Source: a bacterium
Lineage (GTDB): Bacteria > Patescibacteriota > Saccharimonadia > Saccharimonadales > JAUPVS01
Direction of reading: 5' to 3'
DNA: 64,000 nucleotides
Assembly (NCBI GenBank): GCA_029780855.1
Contig: JAKOXV010000003.1
Location: 84,953-148,952 of the forward strand
Below the pieces are notes generated by a model, which was not told where the DNA came from, ran no database searches, and worked only from the letters and a program-made list of their open reading frames with translations. A program made the translations under genes and the position numbers. Shown here in pieces: positions 1 through 64,000 of the stretch (positions are counted from its first letter, which is position 1; each line of letters begins with the position of its first letter).

Positions 1-356
1 GTAGCAGCCATGAGCTCTGCAGGGAAATCAGACACCACTACCATGGCGTCATAGGAATCAGACCGCATCATCTCCACCATATCCTGATACTCCTGCTTTT
101 CAATGCGGCGGCGGCGTAATTCAAAAGCTAAGCTACTGGGTAAACGCAGGGCCTCAACTATTGCATCGTCAAAAATCTCACCTAATGGCGATCCATCGCT
201 GCCGTATAGCTCACGGCCATCAAAACGGTACTCAAACGGAGTCCGCATGCTGCCTTCAAGCATTTCGGCAAGCCAAGTGGTGGTGTCATCATACAGTCGT
301 CGCTCACGGTCATATTCAACCGTTTGTCTGGACACCTCTACGTCTATTGTTTCCAT
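1..356 (-). CDS. hypothetical protein, N-terminal part only (gene runs off the left edge)
   Basis: Minus-strand frame is open from the ATG at 356-354 to the window edge (METIDVEVSRQTVEYDRERRLYDD...). A GAGGG Shine-Dalgarno lies ~9 nt upstream. It is absent from the ORF track because no stop falls in the window. The plus-strand ORFs at 103-521 look like Arg/Ser-rich shadows of it. Confidence 0.45.
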   Translation of the reverse strand, partial: METIDVEVSRQTVEYDRERRLYDDTTTWLAEMLEGSMRTPFEYRFDGRELYGSDGSPLGEIFDDAIVEALRLPSSLAFELRRRRIEKQEYQDMVEMMRSDSYDAMVVVSDFPAELMAA

Positions 357-391
357 GAAAAAACGCCCTCGCTTCAGAATGAGCAGGGGCG
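357..391 (-). promoter_or_regulatory. leader hairpin plus U-tract covering the ribosome-binding site of the gene starting at 356
   Basis: On the minus strand, cgcccctgct-cattctga-agcgagggcg forms a ~10-bp stem (one mismatch, one G-U). It is followed by TTTTTT-C-ATG, and the GAGGG SD lies in the 3' arm of the stem. Confidence 0.3.
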
Positions 392-607
392 AAAAATACA
401 CTGTCGCTCCTGCTCGGGAGACTTGTTTAGTACTGTATCTGGCTTAGTCCTCTTGGGACATCACAGTTGCGGCACAGCTCCCGATTCTAACGGGATTCCA
501 GTATGTTTATTTGTAAAATGACTCTTGTCTATATAGTAGTATAGCACCGAGCGCAGACACTACATGTAGTATTTTTTGCCTACTTGCGCAGTACTAGGTT
601 TAGAAGT

Positions 608-1600
608 ATGCTCAATACTACTATGGAACTGAAGCGAACGATTCGCCACGAGATTGAAAGCCGGCAATACGAGGTCCTGGAAGAGCTACAGTTACTGGCC
701 CAACCACACGCCGATGCCTCGAACGGACTGTTCACGACGCTTGCTATCGACCCCGAACTGTACCCAGCACAATCACTCAGTAACTATAAAATAGATGGTT
801 CACCGCAAGCCCCCGAAGTCGTAAAGATGGTAGCAGAATCCGTAGAGCCACGCTTTGGATTTTTTCTCAGCGAACTCGATCGTCAGGAGTCAGCAGAAGG
901 TCACCTCACCGAAGTAGCCGATTCTCTTCGCCAAGGTCACAACATCGTTCTGGTAACCAATCATGGAGATTTAAAAGATATAGCGTATACATTAGCGGCC
1001 TACTATATCAAGCTGAAGGAATTTGGCGTTGAAGCCTTCCACACCAGTTTGGTAATGAGCAAGATCATAAGTTTTCTTGGCCTAGAGGGCGAGACGCCAA
1101 CACCTGCCGCCGATGTTCTGAAGGTACTTTGTGATGAGCAGTACTTTACTTTTCCTCGCACCAGGAGTATTGCAGAATCAAATGTCGCCAAAGAAGTAGT
1201 AGACTACTACAATTACCGCGCGAAAGTCGCCATGGGCTGGCAACTCCGCAGAGGTAAGACACTCTTTGCTATGGCTGCCAGTGGCACGACCGATAAACCG
1301 CTCGCTGATTATGAGAATATTACGTTTATGTCTGGTGTCGGCAGCGGGACGGCAAAACTTATGGAAGGCAAGAAGAGCTTAGTGGTGCCGGTGGCTATCT
1401 GGACCGAAGGTGAACAAATGGTATTTGAGCCGCATGGACCGAGGGAGGTGTCGGGCAAAGAAGAGGCACACAAAACAATGCGCCTAATCGCTCACACGCT
1501 TAATGAGCGCGTGGACGATCGGATTTTTGTCTACCAGTACCCTGATTTTGCTTCTAACGTTGGAAAAGTTGCTGTCGAAAACGGGGCGCTTAAACTTTAG
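608..1600 (+). CDS. putative acyltransferase-like protein with divergent PlsC/LPLAT-type motifs
   Basis: ORF 584-1600; I prefer the ATG at 608. NHGDLKD fits the HX4D acyltransferase motif. FPRTRS resembles FPEGTRS, and VVPVAI resembles the PlsC block IV motif. Otherwise the protein is unrecognisable. Confidence 0.4.
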   Translation: MLNTTMELKRTIRHEIESRQYEVLEELQLLAQPHADASNGLFTTLAIDPELYPAQSLSNYKIDGSPQAPEVVKMVAESVEPRFGFFLSELDRQESAEGHLTEVADSLRQGHNIVLVTNHGDLKDIAYTLAAYYIKLKEFGVEAFHTSLVMSKIISFLGLEGETPTPAADVLKVLCDEQYFTFPRTRSIAESNVAKEVVDYYNYRAKVAMGWQLRRGKTLFAMAASGTTDKPLADYENITFMSGVGSGTAKLMEGKKSLVVPVAIWTEGEQMVFEPHGPREVSGKEEAHKTMRLIAHTLNERVDDRIFVYQYPDFASNVGKVAVENGALKL

Positions 1601-2393
1601 CAAGCACCAGAATAATCACTAGTACGGCTACGATCATGCGGTAGTAGGCAAAAGCCGCCAGCGTATGTTTGCTCAAGTAATTCAGTAGGAACTTAATTGC
1701 AAAAAGCCCGCTCAACAACGCGGTGATAATACCCACAATAAAAACTGTTTTTTCAGACTGGAACTGACTAAACGTTGCTGGTTCAGTAAATACTTTCAGT
1801 ATGGCGCCGCCGATGATTGGTATCCCTAGCAAGAAAGAAAAGCGTGTCGCAGCAACTCGATCCATGCCAGAAAATATTCCCGCTGTAATGGTACTCCCGG
1901 AACGTGATACACCAGGTACAACCGCAGCCGCCTGACTAAAACCAATGATCAACGCCTGCTTGGTAGAGGTGTTATCTAGCTGCGTAGGCCGCTTAACCCG
2001 CTCGTGGTAGTACTTTTCTGCCGCTAGCATTATGAGTGCTACGACAAAAAGATTAATCGCCACCAGAATCGGTGATCGGAAGGCGGATTCTGCTGGTTTT
2101 TCTAGCAATACCCCAATGAAGACCGCAGGAATCGTTGCGAGCACCAACAACCAAGCGAGCTTTGTTTCCTTTTGCTTGGTAAATATGGCTTTTATAAGTA
2201 CCCAGATGTCCTTATAAAAATACACGAGCAGCGCAATTAAGGTACCTAGGTGGAGGGCTACATCAAAACTCAGGCCAACCTGCGTGATATTCATAAAGTG
2301 ATGGGCAAGCACGAGATGCCCTGAACTAGAGACGGGAATAAACTCTGTAAGGCCCTGGATCAGACCAAGGATTATCGCTTGAAGGATGGTCAT
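1590..2393 (-). CDS. uppP: undecaprenyl-diphosphate phosphatase
   Basis: 267-aa polytopic protein. The N-terminus LIQGLTEFIPVSSSGHL and the later PGVSRSGSTI are the two classic UppP/BacA motifs. Confidence 0.9.
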   Translation of the reverse strand: MTILQAIILGLIQGLTEFIPVSSSGHLVLAHHFMNITQVGLSFDVALHLGTLIALLVYFYKDIWVLIKAIFTKQKETKLAWLLVLATIPAVFIGVLLEKPAESAFRSPILVAINLFVVALIMLAAEKYYHERVKRPTQLDNTSTKQALIIGFSQAAAVVPGVSRSGSTITAGIFSGMDRVAATRFSFLLGIPIIGGAILKVFTEPATFSQFQSEKTVFIVGIITALLSGLFAIKFLLNYLSKHTLAAFAYYRMIVAVLVIILVLAKV

Positions 2394-2860
2394 ATGGTTT
2401 TAGTATACCGCTTTTTTAATGAGGATAGCCTGGGAATAAAACTTTGTGCCGCACCATCCAGACCCAACACCTTGAGGGAGCCCACCAATACATACAGCTG
2501 ATCAAGTTCAGTCCCCTTTAGCTCCCCGCCTTGCTCTGCTTGCTTGAAGTAGTGGTCAACCTTTTCTACCAGCCACTTTTCTTCCCCCGCTTTTATTTCA
2601 TTAGAGCTTAATGATGCCGGCTTTTCGGTTGCAACTACTTCTAAGGATCGTGCAGCATGATCGCGTTTACGCAGATGACCGCGTTTAATTAGGTTATTTA
2701 TATGCAGGGATACGGTTGCAACGGATGTGTAGTTGAGACTTTTCATAACTTCACGGTAGCTTGGACTGTACCCGTGTTCAGCAATAAAAGCCTCGATGAA
2801 ACTCAGTAGTTCCTTTTGTTTCTTCGTAGGCCTAACCGTTTGTGTTTCTTGCTTATCCAT
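2390..2860 (-). CDS. LexA-type winged-helix DNA-binding protein without an S24 peptidase domain
   Basis: The N-terminus KKQKELLSFIEAFIAEHGYSPSYREVMKSLNYTSVATVSLHINNLIKRGHL matches the LexA DNA-binding domain pattern. The 156-aa protein has no Ser-Lys dyad or GDSM-type motif. There is a 4-nt overlap with uppP. Confidence 0.6.
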   Translation of the reverse strand: MDKQETQTVRPTKKQKELLSFIEAFIAEHGYSPSYREVMKSLNYTSVATVSLHINNLIKRGHLRKRDHAARSLEVVATEKPASLSSNEIKAGEEKWLVEKVDHYFKQAEQGGELKGTELDQLYVLVGSLKVLGLDGAAQSFIPRLSSLKKRYTKTI

Positions 2861-2868
2861 TTCAACCC

Positions 2869-3351
2869 TTAGTTATACGTTCCGTGGTGTGGCCGATGGG
2901 CTATGACCCGTGGCACCCGGCGATCAGTTTTCTTTTTCTTGGTGAATTTTTCTGGAAAAACCCAAAATCGGTACCAAATATAGTTCCATACCGTGAAGAA
3001 TCCTGAAGAAATAAACTGTCCGATATACGGGGTAACGCCAACACCCTTCAGGGCAGCCACTATCAAGTAATCGAGTACAAAGTCGAGAAGCGTAATGAAG
3101 ATGTATCGCCCGGTAACTTTTGTTTGGTTTTTAGCGAGTTCAGGATTTTTAAACACCCAGTATCGTTGCAGTAAATAGTTCACCGTCCAACCGGTAATAT
3201 TTGCGATTAGCTTGGCCCACCACAGACTTAATCCTAAGCCCTTATCACAGGCAAAGAATACTAGGTAGCCGGTCCAAAAATAGGCCCCACCACTAATAAA
3301 GTATTCAACAATCCTGGTTAGTTCACGTTTTTTGTTTAATTTTGCTGGCAT
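2869..3351 (-). CDS. GtrA-family small membrane protein
   Basis: 160 aa with 4 predicted TM helices. It shows the GtrA-like pattern (FxxxGxxxxxxxYxxF ... NYLLQRYWVF). Confidence 0.75.
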   Translation of the reverse strand: MPAKLNKKRELTRIVEYFISGGAYFWTGYLVFFACDKGLGLSLWWAKLIANITGWTVNYLLQRYWVFKNPELAKNQTKVTGRYIFITLLDFVLDYLIVAALKGVGVTPYIGQFISSGFFTVWNYIWYRFWVFPEKFTKKKKTDRRVPRVIAHRPHHGTYN

Positions 3352-4675
3352 TGGTTTTACTTCTTACGTTTAGTATAGCAGGTACAGACATGGCAATACC
3401 GGCAAAGCCCCACCATACCAACCCAAGCGTATCATCGGCCCAGGCGTGTGAAATTAGATTTACCAATGAAATACCCACAAAGCTAGCCATCAGTATCGTT
3501 GGTAATGCCCGATGGCGCCGGAACCACAAGCCTTGGAACAGAAATAGATTAATAAGAATGAATAGCACTACCCCCAATAAACCGATCTCTTGCGCTATTT
3601 GAACGTAGTAATTTTCTGCAATACGCGCCGGGGATTTGGTATTCCGGAACGATTCAGGTCCGGCTGTACCAGGACCATTCCCCAGTGGGTTTCGTGAAAC
3701 ATCACGCAACCCATTCATAAGTGCACTGGCCCGCGCCGAATTGCTACTGACGCTGGCCTGAGAAGTTTCATCTGAATGAAAAAGGGTGTTCTGAACAAAG
3801 TCATTATTACGTAACTGCCAGGTCACTACCGCTGCGCAGAGCATGCTGACCGAAACGGCAGTCACCGCAATTAGTCGCCATTTTTTTGTGGGAATATAAA
3901 ACCATGCAAGCGTTGCTACTCCTGCAAGCAATCCAATCCACGCACTTCTTGAGTACGTAAAGAATAGGACCGTGCCGGAAACGACAAGGAGCACACCACC
4001 GATCACACGGTATCGTTTGGTAGCTGCCACGGCTGCAAGAATTGGCAGAATGAGGTATACACCCAACGGGTTAGCGCCGCGGAGGGTAGATTGGATTCGT
4101 CTATAAGCAAGTTTTTGGTCAACCGTTTCAATCGGCTTTATGGTATCCGGTCCGTATCCAAAATGTCGCAAGAAATCAGCTGGCAGCACCAGCCTTTGCA
4201 GCAACCCGAACCCCACTACTATAGCGGCAGGTATTAGTAGCAGGTGCGCCCAAACTTCCAAAAACCAGGAATCATGCACCGCGATAACCCAAACCGTTAC
4301 AAAAAACCACAGGTATTGCAAGTTAATCACCCAGGCGTACAGCACCGCACTCGGACTAACGCTGTGAGTAACCAGCGAAACAATTCCGTAGCCCACAAAT
4401 AGAACCGCATAGAGCATAATCAATCGCACCAGCCACGTATCAAAAAACCGGCGAGCAAACGACTTATTTTTAATTAGCAAGGTGATTGCATAAACTCCTA
4501 AGCCCAGAATAATGAAGTCCTTGACCACCCTGAATACATCGAGGTGACCGAAATTGCTGCCTGCCCATGTGGTCAATAGAGCATGAAACGGCATCAACAC
4601 TAGCACAATAGTGGTTATCCATCGCACAACAAGCTGTAATGATAAAGATGTGTTTACTGAGGTTTGTTGTTTCAT
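3323..4675 (-). CDS. O-antigen ligase/polymerase-family (Wzy_C-type) polytopic membrane protein
   Basis: 450 aa with ~10-12 TM helices. It has a TYSRSAWIGLLAG motif and a large loop before the last helices, typical of the WaaL/Wzy family. Confidence 0.7.
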   Translation of the reverse strand: MKQQTSVNTSLSLQLVVRWITTIVLVLMPFHALLTTWAGSNFGHLDVFRVVKDFIILGLGVYAITLLIKNKSFARRFFDTWLVRLIMLYAVLFVGYGIVSLVTHSVSPSAVLYAWVINLQYLWFFVTVWVIAVHDSWFLEVWAHLLLIPAAIVVGFGLLQRLVLPADFLRHFGYGPDTIKPIETVDQKLAYRRIQSTLRGANPLGVYLILPILAAVAATKRYRVIGGVLLVVSGTVLFFTYSRSAWIGLLAGVATLAWFYIPTKKWRLIAVTAVSVSMLCAAVVTWQLRNNDFVQNTLFHSDETSQASVSSNSARASALMNGLRDVSRNPLGNGPGTAGPESFRNTKSPARIAENYYVQIAQEIGLLGVVLFILINLFLFQGLWFRRHRALPTILMASFVGISLVNLISHAWADDTLGLVWWGFAGIAMSVPAILNVRSKTNASKIKQKT

Positions 4676-4752
4676 AAATGTTACAATCTAGTATATAGCT
4701 AATGGACCGACTGTGCACCTTTCGTGCACAGTGCCTAAGCAAATAATCGCAT

Positions 4753-6198
4753 ATGAAAAACAACGCATCATTCGTCTATAGTTTCTTCTTGGTTATAGCT
4801 GATATCGTATCTCTAGTTGCGGCCTTCGCCGTAGCCTATCTGCTCCGCGGAGCCCTCGATGCCCGCCCCGTTGCCCATCCCGTCCCTGCCGCTACCTACC
4901 TAGGTTTGTTGCTTGGGTTAATCCCGTTTTGGCTACTCATATTTGGTCTGCTCGGCCTCTACAACAGCAATATTTATGAAAAACGTTTCCAAGAAATTGG
5001 CCGGCTCTTTATTGGATCATTCGTCGGACTACTCTTTGTAATTGCCATTGAGTACGCCACCATCCAAACCATTTTCCCTTCCAAGCTGGTTCCGTTTTAC
5101 GGCTTTTTACTGGCGTTTGGCTTTTTGGTCCTGCTGCGTAACCTTGCGCGAGCGATCAGGGTAATACTGTTTGGTTTTAATGTCGGAATAAGCCACATAC
5201 TGGTGGTTGGAGATACAAAAATCACCGAAGAACTTGTGGGAACCCTTAAAGACAGCAGGACTTCCGGATATAAAATTATTGGCATTGTTACTCAAAAAGC
5301 CTCAGCCAGTAAACGCTACCCAGGTATGGCAATCTTTTCTGACTTTGATACCGCCGCGAAGCATCTTAAACCGGAAGCAATTCACGGTATCATCCAGACC
5401 GGCCTGTATACCGATGCCGATAAAAACAACCAGATACTTAACTACGCTCAGGAGCATCATGTATCCTTCCGGTTTATCCCCGGTAATACCGAACTGTTCG
5501 TGGGCAACCTAGAAGTCGAGCTGTTTCGTCAGTCGGTTCCGGTTATTGCAGTACATCAAACACCCCTTATTGGCTGGGGACGTATACTGAAGCGCATATT
5601 CGATATGCTGGTGGTACTGCCGCTCATACTTATTGCGTTGCCGTTCATGCTTCTAGTAACTATAGGCGAAGTACTATTCAATGGCCGTGGGGGAATCTTC
5701 TTCCGTCAGGTGCGTCTGACACGTTTCAACCATGAATTTAAAGTATTCAAGTTCCGCACCATCAAGGGTACGTACAACGGGCTCACCCCAGAAGAAGCGT
5801 TTCAAAAAATGGGCAAACCAGAACTCGCCAAGCGCTACCGGGCAAATGGAGATTACCTACCTAAAGATCCTCGGTTCGGCTGGTATGGTCGGATTTTACG
5901 CGCCACGTCGCTTGATGAACTACCCCAGCTATTTAACGTGTTGCGGGGTGATTTAAGCCTGGTAGGACCCCGCCCGCTCATACCGCAAGAACTCGCCATA
6001 TATGAAAAGCGCCACGCCATACTCAGTGTTAAATCCGGCCTTACTGGCCTAGCGCAAGTTTCAGGACGACGAAATATTGGGTTTGACGAACGCCGAAAAC
6101 TCGATATGTACTACGTACAAAACTGGACGTTTTGGATGGATATTATCATTCTACTCAAAACGGTACGCGTCATCCTTACAGGTGAAGGAGCCAAATGA
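4753..6198 (+). CDS. initiating polyprenyl-phosphate sugar-1-phosphate transferase (WbaP/CpsE-type bacterial sugar transferase)
   Basis: N-terminal TM bundle plus the C-terminal motifs KFRTI, DELPQLFNVLRGDLSLVGPRP and YYVQNWTFWMD. Confidence 0.88.
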   Translation: MKNNASFVYSFFLVIADIVSLVAAFAVAYLLRGALDARPVAHPVPAATYLGLLLGLIPFWLLIFGLLGLYNSNIYEKRFQEIGRLFIGSFVGLLFVIAIEYATIQTIFPSKLVPFYGFLLAFGFLVLLRNLARAIRVILFGFNVGISHILVVGDTKITEELVGTLKDSRTSGYKIIGIVTQKASASKRYPGMAIFSDFDTAAKHLKPEAIHGIIQTGLYTDADKNNQILNYAQEHHVSFRFIPGNTELFVGNLEVELFRQSVPVIAVHQTPLIGWGRILKRIFDMLVVLPLILIALPFMLLVTIGEVLFNGRGGIFFRQVRLTRFNHEFKVFKFRTIKGTYNGLTPEEAFQKMGKPELAKRYRANGDYLPKDPRFGWYGRILRATSLDELPQLFNVLRGDLSLVGPRPLIPQELAIYEKRHAILSVKSGLTGLAQVSGRRNIGFDERRKLDMYYVQNWTFWMDIIILLKTVRVILTGEGAK

Positions 6199-7316
6199 AC
6201 CCAAGCAGCCAGACCAGTGCCGTGCAACACAAGAAAATTGCGATTGTACACGATTGGCTATATGGTGGCGGAGCCGAGCAAGTCGTTTTGGAACTACACC
6301 AGATGTTTCCAGATGCCCCAATTTATACCTCATACTGCACCCCAGAGTGGCGCAAAAAACTTGATAATAAAGTCATAACTGGCTATCTAAACCATTGGCC
6401 CTTTACTAAACTCCGGAAATTTTTACCCCTCTTGCGAATCTGGTGGTTTGAACACCTAGATTTGAGCGGTTTTGATCTCGTCATTAGCAGCTCAGGAAAC
6501 GGCGAAGCAAAAGGTATAAAAACACCGAAAAACACCACACACATTTGCTACTGCCACACGCCTACCCACTTTTACTGGCGACATTATAACCAATACCTCA
6601 AACACCCCGGCTTCGGTTTGTTAAATCCTGTTGTTCGTTTTGCACTCAAACTACTCGTAGGACCACTGCGAAGATGGGATTACAAGGCCGCTCAGCGCCC
6701 CGATTTTTTCATCGCTAACTCCACCCATATTCAAAACGATATACAAACGTTCTATGGTCGTGATGCGGTAGTTATCCATCCCCCCGTCGATGTGGAGCGG
6801 TTCGCCAAGGCAAAAACCACACAACGCACCGGCTTCGTAACAATGGGGAGGCAGGTACCCTATAAACACACCGATCTCATTATCAAAGCCTGTAATGAGC
6901 TGCGGTTGCCACTAAAAGTCATTGGTCGCGGCCCCGAACACGACAAGCTCGTAAAACTCGGCGGTCCAACGATTACGTTCCTAACAGACATAACAGACCA
7001 AGAAATGCCAGACCAACTTGCCAGTGCCGAAGCCTTCATTTTTGCAGCCTACGAAGACTTTGGAATCGCACCAATAGAAGCTATGGCCACCGGTACGCCC
7101 GTTATCGCGTACAAAGCCGGCGGCGCCCTCGACTACGTACTAGAGGGCCAAACCGGAATATTCTTTGATTCTCAAAACACCGAATCGCTAGTTTCAGCTC
7201 TTAGAGGCTATTCTTCGCGCAAATTTACCACAGGCAATATTCGTACTATGGCGACGAAATATTCATCGAAAGAGTTCCGCGATTCATTCGAGTCATATAT
7301 CTCAAGTAGGATCTAA
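6195..7316 (+). CDS. glycosyltransferase, GT-B fold (GT4-like)
   Basis: C-terminal EDFGIAPIEAMATGTPVIA (EX7E-type motif). ATGA overlap with the upstream gene. Confidence 0.8.
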   Translation: MNPSSQTSAVQHKKIAIVHDWLYGGGAEQVVLELHQMFPDAPIYTSYCTPEWRKKLDNKVITGYLNHWPFTKLRKFLPLLRIWWFEHLDLSGFDLVISSSGNGEAKGIKTPKNTTHICYCHTPTHFYWRHYNQYLKHPGFGLLNPVVRFALKLLVGPLRRWDYKAAQRPDFFIANSTHIQNDIQTFYGRDAVVIHPPVDVERFAKAKTTQRTGFVTMGRQVPYKHTDLIIKACNELRLPLKVIGRGPEHDKLVKLGGPTITFLTDITDQEMPDQLASAEAFIFAAYEDFGIAPIEAMATGTPVIAYKAGGALDYVLEGQTGIFFDSQNTESLVSALRGYSSRKFTTGNIRTMATKYSSKEFRDSFESYISSRI

Positions 7317-8086
7317 ATAACATGTAGAATGGACTCAAGCGCCAGTGCGGTATCTTGCCAACGAGATACCTCTAAGCTATCAATTCCCATTGCTTTGACC
7401 GGGTAATCATTGCCTCCCTCTACTAGGCGGTCACCAAAGAACAGGATATCCTCTTTGCTTATTTCGAGCATACTAATCAATTTTTCCATTCCATATGCCT
7501 TATCAATTCCTGGTTTTGTGATGTCAATCGAAGTAGATCCACCGCTACGCACTTCGAATTCAGGAATTAACTCAGCAACGTAATCCCGAAGTTTCTTCTT
7601 TTTACTTCCATCTGGGTCCCATTTTTCTTTTTTCTCTACCCCTTCTAAGCCCAATTCATCAACTATATCCTGACCTAACGCAGAGAAAGTTATCTGGCTA
7701 CCCCTATCTTCTATTGTTTCTCCGTACACTTTCGCTTCTTTGTAGCCCAGCTTTACTACACCCGTTTCTAGAGCATCAATTATCTTCTTTTTTTCTGATT
7801 CGGTGAAGTCTTCGGCATACACTTGCTTCCACTTTTTACTAAGTAAATCAAAAATGTAATACTGCGTGCCGCACGTTGGCATAATATGCAGTTTTTCGAG
7901 TTTAGAAGGCTCAACATGAAGATTGGCTAATAGTTGTTTTTCAAATTGCCCAAACTTTCCACCAGAGATTACGCAGACCTGAAAACTGTCTAGTAGTTTG
8001 TCGAGAATTTCAGCCATCCGGTCTTCCAAGGGAGACTTGCTAGCAGCAAGCGTTCCATCCAAATCAAAAGCAATAACCTTCTTCAC
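7313..8086 (-). CDS. HAD-IIB hydrolase, phosphomannomutase-like
   Basis: The N-terminus FDLDGTLA is HAD motif I. It also has ISGG and a C-terminal GDRLVEGGNDY. It sits directly downstream of a ManC-like gene. Confidence 0.55.
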   Translation of the reverse strand: MKKVIAFDLDGTLAASKSPLEDRMAEILDKLLDSFQVCVISGGKFGQFEKQLLANLHVEPSKLEKLHIMPTCGTQYYIFDLLSKKWKQVYAEDFTESEKKKIIDALETGVVKLGYKEAKVYGETIEDRGSQITFSALGQDIVDELGLEGVEKKEKWDPDGSKKKKLRDYVAELIPEFEVRSGGSTSIDITKPGIDKAYGMEKLISMLEISKEDILFFGDRLVEGGNDYPVKAMGIDSLEVSRWQDTALALESILHVI

Positions 8087-8096
8087 AACAACCCTC

Positions 8097-9140
8097 CTAT
8101 TTTTTACCGTTGATACGCTTACTTACTTCCCCTACTTTTTGTGCTAGGTCTTTGCGAGCAACTAATATTCCGTGCTTGGTATTAATAACCACAACGTTAT
8201 CCAGGCCTATAACGGCAAGTGGAACGTCCGTATAGCTTTGCACGAACGAGTTTTGTACATCTTCTAGTTTAATATCGTCCCCGTGTGTATGGTTTCCTTT
8301 CGTGTCGCTCTCTACAGCTTTATGTATATCACCAAAAGATCCCAGGTCCATCCAATCAAAGGATGCGGGCACTACCAGTAGGTCGTCAACATGCTCAATC
8401 AGAGCATAGTCTATCGTGTCATTCTCAAAGCCCAGATATGTTTCTTTGTACTCTTTTTCATTCTTCGTAGCAACAAGTTTTTCATAGCTGGCATACATCT
8501 TTGGAGCATGCTTTCTCATGTTGTCTTTGAACGTGTTTACCGAGCCCACAAAATAGCCGCAGTTCCAAAGATAATTACCGCTCTTAATATATTTTTTGGC
8601 TGTATCGAAGTCGGGCTTTTCCTTGAATGAATGAACATTATATACAAACAATTCTTCGTCATACAGACCGTCTTTCTGTATATACCCAAAGCCAGTTGCC
8701 GGGTAGTCTGGCTCTACACCCACAAGCACAATCCGTTTTTCCTTTTTAGAAACCTTTTCTGCTACTTTGAAGCTGTGTGTGAAGCCGGCGATATCACGGA
8801 TGTAGTGGTCTGCAGAAAGAAAGGCAATGGGTTCATCTGGATCTTCCCTCTTGGAAACATGTTCAAGGGCCGCTACAATGCAGCTCGCTGTGCCGCGGCG
8901 AGCGGGTTCGATAATAAACGCTTCATCGTTGAGTTCTGGGAGCTGTTCCTTTACATGATGGGCGTGGCTAATTTCAGGCAATACATACACGGCTGAGCTA
9001 ATCTTTTTTGCTCGTTCGTAAGTATTTTGTAGTAAGGATTTGTCCTGTCCGTTTATGACGAGTAGGTGTTTAGGGTAATCAGGCGTAGAGAGAGGCCACA
9101 GTCTTGTTCCCGACCCCCCAGCAATAATAACCGTAATCAT
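8097..9140 (-). CDS. mannose-1-phosphate guanylyltransferase-like sugar nucleotidyltransferase
   Basis: The N-terminus IIAGGSGTRLWPLS is the ManC/nucleotidyltransferase signature. No C-terminal isomerase/cupin domain is present. Confidence 0.75.
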   Translation of the reverse strand: MITVIIAGGSGTRLWPLSTPDYPKHLLVINGQDKSLLQNTYERAKKISSAVYVLPEISHAHHVKEQLPELNDEAFIIEPARRGTASCIVAALEHVSKREDPDEPIAFLSADHYIRDIAGFTHSFKVAEKVSKKEKRIVLVGVEPDYPATGFGYIQKDGLYDEELFVYNVHSFKEKPDFDTAKKYIKSGNYLWNCGYFVGSVNTFKDNMRKHAPKMYASYEKLVATKNEKEYKETYLGFENDTIDYALIEHVDDLLVVPASFDWMDLGSFGDIHKAVESDTKGNHTHGDDIKLEDVQNSFVQSYTDVPLAVIGLDNVVVINTKHGILVARKDLAQKVGEVSKRINGKK

Positions 9141-9145
9141 TGCTT

Positions 9146-10120
9146 CTATTCTACCAATAGTTTGTTAGTTTGTTTGTTGTGAGTTTTAAAATACTCAATT
9201 GTTTTTAGCAACCCGTCGTGCAGATCTATCGTGGGTCTCCAGTCTAATTGTGCTTCTGCCTTCTGAATTACTGGTTTGCGCTGCATAGGGTCGTCTCCCG
9301 GCAAAGGCTTATACGTAATTATCGATTTACTCTCAGTTAGTTCCACAACAATCTCTGCAAGCTCTTTGATAGTAAATTCTCCCGGATTTCCTAGATTAAT
9401 CGGACCTTCCACGTCTGATTCAATCATTGACACAAAACCTCGAATTAGATCATCCACGTAGCAGAAGCTCCTCGTTTGGTTACCCTCTCCATATATCGTA
9501 ATCGGCTTTCCTTCTAAAGCTTGGCAAATAAAGTTAGATACCACGCGCCCATCGTCTGGATCCATCCTTGGACCATAGGTGTTAAATATACGTACAATGC
9601 CGGTATTTACACTGTACTTTTTTCGGTAGACATATATCATTGCCTCGGCAAAACGCTTTGATTCATCATACATACTCCTTGGTCCGTAACTATTAACGCT
9701 ACCTTTGTATGATTCAGGCTGGGGGTGTACTTCTGGATCACCATACACTTCACTAGTGGATGCCTGAAAGAACCTGGCACCGTTTTTCTTAGCTAAGTTG
9801 AGTAAGTTTTTTACGCCTACAGAACCCACCAGAAGCGTTTCGACCGCTAGTCGTTGGTAATGTGGTGGACTTGCCGGAGAGGCAAGATTAGCTATTACAT
9901 CAATTTTCTTATCACGCAGCACTTCAGGAAACTCCAAGCAAATATCGTGCTCTATAAAAGTAAACCGCTCGTTATTGCCTAGGTGCGCAATATTTTGCCT
10001 TGAACCAGTAGAAAGATTATCAACTGCAACTACTTCGTAGCCTTTCTTCAGTAGCACATCACATAGGTGGGAACCCAAAAATCCTGCACCTCCGGCAATG
10101 ATCGCCACTTTACCTGCCAT
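9146..10120 (-). CDS. UDP-glucuronate decarboxylase-like extended SDR (probable UDP-xylose synthase)
   Basis: GGAGFLGSHLCDVLLKKGYEVVAVDNLSTGS Rossmann motif and a YDESKR catalytic YxxxK. Start moved to MAGKVAIIAGG (10120) so it no longer overlaps ugd by 90 nt. It lies immediately downstream of ugd. Confidence 0.65.
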   Translation of the reverse strand: MAGKVAIIAGGAGFLGSHLCDVLLKKGYEVVAVDNLSTGSRQNIAHLGNNERFTFIEHDICLEFPEVLRDKKIDVIANLASPASPPHYQRLAVETLLVGSVGVKNLLNLAKKNGARFFQASTSEVYGDPEVHPQPESYKGSVNSYGPRSMYDESKRFAEAMIYVYRKKYSVNTGIVRIFNTYGPRMDPDDGRVVSNFICQALEGKPITIYGEGNQTRSFCYVDDLIRGFVSMIESDVEGPINLGNPGEFTIKELAEIVVELTESKSIITYKPLPGDDPMQRKPVIQKAEAQLDWRPTIDLHDGLLKTIEYFKTHNKQTNKLLVE

Positions 10121-11432
10121 CGACCACTCTTCTTCCGATGCTTGTGTAATAGAAGCCCTCTGCTTCCATTGCGTCAAGGTCGTATATGTTTCGTCCATCA
10201 AAAATAACCGGTGACTTTACGGTTTTTTTGATTTTCTTGAAATCGGGCGTCCTAAATTCGCCCCATTCAGTGGCAATTATTAGGGCGTCTGCATCACGCA
10301 ATGCATCATACGGAGTTTCGGAAAATTGTAACTGATTAGAGCCGGAATAGATTCGCTTTACATTCTCCGCAGCTTCGGGGTCATACGCCGTTATTTTGGC
10401 TCCCTTATCGACTAACTCATCGATAATTTCCAACGCAGGAGCTTCCCGTATGTCATCCGTATCGGGCTTGAATGCAAGTCCCCACAACGCAAAGGTTTTA
10501 TCGCGAAGGTCGTCTTTGTAGAACTCTCGGATCTTTTTTACTAATACTTTTTTCTGTTGCGTGTTTACCTTCATGACTGCATCTATTAGTTTGAAGTCAT
10601 ATTCTTTTTCTTCTGAAATTTTGTGTAGTGCCAGTACGTCCTTAGGGAAGCAGCTTCCCCCATACCCTATACCGGGATACAAAAAACGGCTACCAATCCT
10701 GTCGTCCGCTCCGATACCCTCTCTAACCATATCTATATCTGCGCCTAGTTTTTCGGACAAATTTGCCATTTCATTCATGAACGAAATCTTCATGGCCAAG
10801 AACGTATTCGCGGCGTATTTTGTAATTTCTGCAGAGCGCTCATCCATATGAATCATTTGACTTCCTTGTCTCACGAATGGGATATACAGCTCATCTAACA
10901 GTTTACGAGCCCTATTAGAGGTTGTGCCGATAACTATTCTATCCGGCTTCAAAAAATCACTCACCGCAAACCCTTCACGCAAAAACTCAGGATTAGAAGC
11001 TACATCAAAATCTACAGTTGCAGACTCAGCAATTTTGTCGCGAACTTTCTCTGCGGTTCCAACAGGAACGGTACTTTTATCAACTATTACTGCATAGTTA
11101 TTGAGCAGAGGTCCTATATCTTTCGCAACACTTAAAACATAACTAAGATCAGCAGAACCATCCTCTCCGGGAGGGGTAGGTAAAGCCAGGAAGACAACTT
11201 GCGCATCCTTGATGCCTGAACTTAAGTCTGTCGTAAAGCTCAGCCTCTTTTCAGATATGTTACGAGAGAAAAGGTTCTCAAGGTCTGGCTCATATATTGG
11301 GACTTTTCCCGAGCGCATTTGTTTCACTTTATTTTCGTCAATATCTACACACGTAACCGTATTGCCCATTTCAGCAAAGCACGTACCCGTAACAAGACCC
11401 ACATATCCCGTACCTACAACAGCTATCTTCAT
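10110..11432 (-). CDS. ugd: UDP-glucose 6-dehydrogenase
   Basis: MKIAVVGTGYVGLVTGTCFAEMGN, plus GGSCFPKD containing the catalytic Cys. Full-length at 440 aa. Confidence 0.92.
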   Translation of the reverse strand: MKIAVVGTGYVGLVTGTCFAEMGNTVTCVDIDENKVKQMRSGKVPIYEPDLENLFSRNISEKRLSFTTDLSSGIKDAQVVFLALPTPPGEDGSADLSYVLSVAKDIGPLLNNYAVIVDKSTVPVGTAEKVRDKIAESATVDFDVASNPEFLREGFAVSDFLKPDRIVIGTTSNRARKLLDELYIPFVRQGSQMIHMDERSAEITKYAANTFLAMKISFMNEMANLSEKLGADIDMVREGIGADDRIGSRFLYPGIGYGGSCFPKDVLALHKISEEKEYDFKLIDAVMKVNTQQKKVLVKKIREFYKDDLRDKTFALWGLAFKPDTDDIREAPALEIIDELVDKGAKITAYDPEAAENVKRIYSGSNQLQFSETPYDALRDADALIIATEWGEFRTPDFKKIKKTVKSPVIFDGRNIYDLDAMEAEGFYYTSIGRRVVDGR

Positions 11433-11559
11433 TTGTTTTCCATGTTAATCTCCGGGTATTGTAGCAACCTAAAACGCGCTAGTCGAATGTAAAACATTTT
11501 ATTGATAATGCTGAAATATTATGCTAGTGTTTATAGAGGTAGCTGATAAAATAAACATT

Positions 11560-12132
11560 ATGAAAACTAGGAATCAACGTGCTTCATCCAGAAAGCGGCT
11601 AATTATAGCCCTCATTATTATTGTCATACTATTCGTGCTTGCTGGACTAGCATATTACCTTTACCAAAAAAAACATCAGACAAAGATTTCTCCTGCGCCT
11701 ACTCCAACTATCACACAATTGCCTAAGCAGCCTGCATCAAACAACGGAGAAAAGAAGCCGACAACGCCAAATACCGTAAACGACGGAACTGCAACAGATA
11801 ATAATGGTCAGATTAGCGAGCCAATTTCATCATCTCCCTCACAATGGACTAGTTCTGCATCTGGTTTAGTTACGGTCAAGAAGCCGATTGCGGGTGAGGT
11901 AGTGACAAACGGTTTTGAGCTTGCAGGGACTGCAAAGGTCTCTAAGCTTCAGTACAGACTTTTAGATAATGAAGTTGGCGTCATCTCACGTGGTTTTATT
12001 AATGTTGTGTCGGGAAATTTCTCGGTAAATGTTAGTTTTTCGCCTCATAGCAAGGCCGGACGTCTAGATGTTTTCACTACTGATGATAATGGGGTTGAAT
12101 CTAATGAGGTTCAAATTAATGTCCGGTTTTAG
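11560..12132 (+). CDS. N-terminally anchored extracytoplasmic protein with an Ig-like C-terminal domain
   Basis: One TM helix (LIIALIIIVILFVLAGLAYYL), a Pro/Thr/Asn-rich linker, then a beta-rich ~90-aa domain. The start is uncertain (11521 or 11560). Confidence 0.45.
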   Translation: MKTRNQRASSRKRLIIALIIIVILFVLAGLAYYLYQKKHQTKISPAPTPTITQLPKQPASNNGEKKPTTPNTVNDGTATDNNGQISEPISSSPSQWTSSASGLVTVKKPIAGEVVTNGFELAGTAKVSKLQYRLLDNEVGVISRGFINVVSGNFSVNVSFSPHSKAGRLDVFTTDDNGVESNEVQINVRF

Positions 12133-14146
12133 TTTGCGGACCGGCAAAAGAGGTAAGGTATACGTCCCTCTTTTAGTCCTTCTGGGGGTTTTATTGTTTT
12201 CATTTATTTACGCTCCAAAAACGGAAGCAGCTAGCTACAACTACACCGATTTTCCAATGGAAGACTCTGTAATGAGAGCATCTAACACCATGACAGCTTC
12301 CCAGATTCAGAATTTCCTTACAGAAAAAGGTAGTGGCTTGGCTGTTTTTCAGGATGTTGAAGATTGCGGAAGCCCGAGCGGTTCACACTATTCGTACTAT
12401 ACCGCTTACTATCATTGCGGCAATACCATGTCTGCAGCCCAAATAATCTACGATGCTGCCCAGGCCTATGGCATAAACCCACAAGTACTTTTGGCAACAA
12501 TGCAGAAAGAACAGTCTTTGATTACCACGCCCAATCCTACCTCGTCTCAGCTAAATTATGCGATGGGGTATGGATGTCCTGATTCTGGAGGTTGCGGATA
12601 CGCCGGATTTTTCAATCAAGTGGATAATGCAGCCTGGCAATTGAGAACGGACATGGAGTTAGGCGCTGGTAACAATTGGTGGGGATATGCTCCTTCAAGT
12701 TATCCATGTAATGGTGCAACCCGTTACTATAGTGCTGCACTCAAAACGGGTAATAATGTAACATTTTATGATGATTATGGCACTGGCTATACAAATTTTG
12801 TCATGCCAAACATGGCTACTGCAACGCTGTACTGCTACACTCCTCACGTTTACCCAGGAAGCTCAAAACAATACTACTCAGGTAGCTACTGGTTTGTTTA
12901 CTACTTTAACCGCTGGTTCGTATCGTACTCTTGGCAGTGGATGAGCCAGTATGCGTATACCGACCAAACAAAGACAACTCCAAAGAGTCTCAATGGTATT
13001 CTACCGGGAGAGCGTGTGTATGTGGGCTTTACTGCAAAGAACACCGGAAACCAAACCTGGTCAAACACCGGGGCTAATCCGGTAATGGTGGGCACCGTAT
13101 CGCCACAAGAAAGAAATAGCATATTCTACGATGGTACTTGGTTAAGTCCCACTCGTCCCGCAACCCTCAAGGAAGCAAGTGTAGCGCCTGGACAGACCGG
13201 TACGTTTGAATTCTGGTTAACTATACCGGATTCTCCAGGAGGGTATAACGAAAGATTCAGCCTAATTGCTAATGGCACTGCTTGGTTTAACGATGTCGGT
13301 CTTAGCTATGGCATCGGTGTTGCACCCAGAATATTTTCTTGGCAGTGGATGAGCCAGTATGCGTATACCGACCAAACAAAGACAACTCCAAAGAGTCTCA
13401 ATGGTATTCTACCGGGAGAGCGTGTGTATGTGGGCTTTACTGCAAAGAACACCGGAAACCAAACCTGGTCAAACACCGGGGCTAATCCGGTGAGAGTAGG
13501 GACACTCTCTCCCCTGGAAAGATCTAGCCAGTTTGCTGACGGTTCATGGATTGGTAACAGCAGACCCGCAACCCTCAAGGAAGCAAGTGTAGCGCCTGGA
13601 CAGACCGGTACGTTTGAATTCTGGTTAACTATACCGGATTCTCCAGGAGGGTATAACGAAAGATTCGGGATAGTAGCCGAAGGTCTAAGGTGGTTTAACG
13701 ATGTCGGTCTTAGCTATGGCATCGGTGTTGCACCCAGAATATTTTCTTGGCAGTGGATGAGCCAGTATGCGTATACCGACCAAACAAAGACAACTGGAGT
13801 AGATCTGATGAACGTACACCCCGGAAATAAGATGTATGTCGGTTTTACGGCAAAGAACACCGGAAACCAAACCTGGTCAAACACCGGGGCTAATCCGGTA
13901 AGAGTAGGGACTACATCCCCGCTTGAGCGTACAAGTGTTTTCGCTCAAGATAGCGGATGGCTGGGACCAAGCAGACCCGCAACCCTCAAGGAAGCAAGTG
14001 TAGCGCCTGGACAGACCGGTACGTTTGAATTCTGGTTAACATCGCCCAGTACAGCGGGCTCATATAACGAAAGGTTTAATTTATTAAGCGAAGGCCGGAC
14101 TTGGTTTAATGATTTAGGCTTAAGCTACGGTATTAAGTCCCAGTAA
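12119..14146 (+). CDS. secreted protein with a lysozyme-like N-terminal domain and three tandem ~136-aa beta-sandwich repeats
   Basis: Signal peptide ending KTEA-AS. GINPQVLLATMQKEQSL resembles the catalytic-Glu helix of SLT/GH73-type muramidases. Three FSWQWMSQYAYTDQ...FTAKNTGNQTW repeats follow. Start chosen at 12119 because a GAGG lies 9 nt upstream. Confidence 0.6.
   Translation: MSGFSLRTGKRGKVYVPLLVLLGVLLFSFIYAPKTEAASYNYTDFPMEDSVMRASNTMTASQIQNFLTEKGSGLAVFQDVEDCGSPSGSHYSYYTAYYHCGNTMSAAQIIYDAAQAYGINPQVLLATMQKEQSLITTPNPTSSQLNYAMGYGCPDSGGCGYAGFFNQVDNAAWQLRTDMELGAGNNWWGYAPSSYPCNGATRYYSAALKTGNNVTFYDDYGTGYTNFVMPNMATATLYCYTPHVYPGSSKQYYSGSYWFVYYFNRWFVSYSWQWMSQYAYTDQTKTTPKSLNGILPGERVYVGFTAKNTGNQTWSNTGANPVMVGTVSPQERNSIFYDGTWLSPTRPATLKEASVAPGQTGTFEFWLTIPDSPGGYNERFSLIANGTAWFNDVGLSYGIGVAPRIFSWQWMSQYAYTDQTKTTPKSLNGILPGERVYVGFTAKNTGNQTWSNTGANPVRVGTLSPLERSSQFADGSWIGNSRPATLKEASVAPGQTGTFEFWLTIPDSPGGYNERFGIVAEGLRWFNDVGLSYGIGVAPRIFSWQWMSQYAYTDQTKTTGVDLMNVHPGNKMYVGFTAKNTGNQTWSNTGANPVRVGTTSPLERTSVFAQDSGWLGPSRPATLKEASVAPGQTGTFEFWLTSPSTAGSYNERFNLLSEGRTWFNDLGLSYGIKSQ
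12929..14146 (+). repeat. three tandem 408-bp in-frame coding repeats, mosaic of 100%-identical and strongly diverged blocks
   Basis: Unit starts (tcttggcagtggatgagccag) are at 12929, 13337 and 13745. Copies 1 and 2 are identical over their first 154 nt. All three share the block cccgcaaccctcaaggaagcaagtgtagcgcctggacagaccggtacgtttgaattctggttaac. Confidence 0.92.
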
Positions 14147-16201
14147 ATGTTGCAAATTTTATCTAAACAATTCTTCCTCGACACTCCACGCAGAAGATGG
14201 TTAATTGCCTTTCTGATATTCTTTGTAATGAGCTGGGTGTATATGGGCTCCTCACTCACAAAATGCAGTACTAGTGTGCTGGGTAACCCTGGTGACCATA
14301 CTGCAGGAATAATGTACTACACATGGGTACATCCCAGCAGTCCGCTGTTGGGCTATACAAACTTTACAAACTATCCGTTCGGTGAAAACTTATGGCAGCC
14401 CCTGGCGCTAACGTCAATTATTCCCTCTTCTCTCCATGTATTACTAACCTACTTAACAAACTTAGTGTGTGCCTGGAATCTTTTGGTCCTTATCGGCTAT
14501 ATGGGTTCTTGCCTAGCTATGTTCGGGTTAATTTATTGGCTAACAAGCAGGTTTGGTATCTCAATATTCGCAGCGTATGCGGCAACTTTCACTCCATATC
14601 ATTTATTTGCAAGCCAAGGACAAATTGCGGGTTTACTTAACTTCATATTCATTTTAGGGCTCTGGCAGTTTATACGTCTTTGGAAGTCTCCAAGTATTGG
14701 TAAAGCTCTGTTACTCGGACTCTTATTTGGTATTGGATTTTTTACTGATGGATACTTTATTTTAATTGGTGCAACCATGCTGCTCTCACTATGGATCAGT
14801 ACCATAACAGGAGCCCTGCTCATCAAGACGGAACGTAGACGAATCTTTATTAAAATTATTCCTTTCCTAACAATGGCAAGCGTGACTGCAGCAGTTTTTC
14901 TTCTACCACTATACTGGGTCCAGCTGAGGTTCTCGTCGCAGATAAAAGATATATTAGGAAATGCAAGAGGAAATATACTCAATGATGCACAGATTTATTC
15001 TGCCAAGCCGATAATGTATTTTAGCCGTTCAGAGTTAATTTATATTGGGACAATAATTTTTATACTTAGCATTATAGGCTCATATTTCACACTAAGAAAT
15101 ATATATAAATCGAAAACTAACAATTACGATTTTCGTACAAATATTGCAGGGTGGACTTCAATATTTCTTGTGATAGTTAGTGGATTAGTAAGTCTAAAGC
15201 CAATATTCTATATCTGGGGACATAGAGTGTATACGCCTTCATGGATTATCATTCACTTTACGGAATCTTGGCGAGTATTTGGACGTTTGTATGTTCTCGT
15301 AGACACAGGAGTTGTCGTCCTAGCTGCAATAGGACTCTATTATATTAGTCGAAAAAATAAAAAAGCTGGTCAATTCTTACTCATACTATCTTTTATGCTT
15401 CTTGTTGTAGATTTTTCAATACTTAAGATCGATCGACCTATTCCCGTATATAACTATACTAAGGCTCCGGCTGTATACAAATGGCTGAAAGAAAACAAAT
15501 CCGTTAAGGCGACAGCTGAATACCCACTCGATGAAATGCCCCAAGGAGCCTACTTATCCCAGTATTACACATTTCAAGAAATTAGTAGCAAGCCCATGGT
15601 TAATAGCATGCTGCCAAATAGCGATAAGGCATCGTTAAGGAGAAGTATTGCTGGAATTAACGATCCCCAAACCCTTCCAATCTTGAGAGCGCTTGGCGTA
15701 GGAGTTGTAAATATTCGACCCGCGGCACCAAATAATTTTTCGCTTACTTATCGTCATTCAATAAAAAATAATAATGAACTGCAGCACATCTTCTCCTACA
15801 ATACTCCGGCATTTTGGTTAGATTCATATGTAATCAAACCAGGGCGCGTTACTAGATACGCTCTGAAGATCAGAGATATAAAGTATTTTCAAGTAAAGGT
15901 CGATGATTACGGTCATGCAAAATATATGGTTGACAACAACCCAATACTAGATATCGAGAAACTGCCAGGTGTCAACTCAAAAACCGAAAACATAACTGTT
16001 AGCTTGGTTGCATCGGCAGATAGTGTGCGCGATCTAAAAATTACCCAGGGTTCTCGGGTTTTATGGAGCGGAGTACTACGAACCAAGCCAGAATTGCTTC
16101 TTTTTAGCGCTTCAACTAGTGCGCCAATACGATTTAGTAATGAAAAGAACACTTCACCTACGCATATAGAGATTTCCCAACTACAGATTATTGAGAAGTA
16201 A
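14147..16201 (+). CDS. large polytopic membrane protein, putative GT-C-type glycosyltransferase (paralogue A)
   Basis: 684 aa with ~12 TM helices and a ~250-aa C-terminal soluble domain. The first extracytoplasmic loop (GNPGDHTAG...NYPFGENLW) and C-terminal AEYPLDE...INDPQT blocks are shared with the 16188-18404 protein. Its ATG directly abuts the upstream stop. Confidence 0.5.
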   Translation: MLQILSKQFFLDTPRRRWLIAFLIFFVMSWVYMGSSLTKCSTSVLGNPGDHTAGIMYYTWVHPSSPLLGYTNFTNYPFGENLWQPLALTSIIPSSLHVLLTYLTNLVCAWNLLVLIGYMGSCLAMFGLIYWLTSRFGISIFAAYAATFTPYHLFASQGQIAGLLNFIFILGLWQFIRLWKSPSIGKALLLGLLFGIGFFTDGYFILIGATMLLSLWISTITGALLIKTERRRIFIKIIPFLTMASVTAAVFLLPLYWVQLRFSSQIKDILGNARGNILNDAQIYSAKPIMYFSRSELIYIGTIIFILSIIGSYFTLRNIYKSKTNNYDFRTNIAGWTSIFLVIVSGLVSLKPIFYIWGHRVYTPSWIIIHFTESWRVFGRLYVLVDTGVVVLAAIGLYYISRKNKKAGQFLLILSFMLLVVDFSILKIDRPIPVYNYTKAPAVYKWLKENKSVKATAEYPLDEMPQGAYLSQYYTFQEISSKPMVNSMLPNSDKASLRRSIAGINDPQTLPILRALGVGVVNIRPAAPNNFSLTYRHSIKNNNELQHIFSYNTPAFWLDSYVIKPGRVTRYALKIRDIKYFQVKVDDYGHAKYMVDNNPILDIEKLPGVNSKTENITVSLVASADSVRDLKITQGSRVLWSGVLRTKPELLLFSASTSAPIRFSNEKNTSPTHIEISQLQIIEK

Positions 16202-18404
16202 CACAACCTAAATCAGCTATTTCCATATTATATCCTTTGTCATTCGTTAAAGTTATTTTTGTTCCTGCCAATACCTGAACCGGTACATACTCTGAACCCA
16301 CAATTTTACTAAAAGCTACACCACTATCTGCAGTAACCGTAACGTTAGCCCTAGGCGCACCAGCAATCTTCACTTTAAAACACTGCTTCTGCACTTCTGT
16401 TGATTTGCTTGAACCAGGAATTGGTACTACATTAATTTCGCTATTATTTACAGCTTCGTACGACCAATCTGTAGCCGATTTGATAAGATTGGTGTTCCTA
16501 ACAAATCCTTTGCCAAGTGCAAGCATTTGTGAAGTTTTACTTTTTCTAACCTTAGCAATAACGATATTGTCATTTTTTACCGTTGGCGTATATGCTAATA
16601 GATTGAACTTACTTTGCGGAGCAGCGTACACAACTTCAAGACCATCTATATTCCCAATGACAGATTTATCAACGCCATGAACTACAACTGCATCTATACC
16701 CAGACCTCCGAGAACCTTAACTGTTTGCGGATCAGAAATATCTTTCAATGATTGCCTTAACTCTTCTTCTTTTGTGGTTGGAATATTGCCATTAAACAAG
16801 CGTTTCTTGTGGGCCAGCTGCATAGATAGGTAATATGCCATTGCGTTTGATTCGCCTCCTGCCTTTTCGAGTGGATATTCTGCTACTGTTTTAATTTCGT
16901 CTTGTCGACCAAGCCAGTTATATGCGGATGGTACATCAGTTTTGTAACTAAATGTTGAGAGCTTATTTCCAGAAAAAGGTCGAAATGCTTGGTACTCTAC
17001 CATGATAAGTCCAAAGAGTAGCACAAAAGCCACTGGGAGAACTTTTCTGTATTTAGAGAAATAATCAGAAAAGAACGCGAGAACTATAGCAAATAAAGTT
17101 ACTACCCCAAAGTTTACCACCACATACAAACGTGCAATTGTCCGCCAGGTAGTAGTTATTTTTAACATTGCATAGGAAGGAGTAGGAATGATTCCGAATA
17201 GCTTAACTGGCGGAAATGAGATTGCGGCAGCTAAAAGAACAACCCCCAGCATACCAAATATTACTAGTCTTTGATCATATCCTAATTTAAGTTTAGTTCT
17301 TCTACCGTTTAAACGCTCCCAGCCCATAACTACAAGTCCTGTGAGCGTAATAACTAGAATTGTAATACTAATCCCTACAGTGTCCTCACCGATTCCACAA
17401 GGAAAACCTTCATGTAAATCATTGACTGCCGTTACATAAACATCCTTTCCTACCATTCTTTCAAAAATAGGGTGCAATACAAACGGGGCGGCATACTCAT
17501 ACGGTAGGTTACTGCATGCTTTAGTTTCGTAAAAAACATTTCCCCTAACAGCAGCGACAGAAGTTGATATTTGGCGACTGTTTGAAATGGTTATTCCTAG
17601 CAGTGGTGTGACTAGCATTAGAAACAGTGCAACAGCTAAGAATATCGTTTTAGATTTTTTAAGCGTGTTTACAATATTTCTATTGCCAGTAGTGAAAAAT
17701 TGAATCACCAACCAAACAATAGGAAGAGAAAGGACTATAGGTGCTGCTAATAGAGAAAAGTATGGGTCGAAGTAAAAGCAGACTGCAAGAAGCCCAGAAA
17801 AATATACAATATCTCTCTTACGTTTTTTTGTGACAAGGTTGAAGAATGTCCAAGCCACACCAATTAGTAAAGCCTGAAAACCGTATCCAGGATGGCCACC
17901 AACTTTCATTTGATAATACGGAGTAAACGAAACGGCATAGCCAGAGAGCCAAGCAATCCACTTCCTCCGCGATAAAGCATACACAAAACCAAACATTGTT
18001 AGAGCACTAACAAAGAAACCGAACATATTAAATACATTGTAGCCACACACAGCACCAAATACCTTAGATGAACCCCACAGCGCAACCGATTGGCCCGATA
18101 GACTGTAGTTAACAGGGCTATAAAGGTTTTCGCCAACAGGGAAATTTGTTACATTTTCGCTCGCACCCAATGGTGGCTGGCTCGGTGATATTCCGAATTT
18201 CCAGACAGGCCCCGCGGTATTGTCGCCAAATCCGTATAATGTATTTTTACAGTCCCATACACTCGGCCCCATGTAATAAACAGAAAAGAAAAGATATGAA
18301 ACAATTACAAAACCTACAAACCAGTACTTCTTGATAAGGCGAAGCATTAATTGAACCGCCTCGATAACAGTTATACGTTTAGCTATATTTTCACTCTTGT
18401 GCAT
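16188..18404 (-). CDS. large polytopic membrane protein, putative GT-C-type glycosyltransferase (paralogue B)
   Basis: 738 aa with the same architecture as paralogue A (GFGDNTAG...NFPVGENLY; AEYPLEK...ISDPQT). The convergent 3' ends overlap by 14 nt. Confidence 0.5.
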   Translation of the reverse strand: MHKSENIAKRITVIEAVQLMLRLIKKYWFVGFVIVSYLFFSVYYMGPSVWDCKNTLYGFGDNTAGPVWKFGISPSQPPLGASENVTNFPVGENLYSPVNYSLSGQSVALWGSSKVFGAVCGYNVFNMFGFFVSALTMFGFVYALSRRKWIAWLSGYAVSFTPYYQMKVGGHPGYGFQALLIGVAWTFFNLVTKKRKRDIVYFSGLLAVCFYFDPYFSLLAAPIVLSLPIVWLVIQFFTTGNRNIVNTLKKSKTIFLAVALFLMLVTPLLGITISNSRQISTSVAAVRGNVFYETKACSNLPYEYAAPFVLHPIFERMVGKDVYVTAVNDLHEGFPCGIGEDTVGISITILVITLTGLVVMGWERLNGRRTKLKLGYDQRLVIFGMLGVVLLAAAISFPPVKLFGIIPTPSYAMLKITTTWRTIARLYVVVNFGVVTLFAIVLAFFSDYFSKYRKVLPVAFVLLFGLIMVEYQAFRPFSGNKLSTFSYKTDVPSAYNWLGRQDEIKTVAEYPLEKAGGESNAMAYYLSMQLAHKKRLFNGNIPTTKEEELRQSLKDISDPQTVKVLGGLGIDAVVVHGVDKSVIGNIDGLEVVYAAPQSKFNLLAYTPTVKNDNIVIAKVRKSKTSQMLALGKGFVRNTNLIKSATDWSYEAVNNSEINVVPIPGSSKSTEVQKQCFKVKIAGAPRANVTVTADSGVAFSKIVGSEYVPVQVLAGTKITLTNDKGYNMEIADLGCVTSQ

Positions 18405-18432
18405 ACTATATTATCCAATCTCTGTATAACGT

Positions 18433-19503
18433 TTAAGCAGCTCCGTTACCAGTTTTTTTTCTAGAAATAAGCGGCAGAACAAATATTTTCAGGAAGGCGC
18501 TCCAAATCCCTGCCCCATAAAAAGCAACAAACACCGGCGCTAGGATGAATAGGCTTAGAGCGTCCTTAAACTCTACACCACTTAATATACTGATTAATAA
18601 ACCTAAAACCCAAAAGATGCAACCAGCTAATACTGATGGAAAGATTAAGCTAGGGTAGATTGTCCAAAAAACTGGGATAGAAACTGTAGCTATCAGAAAT
18701 AAGACAATAAACCAAAAGAATTTATTACCATCACGTCTTAAAAAGCCATCAACAAAAACTTTGCCCCTATGATGGACATGCTTGGTGAACTGTCTAAGGG
18801 AGGTCCGAGCGTGATATAAACACCAATAGTCTGGACTTATATTTATGCTATTCGATTCAGCGATATGTCTGATTAGTAGTGTATCGTCATTGGATGTTTT
18901 AAGATCTTTAGTGTTGTCGACAAACCATTCGTTAGCTTCTTTCAGGATGGTTCTTGTTGCAATAAAGCACGTTGTTCCTTTGGGATAGTCATCGAAGCCT
19001 TGAATACCATATGATATATCTCTTGGATTTTTAAAATAATTGCGCCACGCGAGGAAAGCTACCGCCTCCCAGAACCTCGCGTAAATATTTCCTACTTTCT
19101 CAACCCTGACATGACTACACCATACTTGGCGGCTAGGGCCCTTTTGTTGTTGTTTTAGTACGTACTTTAATGCTTCCTTCCCGATAAATACTCTCGTATC
19201 TACAAATAGTAGTAGTTCGTATTTTGCATTTTCTGTACCTGTTTTGCGTGCAACAAATCGCCCGCTGTTTTTTTGAGTTACAAAATTAATAGGCAGGTCC
19301 GTGTCAGTTTTTAACTGCTCAATAACCTCGATAGTATTGTCTGTAGAACCATCATTTACAATAAGTACTTCATAGGCCTTAATTCCAGCCTCCTCAACAG
19401 CCTTCACCACTTTCGCAATTGTCTTTGGTAACCAGACGGCTCCATTGTAAGTTGGTATCACTACCGAAATGGACTTAGGCTGTTTTACTTGTTCTATTTT
19501 CAT
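18433..19503 (-). CDS. glycosyltransferase family 2 with a C-terminal membrane domain
   Basis: SVVIPTYNG ... VNDGSTDNT GT-A signature, followed by 3-4 C-terminal TM helices. Confidence 0.8.
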   Translation of the reverse strand: MKIEQVKQPKSISVVIPTYNGAVWLPKTIAKVVKAVEEAGIKAYEVLIVNDGSTDNTIEVIEQLKTDTDLPINFVTQKNSGRFVARKTGTENAKYELLLFVDTRVFIGKEALKYVLKQQQKGPSRQVWCSHVRVEKVGNIYARFWEAVAFLAWRNYFKNPRDISYGIQGFDDYPKGTTCFIATRTILKEANEWFVDNTKDLKTSNDDTLLIRHIAESNSINISPDYWCLYHARTSLRQFTKHVHHRGKVFVDGFLRRDGNKFFWFIVLFLIATVSIPVFWTIYPSLIFPSVLAGCIFWVLGLLISILSGVEFKDALSLFILAPVFVAFYGAGIWSAFLKIFVLPLISRKKTGNGAA

Positions 19504-19596
19504 ATTCCCCTAGTTGATTATAGATACCGTATTATACCGTAAAAATCGACGCTCTGGCCAGTTAGGCCTAACTATACTAAGATGGAATAGCTCAGT

Positions 19597-20862
19597 ATGA
19601 AAAAAGTAGAAAATTTTTACACACGGTCTTTCCTATTTGTTTTTTTGTCTTTGTTTGGAGCAGGCATTAATTACCTTATTTATCCATTCCTCTCTAGATC
19701 CTTTACCCTTAGTCAATTCGGAGACTACGTCACAATTATCGGAATATCGAACCAGGCAATGGGAATTTTGCTTGCATTTTCCGTTTTGTCTATTGCGCTT
19801 GTAAAACAGTATGGAGAAGAAGAAGCCAATGAAAAAACAAAGATAATCCAAAAAGTCCTTTTCTGGACTATCATGGTGCTCGCTGTTCTGGTGGTTGTAT
19901 TTTCTTCGTTTTTACAGAACCTATTAAATATTGAGCATGCAGCATCTTTCATTATTTTGGCCTTAATAATACTACTTGCTGTCCCGGCAAACGTTTGGAC
20001 GGGCTACTTACAGGGACACAAAGAACAGGTTAGAGTTGGTATTTTCACATTAACCAGTGCAACAATAAAGTTCATTGCCATTGCCGTAATGTCCCTTTCT
20101 TTTGGGGTAGTTGGCGGCCTATGGGGTTTTTGGCTGAGCTCTCTTATCGGCTTGTTTGTCCTATATTACCTACCAGGTAAAAAAATACCTAAGCTTGATT
20201 CATTATTTACACGACTAACAAAAACCGAAAGAAGTTATTTAAAGACTAACTTTATCTACATAGCACAGGCTATATTTGTCGTATCAAGTATAGTTTTTCT
20301 ACAGAATTACGATATTATTCGAGTTAAGGCAGTTTTTAATCCCTCTATAGCAGGGATATATGGCGGTATAAGTGTATTAAGTAATGCGTTGTATTTTATT
20401 GCATTTTTGTTAATTTGGATTCTCCTCCCCGAATTCAGTATACATAACCCTAAAAATAACCGTAGAGTACTTCGTACTGCATACCTTTTGATCATCATAC
20501 TAACGCTAGCAGTTGTTATAGGGGGACTTCTACTCGGCAATCGGCTTCTGCCTCTAGTTTTTGGCCATGATTTCGTAAACCAAAATAACACGCTTGTTGT
20601 CGCACTTTTATATCAAATCAGTCTGGTATCGGTTGCTCTATACTCTTTCTACTTACTTATTCTTCGTAGAATTCAAAGCGTAATACTTACAGGATCCGTA
20701 CTGTTCTCTTGCCTTGTTATTCCCATATTTTTCTCAACTACACCCTTCCGTATGATCTCTTCACTTCTTTTTTCTGTAGTTGCGGGTTCACTCCTTTTCA
20801 TTATGTTGTCCGGAAAGGAAATACTTTCAAAGAATCGCTCGAATACTAAGAGTGCTCATTAA
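19597..20862 (+). CDS. Wzx-type oligosaccharide/polysaccharide flippase (MOP superfamily)
   Basis: 421 aa with ~12 TM helices and an N-terminus typical of polysaccharide biosynthesis/flippase proteins. It sits inside a glycan locus. Confidence 0.7.
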   Translation: MKKVENFYTRSFLFVFLSLFGAGINYLIYPFLSRSFTLSQFGDYVTIIGISNQAMGILLAFSVLSIALVKQYGEEEANEKTKIIQKVLFWTIMVLAVLVVVFSSFLQNLLNIEHAASFIILALIILLAVPANVWTGYLQGHKEQVRVGIFTLTSATIKFIAIAVMSLSFGVVGGLWGFWLSSLIGLFVLYYLPGKKIPKLDSLFTRLTKTERSYLKTNFIYIAQAIFVVSSIVFLQNYDIIRVKAVFNPSIAGIYGGISVLSNALYFIAFLLIWILLPEFSIHNPKNNRRVLRTAYLLIIILTLAVVIGGLLLGNRLLPLVFGHDFVNQNNTLVVALLYQISLVSVALYSFYLLILRRIQSVILTGSVLFSCLVIPIFFSTTPFRMISSLLFSVVAGSLLFIMLSGKEILSKNRSNTKSAH

Positions 20863-22024
20863 TTACTTGCAACAACCCCCTCCCATGCTGCTCCCATGAA
20901 TAGTTGTTCTTAACTTTTTTCCAAGCATTAATCCCCAGAGATCGAGACAGGTTCTTGTCTTTGTTTAGTCTATTTAGATGACTGCATATAGTTTTTGTAT
21001 CTTTTTCTTTTGTATAATAACCATCCTCGCCATCTGCAAATAAACTACAGACTCCTTGCCCACGAGGTATTATAAAAGTCGTCCCCCTGCCCGCCGCTTC
21101 CATTGCTGGCATACCGAAACCCCTATCGTCATTTGTTTGTAGAAGAATTTGGGCTTCTGCATAGTATTTCGTTAGCTCATCTTCGCTTACTTCTCCAATT
21201 ATTTCAATCCGCTTCGTGAGTTTATTTTCCTTAAGAAGCTGTGTAAATTCCTTTCTATATTCAGGATCAACCCATTTTCCGACCATTTTTATTCTAATCC
21301 CCGGAACCTCTTTTACTATATCGAGTAAATACTCCGGATGCTTCCCACGTTTCCAAGCAGTGACGATTAGCACATAGTCTTTCTTCTTTAAAAGTTTTTT
21401 CAGAGGATGAACGGAAGGATATACGGTTGCAATCTTTTTCTTTGGATCGATTTGTCGGATAAACTCATTATGAGCATCACCACCTACCAAAACTTTATCC
21501 ATATTCCTTATAACGAAACTGTCCAAAACATATGCAATTTTTTTAAGCACCCACATCACGGGTGACAGAAAGTTTTTACTATAAACACGCTCAAGAATGT
21601 ACGATACTGGATCCCAAATAAATGCAGAAAAGGGAATTTTCCTTATTTTTTTCAAAGAAATCGCACTAAAGCAAGTGTACGTACCATGAACAATAAAATA
21701 ATCATATTCACTTTTCTTTACAACAAACGGCAACAGGAAGGGATATGTTATATGAAATGTTGAAAAAAAATTAAAAACAGGAAATGGTAGCGAAAAGCGC
21801 AATAATCTAGGTAGGCGGTCATCTAAATACACGATAGGTACGCCTTTTAATAAGTCCGGAAAGGCGTTTGGAACAACCGCTTTTCGTCTAAGAACTACGA
21901 GCACGGCGTCTTGGCCCATCGCTCTCAAAGCTTTAACTTCTTCTATGGCAATCTTCTCAACTCCGCCAACGTTTAAACGGTCAATTAGTACCCCTATCTT
22001 CGATTGTTTGTTTTTGTGTTTCAT
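20846..22024 (-). CDS. glycosyltransferase, GT-B fold (GT4-like)
   Basis: N-terminus GGVEKIAIEE and C-terminus DRGFGMPAMEAAGRGTTFI (EX7E-type region). Confidence 0.75.
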   Translation of the reverse strand: MKHKNKQSKIGVLIDRLNVGGVEKIAIEEVKALRAMGQDAVLVVLRRKAVVPNAFPDLLKGVPIVYLDDRLPRLLRFSLPFPVFNFFSTFHITYPFLLPFVVKKSEYDYFIVHGTYTCFSAISLKKIRKIPFSAFIWDPVSYILERVYSKNFLSPVMWVLKKIAYVLDSFVIRNMDKVLVGGDAHNEFIRQIDPKKKIATVYPSVHPLKKLLKKKDYVLIVTAWKRGKHPEYLLDIVKEVPGIRIKMVGKWVDPEYRKEFTQLLKENKLTKRIEIIGEVSEDELTKYYAEAQILLQTNDDRGFGMPAMEAAGRGTTFIIPRGQGVCSLFADGEDGYYTKEKDTKTICSHLNRLNKDKNLSRSLGINAWKKVKNNYSWEQHGRGLLQVINEHS

Positions 22025-23208
22025 TACTTTGTAAATATGGTGATGATTTGCTTTTTTTCTGCCTCTGTTAGTTCGGGATTATTGCCAAAATATAGGCCCT
22101 GTTCATGGATAATACTAGCATTTGACTGCTTGCCGTAGCCACGACTGTCATATTTTTTAAAGAAGGGTTGTTTTGTCATGTCTCCACCTACAATCGGTCG
22201 TAGTTCTATTTTACCATCACAAGCACTCACTAGTTCATCACGGATCTCTTTTGTTTTGCAAATTACTGGAAAAGCAAAATTTGAAACAACATCAATATGG
22301 TCATAGTAAATTGGGTAAAATCTATCATCTTGATCGTAAATACTTTTAGCAATTTGTTTAAAAGTATCTTGACGTATTTTTACAATTTCATCTAGGTATG
22401 GTATTTGCGTGTTGCCAATAAAGCCATTTATCTCTGTTGGCCTAAGGTTATACCCGAGATCATAGAAAGTATACCTTGAATAAAATGTACTATTTACTTT
22501 GTGTCGATCTCTAATCTTCTGTTGATGTTTCTCTGCTAAGTTTCTATCCCACCCATGAGCCCTTACGAGTCGTAGCATGTTTGCGACATCTTCATCGTCT
22601 GTGCAAATTGCTCCGCCCTCGATTGTTGACATATGATGACCTACATAGAACGAAAAGGTGCTGGCTAGACCAAAATTACCTAGTTTTGTTCCCTCGAAAA
22701 CAGTGCCGAGTGATTCACAATTGTCTTCTACGAGCAAAATTTTTTCTTTATCGCATACCTCTTTTATGGCATCTATGTCATCGCAAAATCCTAGCAAATT
22801 GGTTAGGAAAAGCATTTTTATTTCATGCCTTCTAAGAGTTTTTTTAAGCTGTCTGCTTGAAACGTTTAATGTATCGATCTCCACATCTATCGGTACTACG
22901 TGTAATCCTAGCTCAATCAACGGCATCACATTCGTTGACCATGTAAGGGTAGAGATGCCGACTTTATCGCCTTTTTCAAGCATCCCAAGATTTAATAAAA
23001 CTTGAACAATAGCCAGATTTGCAGAGCTACCACTATTTACAAACACACAGTGTTTTCTACCCTGCCACTCTGCGAAGTTTTCTTCAAATTTCTGGCACTC
23101 GGGACCAAAACTTAACATTTCTGCGCCATTGATGAATGAGACCAATTTGTTTTTGGTCTCTTCCTCGTGATAAAACGTCGATTTGATTAATTTAATCATT
23201 TTTCGCAT
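22024..23208 (-). CDS. ColD-like PLP-dependent GDP-4-keto-6-deoxy-D-mannose 3-dehydratase (DegT/DnrJ/EryC1 family)
   Basis: LVEDNCESLG...FSFYVGHHMSTIEGGAICTDDED...RAHGWDRNL closely parallels my recollection of E. coli ColD (LLEDNCESMG...SFYSHHIATMEGGCIVTDDEE...RAHGWTRNL). His replaces the usual Schiff-base Lys. Confidence 0.65.
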   Translation of the reverse strand: MRKMIKLIKSTFYHEEETKNKLVSFINGAEMLSFGPECQKFEENFAEWQGRKHCVFVNSGSSANLAIVQVLLNLGMLEKGDKVGISTLTWSTNVMPLIELGLHVVPIDVEIDTLNVSSRQLKKTLRRHEIKMLFLTNLLGFCDDIDAIKEVCDKEKILLVEDNCESLGTVFEGTKLGNFGLASTFSFYVGHHMSTIEGGAICTDDEDVANMLRLVRAHGWDRNLAEKHQQKIRDRHKVNSTFYSRYTFYDLGYNLRPTEINGFIGNTQIPYLDEIVKIRQDTFKQIAKSIYDQDDRFYPIYYDHIDVVSNFAFPVICKTKEIRDELVSACDGKIELRPIVGGDMTKQPFFKKYDSRGYGKQSNASIIHEQGLYFGNNPELTEAEKKQIITIFTK

Positions 23209-23310
23209 TATATAGGACGTCTCAGCAAATTCATACCATAGTTGTAAAAATGAAAATACATTCTCATGAAAAACATCAGGTTTACGCTATAATGAGAGAA
23301 GATACTCCAT

Positions 23311-24246
23311 ATGAAGCAAGAACTTATCAGCATAGTTATACCAGTCTACAACGAGGAATCAAATATAGCCTGGTTCTATAGTGAACTAAAAACTCAACTC
23401 ATAAAAAAATCCAGCCATAATATTGAAATAATCTATGTTGATGACGGAAGTACCGACAGATCTCTAGATATCATCAAAGACCTTGCTAAACATTCTGATA
23501 CCGTTCGTTATGTTGTACTCTCCAGAAATTTCGGCAAAGAAGCTGCAACGTCTGCCGGTTTAGCTTATGCTTCCGGCGATGCCGTAGTTATTATGGACGC
23601 AGATGGCCAACACCCTATCGAGTTAGTCGGAGAGTTTATTAAGCTATGGCATGAAGGATTTGAGGTGATTGTTGGAGTGCGTTCTGGTAATATTGGCGAA
23701 GGATTCGTCAAGCGCTATGGATCGGTTCTTTTCTATAGGCTCCTGAGAATTATTGGAGGGAAATCTGTAACTCCAGGCACTACTGACTTTAGACTAATTG
23801 ACCGAAAGGTTGTCGATCAGTTCATCAAACTTACGGAACGGAATCGTGTCACTAGAGATCTTATTGACTGGCTCGGGTACAGGAGAGCAGAGATTCCATT
23901 TGAGGCAAATGCTCGGCATGCCGGTAACGCAACTTATTCAACAAGAAAGTTGTTTAGTCTCGCAATAAACGGGATCGTTTCACATTCAACGCGTCCGCTA
24001 AAAATAATCGCGCTCATAGGTTCGATCATCTCCGTGCTTTCAGGGTTTTTGGCAACTCTGTTTTTAATTCAAAGATACTTCCTAGGAGATCCACTCAACA
24101 TCACGGGGAGCGCTTTGTTGGCGCTTTTCGTAACTTTTTTGGTAGGCATAGTTCTTGTTTGTCAGGGTTTGTTGGCACTCTATCTTGAAAGCGTATACTA
24201 CGAGGCGCAGAATCGGCCTTTGTACGTAGTCAGGGAAAGTAAGTAA
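23311..24246 (+). CDS. polyprenol-phosphate glycosyltransferase (GT2, GtrB/ArnC/DPM1-like)
   Basis: SIVIPVYNEE, VDDGSTDRS and DADGQHP motifs plus two C-terminal TM helices, the canonical architecture for this family. Confidence 0.82.
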   Translation: MKQELISIVIPVYNEESNIAWFYSELKTQLIKKSSHNIEIIYVDDGSTDRSLDIIKDLAKHSDTVRYVVLSRNFGKEAATSAGLAYASGDAVVIMDADGQHPIELVGEFIKLWHEGFEVIVGVRSGNIGEGFVKRYGSVLFYRLLRIIGGKSVTPGTTDFRLIDRKVVDQFIKLTERNRVTRDLIDWLGYRRAEIPFEANARHAGNATYSTRKLFSLAINGIVSHSTRPLKIIALIGSIISVLSGFLATLFLIQRYFLGDPLNITGSALLALFVTFLVGIVLVCQGLLALYLESVYYEAQNRPLYVVRESK

Positions 24247-25353
24247 GTGCATGTTCTTTGGTTTTCGTGGAAGGATATTAAGCACCCGCTATCAGGCGGT
24301 GCAGAGACAGTATCACACCAACTTATGACACGCCTTGTGCAGGATGGGCATGAGGTAACACTCATAACTTCTCTCTACCCTGGTGCTAAGCAATTCGAAA
24401 CACTTGACGGCATACAAATATACCGAACCGGTGGCAGAACGTCGGTTTATATTAAAGCTTGGAGGTTATTTCGCAATCAATTAAAAGATTGGCCGGATTT
24501 AGTCGTTGACGAAATGAATACAGTACCATTCGCGAGCGCCTTCTATACAAAAAAACGCTCCATCCTACTAACTTACCAACTAGCCCGAGAGGTATGGTTC
24601 TATCAAATGTTTTTCCCGCTATCTTTATTGGGCTATCTTTTGGAGCCCATTTACCTGTATATCCTCTCTAAAACCTACAAAACTATCATTACTGAATCGG
24701 AGAGTACGCGCCAAGATCTACAAAGGTATGGATTCTCGAATGATAATATTCATGTAGTCCGTGTAGGGATCAAGACTAAACCGATCCCAAAATTAAAGCC
24801 AAAAAAATTGACGAATACAATTCTAGTTTTGGGCTCAATACGGCCAATGAAGCAAACACTTGATGCCGTCAAAGCATTTGAGTACGCTAGAGATTTAAAC
24901 CCTAAACTTCGGTTGGTTATAGCCGGGGATGACAACGGAAGATATGCTAGTAAAGTTAAGGACTATGCAACTCTTTCCAGACACGGGTCGGCTATATCAA
25001 TATTAGGAAGGGTATCTGGTAAAAAACGAGAAAGCCTCATGCGTGAATCATCCATGATTCTCGTCACTTCAGTCAAGGAAGGATGGGGCTTGATAGTAAC
25101 CGAAGCTAACAGCCAAGGAACAGTTGCTATTGCTTACGACAGTGATGGACTAAGGGACAGCGTGATTAACGGAAAGACTGGTGTACTTGTGCAACCGGGC
25201 GACACTAAAGCTATGGGAAACGAGATCAATCAACTATTTAAAGATGCTAAAACGGCTGAGAATTTTCGCATAAATGCGTTTGAATACTCTAAAAGATTCA
25301 CATTTGAAAAATCATACGATGACTTCAAGCAAGCATTGGGTATTACGAAGTAA
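24247..25353 (+). CDS. glycosyltransferase, GT-B fold (GT4-like)
   Basis: GTG start abutting the upstream stop. It has GGAETV at the N-terminus and EGWGLIVTEANSQGTVAIA at the C-terminus. Confidence 0.75.
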   Translation: MHVLWFSWKDIKHPLSGGAETVSHQLMTRLVQDGHEVTLITSLYPGAKQFETLDGIQIYRTGGRTSVYIKAWRLFRNQLKDWPDLVVDEMNTVPFASAFYTKKRSILLTYQLAREVWFYQMFFPLSLLGYLLEPIYLYILSKTYKTIITESESTRQDLQRYGFSNDNIHVVRVGIKTKPIPKLKPKKLTNTILVLGSIRPMKQTLDAVKAFEYARDLNPKLRLVIAGDDNGRYASKVKDYATLSRHGSAISILGRVSGKKRESLMRESSMILVTSVKEGWGLIVTEANSQGTVAIAYDSDGLRDSVINGKTGVLVQPGDTKAMGNEINQLFKDAKTAENFRINAFEYSKRFTFEKSYDDFKQALGITK

Positions 25354-25422
25354 AACCGTGGTGTTTTTAACTTAAAAGGGGTGGTTACTTTAAGGTAAGC
25401 TATCGTTTATAATGGATACCTA

Positions 25423-26589
25423 ATGGGAAAGAAAAAAACAGTCAAAGTTTTTGTTGACGGCGAAGTTTTAGTTATCAAGCACTTTAGCGGCATAGGGCAC
25501 TACACCGCCGAACTATTAAAAGCGGTTGACCGTTTACTTTTTGAAGATGAATATTCTCATTTCCGTTTTGAGATTGGCGTCCCAAGAAGTGACGCGCACA
25601 GAATACATCGTTTTTCGTTTGATAACTTTTCTTTCCGAAAAATGCCTTTTTCACCGCACGTTGCAAACGGGCTGAAGCAAAGAAAGCGTTTACCTCCAAT
25701 CGACCTTCTTTATGGTAAAAGAGTTTATTTGTTCCCAAACTATAGCTCATGGCCTACATACTTTTCTCCCTCCATACCGGTCATATATGACTTATCTTTT
25801 ATTCATCATTCAGAGTTTGTGGAACCAAAAAACCAAGAGTTTTTAGTTGAGCAAGTTGGACTGTCTGTTAAAAGAAGCAAAAAAATCATAACTATTTCTC
25901 ATAATAGTAAAAATGAAATCATCAAAGAGTTTACTCTCAAAGACAGTGATGTAGAAATCGCTTTCCCCGCTGTTGATATGCACAATTTCTACCGAAGCTC
26001 CGATCATACCATTGCGCATACTAAGGCAAAGTATGGAGTGTTTGGTGACTATGTCCTTTTTGTGGGCAATATTGAGCCAAGAAAGAATCTTATTTCTCTG
26101 CTAGAAGCATATGATCAGTTACCAAAAGATGTCCAAAATAAGTACGGCCTACTTCTCGTAGGTGCAAAGGGATGGCTTGATGATGAAATCCATAGAAGAA
26201 TAATTAGCATGAGAATGCGTGGATTGCGTGTTATGCAACCAACGGATTATGTTGAAGATGATGACTTACCGGCATTATATAGTGGCGCATCGGTTTTTGC
26301 TTATGTAAGCCGATATGAGGGCTTCGGGATCCCACCAATAGAAGCAATGGCTTGCGGGACTCCTGTTTTGAGTAGCGACAACTCCTCTTTGCCGGAAGCT
26401 GTTGGCGATGCGGCTTCACTTGTAGATGCGACCGATATTAAAAGCATGTCAAAACAACTTGCAAAACTACTAACCAACAACAAGCTGCGTCAGGAGTTGG
26501 TCAAGAATGGGTACGAACAAATCATGAAATTTGACTGGGAAGAAAGCGCCAAAGTTCTTCTGAAGACACTCGAGGAGGCGGCGGCGTGA
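25423..26589 (+). CDS. glycosyltransferase, GT-B fold (GT4-like)
   Basis: VGNIEPRKN and YEGFGIPPIEAMACGTPVLSS motifs. Confidence 0.8.
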   Translation: MGKKKTVKVFVDGEVLVIKHFSGIGHYTAELLKAVDRLLFEDEYSHFRFEIGVPRSDAHRIHRFSFDNFSFRKMPFSPHVANGLKQRKRLPPIDLLYGKRVYLFPNYSSWPTYFSPSIPVIYDLSFIHHSEFVEPKNQEFLVEQVGLSVKRSKKIITISHNSKNEIIKEFTLKDSDVEIAFPAVDMHNFYRSSDHTIAHTKAKYGVFGDYVLFVGNIEPRKNLISLLEAYDQLPKDVQNKYGLLLVGAKGWLDDEIHRRIISMRMRGLRVMQPTDYVEDDDLPALYSGASVFAYVSRYEGFGIPPIEAMACGTPVLSSDNSSLPEAVGDAASLVDATDIKSMSKQLAKLLTNNKLRQELVKNGYEQIMKFDWEESAKVLLKTLEEAAA

Positions 26590-27824
26590 AGATTGCATTT
26601 GATTTACGTCCTCTCCAAATCGGACATCAAAACCGAGGGATTGGAGCCTATATACTGAACATTTTGGAGAGGATGCCAAAGAATGACGGCCTTACATATA
26701 TTTTTCTTCGCTATGATTCATCCAATCCTATCGACAAGTATAACTTAGGTGGAGAACTAAATTATATTGATGTTGTCATCAAAAAACGCAGTTTTAGTAA
26801 GAACCCCATCAAACTGTTGCTATATGTATATAGCAATCTTGTTCCCGCATTCAATAAACTAAAGCGTCACAAGCCAGATGTATTCGTGCAATGTGATTAT
26901 TTACTGGGTGCTCCAAAAAATTTACGCACCAAAATTATTACTATTTCATATGATCTGATTCCTTATGTGCTTCGAGGCTACTATCTGCCCTCTTGGAGGA
27001 AATATGTTGGTTTTAGACACTTAAGAATTCGCTCGAGAGTTCGACTAATACTACATGCTTGGTTTTATGAGCAGAAATATCGTAACGGTATTCGATTACT
27101 GAAAAGATCAAAGAGAGTAATTAGTATATCCAAAAGCACCACTAGCGACTTAGTACGTCTGGGTAGAGTTCCAGAAAACAAAATAAGCACCATATATCCG
27201 GCCGCCTCTTTTAGGAAAAACAAGCAAGATGTGATTATTCGAGACGAAATTAAAGAATTGGTAAAAAATCTGAAAGGACCAACCATCCTTTACGTAGGTG
27301 CGACCGATAGACGGCGCCAGGTAAAGGAGCTTATTTTTGCCTACAATCTTTATAACGCTCGCGAAGGGGCTATTAATCTTTTACTTGGCGGTAAAGAATT
27401 CAGTACTGATAGTAAGTCTTTGGATCCCAAAGTAAAACAAGAAATCCTGAGCAGTTCCTACAGCGATACGATACATATGCTTGGCAAGATCACCGAAGCA
27501 GAAAAGAAATACTTACTAGAGAACTCTTCTGTATTCGTTTACCCGACCCTATATGAAGGTTTTGGACTTCCTGTGTTAGAGGCAATGGAGGCGGGTTGTC
27601 CAGTTATAACGTATCGGAATTCTTCGCTACCAGAGATAGCAGATGGGGCTGTGCTGTTTACGGAGGAGTATGGTGGCTACGAGATCTATATTTCCTTGTG
27701 CAGAATACTACAGGATGATAAGCTCGCTTCACGACTCGTCAAAGAAGGCAAAGCCAAGGCTAAACTTTTCAATTGGGAGAATTCAGCAAATCAGTTCTGG
27801 GAAGAAATTATGAACTGTAAGTAA
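26586..27824 (+). CDS. glycosyltransferase, GT-B fold (GT4-like)
   Basis: GTGA start/stop overlap with the upstream gene. YEGFGLPVLEAMEAGCPVIT motif. Confidence 0.75.
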   Translation: MKIAFDLRPLQIGHQNRGIGAYILNILERMPKNDGLTYIFLRYDSSNPIDKYNLGGELNYIDVVIKKRSFSKNPIKLLLYVYSNLVPAFNKLKRHKPDVFVQCDYLLGAPKNLRTKIITISYDLIPYVLRGYYLPSWRKYVGFRHLRIRSRVRLILHAWFYEQKYRNGIRLLKRSKRVISISKSTTSDLVRLGRVPENKISTIYPAASFRKNKQDVIIRDEIKELVKNLKGPTILYVGATDRRRQVKELIFAYNLYNAREGAINLLLGGKEFSTDSKSLDPKVKQEILSSSYSDTIHMLGKITEAEKKYLLENSSVFVYPTLYEGFGLPVLEAMEAGCPVITYRNSSLPEIADGAVLFTEEYGGYEIYISLCRILQDDKLASRLVKEGKAKAKLFNWENSANQFWEEIMNCK

Positions 27825-27870
27825 GAACAAAAGTGTTCGAATTAACCAGAAAAGCCTATAATTATCATTT

Positions 27871-28845
27871 ATGAGACATTCTTTTAAACAACTTATCCTC
27901 AAAATACCTTTGTTAAGTACCGTCGCAATAATATCCAAACGAGTCATTAAATTACCGTCAGATTATTCTAGTAACCAGATGCGGTTAGATAATATAAATA
28001 ACCAGGTCACAATTATCCAGCAGCTTGTTGATGCTAATAGTGCTCAAGTTGAAAAATTAGTCAGCAAATACGACAGGAGACAAATGGTTTTAGATAACAT
28101 ACAGAAACAACTTTCTCTCCTACAACAAAGCCTAGAATCTGGTGTCACGAAACACCAAAAAAAAATTAATAAAAAAGAACTGTTTGCCGATGATCACTCA
28201 TTAGATGTTTTCTACACAAATTTTGAAGACAAGTTCCGGGGTAGCGAAGACCTCATAGAAGAACGGCTAAAAGAATATCTTCCGTATTTCACACAGAGTT
28301 CCATAGATTTTAAGAAACATCCAGTTCTTGATATTGGAAGTGGACGAGGAGAGCTACTTAAGACACTCAAAGATGCAAAAATAAATGCAATCGGTCTTGA
28401 TATTAATAGCGATATGGTCGAGAGGGCTAATGCTATGGGGCTAAAAACTAAACAGGGCGATGCATCCGAGTTCTTGCAGAATACCGCCTCACAAACTTAC
28501 GGGGCTATTACTGGTTTTCATATAGCCGAACACTTGCCCTTTCCCGTTTTGTACAGAACCCTTGCGGAAATTCACCGAGTTTTAGTTCCAGGAGGATTTG
28601 TTATATTTGAAACACCTAATCCTGAAAATGTTTTTGTTGGTACTCATAACTTCTACATGGACCCTTCACACCTTCATCCCCTACCACCAGCACTCATGGA
28701 GTTCACTCTTGAGACGTGTGGTTATAATTCCATAGAAATCAAACGCATACACCCAGACAAAACCCCTAAGGAGAACTCTTTACCAGCAGACCTTAGCAAT
28801 CGATTTTATGGCCCAAGAGACTATGCAGTTGTTGGCTACAAGTAA
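27871..28845 (+). CDS. class I SAM-dependent methyltransferase with an N-terminal coiled coil (possible glycan chain-terminating methyltransferase)
   Basis: Heptad-rich aa ~35-95. FYTNFEDKFRGSEDLIEERLKEYLPYF is followed by the LDIGSGRGE SAM-binding motif. It is adjacent to wzt/wzm. Confidence 0.75.
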   Translation: MRHSFKQLILKIPLLSTVAIISKRVIKLPSDYSSNQMRLDNINNQVTIIQQLVDANSAQVEKLVSKYDRRQMVLDNIQKQLSLLQQSLESGVTKHQKKINKKELFADDHSLDVFYTNFEDKFRGSEDLIEERLKEYLPYFTQSSIDFKKHPVLDIGSGRGELLKTLKDAKINAIGLDINSDMVERANAMGLKTKQGDASEFLQNTASQTYGAITGFHIAEHLPFPVLYRTLAEIHRVLVPGGFVIFETPNPENVFVGTHNFYMDPSHLHPLPPALMEFTLETCGYNSIEIKRIHPDKTPKENSLPADLSNRFYGPRDYAVVGYK

Positions 28846-28849
28846 TGTA

Positions 28850-30025
28850 TTAGGATACCTCAATAATAAAGCCGGGGTCTATGTCATAAGGAAGACGGCG
28901 TTTCTTCTTTATATCAAGCATCGTAGCATCATCCCACCAATCGGAAACCGTTATTCCGTCTGCATGCTGTAGAGCTATATCAATACTGTATTTTCCGTCA
29001 CTAAATATATTTGGCATAGATATGGTTATTAGTTTTTTCTCTCCTTTTGTAATTTCAGGAATTTGAACTTTTTCTTTTTTTGTATTTGTACCCGTTACCT
29101 CTTTACCGGTACTACTTCTAACGCGCACGCCAATGACCAATCCTGAAAAATCCTTGTTTGCTTGTATCGCGACTTTTAGCTTGATAGACTCGTCGGAAAC
29201 GCTCGATTCAACGCTCGACACAACAACAGCTCCATCGCCCCATCTACTACTCTCTGAATCAGTGGAACCTTTGTTATTTTCAATTACATTGAAAAGTTTT
29301 GTATATGCTTGTGCAACTTTATCTGTGTCCCCAAGCAGAGCGAGTTTGTTATTTTCAATCAACATTGCTCTATCGCAATATTCGCGCACTGCGCTCATGT
29401 CATGAGTTACAAATATCACGGTTATTTTCTCTTTTTTAAGTTTCTTAAAATACTCGAAGCACTTGCGCTGAAAATCTGCATCTCCCACTGCCAAGACTTC
29501 ATCTATTAGCAGTACGTCTGCTTTGGCTCTGACAGCCATAGAAAAAGCCAAGCGCACCTGCATACCAGATGAGTAGTTCTTTAGCTTTTGATCCATAAAC
29601 TCTTCAAGCTCAGCAAAGTTAACAATGTCACTATACTGGCCATCGATTTCCTTCTCGCTAAAACCAAGCATTGCGCCGTTAAGGTAGACATTTTGCCTGC
29701 CCGTTAGCTCGGGATTAAAACCTACACCTAGCTCTATGAAGGGCACTAATTTCCCTTTTACACTTACGCTCCCTTGGGTTGGCTGGTAAATGCCTGCTAA
29801 CATTTTTAGCAAAGTACTCTTACCACTACCGTTACGCCCAACAATTCCGAAGAATTCACCTTTACTTACCTCGAATGACACGTCCTTAACTGCGTGCTGT
29901 GTTTCGATCCTTTTGTTTCGGTGGTGCAACATTCTTGTAAAACCAGCTTTAACCGTTCCGGTTCGCTCTTGAGGAAGACGAAAATTCTTTGAAACATGTT
30001 TTACGCTAACAACAATATCAGGCAT
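28850..30025 (-). CDS. polysaccharide ABC exporter ATP-binding protein (Wzt/TagH-type) with an extra C-terminal beta-rich domain
   Basis: Walker A GRNGSGKST, signature SSGMQVRL and Walker B LLIDE. A ~140-aa extra C-terminal domain is present. Start set at MPDIVV (30025), giving an ATGA overlap with wzm. Confidence 0.87.
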   Translation of the reverse strand: MPDIVVSVKHVSKNFRLPQERTGTVKAGFTRMLHHRNKRIETQHAVKDVSFEVSKGEFFGIVGRNGSGKSTLLKMLAGIYQPTQGSVSVKGKLVPFIELGVGFNPELTGRQNVYLNGAMLGFSEKEIDGQYSDIVNFAELEEFMDQKLKNYSSGMQVRLAFSMAVRAKADVLLIDEVLAVGDADFQRKCFEYFKKLKKEKITVIFVTHDMSAVREYCDRAMLIENNKLALLGDTDKVAQAYTKLFNVIENNKGSTDSESSRWGDGAVVVSSVESSVSDESIKLKVAIQANKDFSGLVIGVRVRSSTGKEVTGTNTKKEKVQIPEITKGEKKLITISMPNIFSDGKYSIDIALQHADGITVSDWWDDATMLDIKKKRRLPYDIDPGFIIEVS

Positions 30026-30849
30026 CAGACTTCCTCCGCGAAGTATGGAGAACACTTTTTAAAATACACAACTGAGAACAGTAATACCGCAATCACGATT
30101 CCTAGAGGAATAAAAACTGAATAGTTTGTCCCAAACACATCCCCGATTGTAGTTGTTTTGTCAGTAACTAGCCCGTATCGTGCACCTTGAATTATTTGCG
30201 CAACCGGATTTATCATGATTAGCTTGGCGAGCACTGTGCTTTTATCGCTGATGAACGAAAATGCATACAATATCGGTGTGGCGTAGAAACCTACCTGTAC
30301 TATAACTTCCCAAATATAGTTTATGTCTCTAAAACGAACATACATAGCACTTAGGATGAACGCTATGGATAGAGAAAAGATGAATAACTCTGAAACGATT
30401 AACGGAAAAAGGAATGCATTGTGATTAGGCTCTGCATGCCCTAACCACATAAAGAACACAACAACTAGCATGTTAAGGGAAAAATTAATAAGCGCAGATA
30501 CGGACACTGCTAGTACGATGACATAGCGCGGAAAACTAATTTTTCGCATTAGATCTCCCTTTCCTACGATAGAAGCTACACTTCCAGACGTTACTTCAAT
30601 AAAAAAGTTCCACAACACGATGCCGAGAAGCAGGTAAACTCCAAAGTGAGGAACGTCCCCACCTGTTTTAAGTATGACCACGAAAACAACATAGAGAACC
30701 AGGAATAGAAACAGCGGACGGAGTAGAGACCAGAAATAACCTAAAACTGAATTTTGGTATCTAATTCGAAAATCTGTTTTAACTAGCTGCTTGAGCAGGA
30801 TAATCGAATAACGATACCTCCCCCTAAGTCTTTCTGCGCTTCTTTTCAT
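30025..30849 (-). CDS. polysaccharide ABC exporter permease (ABC-2 type, Wzm/TagG-like)
   Basis: 274 aa with 6 TM helices and an ABC-2 N-terminus (LVKTDFRIRYQNSVLGYFWSLLRP). Confidence 0.87.
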   Translation of the reverse strand: MKRSAERLRGRYRYSIILLKQLVKTDFRIRYQNSVLGYFWSLLRPLFLFLVLYVVFVVILKTGGDVPHFGVYLLLGIVLWNFFIEVTSGSVASIVGKGDLMRKISFPRYVIVLAVSVSALINFSLNMLVVVFFMWLGHAEPNHNAFLFPLIVSELFIFSLSIAFILSAMYVRFRDINYIWEVIVQVGFYATPILYAFSFISDKSTVLAKLIMINPVAQIIQGARYGLVTDKTTTIGDVFGTNYSVFIPLGIVIAVLLFSVVYFKKCSPYFAEEV

Positions 30850-30924
30850 TGGTTACTTTATTATAAGGAATTCTGTGTAGCGTAAGCAAATGGTAGAGAT
30901 GAGAAAATCTGATATAGTTTAGTT

Positions 30925-31884
30925 ATGAGCAATATTTTAGTTACGGGTGTTAATGGTTTTGTTGGACGTCATCTGGCAAAAGAGTTGCACGATCAAGGAT
31001 ACGGCGTTTTGGGGCTTGGTCAAGAAAAAAACACACCAAAGGAGCTTAAAAATTACTTGAGTGGATACTTTGCTTGTGACCTCAATGATTACGCTCAAGT
31101 TAGTGATCTACCGTTCGATTCGGTATCCGCTATAGTTAATCTTGCTGGGCTTGCAAATGTCGCAGAATCGTTTAAGTTACCTGGTCAGTACGAAAAGGTA
31201 AATGTTAATATTATTTCCAATCTAGCATCTGCCGTTGCAAAAAAGAAGCATCCAGTACGACTTGTTGCTGTAAGCACCGGTGCCGTATATGACCCTAATC
31301 AAAATATGCCCCTAACAGAAATGTCGAGTCTTGTACGGCTTGACAACACCAGCCCTTACGTTAAGAGTAAGATAAAGATGGAAGAGGTAGCTGAGGAGTC
31401 ACGAAGAAATGGGGTGGACTGCGTAATCGTTCGGCCGTTTAATCACATTGGTCCAGGACAAAATCCCGGCTTTCTAGTACCAGACCTAGCAAAACAAGTT
31501 CAAGAAACAGTTTCATCAGGCACTAATCAGATTCAGGTAGGTGACCTTAGCACTAGAAGAGATTATACGGACGTAAGGGACGTAGTAAGGGCATATAGAC
31601 TTTTAGCAACGGTTGATGGAGGCAGTCTAAACCACTCAATATATAACGTTTGTAGTGGAACTCCGTGTTCTGGAGCAAAAATACTTGAACTAGTCTCTAA
31701 AGAACTCGGAATCCCTAAACTGGAAGTAACAGTAGACAAGAGTCGAATCCGACCAAATGATCCTCCTGAGCTTTACGGAAGTTACGAAAAACTAAAAGCT
31801 GATACTGGATGGGAGCCGACTATCCCACTAGACCAAACTATCGCCGATTTTGTTTCCTGGCGCAAATCTAGCCCAGCTGAATAA
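30925..31884 (+). CDS. Rmd-like GDP-4-dehydro-6-deoxy-D-mannose reductase (extended SDR)
   Basis: VTGVNGFVGRHL, RPFNHIGPGQ, VGDLSTRRDYTDVRDV, YNVCSG and TGWEPTI blocks parallel my recollection of Pseudomonas Rmd. It is convergent with gmd. Confidence 0.68.
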   Translation: MSNILVTGVNGFVGRHLAKELHDQGYGVLGLGQEKNTPKELKNYLSGYFACDLNDYAQVSDLPFDSVSAIVNLAGLANVAESFKLPGQYEKVNVNIISNLASAVAKKKHPVRLVAVSTGAVYDPNQNMPLTEMSSLVRLDNTSPYVKSKIKMEEVAEESRRNGVDCVIVRPFNHIGPGQNPGFLVPDLAKQVQETVSSGTNQIQVGDLSTRRDYTDVRDVVRAYRLLATVDGGSLNHSIYNVCSGTPCSGAKILELVSKELGIPKLEVTVDKSRIRPNDPPELYGSYEKLKADTGWEPTIPLDQTIADFVSWRKSSPAE

Positions 31885-32920
31885 TCTGTTCTTCTGCAGC
31901 TAAATCATGGGTTACCATAAGTTTGACGAGACCTTTAAAGTCTACATCTCGTTTCCAGCCGAGTTCTTTTTCTGCTTTTGAAGGATCACCTAACAGCAAA
32001 TCTACCTCGGCAGGACGGAAGAACTCTGGGTTAATGGAAACCAGTGTCTTTCCGGTGCTAGTGTCTACGCCTTTTTCATCGGCTCCATTGCCTTCCCATT
32101 TTAGATCGATATCAATCTCTTTAAATGCTAGCTCACAAAATTCCCGGATAGAGTGGGTTTCTCCTGTAGCCAACACATAATCATCTGGTTTGGATTGCTG
32201 AAGCATGAGCCACATTCCTTTTACGTAATCGCCCGCATAACCCCAGTCGCGTTTTGAATCTAAGTTACCCAGTTCGATCTTTTCTTGTTTTCCGTACTTA
32301 ATACGTGCAACGGACTGGCTAATTTTTCGGGTTACGAACTCTGGACCCCGGCGCTCACCTTCGTGATTAAACAGAATTCCGCTGAGCGCGAACATGCCGT
32401 AGCTTTCGCGGTAATTCCGAGTTATCCAATGTCCATAAAGCTTAGCTACACCATAAGGACTACGTGGGTGGAATGTGGCGGTTTCAGTGTAGCCTTTTTC
32501 CGGCCGGTTATAGTCTAATCCTCCGAACATTTCGCTGGTACTAGCCTGATAAAAGCGCGTTGTTTTCTCTAGACCTGCGAGCCGAATGGCTTCAAGCATA
32601 TTGAGCACTCCCTTACCAGTCACATCGGCCGTAAGTACAGGGTCGCGGAAAGAATAACCAACATGACTGATTGCAGCCAGGTTATATACTTCATCTGGTT
32701 TGATTTCTTGCATTGCTCGCGTTAGTGCGGCAAGATCCAAAAGGTCGGCCATAACAAGATGTACGTATGGCATTTCCGCCTGTACAGCTTTATATCTTGG
32801 GTGGCTGGCTTCCATTTGCCCACGGATAATCCCGTATACTTCGTAGCCTTTTTCATGCAAAAACTTTGCCAAATGGCCGCCGTCTTGACCTGCGATTCCC
32901 GTAATAAGTGCGCGTTTCAC
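31868..32920 (-). CDS. gmd: GDP-mannose 4,6-dehydratase
   Basis: ALITGIAGQDGGHLAKFLHEKGYEVYGI, QASTSEMFG, SPYGVAKLY and NHEGERRG, all canonical Gmd blocks. Confidence 0.93.
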   Translation of the reverse strand: MKRALITGIAGQDGGHLAKFLHEKGYEVYGIIRGQMEASHPRYKAVQAEMPYVHLVMADLLDLAALTRAMQEIKPDEVYNLAAISHVGYSFRDPVLTADVTGKGVLNMLEAIRLAGLEKTTRFYQASTSEMFGGLDYNRPEKGYTETATFHPRSPYGVAKLYGHWITRNYRESYGMFALSGILFNHEGERRGPEFVTRKISQSVARIKYGKQEKIELGNLDSKRDWGYAGDYVKGMWLMLQQSKPDDYVLATGETHSIREFCELAFKEIDIDLKWEGNGADEKGVDTSTGKTLVSINPEFFRPAEVDLLLGDPSKAEKELGWKRDVDFKGLVKLMVTHDLAAEEQIIQLG

Positions 32921-32944
32921 TAAACTTTTCCCTCTTTTATTACA

Positions 32945-33121
32945 TTAAACAATTTCAACATCTGCGGCAGTTAGCGTTCTTCCACCGAGACTTTGATTAT
33001 ACCGCATCAGTGCTTCTGTATATTTTTCGATAGCATCTTTTGAGTAAGGATCCACCCCAAGTTCTTCCGCAAATAATGCTAATGAACCTGGATTTTCTGA
33101 TGTCGTATCAATCTCTTCCAT
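32945..33121 (-). CDS. small acidic hypothetical protein (58 aa)
   Basis: ORF 32945-33214 trimmed to the internal ATG (MEEIDTTSENPG...), which avoids overlap with the divergent GT start at 33177. No recognisable motif. Confidence 0.3.
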   Translation of the reverse strand: MEEIDTTSENPGSLALFAEELGVDPYSKDAIEKYTEALMRYNQSLGGRTLTAADVEIV

Positions 33122-33176
33122 TATTACCCTCTTTATATTATTTGCATTCCCACTTAGACTATTAGTATAGATAATT

Positions 33177-34268
33177 ATGAAACGAATTGCCATTGATGCC
33201 CGCGAGTTGCGCACCAGTACCGGACGCTATATTGAGCGGTTACTACACTACTTACAACTGATTGATTCGGATCACGAATATGTAGTGCTTCTAAAACCTA
33301 ATGATTTTGATAGTTGGACCCCAACCAACAAGAAGTTTTCTAAGGTTGCTTGCCCCTACAAAGAGTTTACTTTTGCAGAGCAATTAGGGATGCATAGTCA
33401 GATCCGTTCACTAAAAGTGGATCTCGTCCATTTCCCTATAGTTCAGCAGCCAATCCTGTACCGGGGCGATGTAGTAACGAGCATGTTAGATCTCACTACA
33501 GTTCGTTTTAGGAATCCTGCAAAAAATGTTGCGATATTCTGGATCAAACAACAGGTTTACAAGGTAGTAAACAAGGTGGTGGCAAGAAAGTCCAAGCACA
33601 TCATCACCATTAGCGACTTCGTAAAAAACGATATTGCTCAATATGCCCACATACCCACCGACAAAATCACGACTACTTACTTGGCGGCGGATAAGATTAC
33701 TGATGAGTCGGAGACTGTCGCAGACATGAAAGGAAAGCAGTTTATTATGTACGTTGGGCGACCGCAGCCACACAAAAACCTAGAGCGACTTGTTCAAGCA
33801 TTTAAGAAACTTAATGAGACACATCCGGAACTTCATTTGGTGCTAGCGGGTAAAAAAGATGTGCTGTTTGAAATGCTCGAACAGTACGTAAAAGATAACG
33901 GTGTCAAAAATGTGTACTTCACCGGTTTTGTAAGCGAAGGGCAGCTTAGGTGGCTGTACGAAAACGGCCAGGCGTATGTATTTCCAAGTTTGAGTGAAGG
34001 GTTTGGCTTGCCAGGCCTAGAAGCGATGCAGTACAACCTGCCAGTGGTATCCAGCAATGCTACCTGCCTGCCCGAGGTTTACAAAGATGCTGCGCTGTAT
34101 TTTAACCCCGTAAGTATTGACGATATGGCGATAAAAATTAAGCAGGTCTTAAGCGATAAAAAGCTTGCCAATGATTTAGCAAAAAAGGGAAGCGAACTGG
34201 TCAAAACGTATTCTTGGGAACGCATGGCCCAGCAAACCCTAGACGTATATCGATCTGTAATCGACTAA
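33177..34268 (+). CDS. glycosyltransferase, GT-B fold (GT4-like)
   Basis: VGRPQPHKN and SEGFGLPGLEAMQYNLPVVSS motifs. Confidence 0.8.
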   Translation: MKRIAIDARELRTSTGRYIERLLHYLQLIDSDHEYVVLLKPNDFDSWTPTNKKFSKVACPYKEFTFAEQLGMHSQIRSLKVDLVHFPIVQQPILYRGDVVTSMLDLTTVRFRNPAKNVAIFWIKQQVYKVVNKVVARKSKHIITISDFVKNDIAQYAHIPTDKITTTYLAADKITDESETVADMKGKQFIMYVGRPQPHKNLERLVQAFKKLNETHPELHLVLAGKKDVLFEMLEQYVKDNGVKNVYFTGFVSEGQLRWLYENGQAYVFPSLSEGFGLPGLEAMQYNLPVVSSNATCLPEVYKDAALYFNPVSIDDMAIKIKQVLSDKKLANDLAKKGSELVKTYSWERMAQQTLDVYRSVID

Positions 34269-36985
34269 GACCGCTTCAGAATCATGTGGCAGATTACTGC
34301 CATAGTACTAACGCCTACTATCGAGAGAATAACAACCAGAATAGGTGTAATTGGTTTGTGTTCAGTTTTGATGTTGGTGAAGCTGGCTGCGGAAGAAGGG
34401 ATTCTATTCAAGTACTTAGGTGTTGACGTTTCAACACCCGCAACTTGGGCTGTTTGTAAATTGACACGGTTGCTATCGGGAGTAGTTTGAACAGAAGCGG
34501 CACTTACGATTCCGTTCAATTGGCTTTCTCCGCCACTAACAACAGGAATGGGCTCCGTTTCAATTGGCAAAGTAACTCTTTCAGACACCAGATCTCCATT
34601 AACCACCCAAGCCTGGAGACTACCAGAAAGATTAAATGAACCCGGAATCACTATCGACTCCTCAGTGTCTGCAGCACTAACAATAGGATCCCCGTTAGAG
34701 TCAGCAATAAACACGAGGGTGCCAATATTGGCCCCCTTCCACGAAACACGAATTGAACCGTCAGATATTTTCGTTGCAGTTAGGCTTGTGGGGATGGCTG
34801 GTGGCGTCAGGTCTCTGGGTGCGTCTTGAGTCTGTTCAACTGTAACGGGCAATGTGAGCAACGCCTGCTGTTTGTTTTCTGAATAACCAGCGACGGTCAA
34901 CATTCCCGTACTATTGACGTCTTTAAATATATGGGTTGTATTGGGCGAATCTGTAGATTCATCCCACTCGCCATCATTGTTGTAGTCCCACTTATAGATT
35001 TGGTATGTCTGGCCACTTTGAGAAACATCTAGAATCGTCGGAACATTAACATGCGCGATCACGCTACTCTGGGGCTTGAAGCCATTCTGTGACAACGGAC
35101 TCTGGGTGGTATCCAGATTGAACGACGTTAGACTTAAGGTTTTTGGCTTATTGCTAAGAACGCGCCACATTACATCTGAGTAAGCCGCTTTATTGAAGGA
35201 ATCATACGTAAGAAATAACCCGCCGGTAGATTCGGCTATTTTTTTAAGCTGGTCATACATTTTACCCATATCGGGATAATCGGCCCTTGGGTATGGCTTA
35301 TTTGGAACTACGATAGTTATTGCAACACCTTTAGCAGTTGCCAAGGCGAGTTCGTCCTGTAACTTACGGGTGATTTCATGTATATACCACTTATTGCCAT
35401 CATTATGGGCAGTACATACCTGTTGCGTAAGCACCATCCTGGTGTTTTCACAGATAAGCGGTCCAAGCTGGGTAGAGACCGGGGCATTAGTATTATCTGG
35501 AGTACATACATTTTTATCGGGCATACCAAAATAGGAAAGTAACGACGTATTGCATATATCGTAGGTAACACTCTCTTTTGCGGGTCGATTGGTAAACAGA
35601 ACCAGGTTCTTAGTTGCCCCTTCCCGCCAGTTCGCCTGAGTAACCGCCCTCTCGATAGCCAATCCGTGCGGATCGGGGTAGTTTGTACCGCCACCGTAAC
35701 TCCTCTGACCCCATCCGACATTCCATAAAAAGTTATAGGTCAAGTTTCCACTTGTAGTCCTTTGGAATGGTTTAATCTGCTGACGCATAGTTATGCGCGC
35801 AAAATCCTTTTGATATGCATCAAAATCCTCGTTATAGTCCATGATTCCGTACTGTACATTAGTAAAGAATCCCTCTAGCGGCTCCACGACATTGTCGGTC
35901 TCGTGACGTAAGTACCCAAGCAGGTCATCTACCCATGTACTTGTATTAACGAGATACATGAAATCTATTGGCTTATCATTTGCAACCGTAGGAATATTTT
36001 GGAGTACGCCCTTGTCATTATCTACACCACCTTTGTTTCTGTTGCGCGCATAAAGGATAGGGGAAAGTAGTTGAATAGTTTCATCGGCCGCTTGTTTAGC
36101 ACCTAGCCAGCTGTACCGCTCATGACCTGCCGCAACGGTACTCATCGATAGGCCACCAGATCGAGTAACCGCCGTATTAATACCGTCGCCACCCGTACAG
36201 ACAAAATCATCATCAAAGCACCAGCTGAAAGTTTTGAGCTTCATATCTTCTGGCGTGTATGGATCTCGAGCGCCTGCCAAACCGCGGCTTTTTTCTCCGG
36301 CTGTGCCGCGCTTCCATGGATACGGCTTTGATTTTTGCCAGAACTTCAGGGGGTTGTAGTCGCTTGCCTGAAATTTTGGATCTCCAAAAAGATTGAGTGC
36401 CGCAACGCGTGAACGTTCAAAGGCAGTAAGTTTGAATATTGCCCGTCCCATGAGGTCTGCTCCCTGAGAGTAGCCACCCAGCACTATTTGCTGCTCGGGA
36501 CAGTGAGCTATTTCATCCTTAATATACCCTACTGTTTCTTCCTCGCCGTCAGCTACACTGTTTTGATAGTCACCCCAGGGCCACCAAGTAAGCTTTGCGT
36601 TAATGGCATTATTAATTGTGGCAGGCCCAAATATACCGACCGCGGGGTAACCGCGGTCGTTGTACTTGTTCGGAAAGTTGTGTACCGAAACTGCTTTATA
36701 GTCTACTTTTGGGTAGTCTCGATTTATATTCTTCTCTATTTGCTGAAAGAAGGCCCCGGGTACTTCCTCTAGTCTCTTGAATGGAGCATCAAAAGGTTTT
36801 TCTAGATATTCATTACCGTTATTTGAAGATGATCCTCTCGCAAATATAACTAGTACATCCGCACATTTGTCGGTCTGATTATCTATCCTTTGTGCAGTAC
36901 CTAGATTTCGGAAGAGCGCAACAGAAACAAGTAGGGTAATTACTACAATCGATAGCCTACGAGTTTGCAAAGACGAAAAGTTCAT
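34265..36985 (-). CDS. large C-terminally anchored surface protein: cutinase-like alpha/beta hydrolase, vWA-like region, PKD-like and Fn3-like domains
   Basis: Signal/anchor RRLSIVVITLLVSVALF. Cutinase signatures CADVLVIFARGSS and the GGYSQGA nucleophile elbow. WDYNNDGEWD is PKD-like and SLTATKISDGSIRVSWKG is Fn3-like. The C-terminus ends in a TM helix, ITPILVVILSIVGVSTMAVICHMILKRS. Confidence 0.65.
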   Translation of the reverse strand: MNFSSLQTRRLSIVVITLLVSVALFRNLGTAQRIDNQTDKCADVLVIFARGSSSNNGNEYLEKPFDAPFKRLEEVPGAFFQQIEKNINRDYPKVDYKAVSVHNFPNKYNDRGYPAVGIFGPATINNAINAKLTWWPWGDYQNSVADGEEETVGYIKDEIAHCPEQQIVLGGYSQGADLMGRAIFKLTAFERSRVAALNLFGDPKFQASDYNPLKFWQKSKPYPWKRGTAGEKSRGLAGARDPYTPEDMKLKTFSWCFDDDFVCTGGDGINTAVTRSGGLSMSTVAAGHERYSWLGAKQAADETIQLLSPILYARNRNKGGVDNDKGVLQNIPTVANDKPIDFMYLVNTSTWVDDLLGYLRHETDNVVEPLEGFFTNVQYGIMDYNEDFDAYQKDFARITMRQQIKPFQRTTSGNLTYNFLWNVGWGQRSYGGGTNYPDPHGLAIERAVTQANWREGATKNLVLFTNRPAKESVTYDICNTSLLSYFGMPDKNVCTPDNTNAPVSTQLGPLICENTRMVLTQQVCTAHNDGNKWYIHEITRKLQDELALATAKGVAITIVVPNKPYPRADYPDMGKMYDQLKKIAESTGGLFLTYDSFNKAAYSDVMWRVLSNKPKTLSLTSFNLDTTQSPLSQNGFKPQSSVIAHVNVPTILDVSQSGQTYQIYKWDYNNDGEWDESTDSPNTTHIFKDVNSTGMLTVAGYSENKQQALLTLPVTVEQTQDAPRDLTPPAIPTSLTATKISDGSIRVSWKGANIGTLVFIADSNGDPIVSAADTEESIVIPGSFNLSGSLQAWVVNGDLVSERVTLPIETEPIPVVSGGESQLNGIVSAASVQTTPDSNRVNLQTAQVAGVETSTPKYLNRIPSSAASFTNIKTEHKPITPILVVILSIVGVSTMAVICHMILKRS

Positions 36986-37421
36986 ATGTCCTGAAGTCAT
37001 ATGAAACTCCTAGACTTACTGCATCAATAGAACATTCGTATTCAACTACTCGTCGTCCTTCACTATCCGTATTGTCTGTCATAACAGGATCTTTACATCC
37101 TGTTTCTTCAAGTAAATCCTTTAACATACTGACAATGTTTTTATCTTTTAGTGTAAAGGTTTTACTTTTTAGGAAGCAGGCCGTTTCAGATTCTATTGGA
37201 CATTGGCGACCAGCTATGCCTTTGTTGATAGTCTCTTTTTCTAGCTTCCAGTCAGCGGGGAACGTCATTCGATTAAATACCCGCTCCACGTCACTGTAGT
37301 TGGGGGTGGTTGAGGTAAAAGGATATACAGCAAAGTTAACGTAAAGTAATCCAAAAATAATAATAACTACACCAAATAAGATGCTTAAAACTTTTAACGT
37401 CTTATGGTTACGCAAGTTCAC
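36957..37421 (-). CDS. hypothetical N-terminally anchored protein
   Basis: 154 aa with one TM helix (VLSILFGVVIIIFGLLYVNF) and a Cys-containing ectodomain. No recognisable motif. Confidence 0.5.
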   Translation of the reverse strand: MNLRNHKTLKVLSILFGVVIIIFGLLYVNFAVYPFTSTTPNYSDVERVFNRMTFPADWKLEKETINKGIAGRQCPIESETACFLKSKTFTLKDKNIVSMLKDLLEETGCKDPVMTDNTDSEGRRVVEYECSIDAVSLGVSYDFRTYELFVFANS

Positions 37422-37495
37422 CCCCCTTAGTTGTTACTCACATTATGCGCCTAGCGGAGCATAAACTTCAACTTTTTCTCAGGGAATATAGCGAA

Positions 37496-38008
37496 CTAGG
37501 CTTCTGATTCCTCAGTGGGTGCTTCTACTGATTCGCCGGGCTTTAGAACAATATGGCGGTCGCGGCCTTCGCCAACGGATTCGGTTACTAGTCCTTCTTC
37601 ATCTGCAAGCTTGTGAATTGTACGGCGGTCTGCGGGGTTCATGGGTTTTAGTTCCATTGGTTCACCGGTTTCTTTGACCTTGTTTACCCATTCCAGGGCT
37701 TTTTCAGCAAGTCGGTCTGCGCGGTTCTTTTTATAATCTGCGATGTCTACATTAGCCCGTACAAGTTCATAGCCCTGATTTCTCAGTGCGTTCATGACCA
37801 TAAACTGCAAAGAACGCATCGTTTCACCACGCTGACCGATCAGAAAGCCGTTGAGGTGCGTAGACGGCACATGTAGTTCGATTACTTCGTCATCCTCTGT
37901 GGTGGCGTACACATCCACGTTGAGTCCAAAGAAAGAAATGATATTTTCTAGGTACTTTTTAGCGTATTGGATTGATTCTTCTACGCCCTTGGCTTGTGTG
38001 TCGCTCAT
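37496..38008 (-). CDS. jag: Jag/SpoIIIJ-associated RNA-binding protein (KH + R3H)
   Basis: GFLIGQRGETMRSLQ is a KH GXXG loop. PMNPADRRTIHKLA is an R3H motif. It occupies the conserved position downstream of yidC. Confidence 0.85.
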   Translation of the reverse strand: MSDTQAKGVEESIQYAKKYLENIISFFGLNVDVYATTEDDEVIELHVPSTHLNGFLIGQRGETMRSLQFMVMNALRNQGYELVRANVDIADYKKNRADRLAEKALEWVNKVKETGEPMELKPMNPADRRTIHKLADEEGLVTESVGEGRDRHIVLKPGESVEAPTEESEA

Positions 38009-38943
38009 GCACGTTTCCTCCGTTTAGCTTTTTTAGCTGTTTTAGAGGATTTTTTGGCTTTTGGCTTGGGTGTTTTCTTTTCTATGACTTCGCCTTCGAT
38101 AACTTGTTTGCCGTTTTTCTTATCGGCTAATTCTTCCATTTCTTCTTCGTCTTCGCGCAATACCCGGTCTTGCTGGAAGTAGGCGATAAAGCTACTGGTG
38201 AACCAGTACAGGGAAAGCGCTGAGGCGATACCAAGCGTTACAAAAAAGATAAAGATTGGAATCATCATGGTGGTAAAGCGGCCAGTTGCTGCCTGCATTT
38301 CACCGGTGTCAGCCTGCTTACCGGAAGAAGCGTCCTTAAGGATTTGCTTAAGACCCTTACCGTCTTTTGGCGATGGCATGAGCTGTTTGCTCTGCAAGTA
38401 CTGCATGAAGGCGCTCAAGAACACCAGAACGAGAGCCGGGAAGTACCATACACCGTCTTTGAGGGCTGGGCGAGCAAGGTCTACAAAACCAAACAAGGTG
38501 GCGTCAAACTTTGAAATGTCGCTACCGACTTCTTTGATCCAGGAAAGGTTCCGTACGAACGGGTAGGAAAATTCGATGAGCTGGTGTGGATCAAGGATGA
38601 GCTTGCGCAAACCGATATACAAACCAATTAGGATAGGGAGCTGCACAATAGTGATGCCGAGCGTTGAAAACGGATTAATCCCGCGCTCTTTATAGAGCTC
38701 CATGGTGAGCATTGATTCTTTTTGACGGTCGCCTTTGGTTTGCTGCTTGATGCGCTTTAGTTCTGGTTGCAGCTTGCGCATTTCTTTAGTGTGGTGCAGC
38801 TGCTTCTTGACGAGAGGCCAGAGCAAAATACGAACAATAAGCGTAAAGATTATGATGGCCAGACCAAAGTTATGGCCAGGCAGAATGGCATAGATAAAGA
38901 CGAGCAGGTTAAAAATAGGTTGGACGATGATGGTCGTAAACAT
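38005..38943 (-). CDS. yidC: membrane protein insertase YidC (monoderm short type with a Lys-rich tail)
   Basis: LLWPLVKKQ...MRKLQPELKRIKQ and ELYKERGINPF motifs with 5 TM helices. The C-terminus is basic (KKTPKPKAKKSSKTAKKAKRRKRA). Confidence 0.9.
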   Translation of the reverse strand: MFTTIIVQPIFNLLVFIYAILPGHNFGLAIIIFTLIVRILLWPLVKKQLHHTKEMRKLQPELKRIKQQTKGDRQKESMLTMELYKERGINPFSTLGITIVQLPILIGLYIGLRKLILDPHQLIEFSYPFVRNLSWIKEVGSDISKFDATLFGFVDLARPALKDGVWYFPALVLVFLSAFMQYLQSKQLMPSPKDGKGLKQILKDASSGKQADTGEMQAATGRFTTMMIPIFIFFVTLGIASALSLYWFTSSFIAYFQQDRVLREDEEEMEELADKKNGKQVIEGEVIEKKTPKPKAKKSSKTAKKAKRRKRA

Positions 38944-39338
38944 TAATTCTCCTTTTGTTCTATAATATCACGTCCGCCCCTGTTTTTCTCACCATTCACA
39001 AGCTTGGCCTGCACAAAAAGGCTGGTTATGTGATTCTGTAAATCATTGTGCGGCATGTCAGCCACTGTTTGGTTAAAAACAGTCACCACGATATCAGGCG
39101 TTCCAACTATTTGATCAGCCTGCAAACGAATAACTTCGTAGATTCGACGGCGGATACGGTTGCGGACCACAGCAGATTTACTAACTTTTTTACTCACCAC
39201 TACCGCAACCCTAAAGGCTTTACGCCGATCGTTCTGAGCAAAGCGCAAACTCATAAACGCACCACGGATTGTCTTTCCGTGTTGATACACAAACTTTAAG
39301 CTGTTATATCCGTGGAACCGGTGGGTGCGCCCAATCAT
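38943..39338 (-). CDS. rnpA: ribonuclease P protein component
   Basis: 131-aa basic protein with a VSKKVSKSAVVRNRIRRRIYE (RNR motif) region. It lies between rpmH and yidC. Confidence 0.85.
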   Translation of the reverse strand: MIGRTHRFHGYNSLKFVYQHGKTIRGAFMSLRFAQNDRRKAFRVAVVVSKKVSKSAVVRNRIRRRIYEVIRLQADQIVGTPDIVVTVFNQTVADMPHNDLQNHITSLFVQAKLVNGEKNRGGRDIIEQKEN

Positions 39339-39399
39339 ATGTAGTACCTATATGTATTGTACCTGTTGCACACGGCGCACAGGATAAATTATATGAAAT

Positions 39400-39537
39400 T
39401 TAATGCGTAAGGCGGGTGCGACCCTTGAGTCGGCGTCGTTTGATAACATTGCGGCCGGCTTTATTTGCCATACGGGCAAAAAACCCGTGCTCGCGTGCTC
39501 GGTGTCGTTTCTTTGGTTGATACGTTCGTTTTGGCAT
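39400..39537 (-). CDS. rpmH: 50S ribosomal protein L34
   Basis: My minus-strand translation is [45 protein letters not shown]. It is missing from the ORF track, where the + ORF 39403-39588 is its shadow. Confidence 0.95.
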
Positions 39538-39866
39538 AGGGTTAAATTATTGCATAAAATCCATTATTATCCAAGCCCCTGTTACTAAGGTGTTAATTTT
39601 TGGCATGTACTTGCGATTCCTAAAAACCTTTCGTACCCCTCCCCTGCTACGTGATTTTCACAATGTTTACCCCACTAATCCACAAAACTTATCCACCATT
39701 CATTGGGTTTTATCCACAGTTTAACTGGGGTGGTTTATCTGTGTGTATAATTTTTCACCGGTCAATCATAAAATACCCTCCCCTTCCCCTACGGGCTTTT
39801 CTACTTGTGGAAAACTTTGTATAGTCTGTGTAGAATATACAAAACGCGAGGTATAAGGAGCGGTAC
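39538..39866. other. DnaA-box cluster upstream of dnaA (putative oriC part or dnaA autoregulatory region)
   Basis: TTATCCACA at 39710-39718, TTATCCACC at 39689-39697 and TAATCCACA at 39676-39684. TTATCCAAG at 39567-39575. TGTGGAAAA (reverse complement TTTTCCACA) at 39806-39814. Confidence 0.6.
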
Positions 39867-41240
39867 ATGGTAGAGACCAATTTGTGGCAGGCAGTCTTGG
39901 GCGAAATAGAACTTTCGCTATCCCGAGCAAGCTATGTTACGTGGTTCAAAAACACCCGGCAGCTCCGCTTCAAAAATGGGGTGCTGGTGGTAGGTGTGCC
40001 AAATGTCTTTATAAAGCAGCAGCTGGAGCGGAAGTATAACCAGCTCATTTCTGACATTCTGGAGCGTACCGGTAATAAGCCAGAAAAGATTGAGTTTAAG
40101 ATTTACTCTGGTATTGCAGGAAGTCGTAAACCTACAGAAGACGAACCGGTAATCCTCCAAACTACCCAGGCTACCGTCACCAAACAGTCCGGTCCCAGAA
40201 GTAATGCGCTCAGCCACTCATACCGCCAAGGACTGAATGAACGATACACGTTTGAAACATTTATTGTTGGTTCAGCCAACGAACTTGCATACGCTGCATG
40301 CCAAGCAATCGCTCAAAATCCCGGCACCAAATACAACCCGTTGTTTTTATACGGTGGCGTGGGAATTGGCAAGACCCACCTTATTCAGGCTGTCGGTAAC
40401 GCAGTGTTAAGCAACAAGAAAGATGCCCGAGTGGTATATGCCTCCACCGAACAGTTCGTGCAAGAGTTCGTTGACGCGCTGCGCTACAAAAAGAACACCG
40501 ACTTTGCCAATCACTACCGGAACGTAGACGTACTGATTGTTGATGACGTGCAGTTTTTGGCTGGCAAAGAAAAGATTCAGGAAGAGTTCTTCCATACATT
40601 CAATGCACTCCACCAAGCAAATAAACAAATTATTATTAGTAGCGATAAGCCACCGAAAGATATTCCTACCCTGGAAGAACGGCTGCGATCACGATTTGCC
40701 TGGGGTATGACTATTGATATGCAAACACCGGATTTTGAAACGCGCTGCGCAATTCTGCAGATTAAGGCATCCGCTCATAACCAGGATTTGCCGAATGACC
40801 TAGTGGAATACCTGGCAACCAACGTACACACCAACATTCGTGAGCTTGAAGGTGCCCTGAATCAGCTACTAGCGTTTTGTGAAATGCGCGGCTTACAACC
40901 AGACTTAGCCATTGCCACCGGTTTACTGGGCGCTAATAAAACTCGCCCTAAACACTTAAGTGCCAAGCAGATTATTGAGCGCACCGCCCGGCACTTCTCT
41001 ATTCCTATGGAAGATATCTTAGGCCCAAAGCGCGACAAAGATATTGTAGTACCCCGCCAGATCGCTATGTACATGCTGCGGAGCGAGCTCCACTTAAGTT
41101 TTCCAAAGATCGCCCGCGAACTTGGCCGCAAAGATCACACTACAGCTATACATTCTGTTGAGAAGATAGAGAAAGAATCGTCGTTTGACGCCGATATCCG
41201 TAATGCTATCGCCGAAATAAAGGAGCGTTTGTATGCCTAA
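39867..41240 (+). CDS. dnaA: chromosomal replication initiator protein DnaA
   Basis: Walker A GGVGIGKTHL, LIVDDVQFL, the IRELEGAL sensor region, and the C-terminal DHTTAIHSVEKI DNA-binding helix. Confidence 0.97.
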   Translation: MVETNLWQAVLGEIELSLSRASYVTWFKNTRQLRFKNGVLVVGVPNVFIKQQLERKYNQLISDILERTGNKPEKIEFKIYSGIAGSRKPTEDEPVILQTTQATVTKQSGPRSNALSHSYRQGLNERYTFETFIVGSANELAYAACQAIAQNPGTKYNPLFLYGGVGIGKTHLIQAVGNAVLSNKKDARVVYASTEQFVQEFVDALRYKKNTDFANHYRNVDVLIVDDVQFLAGKEKIQEEFFHTFNALHQANKQIIISSDKPPKDIPTLEERLRSRFAWGMTIDMQTPDFETRCAILQIKASAHNQDLPNDLVEYLATNVHTNIRELEGALNQLLAFCEMRGLQPDLAIATGLLGANKTRPKHLSAKQIIERTARHFSIPMEDILGPKRDKDIVVPRQIAMYMLRSELHLSFPKIARELGRKDHTTAIHSVEKIEKESSFDADIRNAIAEIKERLYA

Positions 41241-41502
41241 AAACATGGTATACGTATGTGGAAAGCCCGTGCATAGCCTTTGGGTAGAGCTGTGTAAGGT
41301 TCTAGGCTTTGCACAGCCTTTAGATTTTCACTATTTTAAAGTTGGGCATATCCCCATGGTTATCCAGAAGTTTGTACAAGCTTTGTACTCAACTTTTCCA
41401 CCCAGCAATTTGTATTTTTACCCCTGTTATTTTTCAGTTACACACACTATACACAGGCCCTATGATAACAATAACTATTTATATAAAGGAGAATAGTTAC
41501 TT
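41241..41502. other. second cluster of degenerate DnaA boxes plus an AT-rich stretch in the dnaA-dnaN spacer (putative oriC/DUE)
   Basis: TGTGGAAAG at 41257-41265, TTATCCAGA at 41360-41368, TTTTCCACC at 41394-41402 and TTACACACA at 41438-41446. The stretch ataacaataactatttatataaa is AT-rich and sits just before dnaN. Confidence 0.5.
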
Positions 41503-42594
41503 ATGAAGCTGCAAGTAACCCAGGAAAATCTGAGCAAGGCACTAGGCAATGTGGCCCGAATCGCTAATACGCGTAGTACCTTACCTATTCTTTCTAATGT
41601 CTTATTAAAAACCGTAAACAATCGGCTCAGTATTGCGGCTACCAATTTAGATATTGCAATCACACAGTACATTGGTTCTAAAGTTTCGACAGAGGGAACC
41701 ATTACCGTCCCTGCCCGACTGATGCAGGATTTTGTAAGCAGCTTACCGAGCGGTGTTATTGATTTGACACTTGATGACATAAAGCTACATGTCAGTACTG
41801 AACAGTATCAATCAGTCATTAATGGTGTACCAGCAGATGACTACCCGGTAATGCCAGCAATAGAAAACGGGGTTGAGTGGACGATTCCCTCTAATGTCCT
41901 GAAAAAGGGTTTACAGCAAGTTGTGTTTGCCGCGTCGAACGATGAAACTCGTCCGGTACTAACGGGCATATATTTCCACAGCGAAGGTGGAAAACTATTT
42001 ATGGCAGCCACCGATAGTTACCGCTTAGCAGAAAAAGAACTCATGAAAACCAAAGAGGAGATTTCCCTACTCGTACCCGCTAACGCCATGCAGGATCTGT
42101 TGCGGATTATTGGTGATACAGAAGACGATGTACATATTATTCATGATGACCAACAGGTTTTATTCAGGGTTGATGATGTGGAATTAGTGGCTCGGCTTAT
42201 TGAGGGAAATTATCCACCGTATAAGAAGCTTATTCCGGCTACCTTTGCTACATCAGCCAAGCTAAAACGGAGTGAGTTAAATAGTATTACAAAGGTTTCT
42301 AGTCTGTTTGCCCGAGAGAGTGCTGGGAGTATCACGATTAAAGTAGACGAAGAAAAGCAAACAGTTAGTATCCACTCTATCGCCTCACAGCTTGGGGAAA
42401 ATACCGCCGGTGCGAGCGCTGAGGTTACTGGAAGTGGTGATATTACCCTCAACTCCCGTTACGTGCTTGATGCACTAGGCGCGATACACGGCGATAGCGT
42501 TACATTTGGTTTCAATGGTAAGTTAGAAGCTTGTAGTTTTAGGGATAACGACGAGCCAGATTACGTACATATCATTATGCCGCTGAAAAGCTAG
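41503..42594 (+). CDS. dnaN: DNA polymerase III beta sliding clamp
   Basis: 363 aa. The N-terminus MKLQVTQENLSKAL...RSTLPILSNVLL, plus TDSYRLA and a C-terminus ending IIMPLK, are typical of DnaN. Confidence 0.95.
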   Translation: MKLQVTQENLSKALGNVARIANTRSTLPILSNVLLKTVNNRLSIAATNLDIAITQYIGSKVSTEGTITVPARLMQDFVSSLPSGVIDLTLDDIKLHVSTEQYQSVINGVPADDYPVMPAIENGVEWTIPSNVLKKGLQQVVFAASNDETRPVLTGIYFHSEGGKLFMAATDSYRLAEKELMKTKEEISLLVPANAMQDLLRIIGDTEDDVHIIHDDQQVLFRVDDVELVARLIEGNYPPYKKLIPATFATSAKLKRSELNSITKVSSLFARESAGSITIKVDEEKQTVSIHSIASQLGENTAGASAEVTGSGDITLNSRYVLDALGAIHGDSVTFGFNGKLEACSFRDNDEPDYVHIIMPLKS

Positions 42595-42619
42595 CAAGAA
42601 AGTTCGGTACAATACGGGT

Positions 42620-43675
42620 ATGATCACCAACATCCGTTTACAACACTTCAGGTCATACAACGACGAATCGTTTGAATTTGATAATGGGGTGAATATTATT
42701 GTTGGTCCTAACGCCAGTGGAAAGACGAACCTACTGGAAGCCATACTTATGGTTAGTCGCGGTAAATCCTACCGGGCGGCAGATAGTGAATTGATTACCC
42801 ACACCCAACCGTGGGCCCGTATTGATGCCTTTGCAGAGAAAGAACATCGGGTAGTAAAGCTGCAGCGAGAAGATGAGCAAGTAAAAAAGAGTTTTGAAGT
42901 TGATGATAAGGTCTTTAGTAGGCTTGGTAGTGCTCACACTATTCCGGTAGTACTGTTTGAGCCGGATCATTTGAGTATGTTGAGCGGTTCACCTGAAGGC
43001 CGCCGTAATTTTATTGATGAATTGATTGAACAGGTAACGCCTGGCTACAGCACCACACTTCGGCATTACAAGCGGGCTCTCGCGCAGCGGAACAGACTTT
43101 TAAAAAACGGCATACAAGCCGCCGACGAACAGCTTTTTGCTTGGGATGTGAGGTTGAGTGATCTTGGCGCCCATATTGTCTCAGAACGCGTTAAAATGCT
43201 TGAGACGATAAATAAAGACCTACCCCACATCTATAGCGAGTTAGCTAAGCAGCTGAGCGTAGCAAAGATTGCGTATAGTAATGAAACAGAACCGACGCTG
43301 TATGCGTCTTACTTACTTAATAAATTAGAAAAAGATCGAAGCCTGGACATAGCACGGGGTTTTACCGGTACGGGGCCTCACCGCGAAGACCTCATAATGT
43401 TTTTGCACAATAAACTACTTTCCCAAACTGCTTCACGCGGTGAAAGCCGGACAATGCTACTAGCTCTGAAGATTATTGAACTAAAGATTATTGAAAAAGC
43501 ACGAGACAAAAAGCCGCTACTGCTCCTTGATGACGTCTTTAGTGAGTTGGATGGATCGCGGCGTAAATCTCTCACTGAACATATGCAAGAGTACCAGACA
43601 TTCATAACCACCACCGATGCTGATGTGGTAGTTAAGGACTTTATTCAGTCGGTACAAACTATTCTGCTTGGATAA
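42620..43675 (+). CDS. recF: DNA replication/repair protein RecF
   Basis: GPNASGKTNLLEAI Walker A, a SRGESRTMLLALK signature-like region, and LLLDDVFSELD Walker B. Confidence 0.92.
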   Translation: MITNIRLQHFRSYNDESFEFDNGVNIIVGPNASGKTNLLEAILMVSRGKSYRAADSELITHTQPWARIDAFAEKEHRVVKLQREDEQVKKSFEVDDKVFSRLGSAHTIPVVLFEPDHLSMLSGSPEGRRNFIDELIEQVTPGYSTTLRHYKRALAQRNRLLKNGIQAADEQLFAWDVRLSDLGAHIVSERVKMLETINKDLPHIYSELAKQLSVAKIAYSNETEPTLYASYLLNKLEKDRSLDIARGFTGTGPHREDLIMFLHNKLLSQTASRGESRTMLLALKIIELKIIEKARDKKPLLLLDDVFSELDGSRRKSLTEHMQEYQTFITTTDADVVVKDFIQSVQTILLG

Positions 43676-44350
43676 CTACTGCGCGTCTGTGGCGTTGATC
43701 GCCGATAAGACTTCTTTAGGAACCTGAGGGAACTTTGCGGTTGTTAGTATAAGTTCTGGCGGGTTGGAAACAAGTTTCCAGCGGCCGTCTTCCTTATGTA
43801 CCACCACTCTAAAGATATCGAAGTAGCTTGTTCGCCGCTGTTCGGCGGTGAGACGTGGAACAATTAGCGCGCCGTACCACGTGCCGTCACCGTACATCTT
43901 TTCGGTGTTAATTTCGTACTGACTTGCGAGCAATGGCAGGGCGCTGTTCAGTGTGGCACGAATCTGAGATGATTCGGTGCTCAGTAGTGAACCGAGTGCA
44001 GTGTCGGTGAGGGCCAGAGTAATGTCTACGGTTACGGGTTTAGAGTCAACGACGATTTTACGGTCTTTTTTGGTGTACTGGTCGCCGGCCGTGGCTTGCC
44101 AAACATAGTCCCCTTTAGTGAGTTTAATAGTTTGAGGTGAAGAAACTTCTTGGACTAGATTTGAGTCGTTGATAATTTGGGCGTTTGGTGTGTCGCCCCC
44201 CGGTGATTTATAAAACTTAACGGTTACACCTTTTGTAGGGCTAACAAAGTTTACGGTCACCGTTTGCTTTTTGGGTAGCAATTTGTACACCGCGTAGCCT
44301 GCCCCACCAATAACCGCGACGATTATCAGGAGTGTAATAAATCGTCTCAT
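43676..44350 (-). CDS. hypothetical bitopic membrane protein (last gene of the T4SS-like operon)
   Basis: One N-terminal TM helix (FITLLIIVAVIGGAGYAVY) and a beta-rich ectodomain. 4-nt overlap with the upstream gene. Confidence 0.5.
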   Translation of the reverse strand: MRRFITLLIIVAVIGGAGYAVYKLLPKKQTVTVNFVSPTKGVTVKFYKSPGGDTPNAQIINDSNLVQEVSSPQTIKLTKGDYVWQATAGDQYTKKDRKIVVDSKPVTVDITLALTDTALGSLLSTESSQIRATLNSALPLLASQYEINTEKMYGDGTWYGALIVPRLTAEQRRTSYFDIFRVVVHKEDGRWKLVSNPPELILTTAKFPQVPKEVLSAINATDAQ

Positions 44351-44973
44351 TGCTGGCCTCCGGTTGTTCCGCTAAACGGATTGGTAAAATTGGTGAACGT
44401 AATATCGTAATTAGTTGGGTCAAAACCCCATTTGCGGATTTCGGCTATTGCTACCTGTCTGCCTACCGGCGTGGAGGCAGAAATATACAGGCGAAGATCA
44501 CCGTTTGCTGCATTCCCGTAATCTATATTGAAAAGCGGGCTTTTGTATGGAAGGAAGCCAAGAATAGGATTCTCTTTTAGGTACTGCTGGCCTGCCTGAT
44601 CCGAGCTGTTGCCAACAACCCCTTCAACCTTCAAAAACTCGGCTTGATGTGTAGAGGCATACTGCTGTGCGGCGGTTGTTTTCGGTGTGAGAAGTGCGGT
44701 AATAGGTATAGTAGTCGGCACGGTAAATTTCTTTGATACCGTGCTGAAACCATCACTGCTGACCAGCAGGGTGTGTTCGCCCTCTTTTAGATAGACGGTT
44801 CCCTGACCAACTGATTGGTTATCGATCTTGATAGTGGCAATACGAGGGGCCACCACAATCTCTACGGATTTTTTACCGAGCCGGTTTAGAGCCTGAATAA
44901 GTACAAACCCAATGATTACACCAAGCGTGATGACTATCAGGAGAATGATTTGTTTAGTTCTATTTTGCTGCAC
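44347..44973 (-). CDS. hypothetical bitopic membrane protein with a PEGA-like beta-sandwich
   Basis: TM helix IILLIVITLGVIIGFVLI. VEIVVAPRIATIKIDNQSVGQGTVYLKEGEHTLLVSSDGF resembles a PEGA domain. It is contiguous with the upstream stop. Confidence 0.5.
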   Translation of the reverse strand: MQQNRTKQIILLIVITLGVIIGFVLIQALNRLGKKSVEIVVAPRIATIKIDNQSVGQGTVYLKEGEHTLLVSSDGFSTVSKKFTVPTTIPITALLTPKTTAAQQYASTHQAEFLKVEGVVGNSSDQAGQQYLKENPILGFLPYKSPLFNIDYGNAANGDLRLYISASTPVGRQVAIAEIRKWGFDPTNYDITFTNFTNPFSGTTGGQQ

Positions 44974-46926
44974 CTACTTCTTCCTAAACCATCTTATTGT
45001 TGAACCGTCCCAGCCGGTGGGGCCAATCTTCTCCACATTATCCGCCATTGGTGCGCGGCTATCAAGCGAGGATGATGCGATCGGCCCGTTAAAGCCTGGC
45101 TGATTCCCTACCCAGAAGAAGGTGTGGCCGTTATCTTCCCCGCTGGCAGTGGTATAAAAGCCAACATCTCCCGGCTGTAAGTCGGCACTGTTAGTAATAA
45201 TGCCAAGCTCTTGCCAGTTTTCACGTGCCCACTTTAGCTGGGTTGGAGTGGCCCCTCCTTTGCCGGCGTAGTTATAGTTGGGTTCAAAACCGCTGTCGAT
45301 CATGGCAGTAGTCACAAATCCTCCACAGTCGACACCCGGATAATTTATTCCCCCGACATACCGTCCTTCGCTGCGTGCTTTTGCTACAGCATCGGCATAT
45401 TCAGGCTTCATGGTTTGGTATGGTTTTCGGTGGTATTCCGGCCAGGCGTAGTTTAGAGCGGTGGCAATTATTCCCTGCCCATTAACGGCGCTACCACCAC
45501 AGCCGTTTGTGCCCGTCCCGGTGGTTGGTACAGCTTTTTCTATCCCCTCAACAATTGCGTTAGCGTAGGCGGATTTTTGCTCGTCATTCAGTCCGCTACC
45601 ACCACCCGCTTCTAGGTAAATCCACGGAACTTTAGCAAACAATTGAACGAGTGGAATGTTTCCTGGTTCCAATCCGGCACGCCCGTCAAAGCTATTGTCT
45701 TTTACCTGCACCTGAGCGCCATTGGCCATTTCCTTGGCGTCACGGGCTGCTTTCATGGTCTGGGCATACTGCTGGCTTTTATCGGCAATAGCTTGATCGG
45801 TAAAGGTAACTTTATTGGGTTCGGTACCTCGGTATAAGCCGACCTTTTGGGTATAGATTTCTCCCCAGGTTCCAAAATCTATTCCTGGGTTGTCATGAAT
45901 ACTAACCGCAACGGTAGCATTGGCGCTGGTGCCAAGATCCGCTCGCTGCCGCAAGGAAACCGTATCGTTTACGTCATTTTTAGTCATGACCACGCGGTAA
46001 CCGGCTTGTTCCAGAGCGGTTTTAGCACGGCTGGCAACGTCAAACACATCGTTCATTTCTGGCTGGTTTGGATAGTCATGGTCGGTTAAACCGGTAGCGG
46101 GGTCTTTGGTGGATACATCTGTTCCGCTATGTCCAGGATCCAGTAGGATAACCGCTTGACCGGTACTTGTGGAAGTAGACGTAGAGGTAGATCCAGATAT
46201 GCTGGTGCTGGCAGTGGCTTGTAGGCCGCCGGCTTTTGCTTGATCCAGGATACTTTGCGCATTGGCTATACGTTCTGGCTGTGGCGCTCCATCGTGTCGT
46301 TCGTATTCAACTTCAAACAATAGCGTCGCAGAAGCTACGTCTGTTGTAGCTTTTAGTTTATCGGCAAAGCCTTTTAGGTATCCTTCGGTGAGTGTGTACC
46401 AGAGGTAGTCTAGCTGGAGGGTTAAATCACCGGCGATTATCCCCTTTTCTTGTGAGATCCGGCGCAGGTCATCCTTATAGTTGCTTGCGGTAAACTGCAC
46501 GATACCGTAGCCGGCGCCGCCCGGGGGCACGTTATCATCCAAACTGGATGGCTGCCCAGCAACCGAGATTTCGCCCCTGGAGTTGGCGAATCCATACTGT
46601 ACGAGGCGAGGTTCAAAATGGGATTCACTCTGCATGTTGCCCAAGATACCAGCCGCCTGGAAATCGGTCAGTCCCTTACCCACCAAGTAGTTGAATATTT
46701 TTGCCATATTATCATCACCGGCAAGGATTGATGATGAGGTAGCTTGACACTCTTTGCTGGGGTCGTAGTAGACAGTGTTATTGATGATAGAACGTAAGTC
46801 GCTGTAGGTTACGCCGGCGCTGGCTTTTGCGGTCAGCACGATGAATGATGACATGAACAAGGCCATGAAGAGCGAAAAAGCTCGGAACAGCAGCAGTTTC
46901 TTTTTGATAGTTAGCAGTTTTTTCAT
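44974..46926 (-). CDS. secreted three-domain peptidoglycan hydrolase: lysozyme-like, MurNAc-L-Ala amidase and NlpC/P60-or-CHAP-like domains
   Basis: A signal peptide is present. AAGILGNMQSESHFEP matches the tail-lysozyme-type motif. ILLDPGHSGTD...AVSIHDN matches the Amidase_3 pattern. GVDCGGFV...GDVGFY...GHTFFWVG is a papain-like Cys/His pattern. Confidence 0.75.
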   Translation of the reverse strand: MKKLLTIKKKLLLFRAFSLFMALFMSSFIVLTAKASAGVTYSDLRSIINNTVYYDPSKECQATSSSILAGDDNMAKIFNYLVGKGLTDFQAAGILGNMQSESHFEPRLVQYGFANSRGEISVAGQPSSLDDNVPPGGAGYGIVQFTASNYKDDLRRISQEKGIIAGDLTLQLDYLWYTLTEGYLKGFADKLKATTDVASATLLFEVEYERHDGAPQPERIANAQSILDQAKAGGLQATASTSISGSTSTSTSTSTGQAVILLDPGHSGTDVSTKDPATGLTDHDYPNQPEMNDVFDVASRAKTALEQAGYRVVMTKNDVNDTVSLRQRADLGTSANATVAVSIHDNPGIDFGTWGEIYTQKVGLYRGTEPNKVTFTDQAIADKSQQYAQTMKAARDAKEMANGAQVQVKDNSFDGRAGLEPGNIPLVQLFAKVPWIYLEAGGGSGLNDEQKSAYANAIVEGIEKAVPTTGTGTNGCGGSAVNGQGIIATALNYAWPEYHRKPYQTMKPEYADAVAKARSEGRYVGGINYPGVDCGGFVTTAMIDSGFEPNYNYAGKGGATPTQLKWARENWQELGIITNSADLQPGDVGFYTTASGEDNGHTFFWVGNQPGFNGPIASSSLDSRAPMADNVEKIGPTGWDGSTIRWFRKK

Positions 46927-46929
46927 AGC

Positions 46930-49900
46930 CTACGGTGCCTGCCCTACTCCATTTACGACCGTGTCGGATAGAGCTGCATAGTTGAAGGGGTGGATGTTTC
47001 CGGGTTTGTAATTGTCAGGTGCGGCGCTTGCCCAGTCAATTACCGTAAAGCCCTTGGAGCTCGCCAGGCGGTTCAGTATGTCATTCATAGCTGGATACTG
47101 GCTTCCGGAGTCAGCGGTTGAATACAGGTTAGTCCAGTAGATCTTGGTGTTTGGATTTAAGCCCTTTATTTTATCGATCAGCGCTGAAACATTCCCTTCA
47201 AATGCTGGATCTCCAGGGTCATTGGTGCCCAGCCCTACCACGACTACGCCGGCGTTTTTGACGATATCCTGATCCTGGTCGACCTGCGTAAAGCCACCAG
47301 GCGTAGGACCGCTGCTGCCGGTTCCGCCACAACCAGGACCACTTAGGTCAGTTTTAAGGTGTCGGCCACAGAGTGCTGATATGTCGATCTTTCGCCAACC
47401 TTTTTGGGTCAGTTTATCGTTGAGTGAGCCGCTATCACGCATTCCAACGGTTAGTGAATCACCAAGAACATAAATGTTACTGTTTTGTGCACCGGAACTG
47501 GCCGAATCTTTGGTGGGGTTAGCTAGGTCTTGGGTAAGGATTTCTACCGAGGTTGCATCCAGCCCTTTATATATGCGGTAGTGCAGGGCTTCATCGGTGG
47601 AAAGCGAGGCTACGCTACAATCTGCATCTTCTTTTACCCGTTTGTTGGCATCGTACTGACTGGCGTCGGTAAAACACTTCTGGTACTTGTTATCGAGGTC
47701 GGCGATGTTGTAGTGAGCTTTTATATAGGCTTCATTACCGGAGAGTGAAAAATCTTCATCGGTTTTCATTTTGTTGATTTCGTCTTGCGAATAGCCCCAT
47801 TGCAACATTCCGTAGTGTGGGTCGTAACCATTTGCTTCAGCCGCCAGTGCTGGTTTGGTTACAAAAGAGAATGGCATAGATAAGGTGCGCAGTGAAAAAA
47901 TAGAACCGATCTTCATGAAACCAGTCCGTAAGGTATTTGATATACCCAGCAAGCTGGTGGGGGTTTGGGCAACCACGCTACCGGTTATTGAGTACGGGTT
48001 GTGTATAGAGAAGTACCGAGCGAATACGCTTTGTCGTGCCCAGTGATCTTTTAGATCCTGGCGGCTGGCGGCATCTGCAACTAACGTTTCCTGTTCAGTC
48101 ATTGGCCGGCCGTATAGGCTAGTGCGGATAGATTGGTTCTGGGCTACATCGGTACCAATACTTGCCCGTTCATAGTAGTCAGCGCCCTTCTCCATTCCAG
48201 TAAAGGACTGGTTTGATACAGCCATGCTGACATACTGCAGACCCAGGGCATAGAGGCTCATACCGCCGAGTGTCAACATTCCCTTTGCGGAGAATACGCC
48301 TCTCGCGCTACTGACGACCGACTTGCCCAATTCATTGATGATAATTGTCGCCATGCCCTTGCCACCTTCTTCTTTAGCAACTGCGGCTTCGGGACCAGTG
48401 AGCACACCAATCGCAGTGGTGACCGCAACCTCTGCTACGACTCCAGCGATTAGACCCTCAGGACTGAGGAGTGCATTACAAAACTGTTTATCTACTTGAT
48501 CAGTGGCACCGCCAATTAAACCGCCGAAACCAGGGATATTCTTTGCGACTCCGGTTAAACCGCCAGAAGCTAGAAATGTGGGACTGGTTACGGCATTGAT
48601 GATGTTAGTCAAGGTGCTGCTGGCGCCGCCCGGCTCCAGCCTGGGCGCCTGAAAGTTTTCCGGATACGTCGGAGTTTGGTTGCTATTAACCTGGTACTGG
48701 TATGCAGGTGAAGCTTCTGCATCGGCAAGCTGTACGCTGCCGGCTCCTATGGCGTTACTCAAACCACCGGCGTCACCATAGCCGGTTTTGGCTTGGTCGC
48801 CCATGGCAGTTACATGTAACCCTTCCCGGGCTGCGTTATCCATGTTGGATCTGGCGGCTTCTTCTAAGCGGTCAGGACTAAATGCTTCGTGAGCCATACA
48901 GGCCATGGAGGCAACAATAGTGGCGGTTCCTACTTTGCTGGCAACATCGGCCACTTTGGTTGCGGTTTGGGTATTAGCGGTGAATGATTTTTGGGCGGCT
49001 TCATAGAGTTCAGGCGGGTATGGTTTACCACGGTCATCGAGGAATTTACGGATTTTATCGGGATTTGTAAGGTCGTCTTTGGTTTGATCAACAATATCAA
49101 TACCGGTGTCAGCAGGTACTTTGCCCTCCGTGACTTTTTGGTTGGCTTCCACTAAATTTTCTGTTTGAGCTTTTACTTCACTTAAACCAACAAAGTTTCT
49201 GGCTGCTTGCCGCCACGCAGAAAAGTCAAAACCGATATTTTTGGCCACCGTATCAAACGCCGCGCTCCGGATGTAGCGTTCTGAAAACGCCTCATTATCG
49301 CTCACTACAGACTTAACGCTATCAACGAACTTTGAGCGAACCTGGGCACGTTCCCTAAAATTACTAATCTTGCCAAGATCTGAATATGACTCGCCATGCC
49401 CAAGATCCCGGGCTACCGTATCTAGTGTCACTCGCCTATTCTCTATCTGCACTCCGTTGACGTTTCCGTCTCCATCGAACGTAAAGTTGAACTTGCCGTC
49501 GCTGCCCAAGGCGGCCAGGTCTCTGTTGGGGTCTATTCCCCGTACTTTCTGCCACAGCGAGCGGTCAGCAAGCTCTAATGACCCGTTTCCGCGGGCCAAA
49601 GCACCATCAAACAAGTTTTGGGTGTTCCGCTCATTCATTATGCCGTTCAAGCGCGCATAGCCAGCTCCGGTGAGTACTTCAGAAAAATGGATCACCTTGA
49701 GTGACGACATCGCAATAAAGATAATTATGATCGCCGCCAGACTTAGAACGCCGGTGATTCCGAGTGCAAAAAAGCCCTTTTTACGGCGGTTACGGCGTTG
49801 CGTATTTGGCGGGGTGTCATTGTAGAAACCGCCACCATTTTCTAGATCGTCTTGCTCTTCCGATTCTGCTTCGGTGGTTGCTTCGCCAGTTCCGGCGTCT

Positions 49901-49959
49901 TCCTCGGCAAGCGCCAAGCCCGCTGCATCCAATCTATCTTGCTGGTCGGTATCGGCCAC
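46930..49959 (-). CDS. 1009-aa membrane protein with an acidic N-terminus, a large unknown ectodomain and a C-terminal SGNH/GDSL hydrolase domain
   Basis: TM helix FFALGITGVLSLAAIIIIFIAM. Gly/Ala-rich hydrophobic segments occur around aa 470-600. The C-terminus has IYVLGDSLTVG (block I) and VVVGLGTNDPG (block III). Confidence 0.6.
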   Translation of the reverse strand: MADTDQQDRLDAAGLALAEEDAGTGEATTEAESEEQDDLENGGGFYNDTPPNTQRRNRRKKGFFALGITGVLSLAAIIIIFIAMSSLKVIHFSEVLTGAGYARLNGIMNERNTQNLFDGALARGNGSLELADRSLWQKVRGIDPNRDLAALGSDGKFNFTFDGDGNVNGVQIENRRVTLDTVARDLGHGESYSDLGKISNFRERAQVRSKFVDSVKSVVSDNEAFSERYIRSAAFDTVAKNIGFDFSAWRQAARNFVGLSEVKAQTENLVEANQKVTEGKVPADTGIDIVDQTKDDLTNPDKIRKFLDDRGKPYPPELYEAAQKSFTANTQTATKVADVASKVGTATIVASMACMAHEAFSPDRLEEAARSNMDNAAREGLHVTAMGDQAKTGYGDAGGLSNAIGAGSVQLADAEASPAYQYQVNSNQTPTYPENFQAPRLEPGGASSTLTNIINAVTSPTFLASGGLTGVAKNIPGFGGLIGGATDQVDKQFCNALLSPEGLIAGVVAEVAVTTAIGVLTGPEAAVAKEEGGKGMATIIINELGKSVVSSARGVFSAKGMLTLGGMSLYALGLQYVSMAVSNQSFTGMEKGADYYERASIGTDVAQNQSIRTSLYGRPMTEQETLVADAASRQDLKDHWARQSVFARYFSIHNPYSITGSVVAQTPTSLLGISNTLRTGFMKIGSIFSLRTLSMPFSFVTKPALAAEANGYDPHYGMLQWGYSQDEINKMKTDEDFSLSGNEAYIKAHYNIADLDNKYQKCFTDASQYDANKRVKEDADCSVASLSTDEALHYRIYKGLDATSVEILTQDLANPTKDSASSGAQNSNIYVLGDSLTVGMRDSGSLNDKLTQKGWRKIDISALCGRHLKTDLSGPGCGGTGSSGPTPGGFTQVDQDQDIVKNAGVVVVGLGTNDPGDPAFEGNVSALIDKIKGLNPNTKIYWTNLYSTADSGSQYPAMNDILNRLASSKGFTVIDWASAAPDNYKPGNIHPFNYAALSDTVVNGVGQAP

Positions 49960-49993
49960 GATGTTTCCTATAACTACCTTTATGTTTATTTAA

Positions 49994-51919
49994 TTATACA
50001 CCGGGGTATAATCTGTTTGCTAAATCTATAGTACCCTCAGGTTTATTTATTTCACCCTGCTGACCTGTAGCTGCCTGAACCTGTTGCGGATTAGTAGAAA
50101 TTAACCCGGTCTCTGTAGGACTGGCGGTAATCTGGATATGGACGTGGTTCTGGCCGGCAAAGAACAGGCCTTGCCCAACGGGGAACTGACTAAGCCGCTT
50201 CTTTTCTTCACTGGTAAGCTTAAATACGTCAGATAGTACATCCACCGCTGAAGGCGATTGCTTGAGCAGAAGCTGCATAGAAGCGTTGGCCACAATTGCG
50301 CGACCCATACGTGAACCCATAAAGTCTTCCACATCTTGAGAAATGGTGGTTACCCCCAGGTTGTATTTACGGGCCCGCTTAGCAAGACTAAACAGGAAGT
50401 TGGCTGAGTCTTCGTATTTCATAAGCTGCCACGCCTCGTCGACGATCAGGATGCGACGTTTTTGGTCGGTTTTGGTCTTGTTCCAGATGTAGTTGAGTAC
50501 GATATACATAGCAACCGGGCGGAGTTCATCCTCAAGATCGCGTACGTTAAAGACCACCATTGGGTTATCGATATCAATATTTGATTGCTGTGAAAAGATT
50601 CCCGCAAAGGTACCGCTCGTATACTTACGCAAACGCTGAGCTAACTGCGGTCCGGTGCCACCCATATGCAGTAGCGTGTCGTAGAGGTCAGTAATAGTTG
50701 GCGGTGTACCGGTGTGCGTAAGTGGGTCGTTGGTGATACCGGCTTTGGCGTACGTTTCAATCAGCGCAGCATCAAGGTCGGCTTCTTCTACCGGAGTAAG
50801 CGCGGGCGCTACCACCTGGTTACCAGCACCAGAGAGCATCTGTGCCTGTGCTCCGCCCATCATTAAGCGCAATAGACCGTGGAGCGTAATCAGGTTACTA
50901 CGGAGTGCGTTATCGGCCTCTTCTGTATCCACGACTTTTGGAAGATCAAATGGATTTATGCGGGTTGCGGAATTGAGGCTCAAGCGTACATATGCCCCGC
51001 CCACCGCATCACACATGCGCTGGTATTCGTTTTCTGGGTCAATAATAAACACTTCCGTACCAAACATCATGCTGCGGAGCGCCTCAAGCTTTACGGCAAA
51101 AGATTTACCAGCACCAGATTTTGCAAACACCGTAGAGTTGCTGTTTTCCAGGGTAAAGCGGTCAAAAATTACCAGCCCTGAGTTGTGCATATTTATGCCG
51201 TATAGGATTCCGTTGTCCTGGCTCAGATCGGCAGAGGTAAATGGAAAGCTCGTGCTGAGTGCGCCGGTGCTCATGTTGCGGCGGATTTGTAGCTGGTCGG
51301 TAAATTGCGGAATGGTACTATTGAGCGCTTGTTCTTGCTGGGAGGTGGCTGGCTTGGAGTACACGAGCTGCTGTCCCAAAATCGATTCCACTTTGTGGGA
51401 TACAAATTCCAGCTCATCCATACTGTTGGCATAAAGCGTGAAATACAGTCCAAACCGGAAAAAGCGTTCTTCACCCACCTGTAGTTTGTCGCGCATTTCT
51501 TCGGCGTCCATGATAGCGGCCTGTTTGCCTGGATCACGCACTCTTCCCTTTTCGGCGTCAATTTGCAGCCCTGCTTCAAGCTGACCTACTTTTTTACGAA
51601 GGTTTTCCAGAACAATCTGACTTTCAACCGGGTATATGAACATAGAAAGGTCGATCACCTCGTCAAGGTTTACCATACCACTCAACCAACCGGTGTACAG
51701 CTGGCGCGGGTAGCCAAAAACGTAGTACGTACGGGCAAAACGAGTACCAAGGTGAAAATAATTTGGCTTGAATTCTATGGAACTTGGCGCAATAAAGTCC
51801 CTAAGTGCCGTTATGCCCTTGCGAAACGCTTCCTCAACTTCCATTTGCTCGCGTTGCTGCTGGGCTTGTGCGAGTGATACGGGGTCTGTTGGAGGGTTTT
51901 GTTTTTTACCAAACGCCAT
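49994..51919 (-). CDS. virB4: VirB4/TrbE/PrgJ-family type IV secretion ATPase
   Basis: Walker A KSGAGKSF and Walker B ILIVDEAWQLM. The N-terminus has a FIAPSSIEF...RTYYVFGYP block typical of monoderm VirB4 homologues. Confidence 0.85.
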   Translation of the reverse strand: MAFGKKQNPPTDPVSLAQAQQQREQMEVEEAFRKGITALRDFIAPSSIEFKPNYFHLGTRFARTYYVFGYPRQLYTGWLSGMVNLDEVIDLSMFIYPVESQIVLENLRKKVGQLEAGLQIDAEKGRVRDPGKQAAIMDAEEMRDKLQVGEERFFRFGLYFTLYANSMDELEFVSHKVESILGQQLVYSKPATSQQEQALNSTIPQFTDQLQIRRNMSTGALSTSFPFTSADLSQDNGILYGINMHNSGLVIFDRFTLENSNSTVFAKSGAGKSFAVKLEALRSMMFGTEVFIIDPENEYQRMCDAVGGAYVRLSLNSATRINPFDLPKVVDTEEADNALRSNLITLHGLLRLMMGGAQAQMLSGAGNQVVAPALTPVEEADLDAALIETYAKAGITNDPLTHTGTPPTITDLYDTLLHMGGTGPQLAQRLRKYTSGTFAGIFSQQSNIDIDNPMVVFNVRDLEDELRPVAMYIVLNYIWNKTKTDQKRRILIVDEAWQLMKYEDSANFLFSLAKRARKYNLGVTTISQDVEDFMGSRMGRAIVANASMQLLLKQSPSAVDVLSDVFKLTSEEKKRLSQFPVGQGLFFAGQNHVHIQITASPTETGLISTNPQQVQAATGQQGEINKPEGTIDLANRLYPGV

Positions 51920-51921
51920 GG

Positions 51922-52851
51922 TTACTGTAAGTTCCTTTCCAGTTGCGGTTGTGGGGCGGCACCCTGACCCTTAGTAACTACCGGCGCAGTCAGATTATTG
52001 AAGTTCTTTAGTTGCTGCCGGGTGGCCGTATCAGGGTTATAGGTGTCATAGTACAGCTCGATCAGTTCTTGGGTATCAAGTGGCAAACCTTGTACACCAC
52101 ACTGCATAAGACCGCCCAGGACTGCCTGAACGCGGTTACGGAGTTCGGTTTTGGCTTGCTCTAGCTCACTTTCATTGATAGTTACGTGCTGCTCTTTGTT
52201 GTTGAACAGCCCGAACAGTCCGGTAAAGAAGCTCTTACTCTGCGTAATAGCCTTCTGAACATCGGCTACCGGAAAATATGGAATAACAATGTAGAACTTT
52301 TTATCCATAATGTTGGTTTGCACGGATAGGTCGGCCATAAAGTTGATGTAATCTTCCATGAGTAGTGCGAGCAGCATGTTATCGTGCTCGGTACGGATTT
52401 TATCCAGCTTATCTATGTAGGGCTGTAAATCCACTTTTTGGGAGCGGATGAAAATCTGAATTGGAAAGTACAGGGAATTTAAAAACCCCTGGTAGCCGTT
52501 TTCTACGGCTTCTTGTTCTTGGAGGCTCATAAGGTCATAGTTGATGCTTTTTAGCATTACGACAGACCTGAACGAACCGTCGTTCATAATCACTACACCA
52601 TCACGGATTTCGGTAATCTGCAGGGTGTTCTGTGTACTATTAGGGTTAGTCTTACTAGGGTGTAACGGTTGCCCCGGAGCGGGCGGTTGTACTGACCCGA
52701 CCGTTGCTTGCGTCTGCGGGTATTGTGCCTGGGGCTGAGGTTGAGGATACGGTTGTGGTGCGGGGGCGCTAGGTTGTGCGGGCAGAGGGTACCCTTGGTT
52801 TGGGTACTGATTTGGAACTGGCTGATTTGTGTTTGGCGCAGAAGGATTCAT
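51922..52851 (-). CDS. hypothetical protein with a Pro/Gln-rich N-terminus and a ~230-aa globular C-terminal domain
   Basis: 309 aa. It is 2 nt upstream of virB4 and probably translationally linked to it. No enzymatic motif is seen. Confidence 0.5.
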   Translation of the reverse strand: MNPSAPNTNQPVPNQYPNQGYPLPAQPSAPAPQPYPQPQPQAQYPQTQATVGSVQPPAPGQPLHPSKTNPNSTQNTLQITEIRDGVVIMNDGSFRSVVMLKSINYDLMSLQEQEAVENGYQGFLNSLYFPIQIFIRSQKVDLQPYIDKLDKIRTEHDNMLLALLMEDYINFMADLSVQTNIMDKKFYIVIPYFPVADVQKAITQSKSFFTGLFGLFNNKEQHVTINESELEQAKTELRNRVQAVLGGLMQCGVQGLPLDTQELIELYYDTYNPDTATRQQLKNFNNLTAPVVTKGQGAAPQPQLERNLQ

Positions 52852-52884
52852 TTATTAAAACCCACCCCTAACTTAAAATTTGAT

Positions 52885-53916
52885 CTAGCGGAGCGATACG
52901 ACAACTTCGTCCTCGGGAGGCTGTTTTTTATTAACCTGCCGCGATATCGTCGCAACCGTTAAATCATCACGATTAACATAGTTTAGTGTATCAGCCTTTT
53001 GTGTATCTGTCACCTCTGATGCAGCGTTCTTTTTGACAGCCTCTGCAGTAGTTTTTGCTTGTTCTTCCGGTGTAGGCAAAATACGCGTGTGGCCGTAAGC
53101 TAATCCTTTTACTTCCTTCTTTTGCTTATGAATTTTACTCAGCAACGCGTCTTCTTCCGCCTTGGAAACGGTCTGGGGTTGTGGCATGGGGTATGACTGC
53201 TGCGGTGCTTGGTAGGCGGGGGCCGATTGGGCTACGGGAGCGGGATGTTGCTGTGCGGTTCTGATCTGGTTCATTTGCTGAACAATCTGCTGGCGGTGCG
53301 CCTGGCTGGATGCTTGGGTGAGCTGCGTCATGTGCTGGGCTACGGGGTTATTCTGGTAGTCAAAAATATCATCGTTTACCGTGACATCAAGGTCGGGAAC
53401 TTGTGGAACAGAAACTGATTCCGGTGTTAGTAAGCGATCAGAACTTGGTTGTTCGGTGGCGTACGCGGGACTCTGGAACATGTTAATGTCCATACCCTTT
53501 ACTGCCCAACCACGGGTGTCAATTGTCTGTGCTAGCGCTTCAAGGCGACTTTTAACCTGATACTCGTTGAGACCATTCGTGAGAACCTGTTCAATCTTTT
53601 TGGGTGCAGTAATGGTGACCAGTTCCTGCAATCCAGATTGGTTCCATATGCGCGTTCGGGGCTTCAAGAAAAACCGTATTTTAGCCAGCAGCCAAACTTC
53701 AGAACTTTGATCATGCCCGAATGGAGCGGCCAGTACGGCAAATAGTAGCGCCGGTGGTAAGAACGGTAGCGCCAGTAGCGGCTGCACAAAGAACAGTCGG
53801 AACATAATAAACCCCAACACCACCACGATCACCGCATAAATGAACTGCCGTAAGGTTAGCGGCCCAAGTAGCTTATCTTCTGCCTCGATGTCTTGAATTA
53901 CTTTATATGTTGCCAT
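52885..53916 (-). CDS. PrgI-family (VirB3-like) membrane protein with a long Gln/Pro-rich C-terminal extension
   Basis: MATYKVIQDIEAEDKLLGPLTLRQFIYAVIVVVLGFIMF followed by a second TM helix is the PrgI-type N-terminus. I prefer the ATG at 53916 to the TTG at 53928. Confidence 0.65.
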   Translation of the reverse strand: MATYKVIQDIEAEDKLLGPLTLRQFIYAVIVVVLGFIMFRLFFVQPLLALPFLPPALLFAVLAAPFGHDQSSEVWLLAKIRFFLKPRTRIWNQSGLQELVTITAPKKIEQVLTNGLNEYQVKSRLEALAQTIDTRGWAVKGMDINMFQSPAYATEQPSSDRLLTPESVSVPQVPDLDVTVNDDIFDYQNNPVAQHMTQLTQASSQAHRQQIVQQMNQIRTAQQHPAPVAQSAPAYQAPQQSYPMPQPQTVSKAEEDALLSKIHKQKKEVKGLAYGHTRILPTPEEQAKTTAEAVKKNAASEVTDTQKADTLNYVNRDDLTVATISRQVNKKQPPEDEVVVSLR

Positions 53917-53931
53917 GGTTAGGTCCAACCC

Positions 53932-56847
53932 TTACTTCTCTTCTTGTGGTTCATTGCCTCGAATAATTTCATCAGTGCCTGGAGCGGCCCTTCTGCTAAG
54001 CCCTTTTTCGACAGATTTTCTTGCAGCCTCTATTTCATCGCTGGTAAGTGGACGATTACCAGCTTCATTCTGCCTATTCTTAACCTCAGAACTAACCAGT
54101 ATGTCCATAATGTTGCTTCGTAGGGAGGCGTTGTTGTATGACGCATATGCAGTCTCGAGCACTTGCCTAATCTCACCAGCTTTTGAGGATCCTCCGGTAA
54201 GGGCGTGGATCATAGTGTTACCAAGCATGTTGCCTTCACCAATCTTAAGACCCTTAGAGGAACCGATATCTTGGACACTCATCTTCTCGGCTTGCTCAAC
54301 TGCAGCGCGGCTGTCTGGTGCAACAGCTTTCCAGCCACCTTTTGTGGTCTTGCCATCTTTGCCCGTTACCTCTAGTTCGCTATCCCACACGGTGGAATAG
54401 CCAGTTTTGGTGAGCGCACCCGCTCTACCACCGGCAACTTCAGCAGAGGTCTTGAAGGTGTTACCCATTCCAGGCATTTCCCCGTTAAGCTGGTTGGCGA
54501 GAGTGGAAATTTCAGTTGCATCAGTGAAGCCCATTGAAGCTTTAGCGAGCCCTGCGGCACCGGCAATCGATGCTCGGCCGTACTCCTCGCTTCGGTGGGC
54601 GGCATACAAGAAGGAGGCATTGTTGCGGAGCTGTTCGGCCGCCATAACGGCGTTTCGGTCTATATCGCCCTTGCTGTCTCGCTTTTGTTCAAGTTGTTTT
54701 GCTAGGGTTTCAATTCCACCCTGGGTGCCATCCCATTTGGTAAGCGCTCCAAGTGCCTGATCATTCATGCCTGAGCGTGATAGAACGCCAGAGAGTTTTT
54801 CGGTTGCATCCCATTTGGACTGCCCAATTTGGCCCATAAGTGCAGCTCCGCCGGTGTAGCCAATTGCTCTTCCTACCTCGGATTTACCAAACCTAATCTT
54901 TGCGGCACTCTTGGGATCTACCATACTACTCGCAAGGCTGTTGTATTTTGCAAACCGGCTTCCTTCACCAAAGAGGCGACTCTCAGATGCCCTGGTTCCC
55001 AGTTCTTTGACCTGTTCGCCACGTTTTGCGGTGCGGCCACGGCGGAAGTTGCGGAGACGGTCAAACGCGCCCCGGCCACGGTCATTAACCATACCGGATA
55101 GGTTGGCGACTGCACCGCCAGATAACCTAATGGCATAAGGAAGGGCGAAGTACGGGCCAAAGTAACAAACAAATTTCACGAATGTTGCAAAGAAACCGGT
55201 TGGGTCAGAAAACGTTGCGTCAACTAACCCCGCAAAGCTACGTCCCATAGCAATAAACCCAACAATAATCGGGTACACAATCAAAGATCTGGAGAAAAAG
55301 TCGTACCAGAGTTTCCAACCTTTTTGGGTGTTCGGAAGTATGAACATAACGATTGCCAACGGCGCCACAATAACTAAGAACGCAATAATAACCTGACGTA
55401 ATACCAGTACAGCTAGGGCAATGATGACTCCAAGCGCGGCTGTAACGATGAAGCTAAGCATTCCAAGGCCACCCAAGATACCAAAGCCTGCAAGCAGTCC
55501 TAGACCTCCCACGGCGACTTGACCAGACCATACCTCAATACCATTGTTTGTGGCACTAAAAGCACGGGTGATTATATTTCCCACATCTGCGCCGATTACA
55601 TTGGTGGCATCAATTGCAAACTTCATCAATGGCCAAGAAAAGGTAATCATAATGACCGCGGCAATAATACGTGGCAGCACCTTTTTTACGGTGTAGGCAT
55701 CAAAAACCCCAAAACCTAATGCCTGGGAAATGACCATTACTAACCCAACAATCACTAGCAGACCTAATGCAATGGTTCTAAAGTTGCTCCAGGCATTGTA
55801 GAGAGAACTATTGCTAGACATTAACGTTCCGGTATCAAATTTGAGGGTATCACTAATCGCGGTGTCTAGCTTTTTGACCACATCTTGTGCAGCGTTAATA
55901 AGCCCACAGAACAGCCAGTTCAGCGGGTTAAGCCAATTAAGACCGTCGACGTGGCAAGTAATCCCCGTATCCCCATTGGCGTCAGTGCTTCCAGAAGCTC
56001 CCGCTTGCCCCACAGTGGCATCACTATAGGCGTTGCTAGGCATCGCAATCGGGTAATCTACGTCACTGTTCACTGCAGAATCGTTCGAGACAATCTTACA
56101 GTTCGCGTCACCAGAATTTGCAGTGTTGCTCCCACCATCCGCAAGTTCGTACATTCGCATGTTGTTACCCGAGACATAAATGTTATCTACACACGTTTTG
56201 TTTTGCTGGCTAAACTCTTTATCACGCATGTAGCGGTTAGGGTCAATTGTGGACTTGGTAAAATCCCAGTCACTATTATCATCAACACGGTGGATCACGT
56301 TCCCATCAGAGCTGTAGTAGTAAATAAAACTGTTTGGCTGCACGTTATTTAGAGATATGGAAACACTATTTGGGTCGCTGTTCTGACATTTTGTAGCAGT
56401 ATTTGAACTAAGAAAATCAACGTCAATCGTTGCCTTACTGAAATCGTAGGTGTTTTCTGCAGCGGTGCGCTTAGGGTCGGTGGTGCCTCGGTTGAGGTTT
56501 GCGAGAGTAAGTGTCGCATGACAGCTTGTGTGCCCGTCCGGGCTTAACCACCCAACCCCATTGAAGTTTGCCGAATCAACCGAGTTGCTATTGTTGCGAG
56601 AATTGGTTGAGGTAAATCGGACCACTTGAGAACCGATCTTTACATCGATGTTGCTGCGGTTTATCCAGGTACCGGAAGCGTTCTTAATATCGTCGTTACT
56701 AACTGCAGAAGCGTCTGCATGGGTTGAGTTATCCTGTGCGTTAGCAGTACCGGGCTTGAGGATCGGCAAGAAGATTGATGCTAGGAATCCCACCATCAGT
56801 ACATAAAAAAATACTTTCTTACTATTTCTTTTTGACGCTAGCTTCAT
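53932..56847 (-). CDS. VirB6/TrbL-like polytopic channel protein with large N-terminal ecto- and C-terminal soluble domains
   Basis: 971 aa. It has a signal/anchor, a ~330-aa Asn/Ser/Asp-rich ectodomain, ~7 TM helices (aa ~360-610) and a ~360-aa C-terminal domain. It sits immediately upstream of the PrgI-like gene, as VirB6 homologues do in monoderm T4SS operons. Confidence 0.55.
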   Translation of the reverse strand: MKLASKRNSKKVFFYVLMVGFLASIFLPILKPGTANAQDNSTHADASAVSNDDIKNASGTWINRSNIDVKIGSQVVRFTSTNSRNNSNSVDSANFNGVGWLSPDGHTSCHATLTLANLNRGTTDPKRTAAENTYDFSKATIDVDFLSSNTATKCQNSDPNSVSISLNNVQPNSFIYYYSSDGNVIHRVDDNSDWDFTKSTIDPNRYMRDKEFSQQNKTCVDNIYVSGNNMRMYELADGGSNTANSGDANCKIVSNDSAVNSDVDYPIAMPSNAYSDATVGQAGASGSTDANGDTGITCHVDGLNWLNPLNWLFCGLINAAQDVVKKLDTAISDTLKFDTGTLMSSNSSLYNAWSNFRTIALGLLVIVGLVMVISQALGFGVFDAYTVKKVLPRIIAAVIMITFSWPLMKFAIDATNVIGADVGNIITRAFSATNNGIEVWSGQVAVGGLGLLAGFGILGGLGMLSFIVTAALGVIIALAVLVLRQVIIAFLVIVAPLAIVMFILPNTQKGWKLWYDFFSRSLIVYPIIVGFIAMGRSFAGLVDATFSDPTGFFATFVKFVCYFGPYFALPYAIRLSGGAVANLSGMVNDRGRGAFDRLRNFRRGRTAKRGEQVKELGTRASESRLFGEGSRFAKYNSLASSMVDPKSAAKIRFGKSEVGRAIGYTGGAALMGQIGQSKWDATEKLSGVLSRSGMNDQALGALTKWDGTQGGIETLAKQLEQKRDSKGDIDRNAVMAAEQLRNNASFLYAAHRSEEYGRASIAGAAGLAKASMGFTDATEISTLANQLNGEMPGMGNTFKTSAEVAGGRAGALTKTGYSTVWDSELEVTGKDGKTTKGGWKAVAPDSRAAVEQAEKMSVQDIGSSKGLKIGEGNMLGNTMIHALTGGSSKAGEIRQVLETAYASYNNASLRSNIMDILVSSEVKNRQNEAGNRPLTSDEIEAARKSVEKGLSRRAAPGTDEIIRGNEPQEEK

Positions 56848-56926
56848 AATCTCTGTTCAGTATAGCAAAGACACTATAACTTAAACAGAATAATTTTACA
56901 GACGAATTCGCAAGTCTATACGGCTT

Positions 56927-57955
56927 TTATTTCAGAACTACGTACTGAGCATTCGTTTGGGTATTGAGGTATGTACCATCAGCTTGCCGTACGAATATAT
57001 AGGTACTGACGCCCTGAGTTGTGACGACCGGCTTGTTGGCGGTGTTAGCTAGTATTTGGTCACGGTCTTCCCATGACTTAGACTCAGCCCAGTACAAATC
57101 AACAGGTTCATCAACGGTAATCTTGATAGTCTTACTATCAATAGCCGTGGCGTGAATAGCAGAACTTGGTATGTCTTTTATGTCATATATATGAGCCATA
57201 TCCTGGCCATAATTGTTCATGAACTCTTGGACTTTTGGTTCGTCATTCTTGAGGTATCTGATAAGGTCCTGGTGATTCGTTGTGGCTGAGAGGATTTGTT
57301 CGTCACCAGTGGTCCTATAAGCGGCAATGCGGTCGTAGAACTGCTGAAGCATGGTGCGCTGCTCTAACGAATTCTGAGCAATATATTCAGGAGTAACCGG
57401 CTGGCCTCCATCAATAGGAGTGCCAATCTCTGATACGCTAATCACCTCACCATTTAGTCGTTGGGCATGGTTGCCGTCATTTACTACTTCTACGGCCGTG
57501 GTGGTGGTTGAAGGTGCTTCGGTACTTTGCGGAGTATTGTTTGCAACTTGTTCCTGTGGATCAGCTACGACTTTGTCCCCTTTTGATCCTGAGGTTAGGT
57601 ACGCACCACCAAGCACGCCTGCTGCAAGTGCCAAGCCCGCACCAATTTTTGCCGTACGACTATTGCGTAGGCGCTGCCACCCAGAAGAATTAGCTTCAGG
57701 TGCTTCACGATGAGTTGTCGCGACTTTAGAAGTATTGTCAATTTCTGGGCGAAGTCGTGTGGCGCTTTGGCGCTCCTCTGTAAGGTTTGCGGATAGTCCT
57801 GGTGTTTTCGCGTCGAGTACAGGAGTATCAGTAGAGGGGTTTCCGACGGTATCAAAGAGAGTTCCCTGAGCATCACTTACTTCCGCCGGAACAATATCGG
57901 GCTGTTCCTGTGAGTTAGAGGTTTTAGGTGAATGTGGTTCGTGTGCAAGCGTCAT
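56927..57955 (-). CDS. bitopic membrane protein, first gene of the T4SS-like operon (VirB8-like topology only)
   Basis: Disordered N-terminus, one TM helix (IGAGLALAAGVLGGAYL) and a ~200-aa alpha+beta C-terminal domain. A good SD (AAGGGGA) precedes the ATG. Confidence 0.5.
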   Translation of the reverse strand: MTLAHEPHSPKTSNSQEQPDIVPAEVSDAQGTLFDTVGNPSTDTPVLDAKTPGLSANLTEERQSATRLRPEIDNTSKVATTHREAPEANSSGWQRLRNSRTAKIGAGLALAAGVLGGAYLTSGSKGDKVVADPQEQVANNTPQSTEAPSTTTTAVEVVNDGNHAQRLNGEVISVSEIGTPIDGGQPVTPEYIAQNSLEQRTMLQQFYDRIAAYRTTGDEQILSATTNHQDLIRYLKNDEPKVQEFMNNYGQDMAHIYDIKDIPSSAIHATAIDSKTIKITVDEPVDLYWAESKSWEDRDQILANTANKPVVTTQGVSTYIFVRQADGTYLNTQTNAQYVVLK

Positions 57956-58099
57956 GGGTGTCCCCTTTCTGCTTATTAAGATTTGTAATGCGCTCAGGAA
58001 GAACGTTACAGTTCATTATACCACTAATGTTTTGAAAAGTCAATGATTGGGGTGCGCAACTCTTTTATTAGGAAAACTTTTAGGGTAAAATGCAATAAA

Positions 58100-58615
58100 A
58101 TGAACGATCAAAACCAAAACAATCCAAAACCAGATTATGGATTTATCCTTAATCAACAGGCACCTACCCCGAAGCCCAAGCACAGTAAAAAGGTGCTTGT
58201 ACTGATTGGGCTTGGCGGTGTACTGATCGTTGCGTTAATAGGTTCGTATGTACTTACTAGCTCGCTCAATAAAGTGAGTAACCAGACGCAAACCAACCAG
58301 GCGGCCGCTGCCACCCACTTGCGGAACATCGCTAGCGGTGATACAGCAGCGGCATATAGCGAACTCAGCACCAATACCCAAACCAACTACACCCAAGAAG
58401 CCTATAAGAGCGAAGTGCTCAAAACGCTCACCGATAAGATAGACATCGGTACCTGCAGTGAAGATACTGCAAAACATACCGCCACCACGGTATACTTTGC
58501 TTGCTCCAGTAGTGATAAAAAGTTCAAAGTAACACTTAAGCTGGTAACTACAGAGGAAAACTCTCAAACACGTATTCAGCGTTATGAAGTGGTGGGAGCG
58601 GAGAAAGTGTCATGA
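58100..58615 (+). CDS. bitopic membrane protein, first gene of the pilin operon
   Basis: ORF 58043-58615 trimmed to MNDQNQNNPKPDYGF. It has one TM helix (VLVLIGLGGVLIVALIGSYVL) and a small ectodomain with 2 Cys. Confidence 0.45.
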   Translation: MNDQNQNNPKPDYGFILNQQAPTPKPKHSKKVLVLIGLGGVLIVALIGSYVLTSSLNKVSNQTQTNQAAAATHLRNIASGDTAAAYSELSTNTQTNYTQEAYKSEVLKTLTDKIDIGTCSEDTAKHTATTVYFACSSSDKKFKVTLKLVTTEENSQTRIQRYEVVGAEKVS

Positions 58616-59268
58616 AAAAACTGATTTTTATCGTCTTTTTGCTCGCCGTCATGGTTGCGCCGTTTATGGTGAGCAAGCCAGCGGCTGCAGCTGCTGACCC
58701 CGGGTGTTATGAAGTTGTTCCGGTCCCAGGGATTGGTGCAGCAGTAGGTAAAGTCGACTGTAGCGTTCTTTCGTTCTATGCAAGCAATTGGGGCGGAGCT
58801 GCACCAGGAGAATGTTGGATAATAGGCTTATCCGCTTCAGGTTTGCCTGAAGGCTCACCGCAGCCACAAAAACAGGACTGTGCCACGCTAACCGTAACGG
58901 CGCAATCTAACCTAGATGGCACGATAGACACCGTGGATCAGGCGCGATCCAGGATTATTAATGACCAGCGCCAGCAGGCGAATGCGAGCAGTCCGGTAGG
59001 TTGTGCGTACTCTGATTTACAGAACCAATCAGACAACTGTACGATTATGCACTACGTTAATATTGTGATTGATGTGCTATCTGCGGCAGTTGGTATTATA
59101 GTGATAATCATGATTGTCGCTGGCGGCATACAATACATAACAGCAGGGGGCGATCCCCAAAGGGTAACTGCAGCGAAAGCTCGCATAGCAAACGCCGTGC
59201 TTGCATTAGTGGCGTTCTTGTTCCTCTTCGCCTTCTTGCAATGGATCGTACCAGGAGGACTATTTTAA
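58612..59268 (+). CDS. T4SS pilin-like protein 1 (VirB2/TrbC-like C-terminus fused to a ~130-aa Cys-rich ectodomain)
   Basis: Signal peptide (...KPAAAAA), 7 Cys in the ectodomain, then a helix - IQYITAGGDPQRVTAAKARIANAVLALV - helix module. Confidence 0.65.
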   Translation: MKKLIFIVFLLAVMVAPFMVSKPAAAAADPGCYEVVPVPGIGAAVGKVDCSVLSFYASNWGGAAPGECWIIGLSASGLPEGSPQPQKQDCATLTVTAQSNLDGTIDTVDQARSRIINDQRQQANASSPVGCAYSDLQNQSDNCTIMHYVNIVIDVLSAAVGIIVIIMIVAGGIQYITAGGDPQRVTAAKARIANAVLALVAFLFLFAFLQWIVPGGLF

Positions 59269-59657
59269 TGTTTTGGACACAGATTTTTGCAGCGGCCTGT
59301 AACAAGGGGCAAACCTTTTTTGGGCTCCCACCATGGTACCAGTACGTGCCTACCGAAAGTTACACGCCGCCCGGCGGCGTAGAACAGTGCCGCGTGTTGG
59401 TAGATTTCACGGCGCACCCGCGCGACATCTTGCTGGTTAGCTTTGGTATTTTCGATATCTTACTTAGGATTGCTGGCATGATTGCGGTCGGGTACGTGAT
59501 CTACGGAGGATTTCTGTACATGACCAGCCAGGGTGAGCCTGACAAGACTCAGAAAGCCAAGAATACTCTACTGGGAGCATTTATTGGACTGATTATTGTG
59601 CTCATTGCAGTGCCGCTGGTAACGTTTATTGGTAATTCTATTGGAGGAAAACTGTAA
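59268..59657 (+). CDS. T4SS pilin-like protein 2
   Basis: TAATG overlap with the upstream gene. It has the helix - FLYMTSQGEPDKTQKAKNTLLGAFIGLI - helix module. Confidence 0.6.
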   Translation: MFWTQIFAAACNKGQTFFGLPPWYQYVPTESYTPPGGVEQCRVLVDFTAHPRDILLVSFGIFDILLRIAGMIAVGYVIYGGFLYMTSQGEPDKTQKAKNTLLGAFIGLIIVLIAVPLVTFIGNSIGGKL

Positions 59658-59658
59658 G

Positions 59659-59994
59659 ATGTTTAGTTTTTTGCTGTATAAAACCGCCGTACGTTTTGCC
59701 GAAGCAATCAACGTCAATAGCCTACCGGGAGCAAAGAACCCTGACCAGACCCAGGCCTATGTGAGTAAGAACGGCGCGATTTTAGAAATTACTCGCCTGG
59801 TATTTGGCGCTTTTGGTGCAATCGCAGTGTTAATTATTGCCATAGCGGGCGTACAGTACGTGATTTCTCAGGGTGAAGCGCAAAAAATTTCTAAAGCAAA
59901 AAACACCATTATTTATGCAGTGCTCGGCCTGATCATTTCAATCACCGCCTACGGAATTGTTAGCTTTGTACTGAATAGGATCAATGTATCATGA
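59659..59994 (+). CDS. T4SS pilin-like protein 3
   Basis: Starts 1 nt after the upstream stop. It has the helix - VQYVISQGEAQKISKAKNTIIYAVLGLI - helix module and no obvious cleavable signal peptide. Confidence 0.6.
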   Translation: MFSFLLYKTAVRFAEAINVNSLPGAKNPDQTQAYVSKNGAILEITRLVFGAFGAIAVLIIAIAGVQYVISQGEAQKISKAKNTIIYAVLGLIISITAYGIVSFVLNRINVS

Positions 59995-60383
59995 AAAAAC
60001 TAATGGTTGGATTACTGGCTATAGTGTCGGCGCTGGGCTTGCTCACACTTGCTCTTCCCGTCCACGCCGCCGATGTAGTAGGTGGTGCCTGTGGCGTGCC
60101 GGGAGCATCTGGCTCGTCGATATGTTCAAGCACCGGCGCTACTAACCCCGTTTCAGGATCAGGCGGCGTGCTCATGCAGGCCATAAACCTGATTGCTATC
60201 GGTGGTGGTATTGCTGCAGTTATTGTCATTATTGTTGCCGGAGTAAGATTTATTACCTCAAACGGTGACCCTAATAATGTTACTGCTGCTCGCAACACTA
60301 TTCTGTACGCCGTTATCGGTTTGGTCGTTATTGTGGTGTCCCGTTCAATCGTGGTGTTTGTTATAAACTACATAAATAAATAG
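59991..60383 (+). CDS. T4SS pilin-like protein 4
   Basis: ATGA overlap with the upstream gene. Signal peptide ...LPVHA-AD and a Cys pair (GGACGVPGASGSSICSS). It has the VRFITSNGDPNNVTAARNTILYAVIGLV module. Confidence 0.68.
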   Translation: MKKLMVGLLAIVSALGLLTLALPVHAADVVGGACGVPGASGSSICSSTGATNPVSGSGGVLMQAINLIAIGGGIAAVIVIIVAGVRFITSNGDPNNVTAARNTILYAVIGLVVIVVSRSIVVFVINYINK

Positions 60384-60417
60384 GAATATAATAAGAAGGA
60401 ATAAAAGGAATACAGAC

Positions 60418-60825
60418 ATGAAAAAATTACTAATAGCCGTCGCCCTACTGTTTAACTTTAGTGCCGTAACGCTTGCGCTGGCTCCAGCTGCAGTCGTGCA
60501 TGCTGACACTAAAGCGTCGTTGTGTGAGGGTGTTGGCCTTACTTCTGACAATACCGGGTGTAATCAACCCACCAATCCTGATGGTTCGCCAAGCGGTACT
60601 TCGGTAGAAGGGATTATCAAGACAGCGATTAACCTGATTAGTGTCGTCGTTGGTGTTATTGCGGTAATCATGATCATCATCGGTGGATTGCGCTACATTA
60701 CCTCTGGAGGTGATTCTGCCAAGACGGCCAGCGCCAAAGATACCATCCTCTATGCCATCATCGGTCTGGTGATTGTAGCGCTCGCTCAGGTGATCGTTAA
60801 GTACGTGCTAAACAAGATAGGATAA
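60418..60825 (+). CDS. T4SS pilin-like protein 5
   Basis: Signal peptide ...VVHA-DT and a Cys pair (SLCEGVGLTSDNTGCN). It has the LRYITSGGDSAKTASAKDTILYAIIGLV module. Confidence 0.7.
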   Translation: MKKLLIAVALLFNFSAVTLALAPAAVVHADTKASLCEGVGLTSDNTGCNQPTNPDGSPSGTSVEGIIKTAINLISVVVGVIAVIMIIIGGLRYITSGGDSAKTASAKDTILYAIIGLVIVALAQVIVKYVLNKIG

Positions 60826-60901
60826 GCGGTATTTCCACTTGATGGACTACCTCCTATTGTGATATAACCAAAACAGCTTTAAAGAAAGGTTTATAAAAAT
60901 A

Positions 60902-61318
60902 ATGATTACAAAAGTAAAACTACTAGTTCTCTCGGCATTAATGGCTGTGGGCTTTTTGACTCCAGCACTAATTCCCGCCACGGTATCAGCTCAGGCAAAC
61001 ATTGAAAATGGTCTTTGTGCCGGTGCTAACCTGGATGCTACAAGCACCGAAAGCTGTAACGTAAACGATACTGCAGCAACAGACAAGATTAACGGCATTA
61101 TCAAACTGATCATCAACCTCTTCTCACTCGTTGTGGGAGTAGTATCGGTTATCATGATCATCATCGGTGGCCTTAAGTACATAACTTCTGGTGGAGACTC
61201 CGGAAATGTGACGAGCGCAAAGAACACTATTCTCTACGCCATAATCGGTTTAGTGATAGTTGCCCTCGCGCAATTTATCGTGCGCTTCGTTCTCTCAAAG
61301 TTGAGTCAGCAAGCGTAA
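60902..61318 (+). CDS. T4SS pilin-like protein 6
   Basis: Signal peptide ...TVSA-QA and a Cys pair (GLCAGANLDATSTESCN). It has the LKYITSGGDSGNVTSAKNTILYAIIGLV module and is the closest paralogue of protein 5. Confidence 0.7.
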   Translation: MITKVKLLVLSALMAVGFLTPALIPATVSAQANIENGLCAGANLDATSTESCNVNDTAATDKINGIIKLIINLFSLVVGVVSVIMIIIGGLKYITSGGDSGNVTSAKNTILYAIIGLVIVALAQFIVRFVLSKLSQQA

Positions 61319-61344
61319 TAGTTACGCCATAGACCTTTCCTTTA

Positions 61345-61378
61345 ACCACCCTCAAGATCATGGGGGTGGTTTTATTTT
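61345..61378 (+). terminator. Rho-independent terminator after the pilin operon
   Basis: accaccc (61345-61351) pairs with gggtggt (61364-61370), followed by tttatttt. Confidence 0.6.
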
Positions 61379-61401
61379 GTTACGTAGCTATGCGGGTCCA
61401 C

Positions 61402-61430
61402 AAAAAAACGCCCCCGGTGGAGGCGTTTTG
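61402..61430 (-). terminator. Rho-independent terminator of hsp20 (works best on the minus strand)
   Basis: aaacgcc (61406-61412) pairs with ggcgttt (61422-61428). On the minus strand the stem is followed by a TTTTTTT run. It lies 17 nt past the hsp20 stop. Confidence 0.65.
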
Positions 61431-61446
61431 AATGAGGCTTGCTAGT

Positions 61447-61923
61447 TTACAATACCTGGATCTTCTTTACGGTATCTTGCTTTAGTTTCCTGAAGCTAAT
61501 GGTAAGGACTCCGTCCTTGAGCATCGCTTCTACTTCATCTTCTTTTACGGGTACAGGAAGTGCAAGACTGCGAGAGAATTCGCCCCAGTAGCATTCCTGG
61601 ACAAAGTAGTTCTCTACATCGTCTTCGTTACCGGCGGAGAGCGTACCCCGAATGCTGAGCGTGTTATCAGAAATACTCACATCGAGATCGTTTTTGTTTA
61701 CGCCCGCAGTACGAGCTTTAACGACCAAACGGTCTTTTGTTTCGTATACGTCGACGGCTAGCTGACCTGGCAGTGCTGCGTCATCATCCCACTCTTCCTC
61801 TGCGGGACCCTGTTGGGCGCTTACATCAATGTCATCGCTTGTTGGCAAATCATCATCGCCTAGAAACGCTGCAGTAAGTTCGTCCTCCATCAATAGATCT
61901 TCGTCACGGTTACGTCGTGCCAT
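61447..61923 (-). CDS. Hsp20/alpha-crystallin family small heat-shock protein
   Basis: C-terminal alpha-crystallin pattern: VDVYETKDRLVVKARTAGV...DVSISDNTLSIRG...FSRSLALPVPV...GVLTISF. Confidence 0.85.
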   Translation of the reverse strand: MARRNRDEDLLMEDELTAAFLGDDDLPTSDDIDVSAQQGPAEEEWDDDAALPGQLAVDVYETKDRLVVKARTAGVNKNDLDVSISDNTLSIRGTLSAGNEDDVENYFVQECYWGEFSRSLALPVPVKEDEVEAMLKDGVLTISFRKLKQDTVKKIQVL

Positions 61924-62055
61924 ATATGTTGTTACCCTCCGCGCATGAACGCTTTATGTCATTATTTTGCGTTTTTATCTTTATGCCAGTATAACTTAGC
62001 GTTGGTAGCCTATGCAACGTCTATAGGCGAATATTTACAACACAATAATCACAAC

Positions 62056-62721
62056 ATGTTCATAACCGAAAAAATCATCAGCATTTTTGCACCGCACACC
62101 TGTATATTGTGCGACACGGAAGGATTAGTGCTTTGTGGCTGGTGTAGTCAGGAAGCGTTTTATTCTGTTCCGCCCCGCTGTTATCGGTGTCGGGCCGCTT
62201 CGGCCGAGTCAGCGACCTGCAAAAAATGCCGGAGCGGCTCGGTACTTTCCAATGTGTGGGTATTTACGGAGTACGGTGGTGTGTCGCGCGAGGTGTTGCG
62301 GCGACTAAAATTTGGACGTGCTCAAGCGGCTGCACAAGATATTGCTAGGGCGCTTGACGATGTGGTCCCCTTCCTTGCGCCTGACACAGTCATCACACAT
62401 GTACCTACAGCAACTAGTCGAGTTCGCATGCGGGGATATGATCAGTCGCGATTGATTGCCAAGGAGTTTGCTCGGCTTCGCAGCCTTCCCTACCGGAGTC
62501 TGCTGCTGCGAATTGGGCAGGCTCGACAGGTAGGATCTACGCGCGTCGAACGTGCCCGGCAGGTAGACGGAGCTTTCCGGCTACTCAGGCGTATCCCCGA
62601 GAAAGTCCTGCTGATTGATGATGTAGTTACCACCGGGGCGACCATAGAATCAGCCGCCAAACTGCTAAAAACCCATGGAGCTAAAAAAGTGCACGCAGCA
62701 GTGTTTGCCCAAAAGCAGTGA
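62056..62721 (+). CDS. comF: ComF-family protein (zinc-finger + phosphoribosyltransferase fold)
   Basis: CILC...CGWC and CYRC...CKKC cysteine pairs, plus C-terminal VLLIDDVVTTGATIESA. Start trimmed from 61945 to the ATG at 62056 and remains uncertain. Confidence 0.8.
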   Translation: MFITEKIISIFAPHTCILCDTEGLVLCGWCSQEAFYSVPPRCYRCRAASAESATCKKCRSGSVLSNVWVFTEYGGVSREVLRRLKFGRAQAAAQDIARALDDVVPFLAPDTVITHVPTATSRVRMRGYDQSRLIAKEFARLRSLPYRSLLLRIGQARQVGSTRVERARQVDGAFRLLRRIPEKVLLIDDVVTTGATIESAAKLLKTHGAKKVHAAVFAQKQ

Positions 62722-62727
62722 AACACT

Positions 62728-62755
62728 TTGTTTGTAGCGCAATTGCTGGTATAAT
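62728..62755 (+). promoter_or_regulatory. candidate sigma70-type promoter for tRNA-Ser(UGA)
   Basis: A perfect TATAAT at 62750-62755 lies 23 nt before the tRNA 5' end. A weak TTGTTT -35 candidate sits ~16 nt upstream. Confidence 0.3.
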
Positions 62756-62778
62756 CACCCCTGTTATTCAATTATATT

Positions 62779-62868
62779 GGAAGGGTGACCGAGTGGTTTA
62801 AGGTAACGGTCTTGAAAACCGTCGTGCCGGAAACGGTACCGTGGGTTCGAATCCCACCCCTTCCGCCA
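62779..62868 (+). tRNA. tRNA-Ser (anticodon UGA), CCA encoded
   Basis: Acceptor ggaaggg/cccttcc. Anticodon stem acggt/accgt with loop cuUGAaa. Long variable arm. T-arm gtggg-ttcgaat-cccac. Discriminator G followed by CCA. Confidence 0.9.
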
Positions 62869-63019
62869 CGTTCTCATGTCTGCATCTTGTAGGCGGGAGA
62901 ACGTGCTGAACGGCTGTATTGAGAATCCACGCGGGTTCGGCGAACGAGGAGCGGAGATGAAAAGATGCTTGCATGTTTTTATCGAGCACCGCAGGAAGGA
63001 GTGCGCGTCAGCGCGCGAT

Positions 63020-63037
63020 ATCCCACCCCTTCCGCCA
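63020..63037 (+). repeat. direct repeat of the last 18 nt of tRNA-Ser(UGA)
   Basis: atcccaccccttccgcca at 63020-63037 is identical to 62851-62868, 169 nt upstream. Confidence 0.9.
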
Positions 63038-63076
63038 AGTTTTTGCTATACTAGCCTGGTTCCATACATACAATAC

Positions 63077-63169
63077 GGAGGAGTACCCAAGTGGCTGAAG
63101 GGGACGGTTTGCTAAATCGTTAGTGGGGAGCAATCTCCAGCGAGGGTTCGAATCCCTCCTCCTCCGCCA
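63077..63169 (+). tRNA. tRNA-Ser (anticodon GCU), CCA encoded
   Basis: Acceptor ggaggag/ctcctcc. Anticodon stem acggt/atcgt with loop uuGCUaa. Long variable arm. T-arm gaggg-ttcgaat-ccctc. Discriminator G followed by CCA. Confidence 0.9.
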
Positions 63170-63176
63170 AATTAAG

Positions 63177-63207
63177 ATAGTCCCTGAGTAAGGGGCTATT
63201 TTAATTT
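63177..63207 (+). terminator. Rho-independent terminator after tRNA-Ser(GCU)
   Basis: atagtccc (63177-63184) pairs with ggggctat (63192-63199) with one G-U, followed by tttaattt. Confidence 0.55.
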
Positions 63208-63329
63208 ACACGCGAAGAGTAAGGATTCGAACGGGAGTGCCAGCGGCACTCCCCGCACCTTGCTCGTCATATGCCAGTGGTATATGTAAGAGTAAACTTG
63301 GCAAAAGTTTTTTCCTTTTGCCGTTTAGG

Positions 63330-63350
63330 CGAATCCCTCCTCCTCCGCCA
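63330..63350 (+). repeat. direct repeat of the last 21 nt of tRNA-Ser(GCU)
   Basis: cgaatccctcctcctccgcca at 63330-63350 is identical to 63149-63169, 181 nt upstream. Confidence 0.9.
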
Positions 63351-63443
63351 GGAGAGAAAAGTTACTGCCGTGAAGGCCGTGGCCTTTTGTCTTTTAGGTA
63401 CCCAAACCACGATACTGCAGCGTGGTCTTGTATACTTAACCCC

Positions 63444-63593
63444 ATGGCAATCCAACCAAAATGTGACAAATGCGGTGAGGAGCTTACTGAATTTGGTGGC
63501 ATACTCCTGAGCCCACCAAATGATCAAGGTGACGTCAAGAAGTTCCACCTCTGTTCGCAGTGCTATCAGGCGTTCGCCAATGAACTGACGTAG
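63444..63593 (+). CDS. small zinc-ribbon protein (49 aa)
   Basis: MAIQPKCDKCGEELTEFGG...HLCSQCYQAF has two CxxC pairs. The longer ORF (from 63237) would read through the tRNA 3'-end repeat, so I use the internal ATG at 63444. Confidence 0.4.
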   Translation: MAIQPKCDKCGEELTEFGGILLSPPNDQGDVKKFHLCSQCYQAFANELT

Positions 63594-63620
63594 TATTCGA
63601 TTCACCTTTTACCTGTTCTC

Positions 63621-64000: not shown

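Follow-up and report, generated by a model that had tools for sequence, protein, structure and literature searches.

What process leaves three tandem repeats of one gene identical at every nucleotide over some stretches and deeply diverged over the stretches between them? The question is raised by a 64,000-nt stretch of DNA, hereafter the window, which encodes a 675-aa extracytoplasmic envelope protein of a Saccharibacterium (TM7/Patescibacteria). The DNA of the three C-terminal repeats of this protein is a patchwork of recently homogenised and anciently diverged stretches.

The coding sequence starts within the 3' end of the preceding ORF, and an alternative ATG lies 5' of it at position 12068 (Table 1). 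Residues 15–30 form a hydrophobic helix flanked by regions of low pLDDT in the AlphaFold2 model of the whole protein. In most related loci where the position is visible, an ORF of 182–194 aa lies immediately 5' of the homologue, and the loci of the homologues P0001, P0004, and P0037 (P numbers designate homologues throughout) have a convergent membrane protein of ~700 aa downstream.

Table 1. Positions of the gene, its repeats, and its neighbours in the window, with the positions of identical tracts and of island counterparts.
Feature	Position	Strand	Identical or corresponding positions	Values or basis
Membrane-anchored upstream syntenic gene, ~200 aa, Gmad2-type Ig-like domain	11521–12132	+		Pfam PF10648, E 8e-6
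CDS of the envelope protein, 675 aa	12119 (ATG)–14146	+		ORF list
N-terminal signal peptide or membrane anchor (MSGFSLRTGKRGKVYVPLLVLLGVLLFSFIYAPKTEA/AS)	12119–12232	+		Read from the sequence; putative cleavage site
N-terminal globular domain, ~230 aa, alpha-rich	12233–12928	+		AlphaFold2 model
Repeat unit 1, FW / NBR1-Ig-like domain, aa 271–406	12929–13336	+
Repeat unit 2, FW / NBR1-Ig-like domain, aa 407–542	13337–13744	+
Repeat unit 3, FW / NBR1-Ig-like domain, aa 543–675	13745–14143	+
Homogenised tract, 155 nt (beta1, beta1-beta2 loop, beta2)	12929–13083	+	13337–13491	pS = 0
Exact tract, 102 nt	13157–13258	+	13565–13666
Tract across the unit 1/2 junction, 105 nt	13283–13387	+	13691–13795 (unit 2/3 junction)
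Block common to all three units, 65 nt	13157–13221	+	13565–13629, 13976–14040
Island V1 of unit 3 (beta1-beta2 loop, GVDLMNVHPGNKM, and a few synonymous changes)	13796–13849	+		pS 0.64, pN 0.61
Island V2 of unit 1 (beta3 and long beta3-beta4 loop)	13084–13156	+	13492–13564 (unit 2), ~13900–13969 (unit 3); all three mutually different	pS 0.84–1.09, pN 0.26–0.31
Island V4 of unit 1 (second half of beta5 and start of beta5-beta6 loop)	13256–13282	+	13664–13690, 14075–14101	pS 0.57–0.87, pN 0.45–0.50
C-terminal third of unit 3 (beta4-beta5 loop, beta5, beta6)	14041–14143	+		Diverged throughout from units 1 and 2
Downstream polytopic membrane protein, 684 aa, without Pfam family, part of the conserved glycan-cluster context	14147–16201	+		ORF list, Pfam
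Convergent paralogue-like ORF, 738 aa, part of the conserved glycan-cluster context	16188–18404	-

The protein has more than 1,600 uncharacterised homologues, nearly all from Saccharibacteria, with 3–6 repeats per protein and a conserved synteny within a surface-glycan gene cluster. The best homologue is 67% identical, and the exact protein is absent from a collection of 5.8 billion proteins. Three repeats are the commonest architecture (75 among the listed proteins), repeats inside one protein share between 0.27 and 1.00 identity in the family as a whole, and nearly all homologues carry a precomputed PF16158 match. The relatives come mostly from metagenome-assembled genomes. When genome contigs were scanned with the protein for the same species or its strains, one distant locus came up; protein and exact 30-mer scans of metagenome contigs returned no match.

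The N-terminal domain is possibly a very diverged lysozyme-like (GH73/GH23-like) hydrolase. The initial annotation had called it lysozyme-like, a description that is weakly supported: the AlphaFold2 model of the domain (pLDDT 87.6, pTM 0.88) finds its top Foldseek matches consistently among GH73 glucosaminidases, g-type lysozymes, and lytic transglycosylases (AtlE, LytB, SagB, g-type lysozyme, lytic transglycosylases, and phage glucosaminidases), all at non-significant E values of 0.06–5. Sequence comparison gave the domain no Pfam or NCBIfam match in the window protein, no Pfam match in six diverse homologues even at E values up to 5, and no hydrolase in a profile search of PDB sequences. K130-E131 (QKEQS) are invariant in the domain, and the motif LYxYTP is also present. 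In P0025, from Parcubacteria, the FW repeats are placed behind a genuine Amidase_2 domain.

Each repeat is an FW (NBR1-Ig-like) domain. Pfam PF16158 (N_BRCA1_IG) matches the protein in three stretches with 74.7 bits against a cutoff of 28 bits (E 1.1e-20), and the match is significant in all three units. The AlphaFold2 model (pLDDT 89.9 for the protein, >90 across the repeats) predicts for each unit an Ig-like beta-sandwich of six main strands with a loop of ~30 residues after beta3, and together with the Pfam score it bears out the beta-sandwich scaffold proposed earlier. The long beta3-beta4 loop is likewise shared with the NBR1 FW domain. Nbr1 uses its FW domain for intracellular cargo recognition via a pocket for an N-terminal di-glycine (PMC9233695); the window domains, in contrast, are bacterial, extracytoplasmic, tandemly triplicated, and fused to a putative wall hydrolase. 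Their sequence similarity to solved structures is not significant: PDB sequence searches with one unit, the N-terminal domain, and three profiles gave nothing significant, and the family profile aligned weakly to human NBR1 (4OLE) over the KNTGNxxW strand. The full-length fold search was dominated by generic Ig arrays, and the Nbr1 FW-Ams1 entry 7vqo ranked 47th, with a matched chain A that may be Ams1. FW membership is marked by a conserved pocket between beta1 and beta6 for a free N-terminal dipeptide. Tryptophans occupy positions 2, 4, 44, 71, 96, and 120 of each unit; in the family, W44 never varies and W71 hardly does, and with respect to the four-tryptophan criterion of FW domains only W44 is alignable to an NBR1 tryptophan. 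Beta1 is followed by an almost unvarying AYTD motif, whose conserved acidic residue may lie at the place of the acidic end of the Nbr1 pocket.

The three 408-nt units lie in frame within the ORF, with the start positions that the initial annotation had given, and Tandem Repeats Finder recovers them as a single array (12929–14040, period 408, 2.7 copies, 86% matches). Their translations are 136, 136, and 133 aa long, with one extra codon and a shortened C-terminus in unit 3, and nucleotide identity is 88% between units 1 and 2, 72% between units 1 and 3, and 74% between units 2 and 3. Units 1 and 2 are exactly identical from their first nucleotide, over 155 nt rather than the 154 nt first given, and the opening 51 nt of this tract are identical in unit 3 too (13745–13795). 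The block common to all three units is also present, with a length of 65 nt instead of about 66; it encodes PATLKEASVAPGQTGTFEFWL, which covers the end of the beta3-beta4 loop and strand beta4, and has three exact matches against zero expected. The three peptide variants that had been quoted for one segment read exactly so in translation.

Identical and different sites are significantly clustered along the repeats. Blocks with pS = 0 alternate with islands of pS about 0.6–1.0 and pN 0.3–0.6. Runs of identical or different sites number 55, 110, and 98 for the pairs u1-u2, u1-u3, and u2-u3, against 85, 161, and 153 expected, and none of 20,000 permutations was as extreme (clustering P < 5e-5 in the runs and Sawyer-type tests). 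Of the 87 codons with an invariant amino acid, the 29 that differ synonymously fall into 18 runs where 39.7 are expected (0 of 20,000). The Sawyer-type test, which uses polymorphic sites only, is significant for u1-u2 alone: the longest concordant run is 27 against a permutation maximum of 26 (0 of 20,000), while u1-u3 is not significant (P = 0.69) and u2-u3 is marginal (P = 0.066). The initial proposal that gene conversion homogenises part of the repeat is supported by these permutation tests and by zero synonymous differences beside saturated blocks.

The evidence in the window consists of three repeat sequences in one assembly. Mosaics of a like kind occur in independent NCBI and JGI assemblies (P0004, P0023, P0030, P0037, and P0052), and these homologues include adjacent repeats of 99–100% identity and one identical non-adjacent pair. 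The counterpart of the 65-nt block is homogenised in P0004, P0037, P0052, and P0030, yet it differs between the genomes. For the most homogenised block (C3, RPAxxKExSVAPGQTGTFEFW), nucleotide identity is 0.84 within genes and 0.64 between genomes (maximum 0.74). Since the synonymous sites of the homogenised blocks vary from genome to genome while the copies in one gene are identical, these blocks point to intragenic gene conversion rather than nucleotide-level constraint. An RNA or DNA signal constraining the 65-nt block is ruled out, as its synonymous sites vary freely between genomes.

Partial concerted evolution by intragenic conversion is the best explanation of the mosaic, and we consider it probable. 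Short-tract, non-reciprocal homologous recombination between the repeats would recently have overwritten conserved core segments of the beta-sandwich, leaving identity even at synonymous sites, and would have spared the beta1-beta2 loop, beta3 and the long beta3-beta4 loop, the beta4-beta5 loop, and the distal half of beta5. Whole units may occasionally be duplicated or deleted through unequal exchange. Conversion tracts would begin and end within conserved segments because nucleotide identity is long enough for strand exchange only there, and what then shields the diverged islands would be mismatches, selection against convertants, or the two together. In P0001, whose repeats are fully diverged, exact matches in conserved blocks look short (C3 sequences compared by eye rather than computed), and with such short matches the history must include whole-unit duplications that reset identity. 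As to polarity, the mosaic is compatible either with homogenised old repeats or with foreign islands in young repeats. As an instance of partial concerted evolution, the array is clear but ordinary; the process is well understood in tandem repeats, so the mosaic itself teaches little new.

Several known systems resemble this array in part. Rib/alpha C proteins and the wall-binding repeats of autolysins represent monoderm surface proteins with concerted evolution and copy-number change. The window protein is likewise secreted, with a catalytic or functional head and C-terminal tandem repeats, and in its family, too, the number of copies changes from one relative to the next and the repeats may be anything from identical to diverged; however, the homogenisation in the window is patchy rather than whole-unit, and the repeat has the FW fold, unlike the LysM, SH3b, choline-binding, and SPOR wall-binding modules. 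Long identical stretches broken by sharp divergence peaks also characterise the red/green opsins, the protocadherins, and the Teshima and Innan model, and the same statistics have served as signatures of interlocus gene conversion (PMC3924837; bioRxiv 10.1101/2025.10.29.685298). Unlike those duplicates, the copies here are domains in one bacterial ORF, the tracts span only 50–155 nt, and selection on the peaks is only plausible.

The islands are old: conversion has passed them by, and they do not represent recent diversification. Their divergence equals that of the closest orthologues from the window gene (pS 0.86, pN 0.29). In the beta3-beta4 island, 12 of 12 invariant-residue codons differ synonymously, and in the C-terminal third of unit 3 the synonymous sites of conserved residues have diverged from units 1 and 2 as well; in the V1 segment, units 1 and 2 are mutually identical and unit 3 is different. 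The nearest relatives of the conserved blocks are the paralogous repeats of the gene itself (100%), and the nearest relatives of the islands are repeats in other species, partly at the equivalent position: V2 of unit 1 matches the first repeat of P0001 (0.70), V1 of units 1 and 2 the second repeat of P0015 (0.92), and V4 of unit 3 the third repeat of P0042 (1.00). The C-terminal third of unit 3 matches that last repeat over FNLLSEGRTWFNDLGLSYGIK (amino acids). The variable columns of the window are the high-entropy columns of the family (Mann-Whitney p = 4e-9), as expected if conversion persists where the sequence is conserved. By the strand map, the islands fall mainly in the beta1-beta2, beta3-beta4, and beta4-beta5 loops and in part of beta5. 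The earlier equation of variable segments with loops is borne out in part: of the 38 variable columns, 26 fall between the strands or beyond them (Fisher p = 0.056), but the segment FSLIANGTA/FGIVAEGLR/FNLLSEGRT is the C-terminal half of beta5. As a core-versus-loop outlier, the window gene ranks 1 of 75 only with columns defined from the window, and 56 of 118 with columns defined from the family.

Selection may have kept the islands different, with each FW domain serving its own ligand and convertants that erase an island being removed; we hold this as a tentative possibility, and selection for three distinct specificities is plausible. In theory and in opsins, a divergence peak between converting duplicates is the signature of selection for difference (PMC3924837). 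Here the islands, lying between actively converting tracts, stayed unconverted long enough to saturate dS, some of them match same-position repeats in relatives, and by homology they correspond to the parts of the CtNbr1 FW domain that make up its cargo-specific interface I (PMC9233695). Two results speak against the initial claim that they are kept different: dS in the islands is saturated and dN/dS is below 1, with no excess of replacement changes, and across the family same-position and different-position repeats barely differ in island columns (0.43 vs 0.41), a very weak signal of stable position-specific identities, although position-specific matches do occur among the nearest relatives. 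Moreover, whole repeats including the islands are homogenised in P0037, P0052, and P0009, so distinct islands are not obligatory, and the window protein is ordinary at the amino-acid level by its family-defined rank (56 of 118). In homology-dependent recombination, mismatch hinders strand exchange, and ~40% nucleotide divergence over 70 nt is a barrier by itself. Such a mismatch barrier to conversion would yield the same pattern as selection for difference.

It is unlikely that the units are young tandem duplicates into which the islands were pasted later from another FW gene or from related Saccharibacteria DNA. Such an origin would make the gene a mosaic of the type known from pneumococci and Neisseria. 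The 21-residue match between unit 3 and the third repeat of P0042, in proteins only 53% identical overall, fits an import, as does the different ranking of relatives by whole-protein similarity (P0001 closest) and by repeat similarity (P0015 and P0017 closest). However, at least four separate short imports would be required, all into the same less-conserved segments, and neither a second FW copy within the 64-kb window nor a donor in the genome and metagenome contig scans was found. That one conserved block has been homogenised repeatedly, in lineages that are unrelated, is more simply explained by internal conversion.

An assembly artefact, either a chimera or a collapse of strains or of more repeat copies, is very unlikely. 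The exact repeats of 155, 105, and 102 nt are longer than common assembler k-mers, and most relatives come from metagenome assemblies; because the 155-nt repeat exceeds usual short-read k-mers, islands on the two sides of an identical tract could have been wrongly linked. Mis-assembly can swap islands between units, but it cannot create either the identical tracts or the islands. The ORF is intact and in frame with the commonest number of repeats, and the like mosaics in the NCBI and JGI assemblies were obtained independently.

DGRs are common in Patescibacteria. Programmed hypervariation of the loops by a DGR or by silent-cassette recombination is nonetheless scarcely credible: the alternation of invariant and variable blocks, with conversion anchored in the invariant ones, resembles the vlsE/vls cassettes of Borrelia (PMC3828179), but the window has no silent cassettes, all copies stand in frame in one polypeptide from one expressed ORF, there is no sign of within-population switching, no template or cassette copy of any block lies elsewhere in the 64-kb window, and the synonymous sites of conserved residues within the islands differ too. 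DGR-type mutagenesis is rejected on the lack of a template copy in the window and of an adenine bias, the 25–35% of differences with A on one side reflecting base composition. Silent-cassette donors are likewise unsupported, as a six-frame HMM search of the window found FW domains in ORF 12119–14146 only.

The cargo-specific interface I of the CtNbr1 FW-Ams1 structure is made up of the beta3-beta4 loop together with strand beta5 and the loop that leads from it to beta6, and the beta1-beta2 loop closes the conserved pocket (PMC9233695). By homology the islands correspond to this cargo-specific face, which fits a binding surface. The wall or glycan binding that was first suggested for the repeats would be one candidate role. 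By extension of the analogy, the islands might be the ligand-contacting face of three FW domains that give an epibiotic Saccharibacterium multivalent, differentiated recognition together with conversion-driven shuffling, a reading that we consider quite improbable. The only characterised FW ligand that we know of is a protein N-terminus, and the candidate ligand would be on the cell wall or host surface, e.g., peptidoglycan peptides recognised by their free N-terminal amines, by analogy with the Nbr1 pocket. With its anchors in the invariant blocks, conversion would then let lineages re-assort or reset their specificities.

We know of no function or ligand for bacterial FW (NBR1-like) domains, and our literature search returned no paper connecting Saccharibacteria with NBR1/FW domains. 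The locus flags a large uncharacterised family in surface-glycan clusters, nearly all of it from Saccharibacteria, in which the FW domains follow a putative wall hydrolase and the organisms themselves live attached to other bacteria. The contrast between core and islands provides a map of which FW surface is free, or required, to differ. If the recognition reading were true, bacterial FW domains would have a first function, and host-range evolution in Patescibacteria would have a mechanism.

The gene bearing the FW repeats (NBR1-type Ig-like domains) ends in a tandem array whose units are mosaics of identical and strongly diverged segments. It encodes 675 aa, and Tandem Repeats Finder returned one array only, with a period of 408. 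Nucleotide identity is 88 % between units u1 and u2, 72 % between u1 and u3, and 74 % between u2 and u3, and the 65-nt block common to all three units has 3 exact matches in the window against 0 expected. The initial annotation had described this mosaic, and the observation was borne out with tract lengths off by one; the variant peptides it cited were reproduced exactly on translation of the units. Third-codon-position GC (12929-14143) was 0.50 in the homogenised blocks versus 0.39 in the divergence islands, and 0.43 in the N-terminal domain; the sample is small, and the higher value in the blocks may reflect GC-biased conversion.

Features of the FW gene, its repeat units and other loci in the window
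Feature	Position	Strand	Remarks
Gmad2-type Ig-like, membrane-anchored protein	11521-12132	+	family match; overlaps FW gene start by 14 nt
FW gene	12119-14146	+
Repeat array	12929-14040		Tandem Repeats Finder
Repeat unit 1	start 12929	+	in frame, 136 aa
Repeat unit 2	start 13337	+	in frame, 136 aa
Repeat unit 3	start 13745	+	in frame, 133 aa
Exact match, 155 nt	12929-13083 = 13337-13491	+	maximal exact matches
Exact match, 102 nt	13157-13258 = 13565-13666	+	maximal exact matches
Exact match, 105 nt	13283-13387 = 13691-13795	+	maximal exact matches; across unit junctions
Exact match, 65 nt, all three units	13157-13221 = 13565-13629 = 13976-14040	+	maximal exact matches
beta1 of each unit			WQWMSQYAY, then long beta1-beta2 loop
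beta2 of each unit			RVYVGFTAKN
beta3 of each unit			VxVGT, then beta3-beta4 loop of ~30 residues
beta4 of each unit			TGTFEFWLT
beta5 of each unit			GGYNERFxxxA
beta6 of each unit			LSYGIG
Island V1			beta1-beta2 loop
Island V2			beta3 and beta3-beta4 loop
Island V3			beta4-beta5 loop
Island V4			distal half of beta5 and start of beta5-beta6 loop
Polytopic membrane proteins, 684 and 738 aa	14147-16201; 16188-18404	+; -	alike N-terminal motifs
Cutinase-domain ORF, 911 aa	34265-37000	-
ORF with C-terminal GDSL lipase domain, 1009 aa	46930-49959	-
Loci grouped with pilin array	44974-46926; 49994-51919	-; -
Tandem array of small pilin-like genes	59241-61318, with 58612-59268	+	at least 5 paralogues, 121-138 aa
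Direct repeat D5, 154 nt	60644/61128		71 %

The identical and diverged stretches do not share one history. Block-by-block Nei-Gojobori analysis gave a proportion of synonymous differences (pS) of 0 in the shared blocks and saturated values of 0.57-1.15 in the islands, where the non-synonymous proportion (pN) was 0.26-0.61. The decisive test was restricted to degenerate codons with the same amino acid in all three units (n = 87). Synonymous differences occurred in 29 of these codons and fell into 18 runs versus 39.7 expected (0/20,000 permutations); in the beta3-beta4 island, 12/12 such codons differed. All-site runs tests and the Sawyer-type longest-fragment test for u1-u2 were equally extreme; for the other two pairs, the fragment test fell short of significance (u1-u3, P = 0.69) or was marginal (u2-u3, P = 0.066). 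Identical next to saturated synonymous stretches are beyond the reach of protein-level selection; therefore, the stretches differ in ancestry or age.

The same mosaic recurs across the family. The repeats match Pfam PF16158 (N_BRCA1_IG, NBR1 'FW' domain) over three stretches (74.7 bits vs the 28-bit cutoff), and the homologues found by database search exceed 1,600, those with names coming nearly all from Candidatus Saccharibacteria or Saccharimonadales. None is more than 67 % identical, which means that the searched collection lacks the window's own protein. Family members share an N-terminal domain of ~230-270 aa with 3-6 FW repeats after it; in a Parcubacteria homologue (P0025), the same repeats (51 % identity) stand behind an Amidase_2 domain. 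Repeat identity within a protein ranges from 0.27 to 1.00, with 100 % identical pairs in P0009, P0037 and P0052. Codon maps from the DNA of seven homologues revealed such mosaics in independent assemblies. In P0004, r2 and r3 are 94 % identical, and r1 shares zero-difference tracts over codons 6-35 and the RPARMIEPSVAPGQTATFEFWMTAP block and is saturated between them. In P0037 (locus L006) and P0052 (L007), r2 and r3 are 99-100 % identical. In P0030 (L008 1001-3502), the non-adjacent r1 and r4 are DNA-identical over ~115 codons; r2 and r3, both different from r1/r4, have a 40-codon block that is identical between them; conversion or duplication is therefore not confined to neighbouring units. 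The most homogenised block everywhere is RPAxxKExSVAPGQTGTFEFW. Its nucleotide identity is 0.84 within a gene versus 0.64 between genomes (maximum 0.74), so its identity arises inside each genome, and a nucleotide-level function imposing it is ruled out. The columns that vary in the window are those of high entropy in the family (p = 4e-9). With family-defined columns, nothing sets the window protein apart in its amino-acid sequence (rank 56 of 118); its apparent outlier status (rank 1 of 75) was a product of circular choice, the columns being window-defined.

The islands are old. Their divergence between paralogous units (pS ~0.87, pN ~0.3) is the same as that between the window's repeats and those of its closest orthologues (pS 0.86, pN 0.29). 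Block-wise nearest neighbours place each conserved block closest to its own gene's other repeats (100 %), V2 of r1 closest to r1 of P0001 and P0096 (0.70), and V1 of both r1 and r2 closest to r2 of P0015 (0.92), which suggests that the V1 tract of r1 came from r2. Over 21 residues, V4 plus the C-terminus of r3 matches r3 of P0042 exactly. By these comparisons the islands are old alleles, in part kept at their original positions, with a core probably overwritten after the lineages split. On longer timescales the islands turn over as well, and family-wide positional identity is almost erased (0.43 at the same position vs 0.41). Relatives also rank differently by whole-protein similarity (P0001) and by repeat similarity (P0015 and P0017).

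The islands lie largely in predicted loops. An AlphaFold2 model from a 71-sequence alignment reached pLDDT 89.9, and >90 throughout the repeats; 26/38 variable columns lie in non-strand positions (Fisher p = 0.056). The cryo-EM structure of a CtNbr1 FW-Ams1 complex has its cargo-specific interface in the beta3-beta4 loop, beta5 strand and beta5-beta6 loop; on one sandwich side, the first of these loops wraps around beta5 and beta4, and the beta1-beta2 loop closes a conserved pocket for the N-terminal di-glycine (PMC9233695). By homology, V2 and V4 would lie together on the specific-contact face and V1 at the pocket, an equivalence of strands that depends on the PF16158 hit and on a weak alignment of the profile to 4OLE. 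In most family members, the beta3-beta4 loop of repeat 1 carries two cysteines (FCDxxWLGCNRPA), probably a disulphide; all three window repeats lack them (FYDGTWLSPT and corresponding segments).

Partial concerted evolution is the best-supported reading of the mosaic, and we consider it likely. Homologous, non-reciprocal exchange between misaligned repeats would overwrite tracts of 50-155 nt, and occasional unequal exchange would duplicate or delete whole units, giving the 3-6 copies and the identical repeat pairs. Tracts would start and stop within conserved segments because only there is long enough identity kept; faster-evolving segments would drop below the identity threshold and become self-perpetuating islands. 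Mosaic divergence under conversion is known from repeat-bearing surface proteins. In this respect, the FW repeats resemble duplicated genes under gene conversion, for which it is well described (PMC3924837; bioRxiv 10.1101/2025.10.29.685298). The initial annotation proposed that particular loops are kept different, as would happen if selection also removed convertants. We regard such selection as tentative: a 'peak of divergence' under conversion is taken in theory as a signature of selection (PMC3924837), and the islands, placed on the face predicted to bind, have long resisted conversion from both flanks. On the other side, dN/dS stays under 1, conservation by position is weak, some homologues have wholly homogenised islands, and a mismatch barrier alone suffices for the pattern. 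Young repeats with imported foreign islands are unlikely, since the same segments would have had to receive several short imports independently and no donor was found in the 64-kb window or in genome and metagenome contig collections. Assembly chimerism is very improbable: it could exchange islands across the 155-nt repeat, yet it cannot create the pattern, which moreover recurs in independent assemblies. A DGR mechanism (no adenine bias in the differences, no second FW copy in the window) and a cassette mechanism (FW domains only in this ORF within the window) were rejected on the available tests.

The N-terminal domain evolves more slowly than the repeats, with pN against the closest orthologues of 0.14-0.16 (12233-12928) versus 0.29-0.32 (12929-14143), about a twofold difference. 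Modelled separately it folds well (pLDDT 87.6, pTM 0.88), and K130-E131 (QKEQS) and LYxYTP are invariant. It had been annotated as lysozyme-like. Searches with profiles and diverse homologues gave no Pfam, NCBIfam or PDB sequence match, and Foldseek gave nothing significant in PDB or BFVD, but the tops of both Foldseek lists are almost wholly lysozyme-superfamily wall hydrolases, all at non-significant E: AtlE, LytB, SagB, Acp autolysin, FlgJ, g-type lysozymes and MltC/E/Slt in PDB (E >=0.56), and phage glucosaminidases, transglycosylases and tail lysins in BFVD (E >=0.06, probability up to 0.99). The label is thus no more than a reasonable lead. The sequence and a model helix at aa 15-30 mark the N-terminus as a predicted signal peptide or anchor.

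The FW gene lies in a surface-glycan biosynthesis cluster, with Bac_transf, GT4, GT2, PMM, DegT aminotransferase, ManC-like, UDP-glucose dehydrogenase-like and UXS-like enzymes around it. In most related loci, with synteny kept, a small ORF (182-194 aa) lies directly upstream of the homologue; this recurrent ~185-195-aa neighbour suggests translational coupling, or a two-protein unit, of the Gmad2 and FW genes. Downstream, several loci have a convergent membrane protein of ~700 aa or glycosyltransferases. The window's two polytopic membrane proteins match no Pfam family at all and could represent GT-C-like or polymerase components of the cluster that have gone unrecognised. Elsewhere in the window, 3/3 scanned genes of the small-gene array match T4SS_pilin / TrbC-VirB2 (PF18895, E 1e-9 to 2e-15), and repeat D5 corresponds to the conserved C-terminal portion in two of its genes. 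With a nearby TraG/VirB4-like P-loop ATPase and a Phage_lysozyme2 + Amidase_3 wall hydrolase, the array makes up a type IV secretion locus of the Patescibacteria type in which the pilin set is expanded. The very large cutinase and GDSL ORFs may encode secreted lipolytic or esterase proteins, which would be of interest in an epibiont whose hosts are rich in mycolate or lipid.

No function is known for bacterial FW domains (PMC9233695, PMC9582228), and our literature search found no paper connecting them with Saccharibacteria. Mosaic divergence is an already described process, and the modest interest here lies rather in the family. Here a conserved envelope protein has FW domains as its C-terminal module, and its gene belongs to a glycan cluster in an epibiotic lineage; the conversion mosaic offers a natural map of constrained versus free FW domain surfaces.

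Follow-up and report, generated by a model that had tools for sequence, protein, structure and literature searches.

Gene content of the locus

The window, i.e. the entire 64-kb stretch of DNA analyzed here, taken from a genome of approximately 1 Mb, carries genes for nucleotide-sugar synthesis, glycosyl transfer, and ABC-type export. The genes for the sugar nucleotides, and the glycosyltransferase gene that adjoins the ColD-like one, are the following:

7313-8086, minus strand: HAD-IIB/PMM-type phosphomannomutase candidate (TIGR01484)
8097-9140, minus strand: ManC (TIGR01479, 259 bits, transferase part)
9146-10201, minus strand: UXS/RmlB-like extended SDR (best matches to dTDP-Glc dehydratase and UXS models)
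10110-11432, minus strand: UDP-glucose 6-dehydrogenase (TIGR03026, 476 bits)
20846-22024, minus strand: GT4 glycosyltransferase (Pfam Glycos_transf_1 and Glyco_transf_4), candidate transferase for the ColD-derived sugar
22024-23208, minus strand: predicted ColD-type PMP-dependent NDP-4-keto-6-deoxyhexose 3-dehydratase (394 aa), with His for the Schiff-base Lys and no Fe-S motif
30925-31884, plus strand: Rmd-family GDP-4-keto-6-deoxy-D-mannose 4-reductase (PDB matches 2pk3 and 6x3b)
31868-32920, minus strand: GDP-mannose 4,6-dehydratase, Gmd (TIGR01472, 447.2 bits, cut-off 415)

The remaining members of the surface-glycan cluster are:

14147-16201, plus strand, and 16188-18404, minus strand: two paralogous large proteins with 8-9 predicted TM segments, putatively GT-C-like
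18433-19503, minus strand: GT2 glycosyltransferase
19597-20862, plus strand: membrane protein with 12 predicted TM segments
23311-24246, plus strand: GT2 polyprenyl-phosphate glycosyltransferase, PgfS/ArnC-like (NF047588, 251 bits; NF007986, 160 bits; both under cut-off)
24247-25353, 25423-26589, and 26586-27824, plus strand: three GT4 glycosyltransferases (Pfam GT4/GT1)
27871-28845, plus strand: SAM methyltransferase, possible chain-terminating cap enzyme (Methyltransf_25/23/11, residues 136-251)
28850-30055, minus strand: Wzt-type ABC ATPase with a C-terminal glycan-binding domain (PF00005 and PF14524, Wzt_C)
30025-30849, minus strand: Wzm-type ABC-2 permease (PF01061, six predicted TM segments)

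The joint presence of PF01061, PF00005, and PF14524 inside the glycosyltransferase cluster is that of an ABC-transporter-dependent (Wzm/Wzt) polysaccharide pathway, and the GT4 genes at 25423-26589 and 26586-27824 are kept beside Wzt whether or not a locus has ColD. The GT2 gene at 23311-24246 is divergent from the ColD-like gene, its product having two predicted C-terminal TM segments, while three of the four proteins of the region 14147-20862 gave no match in Pfam or NCBIfam, the proteins of this region being syntenic in Saccharibacteria loci. The cluster as such is syntenic in at least nine other Saccharibacteria MAGs (L005, L009, L010, L011, L013, L015, L016, L017, and L019), and both the nearest homologues, at 83-84% identity, and the syntenic loci belong to Candidatus Saccharimonadales MAGs, in agreement with the CPR origin guessed in the first-pass annotation. 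The window is best described as containing a locus, conserved among Saccharibacteria, for a polysaccharide of the cell surface that the ABC transporter Wzm/Wzt would export.

A separate set of envelope-glycan accessory genes, assigned with Pfam/NCBIfam, lies at 1590-7316:

1590-2393: BacA
2869-3351: GtrA
3323-4675: Wzy_C ligase-like protein
4753-6198: initiating polyprenyl glycosylphosphotransferase
6195-7316: GT4 glycosyltransferase

The ColD-like 3-dehydratase and its coupled glycosyltransferase

The protein encoded at 22024-23208 has the DegT/aspartate-aminotransferase fold (PF01041, 207.8 bits, residues 15-391), and its top solved structure is that of E. coli O55 ColD/WbdK (2gms, E = 1.3e-60, 208.6 bits), as compared with 142.9 bits (1.2e-40) for the Yersinia E1 structure 3bcx and 95 bits for structures of perosamine synthase. 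In the structure-sequence alignment the mutant chains 3b8x and 2r0t, which carry H188N and H188K, pin the His188 column of ColD, and this column falls on the first His of the segment FYVGHHMSTIEGG; all 34 aligned CPR homologues share the GHH motif. The first-pass annotation had placed a His at the position of the Schiff-base Lys, and the alignment supports this, with no conserved Lys at the PLP position in either the protein or its 34 homologues.

The same annotation had left room for a grouping with the CDP-sugar E1 enzymes, against which several observations speak. Where E1 carries its Cys-rich segment GRDCYCAPGCDNTCKKR, the ColD-like protein reads GWDRNLAEKHQQKIRDR, resembling GWTRNLPKKN of ColD, and the alignment shows the [2Fe-2S] cysteine motif of E1, which separates E1/SpnQ from ColD (PMC8987622), to be absent from it. 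The NCBIfam RfbH/E1 equivalog NF011936 scores 212.6 bits, under its cut-off of 423, and a neighbor-joining tree that has E1 for its outgroup places the CPR clade of the protein as the sister of E. coli ColD. The sequence thus assigns the DegT-family protein to the PMP-dependent 3-dehydratases of the ColD type, not of the E1 type, and not to the aminotransferases. It has to be noted that its identity to characterized ColD is only about 35-40%, with approximately 120 cluster representatives expected to outscore E. coli ColD, and that characterized ColDs are mutually 62-67% identical (PMC10440746); the substrate specificity is extrapolated. Conservation across CPR phyla is unusually high (60-84% identity), which suggests horizontal spread of the gene combined with strong selection.

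The stop codon of the ColD-like gene overlaps the start of the adjacent GT4 gene (TAATG), an arrangement of translational coupling. Orthologues of this GT4 scoring above 400 bits were found in 11 loci, always immediately 3' of a ColD-like gene, and in none of 80 Rmd-anchored loci. The ColD-like gene and its GT4 travel as a two-gene cassette that is separate from the unit of Gmd and the Rmd-like reductase. Within the conserved cluster, the distance from the ColD-like gene is 8.7 kb to Gmd and 13 kb to ManC/PMM.

The probable GDP-D-rhamnose module

Gmd, the sole 4,6-dehydratase within the 64-kb window, is 54% identical to E. coli Gmd and contains the catalytic motifs ASTSE and YGVAK (Y-x3-K). 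The Rmd-like protein finds its best PDB matches in the Rmd structures 2pk3 (4e-38, 33% identity) and 6x3b (2e-33); its FNHIGPGQ motif is identical to that of Rmd, VSTGAVY and YVKSK are also found, and the protein has the Thr/Tyr/Lys triad, lacking both the catalytic Glu of Gmd and a Cys at the C109 position of Fcl. The two genes are convergent, their 3' ends overlapping by 17 nt, and for the phosphomannomutase candidate the orthologue in locus L001 has a PF03332 PMM match. The first-pass calls of a canonical Gmd, a convergent Rmd-like reductase, and a ManC/PMM supply of GDP-mannose are upheld by these results, and every gene was found to lie where that annotation had placed it.

The joining of Gmd, ColD, and Rmd into one module, as first proposed, did not withstand comparison with related loci, given that the Gmd/Rmd unit recurs without ColD and that the ColD-like gene pairs with the GT4. 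A core of Gmd, Rmd, Wzm, and Wzt without a ColD-like gene is found in many related loci (L043, L045, L047, L061, L068, and L084), and in the tree the Rmd-like proteins of ColD-bearing and ColD-less loci interleave; the Rmd-like enzyme is therefore not a dedicated partner of ColD. Judged from this distribution, Gmd, the Rmd-like enzyme, Wzm, Wzt, and the GT4s form a self-contained and independent module of the D-rhamnan type, in which Rmd would be first of all a synthase of GDP-D-rhamnose (or 6-deoxytalose).

Absence of a linked colitose synthase

A phmmer search with Gmd and the Rmd-like protein against all ORFs of 80 aa or more in the six reading frames returned only three extended SDRs in the 64-kb window, namely the two queries and the UXS-like protein at 9146-10201, and a run that also used the Fcl of E. 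coli K-12 yielded no further SDR there. The NCBIfam Fcl model NF047922, with a cut-off of 500, gives 42 bits for the Rmd-like protein and 56 bits, over part of its length, for the UXS-like one, which on this score and its best matches was rejected as an Fcl/ColC candidate; by comparison, L035 encodes a ColC-like CPR protein that reaches 428.7 bits. The earlier claim that an Fcl/ColC-like gene is missing thus holds for the window, to which this absence refers, and in the at least nine syntenic Saccharibacteria loci the 10 kb around the ColD-like gene likewise contain no Fcl-like ORF.

Proposed pathway and alternatives

The presence of a ColD-type 3-dehydratase beside a complete GDP-D-rhamnose module and no colitose synthase would probably lead to an undescribed GDP-linked 3,6-dideoxy-D-hexose. 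In the proposed pathway, ManC and the PMM-type enzyme would provide GDP-mannose, which Gmd would convert to GDP-4-keto-6-deoxy-D-mannose. The bulk of this product would be reduced by the Rmd-family reductase to GDP-D-rhamnose or its C4 epimer, serving a backbone built by the GT4s, with the accessory cassette of the ColD-like enzyme and its GT4 drawing off a part. Using PMP and its catalytic His, the ColD-like enzyme is predicted to remove the 3-OH to give GDP-4-keto-3,6-dideoxy-D-mannose, with PMP being restored from glutamate. Since no 5-epimerase/4-reductase of the ColC/Fcl type is linked, the keto group would most likely be reduced by the resident Rmd-family reductase without epimerization, giving a GDP-3,6-dideoxy-D-hexose of D-arabino (tyvelose) configuration if the stereochemistry of Rmd is retained, which the coupled GT4 may then attach to the polymer, either in a side branch or in the form of a cap. 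We assign this explanation as a whole a probability of roughly 0.45.

That an Rmd-type enzyme could reduce a ColD product, as the first-pass annotation had suggested, is made plausible by P0125, in which an Rmd-family SDR is naturally fused to a ColD-like domain (55% identity to the 22024-23208 protein), and by the nonepimerizing C4-reductases of C. jejuni, which in vitro reduce GDP-3,6-dideoxy-4-keto-heptose to the D-arabino and D-lyxo 3,6-dideoxyheptoses (PMC10440746). The suggestion stands to that extent; the Rmd-like enzyme at this locus is not specialized for the reaction, and the end product is one that we infer.

An ordinary colitose pathway, in which a ColC/Fcl encoded elsewhere in the genome yields GDP-L-colitose and Rmd serves D-rhamnose only, is the foremost competitor, considering that the Rmd-like protein is clearly an independent D-rhamnose enzyme. 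Because 64 kb of a genome of about 1 Mb is in view and Saccharimonadales commonly carry genes of the Fcl/ColC type, canonical Gmd-ColD-ColC operons being frequent there as well, an unlinked ColC may exist. However, in all Saccharimonadales cases examined (L035, L038, and L122-L125) the Fcl/ColC-type gene directly adjoins its own ColD and Gmd, the syntenic loci lack one within 10 kb, and a scan of limited sensitivity found no genome with two ColD-type loci, which together make colitose a less likely product. Less probable still is that the ColD-like clade acts on some other NDP-4-keto-6-deoxyhexose, or hands its product to an unrecognized enzyme of the cluster, with Gmd and Rmd being unrelated to it. 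Its distance from characterized ColD and the several conserved cluster proteins without a family match would allow for this, as would the relatives in other CPR phyla (Levybacteria and Roizmanbacteria), in which the SDRs beside the clade are a GalE/RmlB-like one and a distant member of the Fcl family, with no Gmd within 10 kb; these neighbors leave GDP specificity of the clade a presumption. Against it, Gmd is the only 4,6-dehydratase of the Saccharibacteria cluster and ManC/PMM its only linked nucleotide-sugar supply besides Ugd/UXS, the basal CPR members of the clade (L035 and L038) sit in Gmd-ColD-Fcl operons, P0204 is a Gmd::ColD fusion, and the proteins without a family are, by TM prediction, polytopic membrane proteins and not oxidoreductases. 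As for an ordinary sugar 4-aminotransferase, e.g. a perosamine synthase, the DegT fold and the 95 bits to perosamine synthase structures would agree with it, but the score to ColD is more than twice as high, and ColD and E1 with their native His show no transaminase activity (review, PMC8987622). With His in the Schiff-base position of the protein and of all its aligned CPR homologues, this identity is effectively refuted and has only the slightest probability.

The reduction by resident Rmd lends itself to a wider and more doubtful proposal, namely that in Saccharibacteria and other CPR a mobile cassette of ColD and GT4 plugs into a resident GDP-D-rhamnose pathway, using the housekeeping Rmd as a promiscuous 4-reductase, so that a GDP-tyvelose-type sugar made by no described pathway might become a variable decoration of D-rhamnan on the epibiont surface. 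The significance of the locus, as read from sequence and gene context, would lie in the expansion of a pathway by a single dehydratase that borrows an existing reductase. The locus appears to be among the few conserved and strongly diversifying surface-glycan clusters of Saccharibacteria. These bacteria live as obligate epibionts, and it is probably their surface chemistry that controls how they attach to the host and how they are recognized by phages or the immune system.

Comparison with known systems

The common polysaccharide antigen of Pseudomonas aeruginosa is a D-rhamnan made with Gmd, Rmd, WbpW, Wzm/Wzt, the GT4s WbpX/Y/Z, and methyltransferases. The present locus resembles it in bringing together Gmd and Rmd, several GT4s, Wzm/Wzt, and a methyltransferase, and differs from it in its CPR host without an outer membrane, in its extra GT2, GtrA, and GT-C-like decoration genes, and in the ColD-GT4 cassette. 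With the GDP-L-colitose pathway of E. coli O55/O111 and Yersinia pseudotuberculosis (ManB/ManC, Gmd, ColD, and ColC) the locus shares ManC, Gmd, and an Fe-S-free 3-dehydratase using PMP and His, and basal CPR relatives retain the canonical operon of the Gmd-ColD-Fcl type. Unlike in that pathway, ColC/Fcl is not linked here, the ColD-like gene is coupled to a GT4 and not to Gmd and ColC, and the predicted product stays in the D configuration.

The CDP-3,6-dideoxyhexose pathway (E1/RfbH and E3), which leads to tyvelose, paratose, and abequose, has a dehydratase of the same fold and catalytic His, and the configuration of tyvelose may be common to both. The ColD-like enzyme differs in having no [2Fe-2S] cysteines and an RfbH score far under cut-off, CDP-glucose genes are absent from the locus, and the carrier would be GDP. 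The GDP-3,6-dideoxyheptose pathways of C. jejuni likewise employ a C3-dehydratase of the ColD type on a GDP-4-keto-6-deoxy sugar and leave the subsequent C4 reduction to an SDR enzyme of its own (PMC10440746). The natural C. jejuni pathways differ in starting from GDP-heptose and in including a C5-epimerase, the D-series products having arisen only from mixed enzymes of different serotypes (PMC10440746). The characterized natural routes to 3,6-dideoxyhexoses and -heptoses found in the literature searched all proceed from CDP-glucose (E1/E3), or from GDP-mannose or GDP-heptose with a 5-epimerizing step (ColC or the C. jejuni C5-epimerase), next to which a GDP-mannose route to a D-series 3,6-dideoxyhexose, if true, would add a new nucleotide sugar.

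Organization of the envelope-glycan locus

The genes for the ColD-like protein, a homologue of the GDP-4-keto-6-deoxy-D-mannose 3-dehydratase ColD, for Gmd and for the Rmd-like reductase are embedded in a large envelope-glycan locus. The window annotation of this locus comprises BacA, GtrA, a Wzy_C ligase-like protein, an initiating polyprenyl glycosylphosphotransferase, ManC/PMM, Ugd/UXS, an Ig-domain protein, two GT2s (one PgfS/ArnC-like), five GT4s, one methyltransferase, and Wzm and Wzt, followed by the Rmd-like protein and Gmd.

Features of the locus (window coordinates)
2869-3351, GtrA
7313-9140, ManC and a HAD-IIB/PMM-type gene
9146-10201, UXS/RmlB-like SDR adjoining the UDP-glucose dehydrogenase (Ugd) gene
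14147-16201 (+), large protein with 8-9 N-terminal TM segments
16188-18404 (-), paralogue of the preceding protein (~165 bits mutual score), likewise with 8-9 N-terminal TM segments
19597-20862 (+), protein with 12 TM segments
20846-22024, GT4, its start overlapped in TAATG by the ColD-like stop
22024-23208 (-), ColD-like, 394 aa
23311-24246, PgfS/ArnC-like GT2
27871-28845 (+), methyltransferase with a long N-terminal region giving a weak coiled-coil-type match
28850-30055 (-), Wzt with a glycan-binding Wzt_C domain
30925-31884 (+), Rmd-like
31868-32920 (-), Gmd
34265-37000 (-), 911-aa protein just beyond the glycan cluster, its residues 144-275 matching the cutinase family PF01083 and each end predicted to carry TM segments

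All open reading frames lie where the first-pass annotation had placed them, and its enzyme assignments hold. Gmd passes the TIGR01472 model (447.2 bits, cut-off 415), and the top structure matches of the Rmd-like protein are the Rmd structures 2pk3 (4e-38) and 6x3b (2e-33), with which it has “FNHIGPGQ” in common; its Thr/Tyr/Lys triad is intact, and it has neither the Glu of Gmd nor the Cys of Fcl. The ManC- and PMM-like genes expected to supply GDP-mannose are likewise present, the orthologue of the HAD-IIB gene in a related locus (L001) giving a PMM Pfam match. The three multi-TM proteins at 14147-16201, 16188-18404 and 19597-20862 have no Pfam or NCBIfam match, and the saccharibacterial cluster keeps all three; a possible role for them is that of GT-C-type or polymerase-type enzymes in extracytoplasmic decoration, alongside the PgfS/ArnC-like GT2 and GtrA.

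The reported absence of a gene for an Fcl/ColC-like 5-epimerase/4-reductase, the enzyme leading to GDP-L-colitose, is borne out, no such open reading frame being present in the 64 kb window. Only three extended SDRs are encoded there, namely Gmd, the Rmd-like protein and the product of 9146-10201, and the last is ruled out as a hidden ColC by its UXS/RmlB-like character and its position beside Ugd. The observation of a ColD-type dehydratase without a linked ColC is thus confirmed.

Identity of the ColD-like enzyme

The ColD-like protein belongs to the DegT family (PF01041, 207.8 bits), and its top matches among all solved structures are the four entries of E. coli O55 ColD/WbdK (2gms, E 1.3e-60, 208.6 bits), followed by the Yersinia CDP-sugar 3-dehydratase E1 (3bcx, 142.9 bits), with true aminotransferases at no more than 95 bits. 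ColD and E1 have one fold in common. In the alignment, the ColD His188 column, pinned by the H188N and H188K mutant chains, corresponds to the first His of “FYVGHHMSTIEGG”, so that the proposed 3-dehydratase with His in place of the Schiff-base Lys is upheld and an ordinary aminotransferase is ruled out by the invariance of this His. The Lys-to-His change is the hallmark of 3-dehydratases, among which an Fe-S motif sets E1/SpnQ apart from ColD (PMC8987622). At the site of the Cys-rich [2Fe-2S] segment of E1, “GRDCYCAPGCDNTCKKR”, the window protein has “GWDRNLAEKHQQKIRDR”, which is near to “GWTRNLPKKN” of ColD. The E1/RfbH identity given by the JGI annotation and by the best NCBIfam match is ruled out, since the score on the RfbH/E1 equivalog (212.6 bits) is under the cut-off of 423 and the Fe-S cysteines are absent. 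The protein is ~35-40% identical to E. coli ColD, and characterised ColDs are mutually 62-67% identical (PMC10440746); we infer its GDP specificity from context.

Relatives and synteny

The ColD-like family is very well kept in Patescibacteria, where identity in the best 120 clusters is 75-84%, and a scan with a single genome for each species gave 36 loci at 54-83% identity, nearly all from Saccharibacteria, Levy-, Roizman-, Pace-, Wildermuth- or Taylorbacteria. Annotation of their flanks by phmmer, with the window proteins and E. coli Fcl and Gmd, showed the entire cluster to be syntenic with the window in nine loci (L005, L009, L010, L011, L013, L015, L016, L017 and L019), none of which has an Fcl-like open reading frame within 10 kb of the ColD-like gene. 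Two further saccharibacterial loci (L035 and L038), with ColD homologues 54-55% identical, carry a canonical Gmd-ColD-Fcl-type operon, the Fcl-type protein of which scores 428.7 bits on the Fcl model NF047922 and has its closest relatives in the same three-gene operon of other Saccharimonadales. In other CPR phyla, the neighbours of the ColD-like clade are a GalE/RmlB-like SDR (“ASTSHVYG”, without the dehydratase Glu) and a distant Fcl-family SDR (150-225 bits). The ColC-like protein of L035 (11165-12094 (+)) has “NIYGEGDNF” aligned with “NLYGPHDNF” of E. coli Fcl; the “SSC” Cys is kept, and Gly replaces the His that we take to be the epimerisation acid/base His179 of Fcl.

In a neighbor-joining tree, all members of which keep the “HH” motif, the canonical-operon CPR proteins stand at the base of the window protein's clade, with E. 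coli ColD as the next sister and E1 as outgroup; the simplest reading of this branching is that the clade derives from a true ColD of the colitose type. The 74-79% identity between Saccharibacteria and Levybacteria suggests horizontal transfer of the ColD-like gene among CPR.

Six loci from MAGs labelled “uncultured Gammaproteobacteria” (L021, L022, L025, L028, L029 and L030) have ColD-like genes 65-71% identical to that of the window, the same range as in non-Saccharibacteria CPR phyla, and the flanking SDRs of L028-L030 are those of these phyla; the labels are probably wrong.

A library of 50%-identity representatives gave 701 clusters at E <= 1e-30 to the ColD-like protein. Inteins sit at active-site motifs in five of these homologues (P0174, P0185, P0189, P0215 and P0123), all from outside the window: in four, the intein lies between “GHHMS” and “TLEGG”, directly after the catalytic His pair, and includes a LAGLIDADG endonuclease; in the fifth, a mini-intein interrupts “LEDNC|E”. 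The equivalent sites in the window protein are residues ~160-165 and ~193-197.

A D-rhamnan-type core and an accessory ColD-GT4 cassette

Gmd, the ColD-like and the Rmd-like enzyme had been described as a single module; the genes and their assignments stand, and the module is recast as two units, a widespread D-rhamnan-type core and an accessory ColD-GT4 cassette. This follows from the occurrence of the core without the ColD-like gene, from an interleaved Rmd-like tree and from a GT4 found only beside the ColD-like gene. A metagenome scan anchored on the Rmd-like protein gave 80 loci, none with a ColD-like gene within 10 kb (~46 span 6 kb or more, and only ~15 extend a full 10 kb to either side of the Rmd-like gene), and many of them keep the convergent Gmd/Rmd-like/Wzm/Wzt/GT4 core. 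In one (L068), a PgfS-like GT2 directly follows the 12-TM gene, which is the window order minus the ColD-GT4 pair. The GT4 after the ColD-like gene occurs in 11 loci, always directly 3' of it, and in 0 of the 80 Rmd-anchored loci. Rmd-like proteins of loci with and without ColD interleave, which rules out a specialised subclade tied to ColD.

Relatives of the Rmd-like protein are far less conserved, reaching ~50% identity at best; across loci L005-L019, its orthologues score only 253-356 bits against a window self-score of 714, as compared with 665-783 against 905 for the ColD-like protein and 482-675 against 798 for Gmd. The Rmd-like enzyme is, first of all, a putative GDP-D-rhamnose (or 6-deoxytalose) synthase. 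We take the logic of the core to be that of the Pseudomonas common polysaccharide antigen; the methyltransferase and the Wzt_C domain presumably recall the chain-terminator/cap-recognition logic of ABC-dependent O-antigens.

Fate of the ColD product

In the route proposed by the first-pass annotation, the resident Rmd-like enzyme would reduce the ColD-like product without ColC, yielding a GDP-3,6-dideoxy-D-hexose. This ColC-free route is plausible, and we tentatively assign it a probability of roughly 0.35-0.45. Its main rival, which we regard as less likely, is the ordinary colitose pathway, completed by a ColC whose gene could lie outside the 64 kb window, since Fcl-type genes are common in Saccharimonadales. 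In the cases examined, ColC-type genes of Saccharimonadales always adjoin ColD where present, and none does at this locus.

Among the library representatives, natural fusions join ColD to Gmd (P0204), to an Fcl/ColC-type SDR (P0194; “STC”, “GPHDNF”) and to an Rmd-family SDR (P0125). In the last, the ColD-like domain is 55% identical to the window protein, and the SDR (“RIFDQEGPGRQ”) has as its top PDB matches 4lw8 and 2pk3, both of which are also among the three best matches of the window Rmd-like protein. In the literature searched, no D-series 3,6-dideoxyhexose with a natural GDP-linked route was described, and nothing relevant was found on GDP-tyvelose biosynthesis or on colitose in Patescibacteria/Saccharibacteria. 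Reduction of the ColD product by an Rmd-type enzyme would be the best guess, because ColC is absent here, because of the natural fusions, and because of reduction in vitro by enzymes of C. jejuni. There, as described by Raushel and co-workers, the step after the ColD-type C3-dehydratase falls to a separate SDR C4-reductase, and the 3,6-dideoxy-4-keto intermediate is turned in vitro into D-arabino and D-lyxo 3,6-dideoxyheptoses by non-epimerising reductases of other serotypes (PMC10440746).

Follow-up and report, generated by a model that had tools for sequence, protein, structure and literature searches.

The closest described counterparts of the locus studied here are type IV secretion systems (T4SSs) of the ultrasmall Saccharibacteria. 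The same locus has been found in TM7x and across the Saccharibacteria, and its array of signal-peptide genes was likened to ptx/ptl (McLean 2020, PMC7427843). In Candidatus Southlakia epibionticum (S. epibionticum) ML1, SEML1_0006-0019 are essential by Tn-seq, the pilin arrays are essential, and a pilin series was noted together with the absence of a coupling protein and relaxase (Wang et al. 2023, Cell, PMC10633639). A Patescibacteria survey (Quinonero-Coronel et al. 2025, Microb Genom, PMC12102498) describes T4SSs with a VirB4 related to the MPF-FATA class, TrsD, PrgI/VirB3, VirB6, arrays of 2-11 VirB2-like pilins near virB4, dnaA and dnaN close by, and no relaxase; it also reports a distant, non-essential T4CP homologue in S. 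epibionticum. A T4SS review covers the Saccharibacteria system as well (PMC12857230). The original prediction regarded the locus as an undescribed system. The reports of 2020, 2023 and 2025 cited above had already described it, so our analysis confirms a known system and does not discover one. The accompanying statement that more than half of the coding capacity had no assignable function was overstated, because most S. epibionticum orthologues have structure-based annotations (PMC10633639).

We analysed a 64,000-nt stretch of DNA (the window) from an uncultured Saccharimonadales bacterium. The locus matches SEML1_0004-0022 of S. epibionticum in gene order, sizes, annotations and flanks. S. 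epibionticum ML1 and TM7x have the same flanks as the window: dnaA-dnaN-recF border the locus at one end, and hsp20, comFC and tRNA-Ser at the other. The nine genes, in the same order, encode proteins of 249, 211, 643, 1113, 612, 293, 300, 998 and 278 aa in S. epibionticum, and of 224, 208, 650, 1009, 641, 309, 347, 971 and 342 aa in the window. The two clusters share six divergent T4SS_pilin genes, PrgI, a small PEGA-like protein and a hydrolase that combines lysozyme and peptidase, and no coupling protein or relaxase could be recognised in either. However, a second large VirB6-like gene, SEML1_0013 (1088 aa), located between the NTF2-like gene and the pilins, occurs in S. epibionticum only, and its absence here is possibly a new detail. 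Conversely, the bitopic gene preceding the pilins in the window has no S. epibionticum counterpart. At the C-terminus of the large protein after VirB4, S. epibionticum has a DD-peptidase where the window has a GDSL/SGNH hydrolase, and the middle domain of the wall hydrolase is a glucosaminidase/lysozyme in the former and Amidase_3 in the latter. The window shares with the Patescibacteria survey the features listed above from the MPF-FATA-related VirB4 to the missing relaxase, and there was no essential difference.

The MPF-FATA conjugative T4SSs (pCF10 prgH-I-J-K-L, pIP501, CTn2/CD1110 and pGO1 trsC-D-E) share with the window the order VirB6-like protein, PrgI/VirB3-like protein, VirB4, anchored multi-domain wall hydrolase and small bitopic proteins; the original prediction had likened the order to prgH-I-J-K of pCF10. 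The VirB4 of the window exceeds the cut-off of the CD1110 family model, and its gene follows a TrsD-like gene, an arrangement also found in pGO1. In contrast to the conjugative systems, no relaxase, oriT, coupling protein or adhesin was seen in the window. VirB2-type pilins are present here, while Gram-positive conjugative systems lack them according to PMC12857230 and PMC12102498. The fixed chromosomal site beside the origin also differs from the plasmids and ICEs of the MPF-FATA class. T4SSs that function without a coupling protein (Bordetella Ptl, Brucella VirB) and T4SSs for DNA uptake (H. pylori ComB, archaeal Ced) resemble the window in lacking a T4CP or relaxase and in a non-conjugative role. 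However, Ptl, VirB and ComB belong to diderms and have VirB7/9/10 outer-membrane cores, and Ced is archaeal; our analysis showed no homology with the window other than in VirB4, VirB3, VirB6 and VirB2.

Layout of the locus

Family assignments were made by Pfam and NCBIfam profile searches, and membrane segments were located by hydropathy (Table 1). The ORF calls agreed with the predicted nine-gene minus-strand operon, which runs from 57955 down to 43676 and whose genes are -4 to +79 nt apart. Its products are VirB4, PrgI/VirB3, a long polytopic VirB6-like protein, two wall-hydrolase proteins, three small bitopic proteins and a 309-aa TrsD-like protein. The divergent plus-strand operon (58100-61318) was likewise recovered as a single bitopic gene followed by six genes for VirB2-like pilins, and the two operons have the promoter region between them in common. 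Hydropathy confirmed the small proteins as bitopic, and gave the 971-aa protein a signal/TM segment and five further TM segments, and the pilins a signal peptide and two TM segments. The predicted promoter upstream of the nine-gene operon was the top-ranked site of the region (11/12 matches), although the total number of sigma-70-like sites was not above chance expectation. The best promoter-like and terminator-like sites lie where both operons need them.

Table 1. Features of the T4SS locus, with positions counted from the first nucleotide of the window
Feature	Position	Strand	Basis
224-aa bitopic protein, last operon gene	43676..44350	-	TM residues 4-22; by position SEML1_0004
208-aa bitopic protein	44347..44973	-	Weak PEGA-like; TM residues 8-26; by position SEML1_0005 (PEGA)
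650-aa cell-wall hydrolase, secreted or anchored	44974..46926	-	Pfam, three domains; counterpart SEML1_0006
1009-aa membrane-anchored protein	46930..49959	-	Pfam, hydropathy, HSP depth; counterpart SEML1_0007
VirB4 ATPase, 641 aa, CD1110/MPF-FATA kind	49994..51919	-	Pfam P-loop_TraG and AAA_10, NCBIfam NF045971
TrsD-like protein, 309 aa	51922..52851	-	NCBIfam, AF2 and Foldseek; counterpart SEML1_0009
PrgI/VirB3-like membrane protein	52885..53928	-	PF12666 3.6e-11; TM residues 30-48
Extended VirB6-like polytopic protein (probable), 971 aa	53932..56847	-	Hydropathy, weak TrbL; counterpart SEML1_0011
First operon gene, 342 aa	56927..57955	-	Position of SEML1_0012
Sigma-70-like promoter (predicted)	58015..58043	-	TTGACT, 17 nt, TG-TATAAT; upstream of nine-gene operon
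171-aa bitopic protein, first gene of pilin operon	58100..58615	+	Orthologue alignment
VirB2-like pilin 1, 218 aa	58612..59268	+	PF18895 28.5 bits, cut-off 26.6
VirB2-like pilin 2	59241..59657	+	PF18895 2.9e-10
VirB2-like pilin 3	59629..59994	+	PF18895 2.2e-9
VirB2-like pilin 4	59991..60383	+	PF18895 1.5e-9
VirB2-like pilin 5	60418..60825	+	PF18895 2.1e-15; TrbC 4.9e-7
VirB2-like pilin 6	60902..61318	+	PF18895 4.7e-14
Terminator-like hairpin (predicted)	61344..61371	+	Region's best; 11-bp stem then T-run; directly 3' of last pilin gene

Motor, membrane partners and pilins

The VirB4 assignment, based at first on the GAGKS and DEAW motifs, was supported by both motifs and by matches to P-loop_TraG (1.2e-27) and NF045971 (350.8 bits against a cut-off of 325). 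The latter match covers profile positions 171-734 of 752, so the first 170 or so positions of the family profile are missing from the ATPase. The 309-aa protein, left unassigned in the original prediction, does have an assignment. Behind a disordered P/Q-rich N-terminus lies a domain homologous to the VirB4 N-terminal segment: residues 73-176 match positions 1-116 of the same NF045971 model (1.3e-7), TrsD (NF041427) matches at 6.6e-6, and a PF26593 TraC-like annotation was precomputed. In a Foldseek comparison of its AF2 model (pLDDT 61.7, a moderate confidence) with the PDB, the top 14 hits were all TrwK/VirB4-containing entries, with probabilities of 0.60-1.00 and a low TM-score of about 0.27. 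Homologues were found in 78 of 80 loci, with a median identity of 71%. We therefore assign this protein as TrsD-like, a detached N-terminal segment of VirB4. As the two proteins cover complementary parts of one profile and the model matches VirB4-containing entries, the motor is split between the VirB4 ATPase and the TrsD-like protein, which carries the segment that the ATPase lacks.

The PrgI/VirB3-like assignment was upheld by the profile search; the protein has 347 aa from a TTG start and 343 aa in the recorded gene call. Support for the VirB6/TrbL label of the 971-aa protein is weak. A precomputed PF19590 TrbL_3 match is on record and 4 of 50 orthologues matched TrbL weakly, but local hmmscan gave no match, and a PDB profile search also returned nothing. 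After the signal/TM segment comes an ectodomain of some 330 aa, in which the orthologue alignment shows two Cys to be invariant (C298 and C314). The five TM segments then span residues 359-535, and the C-terminal region, about 435 aa long, is hydrophilic. The protein is probably VirB6-like, as these weak matches suggest. No VirB8-like component could be demonstrated among the locus proteins by profile search and structure model.

In S. epibionticum the place of the first operon gene is taken by SEML1_0012, an NTF2-like gene that is not essential (Wang 2023, PMC10633639). In the 342-aa product of the window, a disordered N-terminus is followed by a weak G/A-rich TM segment (at about residues 103-121) and then by an alpha+beta domain at the C-terminus. 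This product had no homologue in the loci of the 80 relatives, matched only itself among 5.8 billion proteins, and gave two marginal matches among 1.84 billion representatives; its AF2 model (pLDDT 40) was unusable. On these searches it is essentially an orphan, possibly a new detail.

In the pilin operon, all six pilin ORFs scored above the gathering threshold of T4SS_pilin (PF18895), as the prediction required. Pilin 1 has a long Cys-rich N-terminal extension. Pilins 5 and 6 are 74% identical over the C-terminal core, compared with 26-47% for other pairs. The start of the preceding bitopic gene is most likely 58100, in agreement with the original prediction, and the 171-aa version is already on record. 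A PDYxFILNQ motif in the cytoplasmic part of this protein is conserved, and two Cys in its ectodomain, on the other side of a TM segment, are invariant. Its matches to MecA_N (0.012) and the PBP5 N-domain (0.018) were both non-significant, and an NTF2-like fold is possible.

Wall hydrolases and small proteins

The predicted SGNH ending of the 1009-aa protein was verified as a GDSL/SGNH hydrolase domain at residues 829-991 (Pfam 4.3e-12). A basic stretch precedes its TM segment (residues 64-82), and the conserved core spans about residues 550-780. The C-terminal domain varies among orthologues, some of which have nuclease/phosphatase-type or phosphodiesterase domains in the domain census. The 650-aa hydrolase, predicted to have three domains, matched Phage_lysozyme2 (7.7e-32) and Amidase_3 (1e-14), while the NlpC/P60 match was weak (0.0029, under the cut-off). 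Of 42 orthologues, 34 retain Phage_lysozyme2, and its partner domains vary. The predicted role of this protein is of the VirB1/PrgK type. The exchange between species of the 1009-aa C-terminal enzyme and the lysozyme partner domains is possibly a new detail; in its available part, PMC12102498 describes only M23/LysM extras on some VirB1 homologues and no systematic C-terminal enzyme exchange after VirB4.

The PEGA match of the 208-aa protein (E 7.3e-4, 19.8 bits) fell under the 20.8 cut-off. The 224-aa protein had neither a Pfam nor an NCBIfam match, and homologues about 27% identical were found in 7 loci. SEML1_0004 of S. epibionticum is annotated with prealbumin-like and BT0923-like folds (PMC10633639).

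Inheritance and function

A VirB4 relative is encoded in 573 species-level genomes. In the best 80 of these 573, almost all labelled Saccharibacteria or Saccharimonadales, the identity is 83-91%. Most loci long enough to show it retained the synteny recF-dnaN-dnaA, nine genes, pilins, hsp20 and comF, and the layout was found again in dozens of related Saccharimonadales species. The recurrence of the locus between recF and hsp20-comF-tRNA-Ser in these species and in S. epibionticum indicates vertical inheritance at a fixed site. In Pfam searches covering every other window ORF of at least 110 aa, none matched a T4CP, relaxase, integrase, Rep or Par, and neither direct repeats enclosing the locus nor att sites bounding it were found in the window. 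The locus is thus very probably a chromosomal, vertically inherited T4SS of Saccharibacteria. Given the conserved chromosomal synteny and the lack of conjugation and integration genes in the window, its reading as a core, non-conjugative host-interface machine, not a mobile element, holds, as had been proposed.

The function may be assigned by transfer from one cultivated relative. VirB4/TrsD would dock on PrgI and the VirB6-like channel and power pilin extraction and assembly, and the Sec-exported pilins would form a filament or conduit. The lysozyme/amidase/peptidase and the SGNH protein may cut a breach at which the conduit crosses the epibiont wall. It could then reach the host cell, so that macromolecules would move between host and epibiont in a process other than conjugation. 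We favour outward protein delivery, hydrolase modules included, over import.

The most serious alternative is a machine that, like H. pylori ComB or archaeal Ced, imports host DNA, nucleotides or other macromolecules for a non-synthesising organism. This hypothesis is present in the literature (PMC12102498). The locus adjoins comF and recF, no export coupling protein was seen in the window, some 1009-aa orthologues end in the nuclease/phosphatase-type or phosphodiesterase domains described above, and VirB4 weakly resembles the DNA-import ATPases CedB (1.6e-12) and CedD (1.1e-5), far under their cut-offs. However, comEC-dependent competence in S. epibionticum is separate and dispensable while the T4SS is essential (PMC12857230; PMC12102498), the comF adjacency may reflect a conserved neighbourhood, and the variable domains of both hydrolases are predicted to target mostly peptidoglycan, not nucleic acid. 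We consider import unlikely.

Still less probable is a mainly adhesive organelle, in which VirB4 only builds a multi-pilin fibre that holds the host and no substrate is translocated. The six diverged pilins, an array retained in most relatives and essential in S. epibionticum (PMC10633639), would suit such a fibre, as would the absence of a T4CP from the window and the link between host range and pilin diversity drawn in PMC12102498. However, Saccharibacteria already attach by type IV pili and dedicated adhesins (PMC10633639, PMC12857230), and two large multi-enzyme hydrolases with an extended VirB6-like channel exceed the needs of a fibre.

An integrated conjugative element or its decayed remnant, with T4CP, relaxase and integrase outside the window or lost, is largely refuted and highly improbable: VirB4 does belong to the monoderm conjugative family (NF045971; phylogeny in PMC12102498) and each of the two adjoining tRNA-Ser genes is followed by an att-scar-like copy of its own 3' end, but these copies lie only about 150 nt away without a partner on the recF side, the fixed site and missing mobility genes argue otherwise, GC content is close to that of neighbouring core genes, and VirB4 is conserved more than DnaA in the same loci. 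In the rest of the window, rnpA-yidC-jag, dnaA-dnaN-recF, hsp20, comF and the two tRNA-Ser genes were confirmed, and a cluster of five DnaA boxes within 140 bp (39676-39814) lies about 3.8 kb from the locus.

Locus layout and surroundings

The ORF map placed nine ORFs on the minus strand, separated by -4 to +79 nt, and seven on the plus strand, running from 58043 or 58100 to 61318. Together with the Pfam and NCBIfam matches and the hydropathy profiles, this map confirmed the gene description in the original prediction, which had proposed a T4SS-like operon diverging from a pilin operon. Each of the small locus proteins showed one N-terminal transmembrane (TM) segment by hydropathy, in line with the topologies given there. 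Of all promoter-like sites in the region, the highest-ranked one (TTGACT, 17 nt, TG-TATAAT) lay upstream of the nine-gene operon; the total of such sites was not above chance. The top-ranked hairpin with a T-run lay after the last pilin gene, with an overall hairpin count that was likewise not above chance.

The first 34 kb of the window held a large envelope-glycan cluster, followed in order by the gene for a 911-aa cutinase-domain protein, jag/khpB-yidC-rnpA and dnaA-dnaN-recF. The opposite flank of the T4SS locus consisted of hsp20, comF and two tRNA-Ser genes. Just upstream of dnaA, five DnaA boxes were found within 140 bp, one of them perfect (TTATCCACA) and four with one mismatch. This cluster is likely oriC or the dnaA promoter region and lies about 3.8 kb from the start of the T4SS locus.

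Coordinates of the T4SS locus and of other features in the window
Feature	Position (nt)	Strand	Product (aa)	Assignment or content
LexA-domain protein	2390-2860		156	LexA DNA-binding domain
Secreted Ig-like protein	12068-14146		692	408-nt repeats at 12929-14040
Envelope-glycan biosynthesis/export cluster	14000-32000			low-GC part
Cutinase-domain protein	34265-37000		911	cutinase domain
DnaA-box cluster	39676-39814			likely oriC or dnaA promoter region
p224	43676-44350	minus	224	small bitopic protein
p208	44347-44973	minus	208	small bitopic protein
Hydrolase	44974-46926	minus	650	lysozyme-containing
1009-aa protein	46930-49959	minus	1009	bitopic; C-terminal GDSL/SGNH
virB4	49994-51919	minus	641	VirB4 ATPase
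p309	51922-52851	minus	309	TrsD-like
prgI	52885-53928	minus	347	PrgI family
p971	53932-56847	minus	971	VirB6-like (plausible but weak)
p342	56927-57955	minus	342	near-orphan
p190	58100-58615	plus	171	longer if the start is 58043
Six pilin ORFs	within 58612-61318	plus		T4SS_pilin
tRNA-Ser 3' end ATCCCACCCCTTCCGCCA	62868			exact second copy at 63020-63037
tRNA-Ser 3' end GAATCCCTCCTCCTCCGCCA	63169			exact second copy at 63331-63350

The motor and the membrane components

The VirB4 ATPase contained both GAGKS and DEAW and matched P-loop_TraG (1.2e-27) and AAA_10 in Pfam. Against the NCBIfam model NF045971 ('VirB4-like conjugal transfer ATPase, CD1110 family', conju_CD1110) it scored 350.8 bits, with a cut-off of 325. 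These matches identify a VirB4 of MPF-FATA affinity, as expected for a Patescibacteria-type T4SS. The adjoining 309-aa protein, p309, had been left unassigned in the original prediction. Its residues 73-176 corresponded to positions 1-116 of the CD1110 VirB4 model (1.3e-7), which the window VirB4 entered only at position 171. p309 also matched the N-terminal parts of two further NCBIfam VirB4 models, and the TrsD model NF041427 at 6.6e-6, below the family cut-off. An AlphaFold2 model from 53 homologues reached a mean pLDDT of 61.7, and the first 14 matches in a Foldseek search of the PDB were R388 TrwK/VirB4-containing entries (probability 0.60-1.00), with low TM-scores (~0.27). A protein identical to p309 carried the precomputed Pfam label PF26593 'TraC-like'. 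The p309 family profile matched no PDB sequence, and hhalign of the p309 family with the window VirB4 gave nothing significant; the link to VirB4 thus comes from NCBIfam and the fold search, not from the PDB profile or hhalign. By these matches p309 is a TrsD-like protein, a homologue of the VirB4 N-terminus. Because it holds the N-terminal part of the VirB4 model, the motor seems to be split over two adjacent, co-conserved genes, and p309 and VirB4 together appear to make up one canonical VirB4. The sequence evidence that a TrsD-like protein and VirB4 add up in this way may help those working on the system.

The product of prgI belonged to the PrgI family (PF12666, 3.6e-11; 43.9 bits against a cut-off of 27). 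The VirB6 label originally placed on the 971-aa protein, p971, was borne out in part. Hydropathy showed a signal/TM segment, five TM segments and large hydrophilic domains, a topology that fits an extended VirB6. An identical protein carried the precomputed label PF19590 TrbL_3, and weak TrbL matches occurred in 4 of 50 p971 orthologues. On the other side, a local hmmscan of p971 against Pfam gave no match, even at E=10, and its family profile gave only chance matches to haemagglutinin among PDB sequences. A VirB6-like identity for p971 is therefore plausible but weak. Neither PF19590 TrbL_3 nor PF26593 TraC-like was reproduced by local hmmscan at E=10, a mismatch probably due to a different library version or HMMER filters.

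No VirB8-like bitopic protein (PrgL/TraM/TcpC, NTF2-fold) was demonstrated among p342, the first gene product of the minus-strand operon, and p190, that of the plus-strand operon. The single-sequence AlphaFold2 model of the C-terminal domain of p342 had a pLDDT of 40, unusable for fold comparison. Its counterpart in Candidatus Southlakia epibionticum, SEML1_0012, is annotated as NTF2-like (PMC10633639). For the p190 family there were weak, non-significant NTF2-type hints, MecA_N at 0.012 in Pfam and the PBP5 N-domain at 0.018 with a profile of positional orthologues, and the sole match of p190 in a protein database search was itself. Local iterative HMM searches merged p190 with p224 and p208, the two small proteins nearest recF; this grouping was set aside as probably driven by TM helices.

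p342 had no homologue detected in the loci of 80 relatives. A search of 5.8 billion proteins returned p342 alone, and a full HMMER scan against 1.84 billion representatives yielded two marginal matches (E ~5e-4). By these searches p342 is essentially an orphan, although the adjacent genes are conserved. The six pilin ORFs all passed the gathering score of PF18895 (T4SS_pilin). Each encoded a signal peptide and two TM segments by hydropathy, and their pairwise identity was 26-47%, except for one pair at 74%. They form an array of diverged VirB2-like pilin genes within the cluster.

Conservation, exchangeable enzyme domains and possible role

With each bacterial species represented by a single genome, a scan found 573 stretches that encode VirB4 relatives. 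The best 80 of the 573 loci, with VirB4 83-91% identical to that of the window, were almost all labelled Saccharibacteria or Saccharimonadales. A recurring order was seen in these 80 loci, beginning with comF, hsp20, five to nine pilin genes and sometimes a small bitopic gene. After these came a large polytopic protein, then PrgI, the counterpart of p309, VirB4 and a protein of 790-1710 aa, and the row closed with a hydrolase that contains a lysozyme domain, one or two small bitopic proteins and recF-dnaN-dnaA. Because this neighbourhood recurs, the locus is taken as vertically inherited at a fixed chromosomal site, with no reservation, and its synteny beside dnaA-dnaN-recF in relatives agrees with the core function claimed originally. 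Median identity was 86% for VirB4 and 71% for p309, with 74% for DnaA and 69% for DnaN as reference genes in the same loci, a comparison that somewhat favours VirB4 since the 80 loci were picked by VirB4 similarity. The corresponding values were 43% for PrgI, 40-50% for the pilins, 32% for p971, 28% for the 1009-aa protein and ~27-30% for the small bitopic proteins. This steep gradient, from high conservation of VirB4/TrsD to 27-45% identity for the exposed parts and one orphan, may be useful to workers on the system.

The two proteins encoded after VirB4 carried several enzyme domains in Pfam. The 1009-aa protein ended in a GDSL/SGNH hydrolase (4.3e-12), and the neighbouring hydrolase contained a phage-tail lysozyme (7.7e-32), Amidase_3 (1e-14) and a weak NlpC/P60 match (0.0029, below the cut-off). 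A census of the C-terminal 330 residues in the large protein encoded directly after VirB4, covering 71 genomes, revealed that the C-terminal enzyme differs between species. VanY/M15 was found in 20, GDSL in six (the window included), M23 in five and Exo_endo_phos in two, with single cases of CHAP, Amidase_2, Amidase_5, M14, M74, NlpC/P60, GDPD, a phospholipase-C-type phosphoesterase and a tyrosine phosphatase. In S. epibionticum the orthologue has a C-terminal DD-peptidase (PMC10633639). Judged by BLAST HSP depth, residues ~550-780 of the 1009-aa protein were common to most aligning orthologues and the GDSL end to only five. Phage_lysozyme2 was kept in 34 of 42 neighbouring hydrolases, and the partner domains in this set of 42 were Amidase_3 (8), GDSL (7), C39-like (6), M23 (5), CHAP (5), NlpC/P60 (4), GH3 (3) and SLT_2 (2). 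Among the domains exchanged in the two proteins are peptidases and amidases acting on peptidoglycan, GDSL esterases, phosphodiesterases, phosphatases and nuclease-type enzymes.

On this point, the relevant sections of the 2025 survey of Patescibacteria describe only extra M23 or LysM domains in some VirB1 homologues (PMC12102498), and the enzyme-domain exchange on both hydrolase proteins may be a new pattern. It is similar to that of polymorphic effector systems and, as far as domain counts indicate, would fit a conserved motor with fast-evolving host-facing parts. Read together with the near-orphan gene, the quickly diverging pilins and a VirB4/TrsD motor that hardly varies, the swapped enzymes would give the system a constant engine whose 'drill bit' can be exchanged to match the host. 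That both proteins after VirB4 are polymorphic, host-directed envelope-breaching modules, and not housekeeping VirB1-type wall openers, is a tentative proposal that we consider rather unlikely. If true, the specificity of the system would follow the chemistry of the envelope of the host on which each epibiont lives. The census itself points to a diversifying interaction with host envelopes, and may help in work on the system.

From what is known of T4SSs, VirB4, anchored via VirB3/PrgI, would power the extraction of pilins and the assembly of a pilus on a platform that contains VirB6, and VirB1/PrgK-type hydrolases would open the wall. The machine would build a VirB2-type filament or conduit across the wall of the epibiont to the host surface, and macromolecules would be moved by a process other than conjugation. 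Its task could be protein export, uptake of material from the host or chiefly anchoring of the cell. We lean towards export and attack on the host envelope, because the hydrolase ends are variable. Import of host material is a serious rival, and the system is a leading candidate for how Patescibacteria take needed material from their hosts.

Relation to described systems and other features of the window

The locus is a further example of the published and actively studied Saccharibacteria T4SS, a new environmental Saccharimonadales case and no new kind of system. McLean et al. (2020) described a T4SS region with VirB4, VirB6, VirB2 and PrgI in TM7x and most Saccharibacteria, carrying four to six proteins with signal peptides in an array (PMC7427843). 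By Tn-seq, Wang et al. (2023) found SEML1_0006-0019 of S. epibionticum, including the pilin series, essential for growth on the host; this requirement for epibiotic growth is known for S. epibionticum only (PMC10633639). They noted that the cluster was most like Gram-positive conjugative T4SSs and that recognisable coupling and relaxase proteins were absent (PMC10633639). The Saccharibacteria system is the only T4SS known as essential for the growth of its carrier bacterium, and is unique among monoderm T4SSs in having VirB2-type pilins.

In S. epibionticum, recF is followed by genes for proteins of 249 aa, 211 aa (PEGA), 643 aa (two lysozyme-like domains and a cysteine protease), 1113 aa (C-terminal DD-peptidase), 612 aa (VirB4), 293 aa, 300 aa (PrgI), 998 aa ('type IV secretion system protein'), 278 aa (NTF2-like, non-essential) and 1088 aa (TrbL/VirB6-like), and then by six T4SS_pilin genes, hsp20, comFC and tRNA-Ser (PMC10633639). 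The order in the window is recF, 224, 208 (weak PEGA), 650, 1009, 641, 309, 347, 971 and 342 aa, and then 171 aa with six pilins, hsp20, comF and tRNA-Ser. This likeness is one of gene order, sizes and annotations, with sequences not part of the comparison.

The original prediction had also offered the locus as an undescribed system, and that claim does not hold. In their survey of Patescibacteria, Quinonero-Coronel et al. (2025) reported MPF-FATA ancestry, near-universal TrsD, PrgI/VirB3, VirB6 and VirB2 arrays (2-11 genes), no relaxases and dnaA/dnaN nearby (PMC12102498). These are exactly the features that had been flagged as unusual, and the locus also appears in PMC7427843 and PMC10633639. 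A 2025 review treats the system as a recognised new branch of the T4SS superfamily (PMC12857230).

Conjugative MPF-FATA T4SSs and ICEs carry a relaxase, an oriT and a coupling ATPase; a Pfam scan of the window ORFs of at least 110 aa found no relaxase, coupling ATPase (VirD4/TcpA-type), integrase, replication or partition protein in the 64 kb. Such elements also have an integrase, bounding att repeats and a patchy presence, whereas no direct repeats were found bracketing the T4SS locus, which lies at the same site in relatives. Conjugative MPF-FATA T4SSs have a surface adhesin and no VirB2-type pilus, while the window has six VirB2-like pilins and no match to an adhesin family. An ICE was rejected on the absence of an integrase, relaxase, coupling protein and flanking repeats from the window and on the shared site. 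The fixed position in relatives and the absence of mobility genes from the window leave the original functional reading, a core non-conjugative host-interface machine, sound.

Exact second copies of both tRNA-Ser 3' ends were seen at 62779-63350. They resemble the att scars left by integrative elements that target tRNA genes, though the copies are only ~150 nt apart, and they do not enclose the T4SS locus.

The low-GC part of the glycan cluster (GC 0.38-0.41) was clearly below the rest of the window (0.45-0.51). Its genes encode numerous GT1/GT2/GT4 glycosyltransferases together with an aminotransferase, a methyltransferase and a Wzt/ABC-2 exporter; these traits suggest a surface-polysaccharide island that is variable or exchanged horizontally. 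A LexA-domain protein (2.3e-15) had no peptidase domain detected in the Pfam scan. In the secreted Ig-like protein, a 408-nt unit repeated 2.7 times at 86% identity encoded tandem Ig-like (N_BRCA1_IG) modules. When its translation was read by eye, the cutinase-domain protein (1.4e-18) showed a signal-like segment at the N-terminus and a hydrophobic stretch at the C-terminus, and it could be a surface ester/lipid hydrolase directed at the envelope of the host of this presumed Actinobacteria epibiont.
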